Notes under the pieces: generated by a model | Database searches by the model: none | Seen by the model: the letters and a program-made list of their open reading frames with translations, nothing else | Told to the model about the DNA's origin: nothing | From: an uncultured Gammaproteobacteria bacterium | Lineage (GTDB): Bacteria; Patescibacteriota; Microgenomatia; CAZETR01; Amesbacteraceae | Length of the DNA: 39,952 nucleotides | Reading direction: 5' to 3' | Assembly (NCBI GenBank): GCA_964358085.1 | Contig: CAYHNU010000003.1 | Coordinates: 1 to 39,952 of the forward strand | Shown: piece by piece, positions 1 through 39,952 of the stretch | Position numbering within the stretch: position 1 is the first letter of the stretch | Layout of the letters: every line of letters starts with the position of its first letter | Position numbers and translations under genes: made by a program

Positions 1-44
1 AATGTCCTAGTTTTTTGTGCTAAACTTTGGGTATGGTTGAAAAC

Positions 45-73
45 TTGACTTGCCTCTTTCGTTTGGATATACT
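45..73 (+). promoter_or_regulatory. sigma70-type promoter upstream of NYN gene
   Basis: TTGACT (45-50), 17-bp spacer, TATACT (68-73). Confidence 0.75.
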
Positions 74-87
74 ATCAATTATCAACG

Positions 88-122
88 CCTCGTCCACGCC
101 TCACGGCCCGACGAGGTTTTTT
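88..122 (+). terminator. Terminator-like hairpin in the NYN leader
   Basis: CCTCGTC (88-94) pairs with GACGAGG (110-116); inner GCC-tcac-GGC stem; followed by TTTTTT (117-122). Confidence 0.6.
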
Positions 123-131
123 GATGCCTAA

Positions 132-710
132 ATGTCAAAAACATTACTCTTTGTGGACGGGGAAAATTTTCTCCACAAAATCAAAGAAATTGTTTCCGAT
201 GAGAAGATAGGAACATTCAAGGATATCTCAAATATTGATTTTCAAAAACTTCTCTCATCCACCCTTCCCAAGCTCAAGTTCAGTCGCAAGTTGTTTTATG
301 CTGCTAAAATACATGCTCATCCGCAAACGCGAACTAAATCAATACAGTTAATTGAACTTCAAAGAAGACTTAAGGCCAATTTAGAAAAGCAAGGGTTCGA
401 ATTCATTATTGCAGGCAATGTCAGAGCCCAATCAATTGGCAACAAAATAATTTTTAGAGAAAAAGGAGTAGATGTAAAAATTGCCGTAGACATGGTCTCT
501 TTAGCGTGCGACAAATTATTAGATAATGCAGTTCTTTGTTCATCAGATTCGGATTTGCAACCAGCTGTTTCAGAACTAAAGCGCCGTAAAGTAAAGACTG
601 TATATTTAGGGTTTGAAGCTAAACTAAACAAAGGTCTCGTGTATACTTGCGATGAAACAGTTCTTTTCCGTAAATTCGAGATTATTCAAGCCATTAAAAT
701 AAAAAAATAA
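132..710 (+). CDS. NYN domain (LabA/DUF88, PIN-like) putative ribonuclease
   Basis: Motifs FVDGENF, EKGVDVKIAVD, LCSSDSDLQPAV. Confidence 0.9.
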   Translation: MSKTLLFVDGENFLHKIKEIVSDEKIGTFKDISNIDFQKLLSSTLPKLKFSRKLFYAAKIHAHPQTRTKSIQLIELQRRLKANLEKQGFEFIIAGNVRAQSIGNKIIFREKGVDVKIAVDMVSLACDKLLDNAVLCSSDSDLQPAVSELKRRKVKTVYLGFEAKLNKGLVYTCDETVLFRKFEIIQAIKIKK

Positions 711-713
711 ATT

Positions 714-965
714 ATGGACGTCAAGCATGTAGCCAAGCTGGCGAATTTAATCCTCAAGCCTGGTGAAGAAGAAAAATTTAAAGACCAATTTGCAGAAACA
801 CTAAAAACAGTCGAGGTTATTAACGAATTAGACACCTCTGGCGTAAAGCCTACTTCTCAAGTTACGGGATTAACTAACGTCACTCGAGAGGACAGGATCG
901 ACAAATCCAGAATGATCAAAATAGGGGATTACTTCAAAGTTCCAGCTATTTTCAATGCTCAATAA
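714..965 (+). CDS. gatC: Asp/Glu-tRNA amidotransferase subunit C
   Basis: VKHVAKLANL, LDTSGVKPT, REDR, YFKVP; directly upstream of gatA. Confidence 0.93.
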   Translation: MDVKHVAKLANLILKPGEEEKFKDQFAETLKTVEVINELDTSGVKPTSQVTGLTNVTREDRIDKSRMIKIGDYFKVPAIFNAQ

Positions 966-2340
966 ACTTTCTCTTTCAGAAGCACTCGCCGGATTAAGGG
1001 TTAAAAAATTTTCCAGTGTTGAACTGGTGCAATCCTGTTTAGATCAGATTAAAAAACATGATAAAAAGTTAAACATTTATCTGGCTATAAATGAAAAAGC
1101 CCTTGACGAAGCCGAAAAAGCAGATGTCTCTAAATCCTTAGGCGGCATCCCCATTGCTGTTAAAGACAATTTTTTAACCCTCGGTCTCCCCACAACCGCA
1201 TCCTCAAAAGTCCTCGAAAACTATATGCCCCAATATGAGTCCACCGTGACCCAAAAACTTAAAAGCGCGGGGGCCATTATTTTAGGTAAAACAAATATGG
1301 ATGCTTGGGCCCATGGCAGTTCCACTGAAACCTCCGATTTCGGTCCCACTTTGAATCCCTGGAATACCAATCATCTGCCTGGTGGATCTTCCGGCGGATC
1401 AGCTGCCGCTGTCGCTGCTGATATGTGCATTGTCGCTATTGGTAGCGAGACCGCCGGATCAATCAGACAACCAGCAGCCTGGTGCGGGGTGACCGGTTTC
1501 AAACCTACTTACGGCCGGGTCAGCCGTTACGGAGTTATTGCTATGGCTTCTTCTACTGACTCCCCCGGCCCCCTAACTAAAACAGTAGGAGATTCGGCTC
1601 TGCTTACTCAAATCATCGCCGGTCACGACCCTTACGATGCCACGACATCTCCCCTACCAGTAGAGGATTACTCAAATCTCAAATCTCAAATCTCAAATCT
1701 CAAAATAGGCATCGCCGTCGATTACCTCGTCAAAGAAATGCGTCCTGAAGTCAAACAAGTTATTCTAGACGCTGTTAAAAAGTTTGAAGAATTAGGAGCC
1801 AAAGTAGAAGAAGTTTCTTTACTGCACCCCAAATATTCAATTGGCGCATATACTATAATCCAACGCTCAGAAGTTTCTTCGAATTTAGCCAGATATGATG
1901 GAATCCGTTTCGGACACGATAGATCGTATTTTGGCGATGAGGCCAAACGCCGCATCATGTTGGGAACTTATGCCCTATCATCTGGATACTACGATCAGTA
2001 TTACAACAAAGCCCAAAAAGTCCGGACACTAATAATTAAAGATTTTGAGCAAGCCTTCAAAAAGTTTGACTTAATTATTGGGCCGACCTCACCGGGACCT
2101 GCCCTTAAAATCGGAGCCAGCATTGATTCTCCTATGTTTGGCGAACTGGAGGACATATTTTTGGAACCCAGCTCAATAGCCGGATTGACCAGTATTAGCG
2201 TTCCATGTGGATTTGTAGATGGACTTCCCATCGGCCTACAAATCACCGGCCCTCAATTTGCTGAAAAGTTAGTTTTACAAGTCGCTCACAGTTATCAATT
2301 ATCCACGGACTGGCATGTTCAAAAACCGCAACTTTCTTAA
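955..2340 (+). CDS. gatA: Asp/Glu-tRNA amidotransferase subunit A
   Basis: Amidase signature [51 protein letters not shown]. Confidence 0.97.
1671..1705 (+). repeat. In-frame heptamer array (CTCAAAT)x4 + CTCAAAA in gatA
   Basis: Read directly; encodes [11 protein letters not shown]. Confidence 0.9.
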
Positions 2341-2360
2341 GCTCGGCAGAAAGGGGGACT

Positions 2361-3566
2361 ATGTCTTGGCAAACGGTTTTGGGATTTGAAGTCCATATTG
2401 AGCTTGGCACGAACACGAAGATGTTCTGTGCATGCCCTGCCGATCATTTTGGCGCAGCGCCAAACACCCAAGTGTGCCCGGTTTGTTTGGGTTTACCCGG
2501 CGCCCTTCCGGTTCCCAACGCCCGCGCAATTGAGTGGTGCGTCAAGTTAGGTCTAGCTCTGGGTTGCGACATAAATCTTTTCTCTAAATTTGACCGTAAA
2601 AACTACTTTTACCCTGACCTGCCCAAGGGATACCAAATCAGCCAGTACGATATCCCCTTTTGCAAAAATGGAGCACTGCTTGGTCACAAAATTACCCGGG
2701 TCCACTTAGAGGAAGACACCGCCAAACTCCAACACTCCGGATCAGAAACTCTCATCGATTTCAATAGAAGCGGCGTACCTCTGGTCGAAATCGTCACCGG
2801 TCCGGATTTTGTCTCTTCGGACGACGGGGTCCTATTTCTAAAAGAAGTCCAGGCCATTGTTAGGGCTTTAGGTATTTCCAGCGCTGATATGGAAAAAGGA
2901 TCAATGCGCCTGGAAGCCAATATTTCCGTCAAACGCCCTGACCACCCCGACCTCCCTGATTACAAAGTCGAGGTCAAAAACGTCAACTCATTTAGATTTA
3001 TTAAAAAAGCCATTGACTTCGAAGTCATGCGTCAATCACGTATCTTGGAATCAGGTGCTAATCCGGTGCAAGAGACACGCGGTTTCAAAGAGTCCACAGG
3101 AGAGACCGTCAGCCAGCGGATCAAAGAAGAAGCCAACGATTACCGCTACTTCCCCGAACCCGACATTCCCCCGCTCAAGTTTACCCAGAGCCAAATCTCA
3201 ATTTGGCGAAGGGAATTGCCCGAACTTCCGGCTCAAATCCGTCATAAACTTATATCCACTCACCATTTGTCTCCTCAATACGCCGCCAAAATTTTAGCCG
3301 ATCCGCAAATGCTCGCGACCTTTCTGCAAAATCCTACCAAAACTACAGCCGATGCCTTGGTCAATAAGCGTTCATTACAAACCAGCGCAACAGTCAAAGT
3401 CGATCCCGAAGTAGTAAGTCGAATTTTGGTTGCCAATCCCAAAGCCGTGGCTGATTTTAAATCCGGCAAACAACAAGCCCTTTTCTTCCTCATCGGCCAG
3501 GTCAAAAAACAACTCGGCAATGTTGATGTGGCCCTTGTCAAAAGGACTGTTGAAGAATTAATATAA
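2361..3566 (+). CDS. gatB: Asp/Glu-tRNA amidotransferase subunit B (shortened C-terminal region)
   Basis: GFEVHIEL, FDRKNYFYPDLPKGYQISQ, HLEEDTAK, DYRYFPEPD. Confidence 0.97.
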   Translation: MSWQTVLGFEVHIELGTNTKMFCACPADHFGAAPNTQVCPVCLGLPGALPVPNARAIEWCVKLGLALGCDINLFSKFDRKNYFYPDLPKGYQISQYDIPFCKNGALLGHKITRVHLEEDTAKLQHSGSETLIDFNRSGVPLVEIVTGPDFVSSDDGVLFLKEVQAIVRALGISSADMEKGSMRLEANISVKRPDHPDLPDYKVEVKNVNSFRFIKKAIDFEVMRQSRILESGANPVQETRGFKESTGETVSQRIKEEANDYRYFPEPDIPPLKFTQSQISIWRRELPELPAQIRHKLISTHHLSPQYAAKILADPQMLATFLQNPTKTTADALVNKRSLQTSATVKVDPEVVSRILVANPKAVADFKSGKQQALFFLIGQVKKQLGNVDVALVKRTVEELI

Positions 3567-3612
3567 CTTATCCGGAAACTGGGGCTGGGCCCCTGCCAAC
3601 GCAAGGATTTAT

Positions 3613-6600
3613 ATGTCCGCTAAATTCGTTCACCTCCACGTCCACACGGAATATTCTCTTCTGGACGGCCTTTCCAAAATTTCCAAGCTCATCCGCCGAT
3701 CCAAAGAATTGGATATGCCGGCCGTGGCCCTTACCGATCACGGAGTCATGTACGGAGCAGTTGAATTTTACAAAGAGTGTACCAAAGAAGGAGTCAAGCC
3801 TCTAATTGGAATGGAAGCATATGTGGTTAACAGAAATCATACTGAAAAAGCCGGCAAAGGCGAAAACAACCATTTATTATTGTTAGCGGCCAATAACGAA
3901 GGCTATCAAAATCTGATGCATCTGTCCACAATTGCCCATTTAGAGGGCTTTTATTACCGTCCCCGTTTTGACAAAGAGACTTTAACTAAATATAGCCAAG
4001 GGTTAATTTGCACCTCTGCCTGTGCTAAAGGAGAAATCGGCCAGCTTCTTGCTGAAAATTCATATGATAAAGCCAGGGAAGCTGCAGAATGGTATCAACA
4101 CCTCTTCGCCGACCGTTATTATCTAGAAATTCAGCGTCATCAAAATGAAGATTATTTCGACTCCGTGAAAGACAACCCTCGTCTCTTAGACAAGCTCAAA
4201 AGTTTTGCCAAAATAGAAAAGATTTGGGGCGACGGTATCGTCAAATTAAGCCGTGATTTAGGAATTAGACTAGTAGCCACCAACGACGCACATTATTTGG
4301 AAAAAACAGACGCCTCCGCCCAGGACGCTCTAGTCTGCATTTCTACAGGTAAAAATACGTCAGCTATTGACCGCTTGCGTTATATTGATACTCCCACTTT
4401 TCATCTGCGGTCACCGGACGAAATGGCAAATATTTTTCCAGATCTGCCGGATTCTTTATCCAACACGGTTAAATTAGCCGAAAAGTGCGATGTCAAAATC
4501 GAGCTGGGTAAATGGTATTTTCCCAATATCGACCTGCCAGCGGGTCAGACAGCCACCCAGGCTTTACAGGATCTGGCCCGCACCAAAACCGATGCAATTC
4601 ACCGCAAACGCCTAGAATACGAGCTGGAAGTTATCTGTTCCAAAGGTTACGCCCCCTATTTTCTGATGATGGCCGATCTGGTTAATTGGTGTACGGATCA
4701 CAATATTATTACCAACACCAGAGGATCAGCCGCCGGATCACTGGTGTCCTACGTCACCGGTATCACCACAGTAGACCCCATTCTTTATGATCTGCCTTTC
4801 GAGCGTTTTCTCAACCCCTTCCGCCCCTCACCCCCGGATATCGATATAGACGTGGCCGACGACCGGCGGGAAGAAATAATTTCTTATATTACCCAAAAAT
4901 ATGGGTCAGATAAAGTAGCTCAAATTTGTACTTTTGGCCGCATGCTAGCTCGGGCCGCCGTCCGTGACGTGGCCCGGGTCCAGGGTCATCCTTACGCCTT
5001 CGGCGATCGCCTCGCCAAGGTCATCCCCATAGGCTCCCAGGGTTTCCCCATGTCCATCGAGCGGGCCCTCAAAGAATCTCCGGAGTTAAAAACCATGTAC
5101 GATTCTGACCTCGAGGTAAAGGAAACCGTTGATCTGGCCCGCCAGATTGAAGGCAACGCCCGACATGTTTCCGTTCACGCTGCCGGCATGGTTGTTTCCC
5201 CACAACCCATGATTAATTACTCGCCCTTACAATTAGAGCCTAAAGGTACCAAGATTATCACCCAGTACGAATTCCACGCCTGTGAAGAAATCGGCCTGGT
5301 TAAATTCGACATCTTAGGTATCCGTAACCTGTCTATTTTAGGTGCGGCCCGCGATCTCATCGAAAATCTGCATCATATTACTCTCGACCTAAAGCACTTG
5401 CCTATGAATGACAAGGCCACCTTTGCCATGCTCACCCGCGGTGAAACCATGGGCGTGTTTCAATTAGGAGGCAGCGGCATGACTAAATGGCTCAAGGAAC
5501 TTAAACCCAACCGCTTGGAAGACATTATGGTTATGATCGCCCTCTTCCGTCCCGGCCCCATGGCCAATATTCCCGAATACATCGCCCGCAAAAACAAGAA
5601 ATCCCCAGTTACCTATTTGCACCCCAAAATGGCCGATTATCTGGACAAATCCTATGGCATCCTAGTTTACCAGGAAGATATTATGTTTACCGGATTAAGT
5701 CTGGCAGGCTACACCTGGGAAACAATAGATAAATTGCGTAAAGCCATCGGTAAAAAACTGCCTAAGGAAATGGCCCAGCAGCACGAAGTATTTGTAGAAG
5801 GCTGTATTAAGACCTCCGGAATGACTCAAGAGGCAGCCGAAAAAATCTGGGAACTGTTCGTGCCTTTTCAGGGTTACGGGTTCAACAAGGCCCACGCCGC
5901 TTCTTATGGCATAGTTGCCTACCAGACTGCATATCTCAAGGCCCACTACCCGGTAGAATACATGACCGCTCTCCTGACGGCCGAATCCGGCGATACCGAA
6001 AAAATTGTGGAAGCCATTGAAGAATGCCGCCGCATCAAAATTCCCGTTCTGCCGCCGGATATCAACAGTTCAGACGTGGCTTTTGCCGTAGATGATAAAT
6101 CTATTCGTTTTGGCCTGTCTGCCGTTAAAAACGTGGGTGAAGCTGCCATTTCCTCCATTTTATCAGCCAGAGCCGATGGACCGTTTACCACATTTACCGA
6201 TTTCTGTCTGCGGGTTGACTCTCAAAAAGTCAACAAAAAAGTTCTAGAAAGCCTCATTAAAGCCGGTGCTATGGACCAGTTTGGCAAACGAGCCGCTCTC
6301 TTAGCGGCCTTAGACAAAATTCGCGAGCTGGGTACCTCTATCAGTAAGCTCAAATCTTCCGGTCAAATCACACTTTTTGCACCTTCCGAGCAATCCGATC
6401 ACTCCGATAAGCTTCCGAATATTGAGGAATTTGAAAAGTCAATTATGCTAGGTATGGAAAAAGAACTGCTGGGTTTTTACCTGACTGAACATCCCCACGC
6501 CGAAAAACTGGCCCAACTTGGACAGCTCATTACTCACCGCATTAGCGAGCTTCCCTCCGGCAATCTCTCCGGCATGCGGGTCACTATCGGCGGCATCATA

Positions 6601-7095
6601 GAGTCCTGCCGCAACGTCATCACTAAAAACGGAAATCTTCCGATGTGCTTCTGCAAAGTATCGGATTTGGGTAAAAGCGTCGAAGCTGTAGTTTTCCCCA
6701 AAACTTACGCCGCTACCCCCGGCGTCTGGCAACCGGATAATCTCGTGCTTCTAACGGGCAAAGTAGAAATGCGCGACACTTCTGCCGAAGAAGACATCAT
6801 TGGCGCCCCCGAGCCGGACGTAACCATCATCGTCGACTCCGCCACCATTTTTACCGGCGAATCTACTATGAACTATGAACCAATAACTAATAACCCAGTT
6901 ACTATCGAGATTCCCAAAGGTCTACTGCAGACCAAACTGGTCGCTCTCAATTCTCTACTTCAATCGCATCGCGGCCAGACCCCTGCCAGCTTGATCTTTT
7001 ATAACGGCTCCTCCTCAAAAACCCTGCCCCTGCCGTACGGCCTGGATTGGACCCCAAGTTTGCAGGACCAAATCCACGAGTTGTTAAAAACCTGA
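3613..7095 (+). CDS. dnaE: DNA polymerase III alpha subunit
   Basis: PHP domain FVHLHVHTEYSLLDG, RGSAAGSLV, FERFLNP..PDIDID, YGFNKAHAASY, C-terminal OB fold. Confidence 0.98.
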   Translation: MSAKFVHLHVHTEYSLLDGLSKISKLIRRSKELDMPAVALTDHGVMYGAVEFYKECTKEGVKPLIGMEAYVVNRNHTEKAGKGENNHLLLLAANNEGYQNLMHLSTIAHLEGFYYRPRFDKETLTKYSQGLICTSACAKGEIGQLLAENSYDKAREAAEWYQHLFADRYYLEIQRHQNEDYFDSVKDNPRLLDKLKSFAKIEKIWGDGIVKLSRDLGIRLVATNDAHYLEKTDASAQDALVCISTGKNTSAIDRLRYIDTPTFHLRSPDEMANIFPDLPDSLSNTVKLAEKCDVKIELGKWYFPNIDLPAGQTATQALQDLARTKTDAIHRKRLEYELEVICSKGYAPYFLMMADLVNWCTDHNIITNTRGSAAGSLVSYVTGITTVDPILYDLPFERFLNPFRPSPPDIDIDVADDRREEIISYITQKYGSDKVAQICTFGRMLARAAVRDVARVQGHPYAFGDRLAKVIPIGSQGFPMSIERALKESPELKTMYDSDLEVKETVDLARQIEGNARHVSVHAAGMVVSPQPMINYSPLQLEPKGTKIITQYEFHACEEIGLVKFDILGIRNLSILGAARDLIENLHHITLDLKHLPMNDKATFAMLTRGETMGVFQLGGSGMTKWLKELKPNRLEDIMVMIALFRPGPMANIPEYIARKNKKSPVTYLHPKMADYLDKSYGILVYQEDIMFTGLSLAGYTWETIDKLRKAIGKKLPKEMAQQHEVFVEGCIKTSGMTQEAAEKIWELFVPFQGYGFNKAHAASYGIVAYQTAYLKAHYPVEYMTALLTAESGDTEKIVEAIEECRRIKIPVLPPDINSSDVAFAVDDKSIRFGLSAVKNVGEAAISSILSARADGPFTTFTDFCLRVDSQKVNKKVLESLIKAGAMDQFGKRAALLAALDKIRELGTSISKLKSSGQITLFAPSEQSDHSDKLPNIEEFEKSIMLGMEKELLGFYLTEHPHAEKLAQLGQLITHRISELPSGNLSGMRVTIGGIIESCRNVITKNGNLPMCFCKVSDLGKSVEAVVFPKTYAATPGVWQPDNLVLLTGKVEMRDTSAEEDIIGAPEPDVTIIVDSATIFTGESTMNYEPITNNPVTIEIPKGLLQTKLVALNSLLQSHRGQTPASLIFYNGSSSKTLPLPYGLDWTPSLQDQIHELLKT
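6862..6897 (+). repeat. 36-nt heptad-built element, copy 1 (in dnaE linker)
   Basis: tctactatgaactatgaaccaataactaataaccca; identical to 34158-34193. Confidence 0.92.
7079..7093 (+). repeat. 15-bp direct repeat, left copy (3' end of dnaE)
   Basis: agttgttaaaaacct, identical at 8350-8364. Confidence 0.85.
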
Positions 7096-7154
7096 TTTAT
7101 TTAAATGCCTTTAAACAGTAAATAGTTGACCTGGTAGATGGTAGAATGGGTGGT

Positions 7155-8351
7155 GTGACAGATAAGATAAATCAGCGTGGGGATGAGGGCATGACCAGGA
7201 GAGAGTTTATTAAGTTGTCTACTATTGAACTAAGCGCGTTAGCGTTAAATTTAAATAGGCCATCTCCAGTAGAGCTTGGATCTTTTGAGAATAATCATAT
7301 TTATAGAACGGCTGAAGGGCTAATTCCAGCCATAGATTATCAAGTTAGTTCGGGAGACAGCATTACAAGGATTGCAGATCGATACAACACTCAAGCCTCA
7401 TTAATTATCACGGCTAATAAATTAACAGATCCAGACCGCATATATCCTCATCAATGGCTTAAAATCCCCAAATATCCAAAAGAGCCGATGTTGTTTATAC
7501 TCGAATCCAAGGTTATTCGCCACATCATTCAACCAGAAGCCACAACGTATAGTATTTCCCGTCTTTATGGTGTGCCTGAACTCCCCGTAGTCGTGTCTAC
7601 ATTTGCTCGGTTTGGACGGCGAAGAGGGCTGCCCGCAGGAGAAACTTTGACATTACACGCGATGAAACCAACTCACATCGTTCCTTTGGACTACCAACCA
7701 GCAGATGATAGGTCACTCTCTTTTGATGCTGTAAATAGTCTTGTCCAAAGGGTCGCCAATGTGTTTTCTTACTATTTGGGCGGACCGGACGGACTTTCAT
7801 ATTTAGTTTCTCAAGGAATACAAATGGGCAAAGGATCTTCCGGGTTTATCCCCCCAAATCATATTGATCTCAATCTGCAAGATACGGTTCAGGAGGGTAT
7901 CATCCTTGGACAATCAGCACATGAAATGTGGCACGAGGTGCCTTTCCCCTGGTGGAGTGCAGGTGTAGACGAGGGAACGGCGGAGTGGGTGTCTATAGAA
8001 TGGGTTGTTGGAACCAGACGGTTGAATCAGTTATTTGCTAGTTCCACACAATGGAATCAAGAAGGATATTATGATTTTGTTAACACCCCTCAGTTACGAG
8101 AAAGAACATTCAATGCGGAACAATATGATTTTGAAAATCGCACCTTGGCGTATGAGGCATGGAGACGGATAGAAGAGCGATACCCTGGGGTTACCGCTTA
8201 TCTTACCAATACGTGGGCAAAAACTGACGAAGGAAAACGTGGATCTCACGATGCAACCCCCATCTCTATAGTGAGTCAATTGGTGAAAGATGATTTTGGA
8301 GAAGAAGCTTGGACATTTATTGAAAATCAACATATTCTTTTTGCGCTCTAG
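7155..8351 (+). CDS. LysM-domain protein with HExxH metallopeptidase-like C-terminal domain
   Basis: LysM YQVSSGDSITRIADRYN..NKLTDPDRIYPHQWLKIP, degenerate second LysM, AHEMWHE...DEGTAEW; twin-Arg-like TRREFIK. Start uncertain (7146/7155/7191); TGgTAGAAT lies 7 nt before GTG 7155. Confidence 0.7.
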   Translation: MTDKINQRGDEGMTRREFIKLSTIELSALALNLNRPSPVELGSFENNHIYRTAEGLIPAIDYQVSSGDSITRIADRYNTQASLIITANKLTDPDRIYPHQWLKIPKYPKEPMLFILESKVIRHIIQPEATTYSISRLYGVPELPVVVSTFARFGRRRGLPAGETLTLHAMKPTHIVPLDYQPADDRSLSFDAVNSLVQRVANVFSYYLGGPDGLSYLVSQGIQMGKGSSGFIPPNHIDLNLQDTVQEGIILGQSAHEMWHEVPFPWWSAGVDEGTAEWVSIEWVVGTRRLNQLFASSTQWNQEGYYDFVNTPQLRERTFNAEQYDFENRTLAYEAWRRIEERYPGVTAYLTNTWAKTDEGKRGSHDATPISIVSQLVKDDFGEEAWTFIENQHILFAL

Positions 8352-8364
8352 TTGTTAAAAACCT
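8350..8364 (+). repeat. 15-bp direct repeat, right copy
   Basis: agttgttaaaaacct followed by aa, recreating a dnaE-like end LLKT*. Confidence 0.85.
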
Positions 8365-8387
8365 AACTTAACTGTAAAATAGGTCGT

Positions 8388-8442
8388 AATATCACCTGGA
8401 CATCCCCCTCTCTTAGATTAAGAGAGGGGATAGGGGTGAGTT
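8388..8442. repeat. Intergenic palindromic element, copy A
   Basis: Core cccctctctta-gat-taagagagggg with outer tcacc/ggtga arms; related inverted copy at 28647-28705. Confidence 0.8.
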
Positions 8443-8450
8443 ATTTATAA

Positions 8451-8786
8451 ATGGCCATTTCAGCATTAATCAAAGAAGTACAAGTCCATGTTGGCGACAT
8501 CGTCCGCGTGCACACCAAAATTATTGAAGGAGAAAAAGAGCGCATCCAGATTTTTGAAGGCATGATCTTGGGCATTCGCGGTCGGGGAGACAACCGCACT
8601 TTCACTGTCCGTAAGATTTCCTCTGGCAATATCGGCGTAGAACGTATTTTCCCCTTTATTTCTCCCTGGATTATCAAAGTTCAGGTCAAAAAACCGGGGA
8701 AAGTCCGTCGTGCTAAACTAACTTATGTCCGTGCACAATCTTCCCGTCAAGTTAGCCGTATTACTGCTGTTAGCCAGCCTGCTTAG
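8451..8786 (+). CDS. rplS: 50S ribosomal protein L19
   Basis: [51 protein letters not shown]. Confidence 0.97.
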
Positions 8787-10374
8787 ATTCTGGAATTTAG
8801 GGACACTCCCCAACGGCCTGCATTGGGACGAAATGGATACCGGCTACCAGGCCTATTCACTTTTTAGAACAGGCAAGGATTACTTTAGTAATCCTCTGCC
8901 TATGTTCCCCCATTCTTTCGCCGATTATCGCACTCCTATTTTCATCTATTCAGCCGTGCCCTTTGTAGCTTCTCTTGGACTATCTGCCGTTTCCGTTCGT
9001 CTGGTGGCCGCCGTCTGGGGACTGCTGGGTATTGTCCTGATATACATTTTGGTACGTGATTGGCTGGCTCCGCTGATTTTGGCTCTCTCACCCTGGCACC
9101 TGCAATATTCCCGTAAATCCGTAGAGACCATGAGTTTAACCACCACTTTTCTTTTAGGTTTGGTTTGTTTCCAACGCGGTCTTCGGCAACCGCGATGGCT
9201 GATTTTTTCTGCTCTCGGTTTTGGTCTTGCCATGACAGCCTATTCTCCCGGCAAACTCTTTGTGCCTTTATTTCTAGTCATCCTAATCTTCATAAATCGT
9301 AAATCATTAGTCCTGATTCAGCGTAAATATTTACTTACATCGGTCTTAGTATTAGCAGCTTTTGGACTTTTAGTTTTTGGAGACGCCATATTTGGAAAAT
9401 CCGGTACCCGCTTCCACGATGTAGCCATTTTCACCGACCCCACCATTTCCACAGAAATTAATTATCAGCGCCAGCTATCTGCCGAATCTTCAGGCCGGCC
9501 CCGCACGGTGGGCATGAGTCCCAGCTTGTTCGATAAACTATTGCACAACAAGCCCCAAGTCTGGATCGCCTCTTTTCTTACTAATTACCTGCGTACTTGG
9601 GGAACTGATTTTCTCTTTATCAAAGGCGATCCCGAACCTCGCCACTCGCCATCCCGCGATTCCATCGGCATGCTGCACATGATCGAAATCGTGCCATTCC
9701 TCGTCGGTCTTTTTGTTCTACTAAAAACCAATAACCAACTAACCAGGCTACTAGGAGCATGGCTGCTTCTTGCTCCAATTCCGTCGGCCTTAACCCGCGA
9801 TGGCGGAGTTCACGCCGCCCGCCTGCTTATTCTCTTCCCCGCCCTGGCCTGGACCATCACTCTCGGTCTCCGCCGGTTTTCCCGTCCGCTATTAACTATT
9901 TACTATTTACTATTTACTATCTCCAGTTTCTATATTTTTGGTTATTATTTCAGCCACTACCGTTTCGAAAGCGCCAAACCCTACCAGTGGGGTTATTCCG
10001 ATTTGATCAAAACCGCCCTGTCCAGGGAAGGCCAATACGACCGGGTAATTATCGACGTGGCCCGCGATTCACCTCTCATGGCCTATTTATTCGTGACCAA
10101 ATTTTCTCCCCGCCGACTTCAGGCCCTCTATCCGCTTCGGGAGCAAATTCTGACAGGGGATAGCCGGGCCTTAGTTTTTGGCAAAATCTGGCTTCTTCAG
10201 CCAGGTGGTCGTGAATGGGTGAACATCACCCTTCCCGGCCGCAATCTGATTCTAGCCTCCGCCGATCAATCTCAACTGGACCGCATTCCCGGCGCTACTC
10301 GTATCAACTATCCCGACTCTCTCGCCGCCTTCTACGTCTTCGAAAAATCCTCACCAGTTGCAATTAGTAAGTGA
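8725..10374 (+). CDS. ArnT/PMT-like (GT-C) membrane glycosyltransferase
   Basis: [34 protein letters not shown], many hydrophobic segments. Confidence 0.8.
9895..9920 (+). repeat. In-frame heptamer array (ACTATTT)x3 + ACTAT
   Basis: Encodes TIYYLLFTI within a predicted TM segment. Confidence 0.85.
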
Positions 10375-10393
10375 ACATATTATAACTAATTTA

Positions 10394-11476
10394 GTGATCA
10401 AGGCCCTGGCAGTAATAATCATCCTAATATCCTCTCTTCTTGTCTTGCGTAGAGTAGTTCTTCGCCGGGGTGCAGTTACCCAAGTAACTCCGACTCCCCA
10501 AACCAACCAACCGTCAAAATTTACATTAAAGAAAACAGGAGTCACTCCTGCTCCTCAAACCAAGTCCACCGCCAATCCTTTCGGAGTCATGATTTCCGGA
10601 AACACCTCGCAGATCAAAGCCCAGACCGCGGTTAAATTAGGCGCCAAGTATTACCGCCCCATTTCAGTATTTCTAGATAAATGGTCAGGTGCTTGTGCAG
10701 AGTGCGATGCAGCGGTTTCCTCCGGGTTAAAACTTATATTGACCATCAGAAATAATGGCGGTCAACAACAACCCACCACCCCTCCCACAGACTGGAATAA
10801 ATACAAGAGTACATTGTCCCAAATTGTAGATAAATATAGGCCTGAAGTCCTCGTGATTGAAAATGAAGAAAACTCTCAAGCATTGTTTTATACCGGTACC
10901 TCCCAGCAATATCTCCAAGAACTCAAAGCCGGCTGTGAAGTAGCCCACCAAAAAGGGATTAAATGTGCAAACGGGGGTTTAGTCAGTTCACTAGTGGCCT
11001 CACTTGTAGCCGATAGCTATAAACAGTCAGGAAATCAAAATAAAGCCAACGAGTACCTCACCCGAACATTGGGATCTAAAGATCCATCCATTACGACCTC
11101 GATTAATTCGCCCAAAGCTCAAGAACAAATCGCCAGAGGCAAAGAGCTTGTGGCCGGTTATAAAGCAACCGGCGCAGATTTCATGAACTTTCACTGGTAT
11201 ATTGCAGACACCAACGCCCTTGGTGAGGCTGTAAGTTACCTCCGCACTGCGTCAGGCCTTCCTGTCATGACCAATGAAGTCGGTCAACAAAAAAACACCG
11301 ATCCCAACCAAGTAACCAACATCATGCAAAAGATCGTCGACTTGAAATTACCGTACGCAGTCTGGTTTAGTATCGACGTTCAAGGCTACGGTGGTGCCAC
11401 CGGACTGGCAGACAAAGACGGCAATCTCCGCCCCAACGGCGACGCCTACGCCTCCTTCATCAGTTCAAACTACTAG
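10394..11476 (+). CDS. Membrane-anchored putative clan GH-A glycoside hydrolase
   Basis: N-terminal TM, Pro/Thr linker, IENEEN (acid/base-like), NFHWY, VMTNEVG (nucleophile-like); start uncertain (10358 vs GTG 10394). Confidence 0.6.
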   Translation: MIKALAVIIILISSLLVLRRVVLRRGAVTQVTPTPQTNQPSKFTLKKTGVTPAPQTKSTANPFGVMISGNTSQIKAQTAVKLGAKYYRPISVFLDKWSGACAECDAAVSSGLKLILTIRNNGGQQQPTTPPTDWNKYKSTLSQIVDKYRPEVLVIENEENSQALFYTGTSQQYLQELKAGCEVAHQKGIKCANGGLVSSLVASLVADSYKQSGNQNKANEYLTRTLGSKDPSITTSINSPKAQEQIARGKELVAGYKATGADFMNFHWYIADTNALGEAVSYLRTASGLPVMTNEVGQQKNTDPNQVTNIMQKIVDLKLPYAVWFSIDVQGYGGATGLADKDGNLRPNGDAYASFISSNY

Positions 11477-11480
11477 TTTT

Positions 11481-11657
11481 TTAGGAGTCGCTTGAGGTAT
11501 CGACAGTAGGTTTTGGTTTTGGTTCTATATTTGTAGTATAGGCCCATTCGCTTAATTGCTGAAGTGCCCAAACAGTATCTCTCCACCAACACATTTCGAC
11601 ATTACAATTTTTTGGGTCACACATTGCCTGTTTTGCTTCACAAAATTGTTCCGCCAT
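11481..11657 (-). CDS. 58-aa Cys-rich orphan protein (not in ORF track)
   Basis: MAEQFCEAKQAMCDPKNCNVEMCWWRDTVW...; upstream TTGTAA-17bp-TAAAAT with extended TG, 9 nt before ATG. Confidence 0.55.
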   Translation of the reverse strand: MAEQFCEAKQAMCDPKNCNVEMCWWRDTVWALQQLSEWAYTTNIEPKPKPTVDTSSDS

Positions 11658-11709
11658 AGGAGAGCTATTTTAACAAAACATCGCACGATTTACAACTATA
11701 GGTTATTTG

Positions 11710-11781
11710 TGACTCGTGCGAGAATCGAACTCGCATTTGGTGGATGAAAGCCACCTGGCCTAACCATTAGCCGAACGAGCC
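11710..11781 (-). tRNA. tRNA-Glu(UUC)
   Basis: Acceptor GGCTCGT/ACGAGTC, anticodon arm GGTGG-ctTTCat-CCACC, GTTCGA T-loop. Confidence 0.93.
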
Positions 11782-11787
11782 GTAATG

Positions 11788-11859
11788 TGAGGCGGCTGGG
11801 ACTCGAACCCAGAACCCACAGCTTAAAAGGCTGGTGCTCTACCATTGAGCTACCGCCCC
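11788..11859 (-). tRNA. tRNA-Lys(UUU)
   Basis: GGGGCGG/CCGCCTC acceptor, TAGCTCAATGGTAGAGC D-arm, CAGC-ctTTTaa-GCTG, GGTTCGAGTCC. Confidence 0.95.
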
Positions 11860-12101
11860 AAGATTAGATACAACCACTCCCTGCCATGATGAGATTTCAA
11901 GAACTTTTCTCGAAACATAGCTTGGGATCTAGTTTCAAATTGTTCTTGATAAATTATTTTCCAGGGACCAGCATTAATTTTTGTAAAGGAACGCTTGCTC
12001 GCAGCCAATTCGCCGTTGTGCCTTTTTAGACGTACGGTCAAATTGCCAGTTTGCCCAATGTATATTTTACTACCGTTTGATATTACATACACGTAATACA
12101 C
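11850..12101 (-). CDS. Small GIY-YIG nuclease family protein
   Basis: YYVYVI...IYIGQT.NL..RLKRHN..GPWKIIYQE.F.TRSQAM.REKFLK. Confidence 0.9.
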   Translation of the reverse strand: MYYVYVISNGSKIYIGQTGNLTVRLKRHNGELAASKRSFTKINAGPWKIIYQEQFETRSQAMFREKFLKSHHGREWLYLILGR

Positions 12102-12147
12102 AGCTTAAAAGTCCGGCTAGCCGGATCTACCATTGAGCTACCGCCCC
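12099..12147 (-). pseudogene. Duplicated 5' half of tRNA-Lys(UUU) carrying a palindrome
   Basis: GGGGCGGTAGCTCAATGGTAGA-[TCCGGCTAGCCGGA]-CTTTTAAGCTGTG matches the intact tRNA except for the 14-nt palindrome (12112-12125) replacing GCACCAGC. Confidence 0.88.
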
Positions 12148-12165
12148 TCACTGTCTAATTATACC

Positions 12166-12804
12166 TTAGAAACAGCGGGTGGATTTTCTGTAGCCGGCGG
12201 CCCGGGCATCCTTCTCGGTGCAAAACCACTCTTCTCCCCGGTATTTTTCCACAATCACTGTTTTATATTGAGCACAGTTGGGTAAGTGATATATCTTCTC
12301 ACCCTTATTTACCCACTCGCCCACAATATTCCCTTTGATATTACATTTTGGATTATCTGTATTTTGATATTGGTAACATTGCTCACCATACACGCCCTTT
12401 TTGTCGATTTGATTTTGGTCATCGATAGCCTTTAGCTTCTCGTGATTCGGAATGGTCGTTGAGCCATAGGTTACCCAGGCGGTTTTTAATAATTCCTCAT
12501 CTACCCAAGAGTTGCCCTTGTAAACCGTAGCCACCGTTCTCCCGTTAACATCTCTCACTTGAGCATCTATTTTCACTCTTTTTCCTAAGACCAGCTTTTC
12601 TAATTCTTTTTTTGCCTGCTCTCCACCGCAAAAAGCCAGTTCCGGTGCATCCAGTGAATCAAAGCGCACCACATTTTTATCTTCGGTTACAAAAGTATCC
12701 CCATCCAACACTTTAGTTACCAGTTGTCCTTCAGACTTGCGGTTTCCCAGCAAGTAGAAATTTAAAAGAACCGATCCAGCCAAAAGCAGCCAAAGAGGCT
12801 TCAT
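12166..12804 (-). CDS. Thermonuclease (SNase) family protein with C-terminal Cys-containing domain
   Basis: VTKVLDGDTF, VRF..LDAPE, DVNGRTVA; CNIKGNI..YHLP.C..Y..EEWFCTE..A.AAGYR; N-terminal hydrophobic segment. Confidence 0.85.
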   Translation of the reverse strand: MKPLWLLLAGSVLLNFYLLGNRKSEGQLVTKVLDGDTFVTEDKNVVRFDSLDAPELAFCGGEQAKKELEKLVLGKRVKIDAQVRDVNGRTVATVYKGNSWVDEELLKTAWVTYGSTTIPNHEKLKAIDDQNQIDKKGVYGEQCYQYQNTDNPKCNIKGNIVGEWVNKGEKIYHLPNCAQYKTVIVEKYRGEEWFCTEKDARAAGYRKSTRCF

Positions 12805-13397
12805 ACATTAATTTTTACCGGCATCCCGGGTAATAAGTCCTTTTTGTCACCTTCGATTTCCATATCCACCACGAAATGTCCCTGTGAAACAGGCACCGGA
12901 GTTCTCCCGGATTTTATAAATTTGTCCACGTCTTTGGCCTCAATCTCAATCCTGTAAACCAATGTGTCCATGTCAACAACCACAAACGGATTGGAAGCCG
13001 ACGAAACGTAAAGCCCTGGCCGCAGACCGCCTGCAGACTTGACGATCCCATTAACTGGGCAAAATATATCTGCCATATCCAGTTTGAATTTGGCCAGTTC
13101 TACGTCTTTAACTGCTACATTTAATCTCGCCTGTTCTCCGGTCTTTAAATATCTGTCTGTGTCACTTCCACCCAGTTTCTTGGCCGCAATTTCAAATTCC
13201 GCCCGGACGCGCTCAAAATCCGCTAACTGCCGATCCAGTTCTGCCTGCAGCATTTTCCGGTCTAGGCTGGCCAGCAAATTGCCTTTACTTACTCTGTCTC
13301 CTGCTTTCTTAGCCACGACTGACACTTTTCCAGAGTATGCGAACCTGACCTCAATTTCCTCGGCCCATGTCACCGCCTCATATTTGTCCATGGCCAT
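12801..13397 (-). CDS. HlyD/RND membrane-fusion (lipoyl-hybrid) family protein
   Basis: SGKV....KAGDRVSKGNLLASLD, coiled coil, IFCPVNGIV, LLPGMPV. Confidence 0.75.
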   Translation of the reverse strand: MAMDKYEAVTWAEEIEVRFAYSGKVSVVAKKAGDRVSKGNLLASLDRKMLQAELDRQLADFERVRAEFEIAAKKLGGSDTDRYLKTGEQARLNVAVKDVELAKFKLDMADIFCPVNGIVKSAGGLRPGLYVSSASNPFVVVDMDTLVYRIEIEAKDVDKFIKSGRTPVPVSQGHFVVDMEIEGDKKDLLPGMPVKINV

Positions 13398-13414
13398 GGT
13401 AACATCATATCACG

Positions 13415-13912
13415 ATGAAAATATTGGGAATAGATCCGGGAACAGCTACCACTGGGTTCGGGGTAATTGAGACCACGCCCGAAGGATACATCCTTCTGGA
13501 TTACGGCCTGGTGTCCACCGATAAAAAGCAGGCCCACGGGTTACGCCTGGATCTTATCTACAAGGGAATTTCCGCTGTCATCACCAAACACTCTCCAGAA
13601 GTAGTGGCCATAGAACGCTTATTTTTTGCCACCAACGCACTCACCGCCATTGCCGTCGGTCAGGCCATCGGAGTTATTAAGTTGGCTGTTCATCATGCCG
13701 GTCTGCCTATTTTTGATTACGCTCCCATGCAGGTCAAGTTAGTAGTCGGCGGAAGCGGCAAAGCTGACAAAATTCTCATGAAAAAAACTATCAAGAAAAT
13801 GTTCAAGATTAGGGAGAAAAAAGGCCAGAAGACGCATTTTGATAACTCTGCGGATGCCTTGGCCATCGCTATTTGCCATGCTAAAAAAACTTCTCCTGTT
13901 CTTCGTCATTAG
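13415..13912 (+). CDS. ruvC: Holliday junction resolvase RuvC
   Basis: ILGIDPG...TGFGVI, VAIERLFF, YAPMQVK..V.GSGKADK, ADALAIAICH. Confidence 0.96.
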   Translation: MKILGIDPGTATTGFGVIETTPEGYILLDYGLVSTDKKQAHGLRLDLIYKGISAVITKHSPEVVAIERLFFATNALTAIAVGQAIGVIKLAVHHAGLPIFDYAPMQVKLVVGGSGKADKILMKKTIKKMFKIREKKGQKTHFDNSADALAIAICHAKKTSPVLRH

Positions 13913-14291
13913 CGCGAGTGCAATCGGATGGCTCAATCGGCCCCACCAACTTTCCGTCGGATCCGTGACCATTAATATCGAAATCGCCGATACTGAAAAC
14001 AAGCGTCAACAAGGCCTGTCAAATCATACGAACCTTTCAGATCAATCCGGTATGCTATTTATTTTTCCCCAACCCGGCCGCCACAGTTTCTGGATGAAAG
14101 ACATGAATTTCCCTTTGGATTTCATTTGGATTAGGGACGGACAGGTAGTCCAAATTTCAACCAACATTCCGACCACCCAGCCTCCGGTAACTCTCACCCC
14201 GGACCAGCCGGTAGACCAAGTTTTGGAAGTCCCTGCTGGATTTATAGACAAATATGGTATAAAAGTAGGTGATGATGTTCGGAGGAGGTGA
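13878..14291 (+). CDS. DUF192 family protein
   Basis: EIADT..KRQQGLS, GMLFIF, FWMKDMNFPLDFIWI, VLEVPAG; start placed at MLKKLLL. Confidence 0.85.
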   Translation: MLKKLLLFFVISASAIGWLNRPHQLSVGSVTINIEIADTENKRQQGLSNHTNLSDQSGMLFIFPQPGRHSFWMKDMNFPLDFIWIRDGQVVQISTNIPTTQPPVTLTPDQPVDQVLEVPAGFIDKYGIKVGDDVRRR

Positions 14292-14545
14292 GGCGTATAT
14301 CTAATCTCAAAGTCGGGGTCGTCACCCATTATTACGACAAGATCGGTGTAGCAGTAGTTGACCTGACCAGCGCACTTCATACTGGTGACGTCATTAAATT
14401 TTCCGGGTCCACAGATTTTTCCCAAACAGTCACATCTCTCCAAGTCGAGCACGAAAAGATCGCATCGGCCAAAAAAGGGGACACAGTTGGGTTGAAAGTG
14501 GACCAGTCCGTCAAACCCGGAGACGATGTTCTCAAAACCGCTTAA
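14288..14545 (+). CDS. Small beta-barrel protein (U32 peptidase C-terminal / EF-Tu domain II-like)
   Basis: VGVVTHYYDKIGVAVV, L.TGDVI, F.QTVTSLQ, AKKGD.VGLKV. Confidence 0.7.
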   Translation: MRRISNLKVGVVTHYYDKIGVAVVDLTSALHTGDVIKFSGSTDFSQTVTSLQVEHEKIASAKKGDTVGLKVDQSVKPGDDVLKTA

Positions 14546-14547
14546 GT

Positions 14548-14946
14548 ATGCAATTGTCCCCGGCTCCCGATATCAGTCGGCGGATGTCCCGTCTGGTCAA
14601 AAATCTGGACCTTCCGCACATCCGCGCTGCCAACTTAATTTGTTTCCGCAGCACTGGATCCACCGGCCGGGCCCGAGCTAGAATTTGGAGCCTGCCCAAA
14701 ATTTGGCAAATGGCGCTATCTGTAGAAGCGCATTACTGCATAGAAGTCATCTCCGAAAAATTCGACAATTTGTCTCTCGACGACCAAGAACGGACCTTAA
14801 TTCACGAGCTGCTGCACATTCCCAAAAACTTCTCCGGCGCCTTGGTTCCCCACCGCAACCACAAACACCGCTCGTTCAGACATTACCATGATAAAGTAGA
14901 AACATTATTTCAAATGCTGAAAAACGTTGATACTTCACGGCGATAA
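14548..14946 (+). CDS. Putative HExxH metallopeptidase (phage metallopeptidase-like)
   Basis: ARIWSLPKIWQ, YCIEVISEKF, LIHELLHIP. Confidence 0.75.
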   Translation: MQLSPAPDISRRMSRLVKNLDLPHIRAANLICFRSTGSTGRARARIWSLPKIWQMALSVEAHYCIEVISEKFDNLSLDDQERTLIHELLHIPKNFSGALVPHRNHKHRSFRHYHDKVETLFQMLKNVDTSRR

Positions 14947-15469
14947 TCAAGTAGCATCCCGGCAAGCGCTGCTGGCAGCCAAAGAAGGGAAACCCACGTT
15001 AGAATTTATGGGTTCAGATCTATCTTTGGACCAGCTGGTCAACGCTGTTGAAACAAACTCCCTTTTTGGCCAAGCCAACACCGTGATTATCGAAGGGCTT
15101 TTCTCCCAACGCCCAAGTACCAACAAAAAAGTAATTATTGAGTACCTGGAATCCCACCAGGATTCAGACATTATTATTTGGGAAGGCAAAGACGTCACTT
15201 CCCAGCTCAAAAACATCACATCTGTCAAGATCTTTGATTTACCCAAATATATCTTCAGTTTTCTGGACAGCCCCACAATTTCAGGTTTGCACCAAGTGTT
15301 GCAAACAATGCCGGCGGAGCAAATTATGGCCAGTTTAGCCACCCGGGCCCACAAACGCGCCAATACCAAGTGGCTGCAAGAACTCTTGGCCATCGACTAC
15401 AAGCTAAAAACCGGTGCCCTGCCCTACGACTTGGCTACAGCTCTCGAGCTATGGTGTGCTAAACTTTAA
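14927..15469 (+). CDS. Probable reduced DNA polymerase III delta subunit (HolA-like)
   Basis: ILHGDN, SLFG...VIIE, IIIWEGK, IFSFLD, LLAIDYKLKTG. Confidence 0.6.
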   Translation: MILHGDNQVASRQALLAAKEGKPTLEFMGSDLSLDQLVNAVETNSLFGQANTVIIEGLFSQRPSTNKKVIIEYLESHQDSDIIIWEGKDVTSQLKNITSVKIFDLPKYIFSFLDSPTISGLHQVLQTMPAEQIMASLATRAHKRANTKWLQELLAIDYKLKTGALPYDLATALELWCAKL

Positions 15470-15472
15470 TCA

Positions 15473-15883
15473 ATGCCCAATAAACTCTTCGGGACCAACG
15501 GTATCCGTGGTCCGGCTGACACTCTATTCACCAAGCAATTTTGTGTAAAACTGGGAGCAACTTTTGGCTCCTGGCTCAAATCCAAAGGTAAAGAAGGGTA
15601 TGTAGCCATCGCTTGTGATCCACGAGCTTCCAGTCCCTTCATCAAACGTCATATTATCCAAGGATTGGCTTCCCAAGGCTGGGAGATTTTAGACGAAGGT
15701 GTTGTTCCCACACCCGCCCTAACTTACTTTGTAAAACAATCTCCGGCGGTCGGCGGGGGAGTCATGGTCACCGGCAGCCACATTGCCGAAGGCCTAAACG
15801 GCGTCAAGTTATTTATTGATGGTGAGGAGGTCACCAAAGCCCATGAACTGGAAATCGAGCAGCAGTTCAACTCCGATAATTAA
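15473..15883 (+). CDS. Phosphohexomutase (PMM/PGM/GlmM) domain I, separated from remainder by a frame change
   Basis: KLFGTNGIRG, DPRASS, VPTPAL, VTGSH (phospho-Ser loop), NGVKLF. Confidence 0.85.
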   Translation: MPNKLFGTNGIRGPADTLFTKQFCVKLGATFGSWLKSKGKEGYVAIACDPRASSPFIKRHIIQGLASQGWEILDEGVVPTPALTYFVKQSPAVGGGVMVTGSHIAEGLNGVKLFIDGEEVTKAHELEIEQQFNSDN

Positions 15884-17807
15884 GTACGAAAACACCGCCA
15901 AAGAACTATATATAGAGATGTTAAAAAAATTGGCGAATACTCCATATCCAAAATGGAAAATAATTACCGACACCGCCAATGGTACCCAAACCCAAATTAT
16001 CAAAGACTTGCTCTTAGACCTAAAACTGGACTTTATCTGCACCGGCGATTGTGATATTCAATCACCGGAATTTATTCCCCGGGACACCGAAGCCCCCGGG
16101 GCCTTCGCCGAACTGGCCCGTCAGGTACTGCTCCAAAAAGCCGATCTGGGCTTCGGGTTCGACGTAGATGGGGACCGGATAATTTTTATAGATAATCAAG
16201 GTCGGTATCTTCCCGGCGATTATTCTTGTAGTTTAATTGCCCAAAGTGAAAAATCCAAAAACGTCGTCACCCCCATTAGTACCAGCTCGGTTATTGATTC
16301 AATTGGTAAAACTGTTCACCGCACTCCCGTCGGAGCGACACACGTGATCTCGAAAATGAAAGAGGTCGGTGCCGCATACGGTTTTGAACCCAACGGTGGA
16401 GGCATAAGCTCCGAAATCTTTTACGGCCGCGACGGCGGCACGACTTTAATCAAAATGCTCAATTTACTAAAAAAAAGCAAAAAAACATTGGCCGAGCTGT
16501 ACGACTCATTACCTAAATATTATTTATTCAGGGATAAAATTGATTGTCCGTTTGATAAATACGACTTCATTTATAACACCGTTCGTGAGAAATACTCCCA
16601 AATAAATGATCTGGACGGCATAAAAGTAGATTTAGGTCACGAAGAATGGATTTTATTTAGAGGGTCTGGTAATGCTCCCGAATTCCGGGTTTTTGTCCAA
16701 AGCCCGGACGAAAAACGGGCCCAAAAGTTAGGCCGGGAGGGACTTGATTTAGTCAGGAGTTTATTGAATGGGGTCCGACCCCATGCAACGGTCCAAAGAC
16801 TAGACACCTTAAATATTCTGGGATCAATCCAAGCCCTGCCGGATCAATGTGCCCAGGTCATCTCTGAAATAGCCCAAGCTTCAGTCCCTCCCAGCTGCAA
16901 TCTAGTAAACAATATTATTATTTCCGGAATGGGCGGTTCAGCCTTGGGTGGCCGGGTCATAGCAAGTCTGGAACGTCAAACTCTGCGGGTTCCCATCACA
17001 GTTTCTACTGAATATCACTTACCAAATTTTGCCAACGAAAAAACTCTGGTAATTATCTCCAGTTATTCAGGGGAAACAGAAGAAACCTTGACCGCTCTAG
17101 CCGAAGCCCGTTCCCGTGGATGTCAAATTTTCGTGCTTACTACAGGGGGAAAATTAGGCGAGTTGGCCAAACAATTTAGCCTTCCGCACTATCTTTTGAA
17201 CCCCCAACACAATCCTTCCCGGCAACCGCGTATGAGTTTAGGCTACGAAGTTACGGCCATGTTGGTCCTTTTGGCCCGTTGCCAGCTTATTCACCCCTTA
17301 AAAGAACTTTCCCGTCTTCCCAATTTTCTTCGATCTCGTCAGCCAGATTTATCTAGCATCCAGCATTTAGCATCTAGTCTCGTCGGTAAAATCCCCGTCA
17401 TAATAGTGAGCGAACATCTCAAAGGAGCCGTCCACGCCATGAAAAACCAACTCAATGAAAACGCCAAAACTTTTGCTGTGGTTTTCGATTTGCCCGAAGC
17501 CAATCACCATTTAATGGAAGGGCTGGCTCATCCGCCCTCCAATCCCGAAAATTTAGCGGTTGTTCTGGTCGACTCGCCCCACTATCATCCCGAAGTCCGC
17601 AAGCGCTACCCGCTTACCCGAAAAATTATTGAAAAACACCATATCCCCATCTTCGATTTTCCTCTGGCTGGCCCCAACCCGGTTTTCGAAGCTTTAGACG
17701 TGATTCAATCCGGCGCGTACCTGGCATATTACTTGTCCCAAGAATACGGCATTGACCCCGGCCCCATTCCTTGGGTAGACTGGTTTAAGGATGAACTCCG
17801 AAATTAA
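15816..17807 (+). CDS. Phosphohexomutase domains II-IV fused to bifunctional PGI/PMI (SIS)
   Basis: DTANG, FDVDGDRI, GFEPNGG, FRGSGNAPEFRV; then SGMGGSALGG, SYSGETEET, NENAK, PEANHH. Real start uncertain. Confidence 0.85.
   Translation: MMVRRSPKPMNWKSSSSSTPIIKYENTAKELYIEMLKKLANTPYPKWKIITDTANGTQTQIIKDLLLDLKLDFICTGDCDIQSPEFIPRDTEAPGAFAELARQVLLQKADLGFGFDVDGDRIIFIDNQGRYLPGDYSCSLIAQSEKSKNVVTPISTSSVIDSIGKTVHRTPVGATHVISKMKEVGAAYGFEPNGGGISSEIFYGRDGGTTLIKMLNLLKKSKKTLAELYDSLPKYYLFRDKIDCPFDKYDFIYNTVREKYSQINDLDGIKVDLGHEEWILFRGSGNAPEFRVFVQSPDEKRAQKLGREGLDLVRSLLNGVRPHATVQRLDTLNILGSIQALPDQCAQVISEIAQASVPPSCNLVNNIIISGMGGSALGGRVIASLERQTLRVPITVSTEYHLPNFANEKTLVIISSYSGETEETLTALAEARSRGCQIFVLTTGGKLGELAKQFSLPHYLLNPQHNPSRQPRMSLGYEVTAMLVLLARCQLIHPLKELSRLPNFLRSRQPDLSSIQHLASSLVGKIPVIIVSEHLKGAVHAMKNQLNENAKTFAVVFDLPEANHHLMEGLAHPPSNPENLAVVLVDSPHYHPEVRKRYPLTRKIIEKHHIPIFDFPLAGPNPVFEALDVIQSGAYLAYYLSQEYGIDPGPIPWVDWFKDELRN
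16764..16788. repeat. REP-like palindrome at the PMM/PGI domain junction
   Basis: ttg-a-atggggtc-c-gaccccat-g-caa, translated as LNGVRPHA. Confidence 0.65.
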
Positions 17808-17835
17808 CCTAATTTCTAATTAACCTAATTAATCT
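17802..17835. repeat. 9-mer array, left arm of inverted repeat around four-helix gene
   Basis: aattaacct aatttct aattaacct aattaatct. Confidence 0.8.
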
Positions 17836-17840
17836 AAATA

Positions 17841-18230
17841 ATGACTGAATATAATCTGGAAGAAAGAACAGCAAAATTCGGCGAGAACGTTATTCTTTTT
17901 TGCAATCGATTACCCAGGAACGAAGTGACAAAGCCACTTATCACTCAACTAGTCAAGGCAGCTACCAGTGTAGGAGCTAATTACGGCGAGGCAGACGACG
18001 CTGAAAGTCGTGACGACTTTAAGCATAAAATCGGAATTAGCAAGAAAGAAGCCAGAGAATCAAAACACTTTTTGCGGATGATTGCCACAGCTCTACCAGA
18101 ATTCAAAAATGAAGCAAGGATACTTTGGAGTGAAGCTAAAGAATTAAATCTGATATTTAATGCAATTTACAAAAAGGTCGGGTCTAAGAAAATTGGTCAT
18201 TCCTTAGACCAATTAGGTCAATTAGAATAA
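17841..18230 (+). CDS. Four helix bundle protein (23S rRNA IVP / bAvd-like family)
   Basis: LEERT..F, QLVKAATSVGANYGEA, S..DFKHKIGISKKEARES.HFL, EAKELNLIF. Confidence 0.9.
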   Translation: MTEYNLEERTAKFGENVILFCNRLPRNEVTKPLITQLVKAATSVGANYGEADDAESRDDFKHKIGISKKEARESKHFLRMIATALPEFKNEARILWSEAKELNLIFNAIYKKVGSKKIGHSLDQLGQLE

Positions 18231-18241
18231 TTAGGTCAATT
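18211..18241. repeat. 9-mer array, right arm (inverted)
   Basis: aattaggtc aattagaat aattaggtc aatt; reverse complement closely matches 17802-17830. Confidence 0.8.
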
Positions 18242-20500
18242 ATGCAATATATCAAATGGTTTAAGGATTTATCCAAAGAGGATATCGCCATCGCTGGCGG
18301 TAAGGGAGCGAATTTAGGCGAGCTGACCCAGGCCGGCATTCCCGTTCCACCCGGTTTCGTCGTCTTATCTTCGGCTTACTATAAATTCCTGGAAGACAAC
18401 AAACTCCGTCCCCAAATCCACCGTATTTTAGCCACTTGTGATGTTCTGGATCCGGCCCAGCTGGAACCCGCTGCCAAAAAAATTCAAAAGCTCATGGCCG
18501 CCGCCACCGTACCCGCAGAAGTAGCCCGAGACATATTTAAATCTTACGCCAAGCTCGGTTCCAAGTCCGCCGTGGCGGTCCGCTCTTCCGCCACTGCCGA
18601 GGATTTGCCGGAAGCCTCCTTTGCCGGTCAACAAGAATCGTATCTAAATGTCATCGGCGATGCCAACGTAGTAACCAAAGTCAAGGCCTGTTGGATTTCC
18701 CTTTTCGGTGCCCGGAGTATTTTTTACCGGGCCCAGCAGAAATTCGACCATTTCAAGGTCGGTATCGCCGTTCCGGTGCAAACCATGATCCAGTCCGAAA
18801 TTTCCGGCATCATTTTTACCGTTGACCCCATATCCGGTGACCGGGACAAAATCATTATCGAAGCCATTTGGGGATTAGGGGACTATATTGTCCAGGGAGT
18901 AGTCACTCCCGATCATTTTTCCGTGTCCCGCGCCACCAACAAAATCGTTGACAAAAATATTTCTACCCAGGAAATTATGGAAATCAGAAACCACCAAGGA
19001 GTTAAACAAGTCAAGGTCCCATCCCGTTTGCGCTCCGTTCAAAAAATTTCCGACGCTTCAGTTATTAAGCTGGCAGAATACGGCCAAAAAATTCATCAAC
19101 ACTATTTCTTTCCCCAAGATATCGAATGGGCTATCGCCAAAGGAAAGATTTATTTCACTCAATCCCGCCCCATAACCACACTATCGAATAAAACCGTTAC
19201 CGAATCACCGAACACCGAACACCGAGAACCGATATTGAAAGGCGCCCCTGCATCACCAGGTATTATTTCCGGCCCAGTCAAAATAATTTTAGATATTAAA
19301 AATATCGGCCAGGTCAAAAAGGGCGACATTATGGTTACAGACATGACCACTCCGGATTTCGTCCCCGCCATGAAGCGGGCCGCCGGAATCATTACTAATC
19401 GCGGCGGACTTACATCTCACGCTGCCATCGTTTCCCGCGAATTGGGTGTTCCTTGCATAGTCGGTACTACCGTGGCCACCCACACTCTCAAAGACGGTCA
19501 AATTGTCACTCTCAACGGTTCCACCGGCGAAATTTTCAAAGGCGCCCTCCATCTTCCTTCCGTCTCTCTGACCGCTCCGCAATCCGAAAACCGACTTCCG
19601 ACTAACCTGAAGACTGCAACCAAGCTTTACGTCAATCTCGCCGAAACAGAATTAGCAGATAAAATCGCTTCCGAAAACGTGGACGGTGTAGGTTTATTAA
19701 GGGCTGAATTTATGATCGCCGGCATAGGCACCCACCCCAAGAAGCTCATCGCCGACAAAAAAGAAGAGGAATTTGTTTCCAAGTTGACGGAGGGTCTGGT
19801 CACTTTTTGCCGCGCCTTCCATCCCCGTCCCGTCATTTATCGGGCTACTGATTTCAAAACCAATGAATACAGGTCACTTAAGGGCGGCCAGCTCTACGAA
19901 CCCGAAGAATCCAACCCTATGCTCGGATTCCGCGGCGCTTACCGCTACATCACCCACCCCGAAGTTTTTCAGCTGGAATTAGAAGCCATCAAGCGGGTGA
20001 GAAACCGTCACAAACTCACTAATTTGCATCTTATGATTCCCTTCGTCCATACTCCGGCGGAAATGTTAGAGGTCAAAAAACAAGTCACAGCTTCCGGTCT
20101 AATCCGCGGCAATTCCTTCAAGTTATGGATGATGGTCGAAATTCCCAGCAACGTCATTCTCTTGGACGAATTTATAGACGTAGGCATTGACGGCGTGTCT
20201 ATCGGTAGTAACGATCTCACAATGCTCATTATGGGAGTCGACAGGGATAATTCGGAAGTAGCTCCGGTTTTCGATGAGCGCAATCCCGCCGTCCTTTGGG
20301 CTTTGGAAAAAATTATCAAAACTTGTCTGAAACGCAACATCACTTGCGGTATCTGCGGCCAAGCTCCCTCCCAATACCCGGACCTAGTCGAAAAGTTAGT
20401 TTCCTGGGGCATCACCAGCATCTCCGTTAACCCCGACGCTATTGCTCGCACCCGGGAACTTGTTTACAATAGTGAATTAAGATATGTCCGCCAAGCTTAA
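18242..20500 (+). CDS. ppsA: Phosphoenolpyruvate synthase
   Basis: GGKGANLGEL, VAVRSSATAEDL..ASFAGQQ, GGLTSHAAIVSRELG, GVGLLRAEF, SIGSNDLT. Confidence 0.96.
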   Translation: MQYIKWFKDLSKEDIAIAGGKGANLGELTQAGIPVPPGFVVLSSAYYKFLEDNKLRPQIHRILATCDVLDPAQLEPAAKKIQKLMAAATVPAEVARDIFKSYAKLGSKSAVAVRSSATAEDLPEASFAGQQESYLNVIGDANVVTKVKACWISLFGARSIFYRAQQKFDHFKVGIAVPVQTMIQSEISGIIFTVDPISGDRDKIIIEAIWGLGDYIVQGVVTPDHFSVSRATNKIVDKNISTQEIMEIRNHQGVKQVKVPSRLRSVQKISDASVIKLAEYGQKIHQHYFFPQDIEWAIAKGKIYFTQSRPITTLSNKTVTESPNTEHREPILKGAPASPGIISGPVKIILDIKNIGQVKKGDIMVTDMTTPDFVPAMKRAAGIITNRGGLTSHAAIVSRELGVPCIVGTTVATHTLKDGQIVTLNGSTGEIFKGALHLPSVSLTAPQSENRLPTNLKTATKLYVNLAETELADKIASENVDGVGLLRAEFMIAGIGTHPKKLIADKKEEEFVSKLTEGLVTFCRAFHPRPVIYRATDFKTNEYRSLKGGQLYEPEESNPMLGFRGAYRYITHPEVFQLELEAIKRVRNRHKLTNLHLMIPFVHTPAEMLEVKKQVTASGLIRGNSFKLWMMVEIPSNVILLDEFIDVGIDGVSIGSNDLTMLIMGVDRDNSEVAPVFDERNPAVLWALEKIIKTCLKRNITCGICGQAPSQYPDLVEKLVSWGITSISVNPDAIARTRELVYNSELRYVRQA
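19193..19234 (+). repeat. In-frame ACCGAAC-type heptamer array in PpsA linker
   Basis: accgtt accgaatc accgaac accgaac accgaga accgata (TVTESPNTEHREP). Confidence 0.8.
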
Positions 20501-21743
20501 AACTTTATACGCCCGGGAAATTCTTAATTCACGGTCCATTCCTACTATCGAGGCTGTGGCTATTTTAGACGACGGTTCCTTAGGCGTCTCTTCTGTCCCC
20601 TCCGGAGCCTCTGTAGGCACTTATGAGGCTTTGGAGTTGGTGGACAACGACCCCAGCCGCTATCTGGGTAAAGGAGTCTTGACAGCCGTAAGCCACATCA
20701 ATAATGAAATCGCTCAAAAACTAATTGGCGTTCCTTTCGGCAGCCTAGCCGAAATTGACGAAATTCTCATCAAGCTGGACGGCACCCCTAATAAATCCCG
20801 CTTGGGAGCTAATGCCATTATCGCTGTTTCCATGAGCATGGCCAAAGCCATTGCGGCCAGTTCTAAAATGCCGCTTTATCGTTATATAGCCGCCATCGCT
20901 CAGAATAATCAGCCCCTATTTATCCCTGCGCCGCTTTTTAATATGATCAACGGCGGCAAACATGGGGCTGGCAACTTGGATTTTCAGGAGTTCCACGTCA
21001 TTCCCAACATGCGTCACTCATATTCCGCGGCTTTGGAAACCGGAGCCACCATTTATCAAACCATCAAAAAAATCCTCATCCGCCGTGGAGCCATTCATAG
21101 CGTCGGCGACGAGGGGGGATTCGCACCCAATTTGTTTACCAATTTGGACGCTCTGGAAGTCCTCACCGAAGCCATCACCGAGCAGAATCACAAAGTCGGT
21201 TCCGACGTCGAGCTAGGATTGGACGTGGCCGCCAATTCCATTTACAAAGACGGTCGCTACATCATCAAGGATAGGAGCTCCCCATTGGAGACGATAGAAT
21301 TTATCGACTATCTCAAAGACTTAAACGCCCAGTACCATTTGCGCATACTGGAAGACCCTTTGGCCGAAGATGACTGGAAAGGCTGGACCACCATTACCTC
21401 AACTTTAGGAAACTCTCTAATCATAGTTGGCGATGATCTATTAGTTACTCATCCCGAACGGGTCAAAAAGGGTATCACCGAAAAAGCCTGTAATTCCATC
21501 CTAATCAAACCTAATCAAATTGGCACCATCACCGAATCTATCGCCGTCACCAACCAATCCCGGGCCGCCGGCTGGAAAATCGTCGCTTCTCATCGCTCCG
21601 GCGATACCAACGACCATTTCATTGCCGACTTTGCGGTCGGCGTAGGAGCTGAATACGCTAAGTTCGGCGCTCCCGATCGCGGGGAGCGGGTAGCCAAATA
21701 CAACCGCCTCCTCTCCATCGAAACCGAGCTCAAAACGACATGA
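20484..21743 (+). CDS. eno: Enolase
   Basis: VPSGASVG..EALEL, LGANAI, VGDEGGFAP, VGDDLLVT, SHRSG, ERVAKYNRLL.IE. Confidence 0.97.
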   Translation: MSAKLKTLYAREILNSRSIPTIEAVAILDDGSLGVSSVPSGASVGTYEALELVDNDPSRYLGKGVLTAVSHINNEIAQKLIGVPFGSLAEIDEILIKLDGTPNKSRLGANAIIAVSMSMAKAIAASSKMPLYRYIAAIAQNNQPLFIPAPLFNMINGGKHGAGNLDFQEFHVIPNMRHSYSAALETGATIYQTIKKILIRRGAIHSVGDEGGFAPNLFTNLDALEVLTEAITEQNHKVGSDVELGLDVAANSIYKDGRYIIKDRSSPLETIEFIDYLKDLNAQYHLRILEDPLAEDDWKGWTTITSTLGNSLIIVGDDLLVTHPERVKKGITEKACNSILIKPNQIGTITESIAVTNQSRAAGWKIVASHRSGDTNDHFIADFAVGVGAEYAKFGAPDRGERVAKYNRLLSIETELKTT

Positions 21744-23356
21744 CCTCTGCCCCCAAACCTATTGTTCTGGCCATTCTGGACGGTTGGGGATTGGCCCCTG
21801 CCGGTCCCGGCAACGCCGTCACGGCTGCCAAGACCCCGAATATCACTTCATTCTGGAACGCCTACACCCACACCCAGCTCATCGCCCACGGCGAATCAGT
21901 AGGCCTACCCAAATCCGAACCAGGCAATACCGAAACCGGTCATTTAAATCTGGGCGCCGGCCGAATTGTGTATCAGGATCTGCCCCGCATCAACATGTCC
22001 ATCGCCGATGGGACTTTTTTCCAGAATTCCCAATTTCTGGGAGCCGTCAAGCATCTGACCGATAATTCTTCCCGTCTGCACCTGCTGGGCCTGGTCGGCG
22101 GCGGCGGAGTCCATTCCGATCTCACCCATCTTTTCGCTCTCCTGCGTTTCTGCCACGAGCAACACGTTTCTCATGTCTATTTGCACTTTTTTACAGACGG
22201 TCGGGATTCTCCTCCCTCGGCCGCTATGACCTACATCAATCAAGTTCGGGAAGTCATGTCCCGGGAAGGTGTAGGTAAAATTGCCTCCATCATGGGCCGG
22301 TATTATGCCATGGACCGGGATTTTCGCTGGGACAGAACCGCCAAAGCTTACGTTTGCCTAACTAAAGGAGAAGGTAAACGGGCCGATTCTGTGGACACCG
22401 CCATCAGCCAATCTTATTCGGCCAACAAAACCGACGAATTTATAGAACCCACAATCATAGATCCCGAAGGAATTGTTAAATCAGGTGATGCCGTAATTTT
22501 TTACAATTTTAGAATCGACCGCCCCCGCCAGTTAACCAAAGCTTTTGTCCTGCCCAATTTCGAAGAAACGGCCAATCACGTCGGCTTTGATCCCTACGCC
22601 GTTAAATACACCGCTAAGCACGTTGAAGACGTTTCCAGCAAGCCTCAACCTTTTGTCCGCGGTCCTCAAATTCCCAATATATATTTTGTCACCATGACCG
22701 AGTACGAGCAAAACCTACCGGCCCACATTGCCTTCCCGCCCCAAATAGTGGGATACCCCTTAGGCGGAGTGATATCAGACGCTAATCTGCGTCAGCTCCG
22801 CTTATCTGAATCAGAGAAAGAACGCTTTGTCAGCTATTATTTCAATGGCCAACGCGAGCAGGCTTTCCCCGGAGAAGACCGGCAAATAATTCCTTCACCC
22901 AAAGTTCCCACCTACGACAAAAAACCAGAAATGTCTGCTTCAGAAGTTACACAAACGGCCATCTCCAAAATCCAGTCCGGAACTTACGATGTAATTATTC
23001 TCAACTTCGCCAACCCAGACATGGTTGGTCACACCGGCAACCTCAAAGCTACTATCAAGAGTTGTGAGATAGTGGATACTTGTATCGGTGATCTCTCCCG
23101 AACAGTGTTAGCTGTTGGAGGTGTATTGATTATCACAGCTGATCACGGTAATGCCGAGGAAATGATTAACCCCAGCACTCACGGTACCGACACCGAACAC
23201 AATGCTAATCCCGTGCCTTTCATTCTAATCGGAAACGACTTTCGCACCGCCACCCAAATTTCCCAGGGTATTCTCGCCGATGTCGCCCCTACTATTCTTT
23301 CCCTGCTTAAAATACCTGCCCCCTCCTCTATGACAGGGCGTAATTTACTACGATAG
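21740..23356 (+). CDS. gpmI: 2,3-bisphosphoglycerate-independent phosphoglycerate mutase
   Basis: ILDGWG, GNTETGH.NLGAGR, DGRD, GRYYAMDRD, NFANPDMVGHTG, TADHGNAE. Confidence 0.96.
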   Translation: MTSAPKPIVLAILDGWGLAPAGPGNAVTAAKTPNITSFWNAYTHTQLIAHGESVGLPKSEPGNTETGHLNLGAGRIVYQDLPRINMSIADGTFFQNSQFLGAVKHLTDNSSRLHLLGLVGGGGVHSDLTHLFALLRFCHEQHVSHVYLHFFTDGRDSPPSAAMTYINQVREVMSREGVGKIASIMGRYYAMDRDFRWDRTAKAYVCLTKGEGKRADSVDTAISQSYSANKTDEFIEPTIIDPEGIVKSGDAVIFYNFRIDRPRQLTKAFVLPNFEETANHVGFDPYAVKYTAKHVEDVSSKPQPFVRGPQIPNIYFVTMTEYEQNLPAHIAFPPQIVGYPLGGVISDANLRQLRLSESEKERFVSYYFNGQREQAFPGEDRQIIPSPKVPTYDKKPEMSASEVTQTAISKIQSGTYDVIILNFANPDMVGHTGNLKATIKSCEIVDTCIGDLSRTVLAVGGVLIITADHGNAEEMINPSTHGTDTEHNANPVPFILIGNDFRTATQISQGILADVAPTILSLLKIPAPSSMTGRNLLR

Positions 23357-24011
23357 TAATTTCACCTCGATATACTCCGTCATCCGGTCCAATATACTCA
23401 TGAATTTTGGTCAGCTCCCTGGCAATTATTATTTCTGCACCCGGGCATCTTTCTCTAAGTAACTTAAGCGTCTTAGGCGCCCTAACGGGCGATTCGTAAA
23501 TCACGGTCGTGACATTTGGCAAAATCTCGTATTTATCATTCCAAAATCCCAAAAACATAAATCTGTCAGTCGGTAGTCCCGCCGCCGATAGGCCCGCCGT
23601 TAATGCCGACGGTCCTGGAATCGGAATCACTCTAAATCCCGCCGCCCGAACTACACTCACCACTTTATAACCGGGGTCCGATATTAGCGGTGTCCCCGCA
23701 TCAGACACCAGCGCCACATCTCCTCTTTGCAGTTCTTTAATCAAGGTTTCTACTGTTTTGGCTTCATTCCAATCACGAACGGAGACGAATTTCTTCGTCG
23801 AAGTGAGAGATACCAAAGGACCCTGCGCGTTAGCGTCAGGAAGAATTCCTTTGGTATCACGATATCTCTCTCCTAAAATTTTAATCAATTGTCCCGTTCT
23901 CCTCGTATCCTCACACGCAATTACAGAAGTTTCAAGTAATATCCTCTTAGCCCTGATCGTAATATCTTCCAGATTGCCAATAGGAGTCGCTACCACATAT
24001 AATGTTCCCAT
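23328..24011 (-). CDS. rsmI: 16S rRNA C1402 2'-O-methyltransferase
   Basis: LYVVATPIGNLEDIT.RA, CEDTR, ALVSDAGTPLISDPG, PIPGPSA, YESP.R, RELTKIHE. Confidence 0.95.
   Translation of the reverse strand: MGTLYVVATPIGNLEDITIRAKRILLETSVIACEDTRRTGQLIKILGERYRDTKGILPDANAQGPLVSLTSTKKFVSVRDWNEAKTVETLIKELQRGDVALVSDAGTPLISDPGYKVVSVVRAAGFRVIPIPGPSALTAGLSAAGLPTDRFMFLGFWNDKYEILPNVTTVIYESPVRAPKTLKLLRERCPGAEIIIARELTKIHEYIGPDDGVYRGEITIVVNYALS
23803..23860. repeat. In-frame hairpin insertion in rsmI
   Basis: gataccaaagga (23809-23820) / tcctttggtatc (23847-23858), with inner cctg-cgc-gtta-gcg-t-cagg. Confidence 0.8.
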
Positions 24012-24029
24012 ATATGAATTTTAGCATTT

Positions 24030-24686
24030 ATGCAATTTCTTAAATTTCTCATTGATTTCATTTTGCACATCGATGTTCACCTGGGGGAGTTGATTACCAC
24101 CTACGGAATCCTGACTTACGCGATTTTATTCGTAATAATTTTTATTGAAACCGGTTTGGTTTTCATCCCCTTTCTACCTGGCGATAGCCTGCTTTTCGCC
24201 GCCGGCACATTCTCCGCCATCGGCTCTCTCAATCCTTGGCTCGTTTTTCTACTCCTATCTTTAGCCGCCGTCCTTGGTGATACAGTCAATTACTGGATTG
24301 GCCATTTTTTCGGTCAAAAGATCTTAAACAACCCAAAAATTCCTATAAACCAGGAACACGTAGACAAAACTAATCAATTCTTTGCCAAACATGGGGGCAA
24401 AACAATATTTTTGGCCAGATTCGTTCCCATCATCCGCACCTTTGCTCCATTCGTAGCCGGAATCGGAAAAATGGACTATTCAAAATTTATTTTCTACAAC
24501 ATCTTTGGCGGCATCGTCTGGGTGGGATTATTCACTTTTGCCGGTTATTTCTTTGGCAATGTTTCATTCGTAAAGCACAACTTTTCTCTGGTCATTCTCG
24601 CCATCATCATTCTCTCAATCGTCCCCATGCTCCTCCACTTTCTCCAAAACCTCAAGAAAAGCCCTTCCACCCCTGGGGTGGAATAG
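24030..24686 (+). CDS. dedA: DedA family membrane protein
   Basis: IFIETGLV..PFLPGDSLLFAAG, LGDTVNYWIG, ARFVPIIRTFAPFVAG. Confidence 0.93.
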   Translation: MQFLKFLIDFILHIDVHLGELITTYGILTYAILFVIIFIETGLVFIPFLPGDSLLFAAGTFSAIGSLNPWLVFLLLSLAAVLGDTVNYWIGHFFGQKILNNPKIPINQEHVDKTNQFFAKHGGKTIFLARFVPIIRTFAPFVAGIGKMDYSKFIFYNIFGGIVWVGLFTFAGYFFGNVSFVKHNFSLVILAIIILSIVPMLLHFLQNLKKSPSTPGVE

Positions 24687-24699
24687 GTTCGCTACCTCT
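24665..24699. repeat. REP-containing left end of RAYT element
   Basis: ttccacccc-t-ggggtggaa + 7 nt + gctacctct. Confidence 0.85.
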
Positions 24700-24714
24700 G
24701 GTATTATAAATCTT

Positions 24715-25389
24715 GTGGCCAGTAGAACCACTCCCCTAGTAACTAACGAGTATTACCATGTCTTTAATCGCGGAGTTGCTCGCCAGCCTATCTTTTCCCT
24801 ACGACATGATTACCAACAAGCCCTTCTCGCAATTGAATATTACCGTTTTTCAAAACCTCCTATCAAACTGTCACGCTTCAAAACTCTAGCTCAAGGCGAA
24901 AAAAATAAATTAATGTCTTCCTTAAATCAGGACCACCCCAAATTAACAAAAATTATTAGCTACTGCTTCATGCCTAATCATTTTCACCTGTTGCTTCGTC
25001 AAGTTGCCGACGACGGTATTTCAAAATTTGTTGGGCAACTTAGCAATAGCTATACACGCTATTTCAATACCAAGCATTCTCGCGTCGGTCCGCTGTTTCA
25101 AGGACCATTTAAATCTGTTCATGTCGAATCTGAAGAACAACTAATACATTTATCCAGGTATATTCATTTAAATCCCTATGTTTCTTCAGTAGTTCGAGAG
25201 ACTGAATTAACCTGCTATCCCTGGTCATCCTATCGGGATTATCTCAAGGGCGGCTCGAATTTCGTAGATTTGTCGCCAGTATTGTCTCGTTTTAAATCAA
25301 TATCCGAATATCAATTATTTGTTTCCAATCATGCAGATTACGCCCGTGAGTTAGAATTCATCAAACACCTCACCCTAGATACCGGCTAA
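24715..25389 (+). mobile_element. REP-associated tyrosine transposase (RAYT, Y1 HUH)
   Basis: YYHVFNRG, YCFMPNHFHLLL (HUH), GPLFQGPF, RYIHLNP, YPWSSY; flanked by REP palindromes. Confidence 0.9.
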
Positions 25390-25393
25390 AGTT

Positions 25394-25428
25394 AGAGGTG
25401 GCATATCTTTTCCACCCCAGGGGTGGAA
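25394..25428. repeat. REP-containing right end of RAYT element (inverted)
   Basis: agaggtggc + 7 nt + ttccacccc-a-ggggtggaa. Confidence 0.85.
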
Positions 25429-25486
25429 AATGTTAAGTATCCTCACCATTTCCTCAAAACATTAAAAAAGTGATATACTCTCGCAC

Positions 25487-25705
25487 ATGAGCCTAAGTCG
25501 TGAGATGTTGGAAATGTGTCTACCCTGTTCGCTGTTTAAAAATGGAAAGTGCGCTATTGCGCAATCCCGAGAAATGAATGCAAGGACAGGGTTTTGCGGT
25601 GAAGCCAGAAAAACTAATACCGATGGAAACCGACTGTTAGCTTCAAAAAGAAGACTCATTAGTGGATTCTGGACATGGGGATGGCAAACAAGAGATAAAG
25701 ACTAA
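25487..25705 (+). CDS. 72-aa Cys-containing orphan protein
   Basis: CLPC-x7-C-x14-C; extended -10 TGaTATACT (25471-25479) 7 nt before ATG. Confidence 0.55.
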   Translation: MSLSREMLEMCLPCSLFKNGKCAIAQSREMNARTGFCGEARKTNTDGNRLLASKRRLISGFWTWGWQTRDKD

Positions 25706-26340
25706 TTTATCGTCCCGTTGTACCTACGGATTACGCCTACACACCGGCCTTGGATGCGGACTTTAGTAGTAAAAATAGGGGACATGGTAGAATTTGCCGG
25801 CTCCAGGCGGATTCGGGTGGCTTCCTTAAAGTATCGTTTTAATGTGGCAAACCCATTGTCCAGAAGCGCCACCACCACCTCGCCGTTTTTGGCTTCTTCC
25901 GTCTGCTCGATAACCACATAATCCCGGTCCAGAATTCCGGCTTCCACCATCGAATCGCCTTTGACCTGCAGCACAAAAGCTCTCTTTTTTGGTGAAACCA
26001 TAGTCGGAGGAATTCCCAACACGGCGTTGGGATCGGTATACGGTTCAATTGGCGCGCCTGCCGCGATAAATCCTAAGACCGGTAATTCTACAGAAGCCGG
26101 AGTTTGTGATCTCTGGGCCATTTCTTTTTCCGTAATTTCAATCGAACGCACCGTTCCTTCCCGGCGCTTAATCACTCCTTTTTTCTCCATGGTTTCGAGG
26201 TGTTCGTGAACAGTAGCCAAACTGGATACTCCCAAAGCCTGGGCAATTTCTGCTAAAGTCGGAGAATAACCGTTTCTCTGAATATATTGAGATATGAAGT
26301 CTAAAATTTGCCTTTGCCTCTTGTATAGTGTGACTGGCAT
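25702..26340 (-). CDS. lexA: LexA repressor
   Basis: RQRQILDFI..GYSPTLAEIA wHTH, IAAG cleavage site, GDSM Ser, TLKR Lys; start reassigned to MPVTLY at 26340. Confidence 0.96.
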   Translation of the reverse strand: MPVTLYKRQRQILDFISQYIQRNGYSPTLAEIAQALGVSSLATVHEHLETMEKKGVIKRREGTVRSIEITEKEMAQRSQTPASVELPVLGFIAAGAPIEPYTDPNAVLGIPPTMVSPKKRAFVLQVKGDSMVEAGILDRDYVVIEQTEEAKNGEVVVALLDNGFATLKRYFKEATRIRLEPANSTMSPIFTTKVRIQGRCVGVIRRYNGTIN

Positions 26341-26345
26341 AGTAT

Positions 26346-26375
26346 AATTTAACCCGAATAAAAACCAAATGTCAA
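26346..26375 (-). promoter_or_regulatory. lexA promoter with putative direct-repeat SOS box in the spacer
   Basis: Minus strand TTGACA-tttggtttttattcggg-TTAAATT; TTTGG-N6-TTCGG at 26354-26369. Confidence 0.6.
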
Positions 26376-26395
26376 GGAGCAACTTTAGTTGCGAT

Positions 26396-28348
26396 ATGTT
26401 TAAACTCAAATCTCCATACAAACCGACTGGCGATCAACCGGATGCAATTAAAAAATTGTTAGCTGGGCCAGACCAGCAAGTTTTGCTGGGAGTAACTGGC
26501 AGTGGGAAAACATTTACTATAGCTAATGTCATACAAAAAGTTCAGAAGCCAACTTTAGTTATCTCGCACAACAAGACTTTGGCCGCCCAACTATACCAGG
26601 AATTCAGGGATTATTTTCCGGATAACGCCGTATCCTATTTCGTTTCCTATTACGATTATTATCAGCCAGAAGCCTACATTCCCCAATCCGATACCTATAT
26701 CGAAAAGGAAACAGACATCAACGACCAGATAGACATGCTCCGTTTGGCCGCGACCACCAATTTATTGACCAGAAAAGACGTCATCGTCGTGGCTTCTGTT
26801 TCATGCATCTACAATCTCGGTTCTCCGGCCGAGTACGGTAAGACTATCTTAGAGCTCACCCCCGGTCTTAAAGTAACCCGGGACCAGATCTTCATGCGCT
26901 TAAACGACCTCCAATATTCCCGCTCCGATTACGGCTTTCATCGGGGCACCTACCGCGTCCGCGGCGAAACTATCGACATTTTTCCCGCATATGCAGATGT
27001 CGCCATCAGAGTCGCCCATGACAGTCATAAAATTATCAGCCTGGACAGGTTCGATGCCCTGACAGGCGATCTGATTAGCCACGAAAAAAATATAACCGTT
27101 TATCCGGCTAAACATTATTTGGCAGCCAAAGATAATCAAGCAGAAGTCTTTAAGCAAATCCGCCACGATCTGGAACTTCAGGTGTCTAAGTTTAAATCCG
27201 AGGGAAAAATGCTCGAGGCTCACAGAATTAATCAGCGGGTTAATTACGACCTAGAAATGATAGCTGAGCTGGGTTACGTCAACGGTATTGAAAACTATTC
27301 CCGCTATTTCGATGGCCGCCAAATCGGTGACCCGCCATATTCTTTGATGGATTATTTTCCCAAAGATTACCTGTTAATAGTTGATGAGTCACACATGACC
27401 ATCCCGCAGATCCGCGGGATGTATAACGGCGACCGCTCTAGGAAGCAAACCCTCATAGATTACGGGTTCAGACTGCCGGCCGCTCTGGACAATCGACCGC
27501 TCAAGTTTGACGAATTCATGCGTCGTACAGGCCGGACTATATACTTATCTGCCACTCCGGACGAATGGGAAATTTCTCAATCCGGTAATCACGTCGTAGA
27601 ACAGCTTATCCGCCCCACCGGCCTCGTCGACCCCTCCATTTCTATTCGTTCAACTTCCGGTCAAATTCAAGATCTAATTTCTAATCTCCAATCTCTAATT
27701 TCCAAAGGCCAGCGAGCTCTGGTAACTACTCTCACCAAACGCATGGCCGAGGATTTATCTAGCTACTTGGCCGAACAAGGATACAAAGTCCATTATCTGC
27801 ATTCCGACGTGGATACTCTGGAACGCCTGGATATCTTAGATGATCTGCGCAGGGGTATTTATGACGTCATCGTAGGCATTAATTTGCTGCGTGAAGGTCT
27901 GGATCTACCGGAAGTTTCCCTAGTCGCCATTTTAGACGCCGACAAAGAAGGCTTTTTGAGATCCCGCACTTCACTTATTCAAACCATGGGTCGGGCCGCC
28001 CGGCACGAAGAGGGCCAGGTTATCATGTACGCAGACAAAATTACCAATTCCATGCAAGCTGCCATAGATGAAGTCAGCCGCCGCCGCCAGATCCAGCTAA
28101 ATTACAATACACTACACAACATCACCCCTAAATCCATAACCAAAGCCATCCGTGAGCGTATTGTGGAAAAAGAAATCGAACCTCCAAACATCGACATGTC
28201 CAAAGTCAATCAGCTTACTCCCGAAGATCACACCAAACTTATCAAGCTTATGACAAAACAAATGAACTCCGCCGCCAAAGCCCTGGAATTCGAAGAAGCC
28301 GCCCGTCTCCGCAACCGCATCCGCGAAATCCAACACCTATTAAATTAA
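26396..28348 (+). CDS. uvrB: Excinuclease ABC subunit B
   Basis: PTGDQP, LLGVTGSGKT, YFVSYYDYYQPEAY, DESH, GINLLREGLDLPEV, FEEAARLR; start at MFKLKS. Confidence 0.98.
   Translation: MFKLKSPYKPTGDQPDAIKKLLAGPDQQVLLGVTGSGKTFTIANVIQKVQKPTLVISHNKTLAAQLYQEFRDYFPDNAVSYFVSYYDYYQPEAYIPQSDTYIEKETDINDQIDMLRLAATTNLLTRKDVIVVASVSCIYNLGSPAEYGKTILELTPGLKVTRDQIFMRLNDLQYSRSDYGFHRGTYRVRGETIDIFPAYADVAIRVAHDSHKIISLDRFDALTGDLISHEKNITVYPAKHYLAAKDNQAEVFKQIRHDLELQVSKFKSEGKMLEAHRINQRVNYDLEMIAELGYVNGIENYSRYFDGRQIGDPPYSLMDYFPKDYLLIVDESHMTIPQIRGMYNGDRSRKQTLIDYGFRLPAALDNRPLKFDEFMRRTGRTIYLSATPDEWEISQSGNHVVEQLIRPTGLVDPSISIRSTSGQIQDLISNLQSLISKGQRALVTTLTKRMAEDLSSYLAEQGYKVHYLHSDVDTLERLDILDDLRRGIYDVIVGINLLREGLDLPEVSLVAILDADKEGFLRSRTSLIQTMGRAARHEEGQVIMYADKITNSMQAAIDEVSRRRQIQLNYNTLHNITPKSITKAIRERIVEKEIEPPNIDMSKVNQLTPEDHTKLIKLMTKQMNSAAKALEFEEAARLRNRIREIQHLLN
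27673..27707 (+). repeat. In-frame TCTAATY-type heptamer array in uvrB
   Basis: tctaatt tctaatc tccaatc tctaatt tccaaag (LISNLQSLISK). Confidence 0.85.
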
Positions 28349-28596
28349 GCCGGAAAGTCCTCCGACTCCGCCGCCTTTCTCAATTCCACAGGTTGTTGGC
28401 AATTTAGTACTATGCATCTCTCCGCAAAAGACCTAGCGTTTTCTCTACTCATTGTCATTCCCCCGTTGGTCGCATTTTTTTTATTCACTCCCGCATCCGA
28501 TCCCAACTGATGTCTTCCGATACAAAGTCCGTAACCTTTACAATTTCCACCAAAACTTCGACACAACCCAAAATCAATTTCGTCAGCTTCGCCCAT
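28345..28596 (-). CDS. 83-aa Cys-rich orphan protein
   Basis: MGEADEIDFGLCRSFGGNCKGYGLC...CIVLNC; TGgTATAAT 7 nt before ATG 28596. Confidence 0.55.
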   Translation of the reverse strand: MGEADEIDFGLCRSFGGNCKGYGLCIGRHQLGSDAGVNKKNATNGGMTMSRENARSFAERCIVLNCQQPVELRKAAESEDFPA

Positions 28597-28615
28597 AAGC
28601 TGGATTATACCACTC

Positions 28616-28644
28616 TTGAACAAAACCCGAAACGCCTGTACAAT
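28616..28644 (+). promoter_or_regulatory. uvrA promoter with overlapping putative SOS box
   Basis: TTGAAC-17bp-TACAAT; TTGAA-N6-CCGAA overlaps the -35. Confidence 0.6.
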
Positions 28645-28646
28645 AA

Positions 28647-28705
28647 AACTTCACTCCTATTCTTCCCCCTCTTAGAGTAAGAGGGGGATCAGAGAGGGTG
28701 ATATT
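28647..28705. repeat. Intergenic palindromic element, copy B (inverted relative to 8388-8442)
   Basis: tccccctctta-gag-taagaggggga core; ends aacttcactccta / ggtgatatt. Confidence 0.8.
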
Positions 28706-28710
28706 TACGT

Positions 28711-31551
<2,841 letters not shown>

Positions 31552-31864
31552 AAATCTTTCCATCCCTTATTAATTTTGTCCCTATCATTATCAGGCACGT
31601 CTTCATGTAGCAAGTCGATGTACGTTCTCTTATTTTCATAAGTCAAAGATATTTGCACTCGGGAAGGTTTACTTTGTTTTCCGCTCCAACAGTGGGCAAC
31701 CAGTGATTTTTTGGGTTTAACCTCCAAATTTTTAAACCGCACCATTTCTCTCAATATTCTTGTCGGACCAGCCGGATTCATCATTGCATCCCACACTTTT
31801 CCCGCACCCGCGTGAACAATATAGCTCTGTCGAATTACGCTCACTATCTATATAATAACACAAA

Positions 31865-33532
31865 ATGACCAAAAAAATATTAGTATTTATTGGTATTTAT
31901 TGGTATCTATTCCCGAGTCCGGCCTCAGCCTCGGGAGAATTCTACATCAAACAAAATGTTGATTATAAATTCGACGCGTTGGGCCGCTCCACTATTACCT
32001 TCAATGTATCCCTAACCAACAAAACGGCTAACTACTACGCTTCCAAGTACGAACTAGAACTAGTAGGGGAGGACCCCAAAAATGTTACCGGGCGCGACTC
32101 AGTCGGCCCTCTTAAAATTATCACCTCTCCCACTGCCGCAGATACTACCCGTATTGTGGCCAACTTTAACGATGTGGTCGCGGGCCCCGGAAAATCTTTA
32201 TCTTTTACTCTCCAATATCAGGGCAAACCTGCCGTGCACAATGGCCAAGTTTGGGAAATAAACCTCCCCAAGCTTTCCCGTCCTGCGACCGTAGACGAAT
32301 ACACTCTGAACCTGATTGTTCCGCTCTCCTTTGGTCAACCGGCTTATTTATCTCCTCCTCCCGCGTCTTCTGACGGCAACAGATATGTTTTCACCAAAGA
32401 CCAACTTTCCAAGGTGGGGGTGGTGGCCGCTTTTGGAAATTTTCAAACTTTTTCTTTCCGCCTCAAATATAAAATCAACACCCCTTCTCAAATTGCGTTA
32501 CCCGCTGATACCGCCTATCAAAGAATTTTTTTTGATTCAATCACCCCTTTACCTAATTCCGTTACCGCTGACGCCGACGGCAACTGGCTAGCCGGTTTCA
32601 ATCCCGGTGAAATTGTCGTCACCGGCCAGGCAAATCTGCTGTTAGAACCTCTTTCGTCATTTACTGACTCACCTCCGGAAAAATATCTTTTCCCCACAGC
32701 TTACTGGCCGGCCGACAATCCGCAAATTAAAGAGCTGGCTAAGTCCTTAAAAACTCCCCGGAAAATTTACGATTACGTAGTGGAAAACCTTGAATACGAT
32801 TACGCCTCCGCCGCGTCCCTCACTGCCACCCGCAAAGGCGCTCTCGCCGCTCTTTCTTCCGGCTTAGGCGTCTGCACCGAATTCACCGACCTGTTTATTG
32901 CCCTGGCCCGGGCCGCCGGCATCCCTGCCCGTGAGGTAAATGGCTATGGCTATACTACGGACCTGCGTTTGCGCACCCCCCTCCACTCTTGGCCCCAATA
33001 CTGGGATGCTACCCGCCAGGTTTGGGTCAGTGTCGATCCCACCTGGAGCCGCACCACTGGAGGGATAGACTATTTCTCCAAATTAGATTTTAACCACCTG
33101 TCCTTTGTCACCCACGGCTTGTCCGATTCTTTACCCGATTTCTCCGCTACTGATATTCAAGTCAGTTACGGATCGTACCACGAGTACCCCGCTACACCTC
33201 TTATTACTAAATGGCAATCGCCCTTATTTATTCTTCCGTTTATTCCCAGCACCTTCCGTTTGCGAATCACCAACCCCAACCCTCAAGCTGTCTATTCCAA
33301 CCCCGTAACACTACCTCCCTATGGATCAAAGGTCCTGACAGTCCGGTACACTCTTATCCGTCCTTTTGATTTTAGTCCCAAATCCGTAACCCTCATAAAT
33401 ATGACGTATAATATCCCCACGACTTTATTTCTTCCCTGGCAAATCGGCTTTGCTATCCTTATCTCACTTACCCTTATCGCCGGGAGTCTATATCTTCAAA
33501 AACGCTTCCGGCCAGGTTCTATACGTCGGTAA
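31865..33532 (+). CDS. Exported/membrane-anchored transglutaminase-like protein
   Basis: GVCTEF..LFIALARAAGIPAR.V.GY, HSW, DPTW (Cys-His-Asp); signal peptide and C-terminal TM. Confidence 0.88.
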   Translation: MTKKILVFIGIYWYLFPSPASASGEFYIKQNVDYKFDALGRSTITFNVSLTNKTANYYASKYELELVGEDPKNVTGRDSVGPLKIITSPTAADTTRIVANFNDVVAGPGKSLSFTLQYQGKPAVHNGQVWEINLPKLSRPATVDEYTLNLIVPLSFGQPAYLSPPPASSDGNRYVFTKDQLSKVGVVAAFGNFQTFSFRLKYKINTPSQIALPADTAYQRIFFDSITPLPNSVTADADGNWLAGFNPGEIVVTGQANLLLEPLSSFTDSPPEKYLFPTAYWPADNPQIKELAKSLKTPRKIYDYVVENLEYDYASAASLTATRKGALAALSSGLGVCTEFTDLFIALARAAGIPAREVNGYGYTTDLRLRTPLHSWPQYWDATRQVWVSVDPTWSRTTGGIDYFSKLDFNHLSFVTHGLSDSLPDFSATDIQVSYGSYHEYPATPLITKWQSPLFILPFIPSTFRLRITNPNPQAVYSNPVTLPPYGSKVLTVRYTLIRPFDFSPKSVTLINMTYNIPTTLFLPWQIGFAILISLTLIAGSLYLQKRFRPGSIRR

Positions 33533-34616
33533 AGCCAACCGGCTGCGTCAGCGCGTCCGTTCATATTTCCAACCCCCCATAAAACTGGGCCCAAAAACCG
33601 CCCAATTAGTGTCCCATATCGCTTCAGTCGAACACGTTGAAGTCGGATCAGAAATTGAAGCCCTGCTCCTGGAATCCAGCCTCATTAAAAAATTCCGCCC
33701 CCACTACAATATCGCCTCCAAAGACGGCACCTCTCCCTACTATATCCACATCACCCGCGAAAAATACCCCAAGCCCGTTATCAATCATCTGCCCCAAAGC
33801 GCCATCGCCGGTCCTTTCCTCTCGAGGCTGGTAGCCAGAAAAATCCTCCGCAGCTTTCGCCGCATCGCCCCCTACCATACCGAGAGTCCGTGTTTTTATC
33901 GCCATCTGGAACTCTGCCACCCTTGTCCAGACGATCCCCACACCAGCACCATCGCATATCAAAAAAACATCACTCTTCTTAAAAAACTTCTCCGAGGCCA
34001 ATTTAAACAAGTACTGCGTCAAGCCGTCAAAACCTTAGATTTCGAGACAGCCGCCGCTTTACGTGATCTGTTGCACCAACCCACTCCCCCGGAAGAGTAC
34101 GTCACCAACCCGAATCTTTTAGCCGATCGCCGTCAGGAAGCTTTGCAATCTTTGCGGTCTACTATGAACTATGAACCAATAACTAATAACCCATTACATC
34201 GGATCGAGTGTTTTGACGTGGCCAATCTCTCCGGCAGTGCAGTCACCGGAGCAATGACTGTGGCCATAAACGGCCAGCTTTCACCACAACATTATCGCCA
34301 TTTCACTCTTTCGTCTGGCAACGACGACGTCGCCAGACTTAAAGAAATGCTTACCCGCCGCCTCAAGACCGACTGGCCAACTCCCGACCTTTTAGTCCTT
34401 GATGGCGGCAAGTCACAGCTATCAATAGTCAACTGGAGTATTCCCACCATTGCCTTGGCCAAAAATGAAGAGATTATTTACACCACCGACGGTCAGAAAA
34501 TTAAACTCGACCGCCGCCACCCGGGTTTACAGCTTCTGCAGCGCCTGCGTGACGAAGCCCACCGTTTTTCCCGTCGCTTGCACCACAAACATCGAAGTGC
34601 AATAATCAAGCCATGA
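33450..34616 (+). CDS. uvrC: Excinuclease ABC subunit C (shortened, no C-terminal HhH evident)
   Basis: LPLSPGVYIF..VLYVGKA..LRQRVRSYF, EALLLE, RIECFDVA, PDLLVLDGGKSQ, RLRDEAHRF. Confidence 0.92.
   Translation: MLSLSHLPLSPGVYIFKNASGQVLYVGKANRLRQRVRSYFQPPIKLGPKTAQLVSHIASVEHVEVGSEIEALLLESSLIKKFRPHYNIASKDGTSPYYIHITREKYPKPVINHLPQSAIAGPFLSRLVARKILRSFRRIAPYHTESPCFYRHLELCHPCPDDPHTSTIAYQKNITLLKKLLRGQFKQVLRQAVKTLDFETAAALRDLLHQPTPPEEYVTNPNLLADRRQEALQSLRSTMNYEPITNNPLHRIECFDVANLSGSAVTGAMTVAINGQLSPQHYRHFTLSSGNDDVARLKEMLTRRLKTDWPTPDLLVLDGGKSQLSIVNWSIPTIALAKNEEIIYTTDGQKIKLDRRHPGLQLLQRLRDEAHRFSRRLHHKHRSAIIKP
34158..34193 (+). repeat. 36-nt heptad-built element, copy 3 (in uvrC)
   Basis: Identical to 6862-6897. 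Confidence 0.92.
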
Positions 34617-34915
34617 AAAAGGTAGCCCTGACCCAACTTCCGAGACGAATAGAAGTGCGTGTTAAACGCGGACAATCTGGTGCCTATATTGCCGAACTAC
34701 CTGAATTAGACATTTTTACTGAATGTGATTCATTGGAAGATATAGATCCCAACGTAAACGATTTAATTTTCACCCACTTTGATATTCCAAAACAGTTGCA
34801 AAACAAAATTTGGTACCGGCCCGAGAAAACGGTGATCCCGAGAATTAATCAATCGGATCTTTATCACTTTGCTGCCCTCACATCACCAGAAACCTTTAAC
34901 TATTTCTTTCAATGA
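34613..34915 (+). CDS. HicB-like antitoxin (RNase H-like N domain)
   Basis: GAYIAELPELDIFTECDSLE; ATGA-coupled to HicA-like gene. Confidence 0.65.
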   Translation: MKKVALTQLPRRIEVRVKRGQSGAYIAELPELDIFTECDSLEDIDPNVNDLIFTHFDIPKQLQNKIWYRPEKTVIPRINQSDLYHFAALTSPETFNYFFQ

Positions 34916-35160
34916 AATCGTCATTTGGAAGTAAAGAGTTGGAGAAATGCCTAATTAGATTGGGCTTCATGTTCCAGAAACGAGTCGGGTCAAGTCACCT
35001 CAAATATAAGCTCACCGGCAAGAAAATTCCGGCAGGAACCAGACCGTTCATTATCGTCATTGAAGGAAGAAAAATATACGATCCCCACACTGCAAGTAGT
35101 TACGTTCGTCAAATCAAAAATCTGGGCTTTACCGAGGAAGAAATCTTGAAAAACCTCTAG
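34912..35160 (+). CDS. HicA-like toxin
   Basis: KELEKCLIRLGF...VGSSHLKY...IKNLGFTEEE. Confidence 0.75.
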   Translation: MKSSFGSKELEKCLIRLGFMFQKRVGSSHLKYKLTGKKIPAGTRPFIIVIEGRKIYDPHTASSYVRQIKNLGFTEEEILKNL

Positions 35161-35181
35161 GTATAGTGAATAATAGAAACA

Positions 35182-35592
35182 ATGCTACGCCTTCTTCTCC
35201 GTTCTATCGCCATCAATCTGGCCAGCATTTATCTGGCCGCCCAAATTCTCTCTGGAGTCATCACTTACATTGGCGGCTACCAAACCCTCCTTCTGGCCTC
35301 ACTGGCCATCGCCCTGGTTAATCTCTTCGTCCGCCCGGTCATTAATTTGCTTCTCCTGCCTATTCATTTAGTCACCCTGGGCGTTTTTCGCTGGGTCGCC
35401 AACCTGGTCACTCTATATTTAGTTACACTACTCGTCCCCAATTTACAAGTTCACGCTTTTACATTTCCCGGGCTGGATCTGAAATATGTTATCATTCCCT
35501 CCATGCATTTCACCGCCTTCGGCGCCTTCGTCGTGGCCACTATCACCCTCACTATTACTTTCCATTTTATTTACTGGCTCCTTCAGGACTGA
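35182..35592 (+). CDS. 4-TM phage holin family (YvlD-like) membrane protein
   Basis: LVNLFVRPVINLLLLPI..VTLGVF.WVAN. Confidence 0.85.
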   Translation: MLRLLLRSIAINLASIYLAAQILSGVITYIGGYQTLLLASLAIALVNLFVRPVINLLLLPIHLVTLGVFRWVANLVTLYLVTLLVPNLQVHAFTFPGLDLKYVIIPSMHFTAFGAFVVATITLTITFHFIYWLLQD

Positions 35593-35804
35593 TGAAAACC
35601 TGGCTGACCGTAGCTCAAATCGTCACCGGCATTCTTCTCACCGGTCTGGTGCTTCTGCAGGCCAAAGGCACCGGTCTGGGTCGGGCTTTCGGTTCTATCG
35701 CTTACCACTCCAAGAGGGGAGTGGAAAAAATGGTCTTTCGCTCTACTGTTATCATTGCCGTCATATTCGTCATTCTATCCGTACTCAATGTCCTCACCTT
35801 TTAA
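35592..35804 (+). CDS. secG: Preprotein translocase subunit SecG
   Basis: LVLLQAKGTGLG.AFG..YHSKRGVEK...T; two TM segments. Confidence 0.9.
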   Translation: MKTWLTVAQIVTGILLTGLVLLQAKGTGLGRAFGSIAYHSKRGVEKMVFRSTVIIAVIFVILSVLNVLTF

Positions 35805-37113
35805 ACAGCTGCGTTTCGGGTCGCGTCTGCTGGTAGCTTTTTTCACCAAATACTACCTGGCGATCTTTATTGGCGCCGTTTTTGGCGCTATGGCTCTTAT
35901 TTTCTCGCCCCGCCTCCTGCCATATTTACCTACGCTACGCTCTACCCAAACTATCGCCGTTGTCGGCCGTTACACTCCCACAGAAATCCCTTTATCTATT
36001 CAACAAAAAATCAGCCTCGGCCTAACCACTATTTCTCCTTCCGGGCAACCCGCTCCAGGGCTAGCCGCCTCCTGGACTGTAGACGCCGCTGGCAAAAGTT
36101 ACACTTTTAACCTGGCTCCGTTTCTCACATGGCAAAACGGCTCTTCTATCAAAAGCCGAGACATTAACTACCATTTTAAAGATACCGATTTTATCTATCC
36201 CTCGGACACTCAAATCGTGGTCAACCTCAAAGAGCCTTTCACGCCTCTGCCCGTAGTTTTATCCCGTCCCGCCTTTAAAACGGGACTGCTGGGAGCCGGA
36301 TCATATAAAGTTTCCCGTCTCAAAAAAACCGGTCAAACTATCGACTCCCTGACTCTCGTTCCCGTGGATGGTACATCTCGCCTGCCTCGACTCCGCTACT
36401 ATTTCTACCCTTCCGAGTCTCAAGCTCGCCTGGCATTTAAATTGGGGACTGTAAATTACTTAGAAGACATCCAAGACCCGGCCGATCTGGCTGAATGGCC
36501 CTCGATTCGCATTTCCACCACCGTACAAAAAGACCGCTATATTGGTATTTTTTTCAACACCCAGCAACTTGAGAAGAGTCTACGTCAGTCTTTGGCTTAC
36601 GCCATTAACAAATCTCGTTGGCCAAACCAGGCCTACGGTCCCCTGGCCCCTACTTCCTGGGCCTACAATTCCGAAGTCAAACCCTACGATCTGGATTTAG
36701 CCCGGGCCAAACAGCTGCTAGCCAAAGTTGGCAAAAAACCGGACAAAATAATTCTTACTACCTTGTCTGTCTACTTACCGACGGCCGAGGCGATAAAAAC
36801 CGACTGGCAGGCTTTGGGAATACCCACCGAAGTTCAAATCGTCCCCGAAGTCCCCTCCGACTTTACCGCCCTCATTATCGGCCAAAAGATTCCCGTTGAC
36901 CCGGACCAATACAGCCTCTGGCACTCAACTCAAGAAACCAATCTGGCCCGCTTTAACCACCCTCGGGCAGACAAGTTGCTAGAAGATGGCCGCAAGACTC
37001 TCGACCCCGAATTACGTAAAAACATCTACCTGGAATTCCAAAAATTCATCAGCGAAGAACTGCCCGTCATCTTCCTCTACCACCCCACCACCTACTTCAT
37101 CTCCCGAATGTAA
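35788..37113 (+). CDS. Family 5 (OppA-like) ABC substrate-binding protein
   Basis: P.LAASW....GKSYTF.L....WQNG, GAGSYK, LRQSLAYAINK, DPDQYSLWHS, DKLLEDGR; start placed at MSSPF. Confidence 0.85.
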   Translation: MSSPFKQLRFGSRLLVAFFTKYYLAIFIGAVFGAMALIFSPRLLPYLPTLRSTQTIAVVGRYTPTEIPLSIQQKISLGLTTISPSGQPAPGLAASWTVDAAGKSYTFNLAPFLTWQNGSSIKSRDINYHFKDTDFIYPSDTQIVVNLKEPFTPLPVVLSRPAFKTGLLGAGSYKVSRLKKTGQTIDSLTLVPVDGTSRLPRLRYYFYPSESQARLAFKLGTVNYLEDIQDPADLAEWPSIRISTTVQKDRYIGIFFNTQQLEKSLRQSLAYAINKSRWPNQAYGPLAPTSWAYNSEVKPYDLDLARAKQLLAKVGKKPDKIILTTLSVYLPTAEAIKTDWQALGIPTEVQIVPEVPSDFTALIIGQKIPVDPDQYSLWHSTQETNLARFNHPRADKLLEDGRKTLDPELRKNIYLEFQKFISEELPVIFLYHPTTYFISRM

Positions 37114-38413
37114 CCATGTCGGGAATAACTCTGAACGGTATTTGCCAGTAAGGGATTTTGCCTGTTAAGGCATAATTCATTGTATTCCTGACCATCTGGC
37201 TGGCTAATGGTATCTGGTGATTCGTCAACCAAACCACAGCTTCTTTCGACATCCGGTGGTCCAAAACAAGATCGAAGACACTAAGCATAACTTCAGAAAA
37301 TCGGTTGTCCCAAATATAGGTTCTCCTGATGTAGTCCCCGAATTTTTTTCGGGCCGTTGCGCCATTCCCATGTTTTTTTAATATTTCAACAAACTCAGCT
37401 CCGCTTTCCATGGCTGCACCTATACCGTTTTTTCTTTGCCTGGTGCCTCCGGCGTCTCCATACCTGACATAGCCCATTCCTCCATGCTCGTTTTCTGTTG
37501 ATATCTTGTTCGGAGACCGAACTGTAATATCGTTGATGCAGGCACAGTTAGATCTCTGCCCAGTTAAATCGCCTAGAAGATCTTTAACCGCTGGCAAAGC
37601 CAGAAACTCTCGAAAGTAAGATTGATCCGCTCCGTCTCTGCCCATCATCACAATTGTGGCATACTTCCCCTTGGGAATGACTGCCGCATACCAAATTTTA
37701 CGAGTTGGATTTCCAAATACATGCATGCTTTCTCTCAATTTTTCTCGTGCTCTCGTGTCCTCTAAATAATATTCTCTGACGCTGGCTGGTTGAGTTTCCG
37801 ACTCATCAAATAACTCTCCTCCTGTATCAATTTCCAAATCGCCTCTCTTGTGGCCAAAGGCTCCCACAACTAAGTGGACATTAGTGGCCTCACCGCCTGC
37901 ATACACCACGGTTTTGTCTCGTCCTACTTGAATTTTAGTGACTGGAGATTCCACGACTTCGGCTCCTGCGTTTTTTGCCTCATTCAACAACCACGCATCA
38001 AATCCCCTTATTTGTCCAATTGTTTCCACGGCTGGTCTCACCGGCGCAAATCCTCTGAAAACGGCAAGGGCATGGGTGGGAATTTCCACTTCTTTGCCTC
38101 CGGGAAGATGTACAACATTTCTATTTATCCTTGTTTGAATCACGTCTTTCGGTATATGAAGACCAACGCTAGCTAGTAACGATTCTGTGGTATCTTGCAA
38201 AATCCCTGCACAACCCACGCAGCTTTTGATTCTTTCTCCCAAAGTCGGCATTCTCGTCGGACTTGGTTCAAAAATAGTCACACTTTTTGCCAGAGGTGCC
38301 AAAAGATATCCTGTCAAAGCTCCTGCCGGTCCGCCTCCTACAATCACTACGTCTAGTAACGATAAAGGAAATTCCGGGTTTTTTTCTTTAGATAGTCCAA
38401 TCTCAATCGACAT
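37097..38413 (-). CDS. FAD-dependent oxidoreductase (geranylgeranyl reductase-like)
   Basis: DVVIVGGGPAG, C.GC.G, FDAWL...A...GAEV, GDAGG..NGI..AM.SG; start placed at MSIEIG after TATAAT. Confidence 0.8.
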   Translation of the reverse strand: MSIEIGLSKEKNPEFPLSLLDVVIVGGGPAGALTGYLLAPLAKSVTIFEPSPTRMPTLGERIKSCVGCAGILQDTTESLLASVGLHIPKDVIQTRINRNVVHLPGGKEVEIPTHALAVFRGFAPVRPAVETIGQIRGFDAWLLNEAKNAGAEVVESPVTKIQVGRDKTVVYAGGEATNVHLVVGAFGHKRGDLEIDTGGELFDESETQPASVREYYLEDTRAREKLRESMHVFGNPTRKIWYAAVIPKGKYATIVMMGRDGADQSYFREFLALPAVKDLLGDLTGQRSNCACINDITVRSPNKISTENEHGGMGYVRYGDAGGTRQRKNGIGAAMESGAEFVEILKKHGNGATARKKFGDYIRRTYIWDNRFSEVMLSVFDLVLDHRMSKEAVVWLTNHQIPLASQMVRNTMNYALTGKIPYWQIPFRVIPDMVTFGR

Positions 38414-38487
38414 CGTCAGAGAATTATAGGATATTGTGGTTGTTTTTGCTATACCATCTACTTCATATCCCGAATGTAAATTTCGGC

Positions 38488-38763
38488 TCAATTTGCGCTT
38501 GGCAAACCTACGTGAGATTCAATCACATCCACCCGTTTCTCCAACTTCCACCAATCTCGATCCAAAACTCCCACCACAAACTCCAAATCCTTCCTAATTT
38601 TTTTCAAATCTTTTTTAATTGGTTTCAATTCTTTTTGTAAAATCCCAGTGACAATTCCTGGTACTTGGGTTTGAATAGCCTTATTAACAATCGGTGGCAC
38701 CTGGACTTGGATAGCCTTGCTCACTACTACACCAATTTGATTCAAATCACCCTTTGTTAACAT
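38488..38763 (-). CDS. Small coiled-coil hypothetical protein with 12-aa internal repeat
   Basis: KAIQVQVPPIVN KAIQTQVPGIVT; TTGACT-17-TACAGT 6 nt before ATG. Confidence 0.7.
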   Translation of the reverse strand: MLTKGDLNQIGVVVSKAIQVQVPPIVNKAIQTQVPGIVTGILQKELKPIKKDLKKIRKDLEFVVGVLDRDWWKLEKRVDVIESHVGLPSAN

Positions 38764-38834
38764 ACTCCAACTGTAGTTTTTTCTGCAGCAAAAGTCAATC
38801 TCAATTAGAATGTAGTAAAATTGAACCCGGGATC

Positions 38835-38906
38835 GCCCTCGTAGCTCAATGGATAGAGCAAATCCCTTCTAAGGATAAGATGAAGGTTCGATTCCTCCCG
38901 AGGGCA
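38835..38906 (+). tRNA. tRNA-Arg(UCU)
   Basis: GCCCTCG/CGAGGGC, ATCC-ctTCTaa-GGAT, GGTTCGATTCC. Confidence 0.95.
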
Positions 38907-38915
38907 CATTTACAC

Positions 38916-38990
38916 GGGTCCGTAGCTCAACGGTAGAGCAGCTTCCTCTTAAGAAGACGGTTGTGGGTTCGATTCCCACCGGGCCCACCA
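38916..38990 (+). tRNA. tRNA-Lys(CUU)
   Basis: GGGTCCG/CGGGCCC-A-CCA, CTTC-ctCTTaa-GAAG. Confidence 0.95.
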
Positions 38991-39035
38991 ATAAGACCTT
39001 GCAAATAAGATCTAGATCAGATATGCTAGGTTCTA

Positions 39036-39731
39036 ATGATAAGTAAGCTTGCTGAAAAAGAATTGGCTATAAATCTAAGAAGGCAAGGATTGTCGTATCG
39101 CGAAATATTACAGCAAGTTCCCGTAGCCAAATCTAGCCTGGGTCTGTGGCTAAAATCCGTAAGTCTTTCCAAACCTCAAATAACTAGGCTTACCCAAAAG
39201 AGATTAGAAGCAGCAAGAAGGGGTGGACTAGCCAAAAGATTACAAAGATTAAGAGTCCAAGAACAAGTACAAAAAGACGCAAGATTAGAAGTTAGCAATA
39301 TCGATTTAAGAGATTTATGGCTAATGGGTACAATGCTTTATTGGGCAGAGGGCTCTAAAGCTAAATCGTACAGTCCGAGTGTCGGATTACAGTTCAGTAA
39401 TTCTGATCCAAGAATGATAAACATATTCGTCAAGTGGTGTATAAAATGCCTTCAAGTACCCCTCGAAAGAATAGGATTCAGTATTTATGTTCACGAAACA
39501 TATAGAGACGACAAAAAACGCTTTCGTCAATACTGGTCTGACCAAATTGGACTTCCTCTCAACCGTTTTGATAAAATATATTTTAAGAAAAGCGCTCTAC
39601 GCACAAATCGCAGAAACCTAGGTAGAAGTTATAATGGCCAAATTTATGCCAAGGTCCATCAAAGCACTAATTTAAATCGAAGAGTAGATGCGTGGATCAA
39701 TGAAATTTACAACCGATGCGGGGTCGTCTAA
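39036..39731 (+). CDS. HTH + LAGLIDADG-like endonuclease-fold protein
   Basis: AINLRRQGLSYREI...V.VAKSSL..WL HTH; GTMLYWAEGSK, FSNSDP.MI..F; promoter TTGCAA-17-TATGCT (38999-39027). Confidence 0.7.
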   Translation: MISKLAEKELAINLRRQGLSYREILQQVPVAKSSLGLWLKSVSLSKPQITRLTQKRLEAARRGGLAKRLQRLRVQEQVQKDARLEVSNIDLRDLWLMGTMLYWAEGSKAKSYSPSVGLQFSNSDPRMINIFVKWCIKCLQVPLERIGFSIYVHETYRDDKKRFRQYWSDQIGLPLNRFDKIYFKKSALRTNRRNLGRSYNGQIYAKVHQSTNLNRRVDAWINEIYNRCGVV

Positions 39732-39792
39732 CGGTAGGACGTCTGCCTTTGGAGCAGAAGATTTCTAGGTTCGAATCCTAGCCCCGCAGCCA
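39717..39792 (+). tRNA. tRNA-Gln(UUG)
   Basis: TGCGGGG/CCCCGCA-G-CCA, TCTGC-ctTTGga-GCAGA, CTAGGTTCGAATCCTAG. Confidence 0.93.
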
Positions 39793-39803
39793 GTAAGAAT
39801 TGG

Positions 39804-39898
39804 AAAGAGGTCGGGAGGTAGCGCTTTCCGCGCCCGCCTCCGCGGAAAGCGCGTCAAATCCGCCTTTTTTAAAACTTGCGGATAGCCGCCGATCCTTT
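39804..39898. other. Multi-stem structured intergenic element
   Basis: 12-bp stem gcgctttccgcg/cgcggaaagcgc, stem atccgc/gcggat, imperfect closing stem aaagaggtcgg/ccgatccttt. Confidence 0.55.
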
Positions 39899-39952
39899 AA
39901 AAAGAAGTTCGAGCCGACAGTTTTTGCCATGATAGATAAATCATGGCAACTA

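Follow-up and report, generated by a model that had tools for sequence, protein, structure and literature searches.

The repeat shared by dnaE, uvrA and uvrC belongs to a dispersed family of heptanucleotide mini-arrays that is probably mobile and IVS-like

Why do dnaE, uvrA and uvrC of one bacterial genome carry almost the same 33-36 nt? The window, the whole stretch of 39,952 nt analysed here, comes from a 0.69-Mb Microgenomates-like genome (G000), and the first-pass annotation had described in it a shared element built from 7-nt units and written into these three genes. The element is real: the 36-mer at 6862-6897 in dnaE recurs letter for letter at 34158-34193 in uvrC, and a 33-nt version with two T-to-C changes lies at 29791-29823 in uvrA. 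It consists of TCTAC followed by four heptamers (YATGAAC, YATGAAC, YAATAAC and TAATAAC), which gives 33 nt; the CCA that closes the 36-mer probably belongs to the flank and not to the element, because it is the conserved Pro codon of UvrC orthologs. The 36-mer had two matches in the window at up to three mismatches and the 27-nt core, its variable letter written as Y, had three, and none of 100 dinucleotide shuffles contained a match to either; no such copies are expected by chance. The features of the window are as follows.

1666..1708, + strand: period-7 array of the CTCAAAT type inside an amidase gene
6862..6894, + strand: solo array in dnaE, TCTAC plus four heptamers, 33 nt (exact identity with uvrC extends to 6897)
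9717..9743, + strand: degenerate family member in a PMT_2 glycosyltransferase gene, in a different reading frame
9885..9927, + strand: period-7 array of the TATTTAC type in the same PMT_2 gene
17804..18241, + strand: IVS-like cassette, whose ORF (17841-18230) encodes a PF05635 four-helix-bundle (23S rRNA IVS / Avd-like) protein
19203..19235, + strand: period-7 array of the CACCGAA type inside the PPDK gene
24715..25389, + strand: gene for a RAYT-like HUH Y1 transposase whose HFH and YIHLNP motifs are intact (candidate machinery only)
27672..27702, + strand: period-7 array of the ATCTCTA / ATTTCTA type inside uvrB
29791..29823, + strand: solo array in uvrA, with C for T at letter 1 of units 1 and 2
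34158..34190, + strand: solo array in uvrC, in the linker ahead of the RNase H-like domain

The degenerate relative suspected near 9722-9744 was located at 9717-9743, where TCTAC (9717-9721) is followed by two good units and one 8-nt unit. Its frame, worked out by hand, is not that of the dnaE, uvrA and uvrC copies, and it fell under the substitution limits of the family search and is outside the family count. The three copies lie on the coding strand, are translated as S-T-M-N-[Y/H]-E-P-I-T-N-N and leave their host frames open. They occupy about aa 1084-1094 of DnaE (ORF 3613-7095), past the OB fold; aa 361-371 of UvrA (ORF 28711-31551), within the UvrA_DNA-bind region (302-398); and aa 237-247 of UvrC (ORF 33450-34616), in the stretch that separates the UVR motif (190-208) from the RNase H-like domain (247-373).

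The YATGAAC/YAATAAC family comprised 26 copies in G000, which represent 25 loci since C12:53-80 and C17:13768-95 are one locus, and 38 copies in the congener G002; the G000 assembly itself breaks at that one locus. The 27-mer was matched in 6 of 41 related genomes, G000 included, and the reversed control gave no match. Some family copies are non-coding, and the same compound array was also found in non-coding DNA, rRNA and phage contigs of other phyla. The family is one among about 100 arrays of 4-6 units per genome: we detected 96 period-7 arrays in G000 and 106 in G002, compared with none in shuffles and 0-37 at other periods, a density of about one per 7 kb, and 87 of the 96 in G000 were inside ORFs of at least 100 aa. 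The hosts included seven repair or replication genes but also glycosyltransferases, O-antigen-ligase-like proteins, EamA, PrgI, LepA and TyrRS, so the proposed link to replication and repair is not supported. The proposal of a tiny dispersed element that enters housekeeping genes by copying or templating, at positions that tolerate it, is supported by about 25 loci and by filled and empty sites in sister genomes.

A possible source was found outside the window. In G002 (C1:144640-145002) and in an unrelated MAG (L127), a PF05635 gene is bracketed by inverted arrays of the YATGAAC/YAATAAC family, roughly 28 nt each, and the site orthologous to the G002 cassette is empty in G000. The expected source copy flanking a four-helix-bundle gene thus exists in these two genomes, but YATGAAC-type arms occur at none of the five PF05635 genes of G000. 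The cassette in the window instead ends in inverted short tandem arrays of period 8-9 (CTAATT-type at about 17804-17840, AATTAG-type at about 18209-18241); it is missing at the orthologous junction of G002, and in public contigs its stretch showed a depth many times that of its surroundings and many alternative joints. By reading of their flanks, the four further PF05635 genes of G000 also have inverted short-repeat flanks, and in five other genomes an array was found in at least one flank of 10 of 14 PF05635 genes and in both flanks of 5. G000 and G002 differ in which cassettes they have, and at one cassette site G002 holds a solo array. Array hairpins that lack an ORF were found as well, and one of them, in L047, is located inside a 23S rRNA gene. 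These results support our preferred reading, which we consider probable: dnaE, uvrA and uvrC each carry, as a translated passenger, a solo arm of an IVS-like mobile repeat that belongs to a dispersed and strand-polar family of heptanucleotide mini-arrays. Copies mostly lack an opposite arm within 80 nt (only one hairpin in G000, two in G002), so that we infer the descent of solo arms from cassettes.

The orientation of the copies follows the chromosome. The AAC strand was the locally C-rich strand in 25 of 26 copies (G000) and 36 of 38 (G002), irrespective of gene direction, and orientation was lopsided within single unit families (for example 19:0, 15:1, 9:0 and 8:0). On the C-rich strand, consensus units contained TGA rather than TCA by 45 to 6 in G002 and 33 to 14 in G000, opposite to the G002 background (7,742 TGA, 13,830 TCA). 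An alternative, possible though unlikely, is that selection maintains the arrays as polar DNA signals, comparable to KOPS or Chi, for a strand-specific machine, for instance a translocase, replisome component, primase or recombinase. They would then keep one orientation around a chromosome whose replication may be unidirectional, and copies would lie in genes since the genome has almost no spacer DNA. The polarity, the TGA-type units contrary to composition and the spacing of the arrays all agree with this, as does conservation above that of the flanks in 9 of 15 orthologous arrays. No GC-skew switch was found in the 10 G002 contigs examined or at dnaA, and a monotonic chromosome-wide GC skew is described for related Microgenomates in the accessible part of PMC7143001. 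Against polar signals, the many unit families are interchangeable at one site, which a single reader protein is unlikely to tolerate, and abundance differs sharply between congeners (TGAAY x3 matched 23 times in G000 and 17 in G002, but twice in G001, which does not exceed its control). The same arrays also occur in both orientations, as hairpins and at the two inverted ends of a mobile cassette. Imperfect arrays of 28-45 nt, moreover, do not resemble the known polar signals of 8 nt.

Comparison of orthologous sites bears on how the arrays arise. The dnaE site is filled in G002 and in the C-terminal dnaE locus of G005, and empty in G003 and G004. The uvrA array is missing from the orthologs of G001, G002, G004 and G005 and is a gain specific to G000 (net +27 nt), compound from the outset. 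The uvrC site is filled in G005, holds 18 other nt in G001 and G002, and in G004 is occupied by a heptamer array of the AGAAATT type. Among 15 ungapped pairs between G000 and G002, 9 were identical at 24 or more of 28 positions and 4 at 16 or fewer, with flanks 77% identical (third positions 57%); the two antisense pairs matched at 26/28 and 27/28, which suggests that arrays antisense to genes are as well conserved as sense arrays. For 7 of 26 comparable G002 copies, G000 has another sequence of the same length, mostly another heptamer family in register, and such same-length swaps were also seen from the G000 side in RecG, GT4 and PMT_2. Sites that are filled, empty or occupied by another family at equal length argue for copy-and-replace rather than local slippage. 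Movement was not observed, and the compared sites showed neither defined ends nor a duplicated target nor a target motif; because the net length change differs from site to site, insertion and replacement are inseparable. The first-pass annotation had set copying against independent origin at each site with no other genomic copies; judged from the orthologs, the array sites are indeed old, turning-over repeat slots, but other copies exist at about 25 loci.

Replication slippage of 7-nt units on the spot, with composition and stop avoidance limiting the solutions and no copying between loci, is a doubtful alternative. It would account for the enrichment at period 7 alone, for the old repeat-bearing linkers at these sites in all relatives and, through stop avoidance, for the altered third unit; once the canonical type is given, two identical 33-mers need only four matching Y choices. 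In many prokaryotes, moreover, heptanucleotide repeats are reported to outnumber other long simple repeats (Mrazek 2007, cited in the accessible part of PMC4679880). The in-frame unit of 44 sense copies contained TGA in 0 of 52 cases, whereas the other two phases had it in 38 of 72 and 41 of 52 (79 of 124 together), so the shared reading frame and much of the compound structure follow from stop avoidance. The AATAAC of the fourth unit is not forced, however, as TGA is permitted there. Also against slippage, the uvrA copy has no simpler precursor in four orthologs, and length differences between orthologs were 6, 9, 15 and 27 nt, never 7 or 21. Slippage does not predict the strong polarity, the frame-free recurrence of the compound array in other phyla or the exchange of whole arrays for families abundant elsewhere in the genome between flanks that are still 77% identical.

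That the element works in RNA, marking replication and repair mRNAs as a regulon for a protein that reads AAC or GAA every 7 nt, appears improbable. The sense bias in G000 (20 of 22 copies within ORFs of at least 100 aa) and the seven repair or replication hosts would fit it, and the arrays are A/C-rich, G-poor and unstructured (z -0.9 to +0.9 for the single arrays in dnaE and uvrC). TAACTGA heptamers have been proposed as post-transcriptional sites in Beggiatoaceae (PMC4679880, accessible part). However, the hosts are functionally mixed, and the sense bias is secondary because the six G002 copies antisense in genes all remain on the C-rich strand, that is, orientation tracks the chromosome strand and not the gene, contrary to the RNA binding site first suggested. 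No Rfam family matched the array: the only hits were five tRNAs in the window and, at seven other loci, significant scores for rRNA, an intron and tRNAs.

Even less probable is that STMN(Y/H)EPITNN is a selected peptide tag, a localisation, modification or interaction motif, although one peptide does occur in three proteins and related peptides in other hosts. The three copies are near-identical even at synonymous sites, family members elsewhere encode LRTMNHEL, STINHELTN or, when antisense, unrelated VISYW-type peptides such as VISYWLLVH, and some encode nothing. The shared frame, taken at first as a sign of design, is forced: the other two sense frames hold stops, and the only stop-free one gives this peptide.

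A repeat mis-joined into three genes by the assembler can practically be dismissed: although public contigs break within the uvrC copy and the G000 assembly breaks at another family member, the host frames are all open, 33-36 nt should be far below a typical read length, independently assembled genomes share its codon positions in dnaE (G002, G005) and uvrC (G005), and Logan contigs of runs X1 and X5, both of which may be source samples, span the uvrA copy with no differences. None of the listed Logan contigs bridges the uvrC copy; they stop and restart at 34164-34187, as a 36-nt exact repeat does in a k=31 graph.

The preferred reading of solo arms from an IVS-like mobile repeat can be set against known systems. 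Rickettsia palindromic elements are likewise selfish repeats lying in frame in housekeeping genes and translated, but they are palindromic and about 100-150 bp long, compared with tandem heptamers of 28-45 nt here. Single-strand transposition of IS200/IS605 shares the strong one-strand orientation bias and the presence of HUH Y1 enzymes in the genome, but the arrays lack subterminal hairpins, an internal transposase and an identified fixed target tetranucleotide. REP/REPIN sequences with RAYT are, in the accounts available to us, also very short (20-40 nt), abundant and lineage-specific, and occur as singlets and inverted doublets. G000 has five intact, vertically inherited RAYT-like HUH paralogs, whose best NCBIfam match, REP_Tyr_transpos, scored 43 bits against a cut-off of 80. 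Unlike REPs, the arrays are non-palindromic, mostly intragenic and of many unit families, and none lies within 400 nt of a RAYT-like gene; such genes occur in 35 of 41 genomes of the class, array-poor genomes included. A likeness is also seen to the 23S rRNA IVS; that of Coxiella is described in the available text of PMC4990558 as selfish and 428 nt long, with an S23p ORF and a terminal stem of 28 bp. The cassettes here are similarly sporadic, about 430-460 nt long, with a PF05635 ORF between terminal inverted repeats of about 28 nt able to pair, and one array hairpin does lie in a 23S rRNA gene; PF05635 also resembles DGR Avd (PMC10053308). They differ in lying between protein genes and in having arms of tandem 7-9-nt units, which also occur alone, about 100 per genome, mostly in coding sequence and with one chromosomal polarity, and the three window copies have neither ORF nor partner arm. 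The TAACTGA repeats of Beggiatoaceae, cyanobacteria and Bacteroidetes, like cyanobacterial STRR and long simple repeats, share 2-6 units of a stop-holding 7-nt unit and a patchy distribution across phyla with suspected horizontal spread, but most of them lie between genes, a short way before start codons; since forward repeats leave no reading frame open, copies inside ORFs are constrained (PMC4679880, accessible part). Most arrays here are instead inside ORFs and have a variant unit in place of the in-frame stop. The accessible part of that paper reports no chromosome-wide polarity and does not use the words S23, intervening, IVS or four-helix.

If the arrays are IVS-like mobile repeats, new copies would arise by templated copy-and-replace of about 30 nt into tolerant loops and linkers, in a process that is bound to one DNA strand, for which replication is the simplest explanation. 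The RAYT-like HUH transposases and the four-helix-bundle protein are speculative candidates for the enzymes. Conservation above the flanks, chromosome-wide polarity and recurrence in other phyla could equally reflect a selected DNA function. To DnaE, UvrA and UvrC themselves the copies would be useless, translated as hydrophilic loop insertions.

Three copies of one short element lie within coding sequences in the window. The element, hereafter the YATGAAC family, consists of TCTAC followed by four heptamers (YATGAAC, YATGAAC, YAATAAC and TAATAAC), and its hosts in the window are:

3613-7095, DnaE, with the element after the OB fold
28711-31551, UvrA, with the element within the UvrA_DNA-bind region
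33450-34616, UvrC, with the element in the linker preceding the RNase H-like domain

The identity reported by the first-pass annotation was confirmed: the 36-mer at 6862-6897 in dnaE is repeated exactly at 34158-34193 in uvrC, and the copy at 29791-29823 in uvrA, 33 nt long, departs from it at two positions, each with C in place of T. Shuffles of the window gave zero matches to either the 36-mer or its 27-nt core. A suspected degenerate relative was also recovered, at 9717-9743, where the TCTAC head is kept but the sequence is read in another reading frame of a PMT_2 gene. The UvrC protein is short (388 aa), and the next ORF, of 100 aa, overlaps it and has no Pfam match (33450-34915), so that the usual C-terminal part of UvrC may have been split off or lost.

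To place these copies in the genome as a whole, we applied a family rule of four Y-A-N-N-A-A-C units with at most two substitutions to the source genome assembly G000 (693,223 bases, 66 contigs, 45% G+C), of which the window is contig C3. This returned 26 copies at 25 loci, one locus being counted twice where C12:53-80 and C17:13768-95 overlap. At that locus the two contig ends (C12:1-100 and C17:13720-13817) share a YATGAAC-type array whose last unit differs, and the break in the assembly seems to be due to strain variation within this array. Most copies have exactly four units and a (T)CTAC start. Their hosts include replication or repair proteins (DnaE, UvrA, UvrC, RecJ, a UDG-family protein, RecG and a UvrD/PD-(D/E)XK helicase), envelope proteins (two GT2, one GT4, one PMT_2 and two Wzy_C proteins), and others such as EamA, PrgI, a MerR-headed giant protein, SpoIID (antisense), LepA and TyrRS. 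With hosts of such mixed function across the genome, the replication and repair theme suggested by the three window hosts does not characterize the element, and any excess of repair hosts counts as unproven.

The YATGAAC family is part of a much larger population. Arrays of period 7 with at least four units numbered 96 in G000 and 106 in its congener G002, compared with 0 in shuffles and 0-37 for other periods; head-to-tail 7-nt units and this genome-wide excess mark them as heptanucleotide tandem repeats. Their median length is 34-35 nt and their maximum 49, and the unit families include CTTGAAY, ATTGAAT, ACCGAAT, ACTGAAT, TTAGAAA, TTAAAAA and TTTGCAC. In G000, 87 of the 96 lie within ORFs of at least 100 aa. 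Rfam searches identified nothing at the arrays, either in the window, where only 5 tRNAs were found, or at seven other loci, where the matches were rRNA, tRNAs and a group I intron, besides noise below threshold.

Comparisons with related genomes showed that individual sites vary between lineages. With up to two mismatches, the 27-mer was present in 6 of 41 related genomes including G000 (reversed control, 0), in two of the three congeners and not in the third, G001; Candidatus Amesbacteria, Gottesmanbacteria and Daviesbacteria MAGs are among the named records that carry it, which makes the lineage Microgenomates-like. The dnaE site is filled in G000, G002 and a more distant relative, G005, and empty in G003 and G004. 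The uvrA site is filled in G000 only, with a net gain of 27 nt. At the uvrC site the element is present in G000 and also in a different genus, represented by G005; G001 and G002 have 18 other nucleotides there, and G004 an AGAAATT-type heptamer array. The array load also spread more than ten-fold among close relatives, as judged by the TGAAY x3 pattern; G006, of the same family, had 77 matches to it versus 23 in G000 and 2 in G001.

We then used all of G002 to set each copy against its orthologous position. From the G000 side, 15 pairs were ungapped, of which 9 were at least 24/28 identical and 4 were at 16/28 or less, with flanks that were 77% identical (57% at third codon positions). From the G002 side, 11 of the 26 comparable copies were conserved, 8 had indels and 7 were replaced at unchanged length. 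The replaced sites contained mostly another heptamer family with the register kept, such as CGAATAC-, CTTGAAY- or TGAGCAC-type arrays opposite YATGAAC-type units in the other genome. Gain or loss of whole units, as in slippage, was not seen: orthologs differed by 6, 9, 15 or 27 nt or by same-length swaps, and no length differences of 7 or 21 nt were found between G000 and G002. Neither target-site duplications nor terminal inverted repeats, as looked for in a MITE, were found in comparisons of filled and empty sites. The arrays do not fit a phase-variable contingency repeat, with a long perfect tract whose unit number switches the frame: they are imperfect, have 4-6 units and leave all host frames open.

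The orientation of the arrays follows the strand composition of the chromosome. GC skew was very strong, at 0.08-0.33 per contig, with a constant sign within each of the 10 G002 contigs, and about 61% of coding bases in G002 and the window were on the C-rich strand. In 25 of 26 G000 copies and 36 of 38 G002 copies, the AAC strand of the family coincided with the locally C-rich strand; among the exceptions is the inverted arm of a hairpin within a Wzy_C gene. Loci from G003 and G005 were polar likewise. Six G002 copies that are antisense to their host gene still kept the C-rich-strand orientation, which indicates that the polarity follows the chromosome and not transcription. Orientation was similarly lopsided across unit families (for example, 19:0, 15:1, 9:0, 8:0 and 7:0). 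Units on the C-rich strand favored TGA over TCA (45 versus 6 in G002 and 33 versus 14 in G000) against a reversed background, so the polarity is more than a reflection of composition. The skew of G002 and the window resembles that of related Microgenomates, for which a published study (PMC7143001) reported a monotonic chromosome-wide skew and proposed unidirectional replication. No skew switch was found at dnaA (137 kb on contig C1 of G002), so the replication origin was not placed and the polarity is stated here by the C-rich strand, not as leading or lagging.

The first-pass annotation had pointed out the shared reading frame of the three window copies and had argued from their compound sequence against independent slippage. 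Three consecutive YATGAAC units put a TGA in every sense frame. Among 44 sense copies from G000 and G002, TGA was found in 0 of 52 units with letters 3-5 in frame, with ATA (24), TCA (9), CGA (8) or AGA (3) there instead, whereas the two remaining phases had it in 38 of 72 and 41 of 52. As the in-frame TGA is always missing, the shared frame and the switch of the third unit from ATGAAC to AATAAC are accounted for by a survivorship filter; at the sole non-coding locus, three units are pure. This filter leaves the fourth unit free, so the canonical unit order still points to common descent.

The same family also forms the arms of some cassettes that encode a PF05635 protein. A PF05635 cassette with arms of other short tandem units lies in the window:

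17841-18230, ORF for a PF05635 protein (23S rRNA intervening-sequence, four-helix-bundle, Avd-like), flanked on both sides by inverted short tandem arrays

This cassette (17804-18241) is located between a PGM/PGI fusion gene and PPDK. In public contigs it reached many-fold the depth of its surroundings, with numerous alternative joints skipping about 370-390 nt, and on this evidence the samples seem to contain the cassette or its arms at many loci or in many organisms. PF05635 matches numbered 5 in G000, 4 in G001, 4 in G002, 3 in G003 and 12 in G005, and inverted tandem-repeat arms were read from the flanks of four of the G000 genes. A source copy beside a four-helix-bundle gene, which had been proposed as something to look for, was found twice, both times outside G000: inverted YATGAAC-family arrays flank the PF05635 gene at C1:144640-145002 in G002, and YATGAAC/YAATAAC arms flank the PF05635 gene at locus L127 of an unrelated MAG. 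The family thereby includes the arrangement typical of an intervening sequence (IVS), a PF05635 ORF between inverted arms of one repeat. The three window copies are solo arms, with no PF05635 ORF between inverted arms. Cassette sites also vary between lineages: the window cassette is missing at the orthologous G002 junction, G000 has an empty site where G002 has its cassette, and opposite a cassette on contig C11 of G000, G002 has a solo TTAAAAA-type array. A published IVS (PMC4990558) equals the cassettes found here in size and arm length.

An exact 24-letter pattern was searched in a species collection, in which we estimated about 0.5 chance matches, and gave 14 loci, including MAGs titled Gammaproteobacteria, Eisenbacteria, Dactylococcopsis and Prevotella and a Mucilaginibacter isolate. 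Several of these loci are array hairpins in non-coding DNA. All five named genomes have PF05635 genes, and among the 14 such genes examined, an array of period 7-9 was present in at least one flank of 10 and in both flanks of 5. One family hairpin is located in a 23S rRNA gene, that of a MAG titled Gammaproteobacteria; none was found in G000, in which 23S rRNA was not detected. The 23S rRNA gene of this MAG (L047, 1-3472) has a group I intron, with two heptamer arrays inside the gene and two just outside, one of them forming an IVS-like hairpin. In six related phage contigs the array adjoins an iteron-like hairpin. Their shared locus (L120-L125) contains, in this order, two direct and two inverted GTTGAAC/GTTCAAC repeats, the CATGAAC-CATGAAC-CAATAAC-CAATAAC array and a terminator-like hairpin, and could be an origin or operator.

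Candidate machinery was sought among transposase genes of the RAYT-like HUH Y1 type, which number 3-6 per genome of the genus, encode about 225-250 aa and contain HFH and YIHxNP motifs. G000 has five with HUH and Y motifs, one of them in the window:

24715-25389, RAYT-like HUH Y1 transposase gene, upstream of the uvrB-uvrA-uvrC cluster, motifs intact

In G005 a Y1_Tnp match lies some 6 kb away from uvrA, and this proximity to uvr genes in both genomes suggests that the window gene is vertically kept and domesticated. Y1_Tnp was found in 35 of 41 genomes of the class. TGAAY arrays were present in 1 of the 6 genomes without it versus 24 of the 35 with it, a comparison made by eye among kin genomes with one unit type, from which we draw nothing. 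No arrays were found within 400 nt of the 11 RAYT-like genes examined in G000 and G002. The copies differ in this from a REP/REPIN system, and also in that those of dnaE and uvrC do not fold as palindromes (their folding was no better than that of shuffles). Only an inverted pair in a Wzy_C gene folds (z -3.0). One Wzy_C-type gene (C2:23003-23170 of G000, locus L003), with orthologs in G002, G003 and G005, contains three family arrays, two of which form a 17-bp hairpin within the coding sequence that is kept in four genomes. A diversity-generating retroelement was rejected, with the reverse transcriptase family PF00078 not found in G000, G001, G002 or G003 and one match in G005.

Eleven public DNA runs hold the stretch, none of them on record as RNA, and the comparison with Logan contigs covered 19.9 kb of the window, with the dnaE copy outside. 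Of the two copies covered, that in uvrA was bridged with zero differences in runs X1 and X5, both of which may be source samples. No listed contig bridges that in uvrC; contigs end and restart inside this copy, the behavior expected of a 36-nt exact repeat at k=31. No indels at arrays were listed in public contigs, which drop rare variants.

All these observations describe a strand-polar, lineage-variable population of heptamer arrays, in which coding copies are stop-filtered, conserved slots have swapped content, and the same family serves as cassette arms. New copies would arise by templated copy-and-replace tied to replication, and in-gene copies would be translated as passengers. A wider proposal, which we consider rather unlikely, is that the arrays are sites of a strand-specific, replication-coupled system that copies heptamer cassettes of about 28 nt into fixed slots, including those in essential genes, run by RAYT-like HUH enzymes and/or the Avd-like four-helix-bundle protein, and that IVS, STRR/TAACTGA repeats and in-gene arrays are one cross-phylum mobile system without reverse transcriptase.

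One small genome brings together the bacterial heptanucleotide excess, the 23S rRNA IVS with its four-helix-bundle (Avd-like) ORF, and the chromosome-wide strand asymmetry of some Microgenomates, each described separately and unexplained. We found no paper that connects heptamer repeats to CPR or to PF05635/IVS arms, in a literature search that reached few subscription journals. For annotators, identical short peptides across unrelated CPR housekeeping proteins can be translated repeat DNA. Defined array substrates of the top and bottom strands, the two families of candidate proteins, and sites found filled, empty or swapped in nature offer an entry to the question of movement. If the link holds true, the IVS would be no oddity of rRNA but the visible tip of tiny mobile repeats able to live in protein genes.

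Follow-up and report, generated by a model that had tools for sequence, protein, structure and literature searches.

In the window, by which we mean the whole 39,952-nt stretch of DNA analysed, sequence inspection delimits a discrete 440-base cassette within a glycolytic operon, made up of a left arm, a four-helix-bundle gene and an inverted right arm (Table 1). The cassette takes up the whole intergenic space between pgi and ppsA and lies on the same strand as the operon. The left arm reads AATTAACCTAATTTCTAATTAACCTAATT over 17802–17830 and has a period of 9 with 4.8 copies by a tandem-repeat measure, and the reverse complement of 18211–18241 reads AATTGACCTAATTATTCTAATTGACCTAATT; complementarity between the arms extends inwards to 17845 and 18196 (32 nt at 84%; 46 aligned columns). 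Stop codons are present in all three frames of the left arm, the last codon and stop of pgi (AAT TAA, 17802–17807, with TAA at 17805–17807) lie inside its first unit, and the start codon of the cassette gene is part of its inner end, in the innermost unit. At the other end, the ppsA ATG at 18242 directly follows the last base of the right arm, which has AGG 8 nt 5′ of this ATG and is without a stop in the ppsA frame. The right arm also encodes the end of the cargo ORF (...HSLDQLGQLE*), residues 114–129 being a 16-residue tail read from the arm; three paralogues stop about 16 residues earlier than this protein. A sequence-only reading of this DNA had described a four-helix-bundle gene within inverted arrays of a 9-base word in a glycolytic operon, with arms spanning the gaps to the PGI stop and the ppsA ATG and a right arm coding the QLGQLE* tail; the sequence of 17802–18241 agrees with this description throughout, as do the profile matches with the gene assignment. 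The ppsA product matches PPDK_N, PEP-utilizers and PEP-utilizers_C in Pfam. No convincing promoter or terminator was found inside the cassette in a scan of 17000–19000, where the best matches were 9 of 12. Both cassette junctions are bridged by contigs of four groundwater runs, some of which may be the source sample.

Table 1 Features of the pgi/ppsA junction and its cassette.
Feature	Position	Strand	Basis or composition
Upstream host gene (pgi)	15816..17807	+	Pfam: phosphoglucomutase II/III + SIS + bacterial PGI C-terminal domain
Segment ATGAACTCCGAAATTAA of the former pgi/ppsA overlap, left copy	17791..17807	+	Comparison with empty sites
Left arm	17802..17845	+	Five CTAATTnnn units, 7–9 nt each
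Cargo gene, 129 aa, four-helix-bundle protein (23S rRNA IVS protein / TIGR02436 family)	17841..18230	+	
Right arm	18196..18241	+	Left array in inverted form, with AATTAG-type units
Segment ATGCAATATATCAAA = MQYIK of the former overlap, right copy, today the ppsA start	18242..18256	+	
Downstream host gene ppsA (PEP synthase / pyruvate, water dikinase family)	18242..20500	+	

The cargo protein matches both PF05635 (42.7 bits, cut-off 33.8) and TIGR02436 (61.9 bits, cut-off 24), and its AlphaFold2 model (pLDDT 90.8) consists of four long helices. With this model, Foldseek retrieved BT_0352 (2rld; TM 0.88, rmsd 1.7) and XCC0516 (2gsc; TM 0.84), and a sequence search with the protein reached 2rld at E = 2e-19. 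Since 2rld and 2gsc contain five chains each, the cargo protein may by analogy form a homopentameric ring; a pentameric family structure is credited to Lin et al. 2006 in PMC4990558. Identity to the orthologue in G019, a genome of another genus, is 88, 89 and 60% at codon positions 1, 2 and 3, a pattern that shows purifying selection on the protein. The PF05635/TIGR02436 family is large, its small proteins have solved structures, and we know of no function for them outside diversity-generating retroelements (DGRs); to our knowledge no catalytic activity is known for the four-helix bundle.

Comparison of filled and empty junctions shows the cassette at pgi/ppsA to be an insertion. In all three same-genus genomes (G011, G012 and G013), pgi and ppsA overlap without a cassette, the empty site reading ...AAGaATGAGTTACGTTAAGTGG... 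and the congener PGI ending in ...DWFKNELR* within ppsA codons 1–5. About 11–15 nt of this former overlap segment are present on both sides of the cassette, the left copy today coding only the PGI tail DELRN*. A 12-nt direct repeat, TGGTTTAAGGAT (17781 and 18257), was considered as a target duplication and rejected because the empty sites already contain it, coding WFK in each of the two proteins, and no target duplication is evident at the P2, C17 and P3 sites, which are the three other readable filled/empty pairs. Four other cassettes of the genome have empty sites in relatives too. Empty sites in three of three congeners uphold the earlier suggestion of a minimal mobile cassette without a transposase, present in some relatives and absent from others, and neither stable synteny without repeats nor paralogues lacking arrays, which would have spoken against it, was found: the junction is variable and all paralogues are array-flanked.

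Among family genomes in which pgi and ppsA were found adjacent, the junction is also filled only in G019 and G022. G019 has the same cassette at the same junction, with an 86% identical IVP (the TIGR02436 protein), and this other filled allele has the derived ppsA Q2 in common with the genome studied here. G022 has a different, decayed IVP cassette there, with an N-truncated IVP and arms of 7-mers, and two different IVP subfamilies are accordingly found at one junction. Third-codon-position identity between our genome and G019 is 60% for the IVP and 44.7% for ppsA, for which the value against a congener is 62.3%. The G019 copy of the cassette is thus less diverged than the genes that flank it, which points to a lateral origin, and we infer that transfer into this one conserved junction accounts for at least part of its spread between genomes.

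The arms stand out from background. A 13-mer, AATTRACCTAATT, occurs four times in the window with at most one mismatch, always within the arms, against an expectation of 0.32, and four copies were attained in none of 100 shuffles. The flank inverted-repeat score of the cassette ORF (24.5) is the highest among the 582 ORFs of 80–200 aa in the genome (median 7, 99th percentile 18.1). The computed arm-to-arm RNA duplex has −33.6 kcal/mol versus −5.9 ± 2.3 for 500 right-arm shuffles (z = −12), and folding predicts paired arms in both the minimum-free-energy and the centroid structure; the arms are therefore predicted to pair in the operon mRNA. In the arms of this genome and G019 it is the constant part of the units that pairs, while the variable triplets match poorly. 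Across loci, the best partner of a left arm among 74 right arms was its own in 16 cases, and its own ranked within the top tenth in 42. Of the arm mismatches at 68 loci, 110 were G·U on the sense strand, 136 A·C and 432 of other kinds; with G·U not in excess, they gave no sign of selection for RNA pairing. A profile search finds an RNase III gene in the genome (211 bits, cut-off 166).

Inverted periodic arms flank all five TIGR02436 genes of the genome and its single GxxExxY gene, and each paralogue has its own arm word. Beyond this genome, 61 of 78 homologous loci from many phyla have an inverted-array score of at least 15 (80 of 549 confirmed homologous stretches were retrieved), as do 31 of 40 further loci of the family; in 4 of those 40 the arrays are direct repeats, not inverted. 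At 67 loci the upstream neighbour was co-oriented with the cassette gene in 42 cases, opposite in 1 and ambiguous in 24, with corresponding counts of 41, 3 and 23 for the downstream neighbour, and the stop of the upstream gene lay −31 to +34 nt from the arm edge in 57 of 66 loci; these homologues take up the full gap between their neighbours. Protein subfamilies differ in their word, and loci differ in how many units an arm has. CTAAT is repeated in 40 and AATGA in 24 of 74 loci across phyla; the cassette proteins are only 56–77% identical over the same range. This conservation of the arm word across phyla suggests that the word is recognized by its sequence and does not serve for pairing alone. 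Arms of this kind also enclose GxxExxY, which we take to be a nuclease-like family of the PD-(D/E)XK type, in three of three cases, with similar, AAT-centred words and without an IVP gene. Metagenome contigs also contain gene-less miniature forms, in which a left-type array is joined to a right-type array 1–25 nt away, and arm depth is 20–50 times ORF depth. A homologous cassette is present in Luteolibacter marinus NBU1238 (locus L079), whose record is titled as a strain, not a MAG. A search of the main texts of openly accessible articles found no paper on operon-borne IVP or GxxExxY cassettes whose arms are repeat arrays, and the pgi/ppsA cassette seems to be one copy of a widespread mobile cassette that is apparently undescribed.

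About 24 solo arrays of the CTAATTnnn word lie elsewhere in the genome and cannot form a stem of the cassette type. Two such sites were compared with congeners: the one at the rpsE–rplO junction looks as if a native junction rich in stops had expanded locally by 19 nt, and the ‘array’ inside prfB is native coding sequence conserved in congeners, which means that array-pattern matches overcount elements. The cassette gene had also been proposed as a partner or source of the arrays in neighbouring genes, a claim for which we found no support: the arrays at 17351–17377 and 19199–19232 use other words than the cassette arms, the ppsA array sits in a length-variable linker, and array-pattern matches bear no relation to IVP gene number in 27 family genomes (16 matches and no IVP gene in G001; no matches and 11 IVP genes in G017). 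Arrays as promoters for leaderless mRNAs were likewise rejected, TTGACC being too near the ATG at C17:6603 and C12:13492 as judged by eye.

Several known systems invite comparison. In PMC4990558 and PMC11270868, ORF-bearing rRNA intervening sequences (IVSs) are described from Coxiella burnetii and Leptospira, together with CPR rRNA insertions that carry 23S_rRNA_IVP ORFs, and the Coxiella IVS is given as 428–444 nt with a 28-bp terminal stem, an S23p ORF and an RNase III cut (PMC4990558). Compared with these, the cassette is alike in size (440 nt here), in its cargo protein family, in complementary termini that would form a long stem around the ORF, in the absence of a transposase and in a patchy, laterally inherited distribution (PMC4990558, PMC11270868). 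It differs in lying between two protein-coding operon genes rather than in a 23S or 16S rRNA helix, in arms that are arrays of 7–9-nt words (about 45 nt, ~80% complementary), and in that these arms supply a stop codon and adjoin a start codon. No rRNA was found in 17 related loci that were unscorable or lacked an upstream ORF, and no LSU rRNA was found in the assembly. Like MITEs, the cassettes are short, bounded by inverted repeats, without their own transposase and present or absent at orthologous sites, with gene-less miniature forms in the community; unlike MITEs, they have a conserved gene under purifying selection, arm sequences that vary among the paralogues of one genome, target duplication in only one of four comparisons and strict co-orientation with host operons. 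Free-standing homing endonuclease genes, as in phage intronless homing, are similarly small selfish genes wedged between conserved genes, and the pgi/ppsA junction, occupied in remote genomes but vacant in near relatives, shares with them a hint of raised flank similarity beside the insert (over the final 76 nt of pgi, identity is 96.7% with G019 and 92–93% with congeners). However, the four-helix-bundle cargo has no known nuclease activity, although the GxxExxY cargo may have one, and we know of no homing endonuclease genes with repeat-array arms.

The fold common to IVS proteins and Avd, invoked in the sequence-only reading, is borne out by the structural matches (4dwl at TM 0.76 and rmsd 2.6, beside 2rld at TM 0.88), and the cargo therefore resembles the bAvd protein of DGRs in its four-helix bundle; it differs in having no sequence-level match to bAvd, and no template or variable repeat accompanies it. 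A DGR remnant was rejected because the genome has no reverse transcriptase (no RVT_1 match at 92% completeness); the neighbours are glycolytic genes. REP/RAYT systems share intergenic palindromic DNA in operons, and the genome has five Y1 transposase genes, one of them in the window, but this RAYT-like gene is flanked by GC-rich hairpins (TTCCACCCCTGGGGTGGAA) that bear no relation to the words of the arms.

The explanation that we favour, with a probability of roughly 0.55, is that an IVS-like, horizontally spreading mini-cassette, a promoterless gene between inverted arrays, entered the operon where the pgi stop and the ppsA start once overlapped and is tolerated in the operon RNA. Such a cassette would be selfish and passively carried, and transcribed only as part of the operon RNA; its left arm gives pgi a stop codon and its right arm adjoins the ppsA ATG. 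In the operon RNA the two arms would form an imperfect stem, about 38 base pairs long, with the IVP start codon enclosed in it and with the stop of pgi and the start of ppsA drawn together at its base. By analogy with rRNA IVSs the stem would be a likely RNase III substrate; alternatively, termination and reinitiation may proceed across its base, and either route would cost the host operon little. The stop codons of the arm and the predicted arm-to-arm stem would together make the insertion tolerable. Set against this explanation are the solo arrays, which cannot form a stem, the four family loci with direct arrays, a target duplication seen at pgi/ppsA only, the location outside an rRNA gene, the missing G·U excess, the poorly pairing triplets and the conservation of the arm word across phyla.

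Alternatively, the arms may act on DNA, as arrays of binding sites at which a protein, from the cargo or supplied in trans, excises and inserts the unit, the RNA stem being a by-product. Tn7- and Mu-type transposons and MITEs have ends with multiple binding sites, and presence or absence at orthologous sites, an overlap segment on both sides of the insertion as from a staggered cut, a word conserved across phyla despite divergent proteins, gene-less miniature forms with a high arm depth, an unrelated GxxExxY cargo in similar arms and the five Y1 (IS200/RAYT-like) transposase genes can all be read in this way. We nevertheless regard action on DNA as a possibility on the unlikely side, because the cassette has no transposase and its four-helix bundle no known catalytic activity, because paralogues that each have a different arm word would oblige a single trans-acting enzyme to read many words, and because the RAYT-like gene in the window has quite different flanking hairpins; moreover, the duplication is absent at three of four filled/empty pairs, and a DNA transposon would not need to share the orientation of its host genes so strongly (42 to 1). 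A broader proposal, which we hold to be distinctly speculative, makes the word arrays, not the gene, the core of an unrecognised mobile system of compact bacterial genomes. Its words (CTAATTnnn, GAATGAC and others) would occur as solo junction arrays, in-frame gene inserts, hairpins and inverted pairs around a cargo gene. The cargo protein, a pentameric four-helix bundle or the nuclease-like GxxExxY, would recognize its own word and bring about copying or excision with no classical transposase, and rRNA IVSs would be the landing site noticed first.

The arrays might instead be an RNA operator, in which a pentameric ring binds four to six left-arm words, much as TRAP binds triplet repeats, competes with the stem and so regulates both how its own mRNA is translated and how the flanking genes are coupled. 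Five chains in the family structures, about five units per arm, a start codon within the innermost unit and the stem, and a separate word for each protein subfamily are consistent with such a role, which we nonetheless find improbable: GxxExxY cassettes have similar AAT-centred words and no IVP gene, G001 combines 16 pattern matches with no IVP gene, units per arm vary, and simple co-inheritance would likewise tie protein clade to word. Finally, there may be nothing mobile here, only a resident small gene lost in relatives, at AT-rich junctions expanded by replication slippage. The local expansion at rpsE–rplO and the coding nature of the prfB ‘array’ lean this way, but arm words and protein subfamily stay together over many phyla, divergence is lower in the cassette than in the genes of its host operon, two IVP subfamilies occupy one junction, and left arms find their own right arms in 16 of 74 loci and within the top tenth in 42; we disfavour such a resident origin and consider it very improbable. 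An IVS-like cassette tolerated in operon RNA is the reading that we retain.

The origin and mobility of rRNA IVSs have been open since about 1990, with hypotheses reviewed in PMC4990558, and the question is now testable because a homologous cassette is present in the Luteolibacter marinus NBU1238 record. The pgi/ppsA locus provides a clean filled/empty comparison in which a unit of IVS type is found in protein-coding operons as well, with arms whose make-up leaves each host gene its stop or start codon, with the same junction re-occupied in different lineages and with a second, nuclease-like cargo family on the same chassis. If the arms do insulate the host operon, they would represent a natural, portable way to place a gene between translationally coupled genes.

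Judged from the alleles of relatives, the cassette at 17802-18241 is an insertion between pgi, here a PGM/SIS/PGI fusion gene, and ppsA. The sequence-only reading had taken it for a possible mobile cassette and had pointed to the pgi-ppsA junctions of relatives and to the flanks of paralogues as informative. Among ppsA loci from 26 further genomes of the family (small genomes, ~0.6-1.1 Mb), the junction is empty in each of the three congeners (G011, G012 and G013; PpsA 88-91% identical), where pgi and ppsA overlap without a cassette (...TGGTTTAAGaATGAGTTACGTTAAGTGG...) and PGI ends KNELR* within ppsA codons 1-5. The junction is short or overlapping wherever else in the family both genes were found adjacent. 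It is filled in G019, a genome of another genus (PpsA 77% identical) with the same cassette in the same layout and an IVP (23S rRNA intervening-sequence protein) 86% identical, and in G022, where a different IVP (35% identical), truncated at its N-terminus, lies between 7-mer arms. Filled alleles carry the former overlap segment on both sides of the cassette, as expected from a target duplication of ~11-15 nt at a staggered cut, and the duplicated overlap is the sole way for both pgi and ppsA to survive insertion here. A 12-nt direct repeat, TGGTTTAAGGAT, was rejected as part of the event because the empty sites already carry it.

Features in the window and elsewhere in the genome under study (contigs with C numbers)
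Feature	Position	Strand	Remarks
PGM/SIS/PGI fusion	15816-17807	+	profile matches
Left copy of overlap segment	17791-17807	+	retains PGI tail DELRN*
IVP ORF	17841-18230	+	129 aa; PF05635 42.7 bits (cut-off 33.8), TIGR02436 61.9 bits (cut-off 24)
ppsA	18242-20500	+	profile matches
Right copy of overlap segment	18242-18256	+	retains MQYIK
Enolase, then phosphoglycerate mutase	further neighbours	+	profile matches
RAYT/IS200-like Y1 transposase gene	24715-25389		224 aa, HFHLL motif; in 24665-25428 unit
Inverted 35-nt repeats flanking Y1 gene	24665-24699, 25394-25428		each holds palindrome TTCCACCCCTGGGGTGGAA
Other tandem arrays, 7-10-nt units	1671-1704, 9889-9920, 17351-17377, 19199-19232, 27673-27705, 31878-31911		words unrelated to cassette arms
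GxxExxY cassette (TIGR04256)	C40:2055-2462 (locus L165); also loci L163, L164		10-nt AAC[GT]AAT-type arms
Solo-array contigs	C1, C2, C4-C6, C8-C10, C12, C13, C17, C25, C26, C29, C30, C35, C39, C45, C49, C52, C61
PaaX/Cas2-like small genes	C15:613-1191, C9:4295-4840		non-periodic inverted repeats of 35-38 nt on either side of each

The inverted arrays that the sequence-only reading described around the IVP gene agree with the sequence: the left arm starts as AATTAACCTAATTTCTAATTAACCTAATT (17802-17830), the reverse complement of 18211-18241 is AATTGACCTAATTATTCTAATTGACCTAATT, and complementarity extends inward to 17845 and 18196 (32 nt at 84%; 46 aligned columns in a second alignment). Both arms are tandem arrays of period 9. 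With up to one mismatch allowed, the window has four copies of the 13-mer AATTRACCTAATT, always within the arms (expected, 0.32), and the arm inverted repeat is well beyond chance, with a flank score for the IVP ORF of 24.5 at the top of 582 ORFs of 80-200 aa genome-wide (median 7, 99th percentile 18.1). The computed arm-to-arm RNA duplex is -33.6 kcal/mol versus -5.9 +/- 2.3 for shuffles, and when 17780-18270 is folded both minimum-free-energy and centroid structures pair the arms (z = -2.0 over the whole 491 nt). The left arm is stop-rich, with stop codons in all three frames and the PGI gene stop (17805-17807) inside its first unit; the right arm abuts the ppsA ATG, which directly follows its last base, and has no stop in the ppsA frame and an AGG 8 nt 5' of that ATG.

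The neighbours of the IVP gene are glycolytic genes, on the same strand throughout, and a scan of the cassette for promoters and + strand terminators gave nothing convincing. Phosphoglucomutase domain I lies in a separate ORF (15473-15883) overlapping the start of the fusion ORF, in which domains II-III are joined to SIS/PGI; this split may reflect a frameshift or a mis-set start of mechanical ORF calling. The AlphaFold2 model of the IVP (25 homologues, pLDDT 90.8) shows four long helices plus a tail modelled with low confidence. Foldseek superposes it on BT_0352 (2rld, TM 0.88) and XCC0516 (2gsc), both also found by sequence search, and matches Bordetella phage Avd (4dwl) more weakly (TM 0.76, E = 0.19); Avd was not among the sequence-search matches. 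Residues 114-129, which have no counterpart in three paralogues, are the right arm translated in frame.

The same design recurs. Profile searches of the genome under study found five genes above cut-off for TIGR02436 and one for TIGR04256 (GxxExxY, a PD-(D/E)XK-type family), and collecting their flanks showed inverted periodic arrays around all six, each with its own word. Four of the five other cassettes (the four exclude the C9 pseudogene) are absent from at least one close relative, with 10-75 nt in place, and their empty sites are tight stop/start junctions too (TGATG; TAG-C-ATG). Three of the order's 28 genomes carry GxxExxY genes, always within repeat-array arms; the cassette on C40 is absent from G011, G013 and G019, and the same site is filled in G015. 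The junction after the GAPDH gene (C17:4044-4400 in the genome under study; also loci L173, L181 and L125) holds IVP cassettes in that genome, G019, G005 and G004 and is empty in G013; by these alleles it is a second recurrent landing site.

A homologue scan with one genome per species gave 594 candidate stretches and 549 confirmed relatives, the best 80 of which were fetched. By record title these 80 come from Patescibacteria, Planctomycetota, Verrucomicrobiota, Omnitrophota, Acidobacteria, Nitrospirae and others, with proteins 56-77% identical to the IVP studied here; the inverted-repeat score reaches at least 15 in 61 of 78 scorable loci (median 20.75 versus 10 for mismatched partners). Median element length is 480 nt. 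Arm words fall into two dialects: AT-rich genomes have CTAAT(T)nnn (repeated in 40/74 loci), GC-rich genomes GAATGAC (AATGA repeated, 24/74). One homologous cassette (61% identity, GAATGAC-type arms, inverted-repeat score 33.5) lies in Luteolibacter marinus NBU1238 (L079, NZ_JACZFQ010000040.1), titled as a strain and not as a MAG. A further 40 IVP loci of the family score at least 15 in 31 cases; their non-coding flanks alone are inverted in 22, direct in 4 and below threshold in 14.

Cassettes of this design are embedded in operons. Of 67 loci, 42 have a co-oriented upstream neighbour and 1 an oppositely oriented one, with 24 ambiguous; the corresponding counts for the downstream neighbour are 41, 3 and 23. 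A long co-oriented ORF stops -31 to +34 nt from the left arm's outer edge in 57 of 66 loci (filter: stop no farther than 40 nt 5' of the arm). Past the right arm, the downstream frame mostly has its first ATG after 0-37 nt. None of the 17 loci lacking such an upstream ORF or unscorable lies in an rRNA gene; one sits between tRNA genes.

Identity at codon positions 1/2/3 between the genome under study and G019 is 88/89/60% for the IVP gene (130 codons), a pattern that shows purifying selection on the protein, and 78/89/45% for ppsA; ppsA against congener G013 gives 91/96/62%. The position-3 difference between IVP and ppsA, ~three standard errors over 130 codons, suggests that the cassette post-dates the split from G019 and reached this same junction by transfer once the lineages had parted. 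Over its last 76 nt, pgi is 96.7% identical to G019 versus 92-93% to congeners, only a hint of co-conversion with the cassette since this stretch is conserved in all compared genomes.

About 24 solo arrays of CTAATTnnn, the word of the cassette arms, lie elsewhere in the genome, with 3-5 units each; the sole inverted partner within 900 nt of any of them is a borderline one (score 17) at C9:10870. Some 12 are directly 5' of start codons of co-oriented genes (for example rplO, rpsD and transketolase), which there have no Shine-Dalgarno spacer, and ~9 lie inside long open frames in opposite sense. One of these, the array at C1:17968-17998 (locus L207, 769-799), on the other strand of a membrane glycosyltransferase-like gene, is an in-frame insertion of ~54 nt (…SLGQLEIRSIRN…) absent from all three congeners, and the rpsE-rplO junction array is ~19 nt longer than the homologous G013 junction; a prfB array was rejected as an inserted element, being ordinary coding sequence. 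Among other repeats, the window array within ppsA (19199-19232) falls in a linker of variable length among relatives, and the flank scores of both PaaX/Cas2-like genes are among the genome's top. A palindromic repeat of ~60-90 nt (locus L002, 1122-1217; C11:13199-13294) matches dozens of sites on both strands in G011 and G019; it is missing at the same site in G013 and so looks like a separate MITE-like family.

Wobble, word-conservation, direct-array, solo-array and metagenome data speak against an RNA-level role alone for the arms. Sense-strand arm mismatches over 68 loci comprise 110 G·U versus 136 A·C and 432 others, with no G·U excess, and pairing is carried mainly by the constant part of each unit. 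Proteins from different phyla are only ~60% identical and yet the word is conserved, suggesting that it is read by something. Only in 16 of 74 loci does a left arm pair best with its own right arm (which ranks in the top tenth in 42), some IVP subfamilies have direct rather than inverted arrays, and array-pattern matches within the family (0-38 per genome) do not track IVP gene number. In four groundwater metagenome runs arm depth is 20-50 times ORF depth, and in many contigs just 1-25 nt separate a left-type array from a right-type one; these are hairpins without a gene, from other loci or other organisms. These facts keep alive two rivals: the arrays may act at the DNA level as protein-binding ends, or the cargo protein may bind its own arm. 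As to enzymes, the genome, which is 92% complete, has no reverse transcriptase, and its five Y1 transposase genes, one of them in the window, have flanking hairpins unrelated to the arm words.

The anatomy of the cassette matches that of ORF-bearing intervening sequences (IVSs), and by this analogy it is probably an element of the IVS kind; those lie within rRNA genes, whereas this one is in an mRNA setting. The Coxiella IVS is described as 428-444 nt with a 28-bp terminal stem and an S23p ORF, excised by RNase III, its mobility long suspected and never explained (PMC4990558), and IVP ORFs are also reported from insertions of CPR 16S and 23S genes (PMC11270868). If the pgi-ppsA cassette works as such an element, the operon transcript would include it; we infer that its arms would then fold into a stem of ~38 base pairs that would sequester the IVP start codon and set the pgi stop beside the ppsA start, coupling the two genes. 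Such a stem would be a plausible substrate for cleavage by RNase III, the gene for which is present. Our literature search, with most subscription journals outside its reach, found no description of IVP or GxxExxY genes as repeat-armed operon cassettes. The locus offers an overlapping junction with clean empty and filled alleles, the overlap segment in duplicate, one junction re-occupied by two IVP subfamilies, a case for lateral transfer from divergence, a wobble test without signal and a solo-array census, and the cassette would add an IVS-type element outside rRNA, with a second cargo family, GxxExxY, in the same genome.
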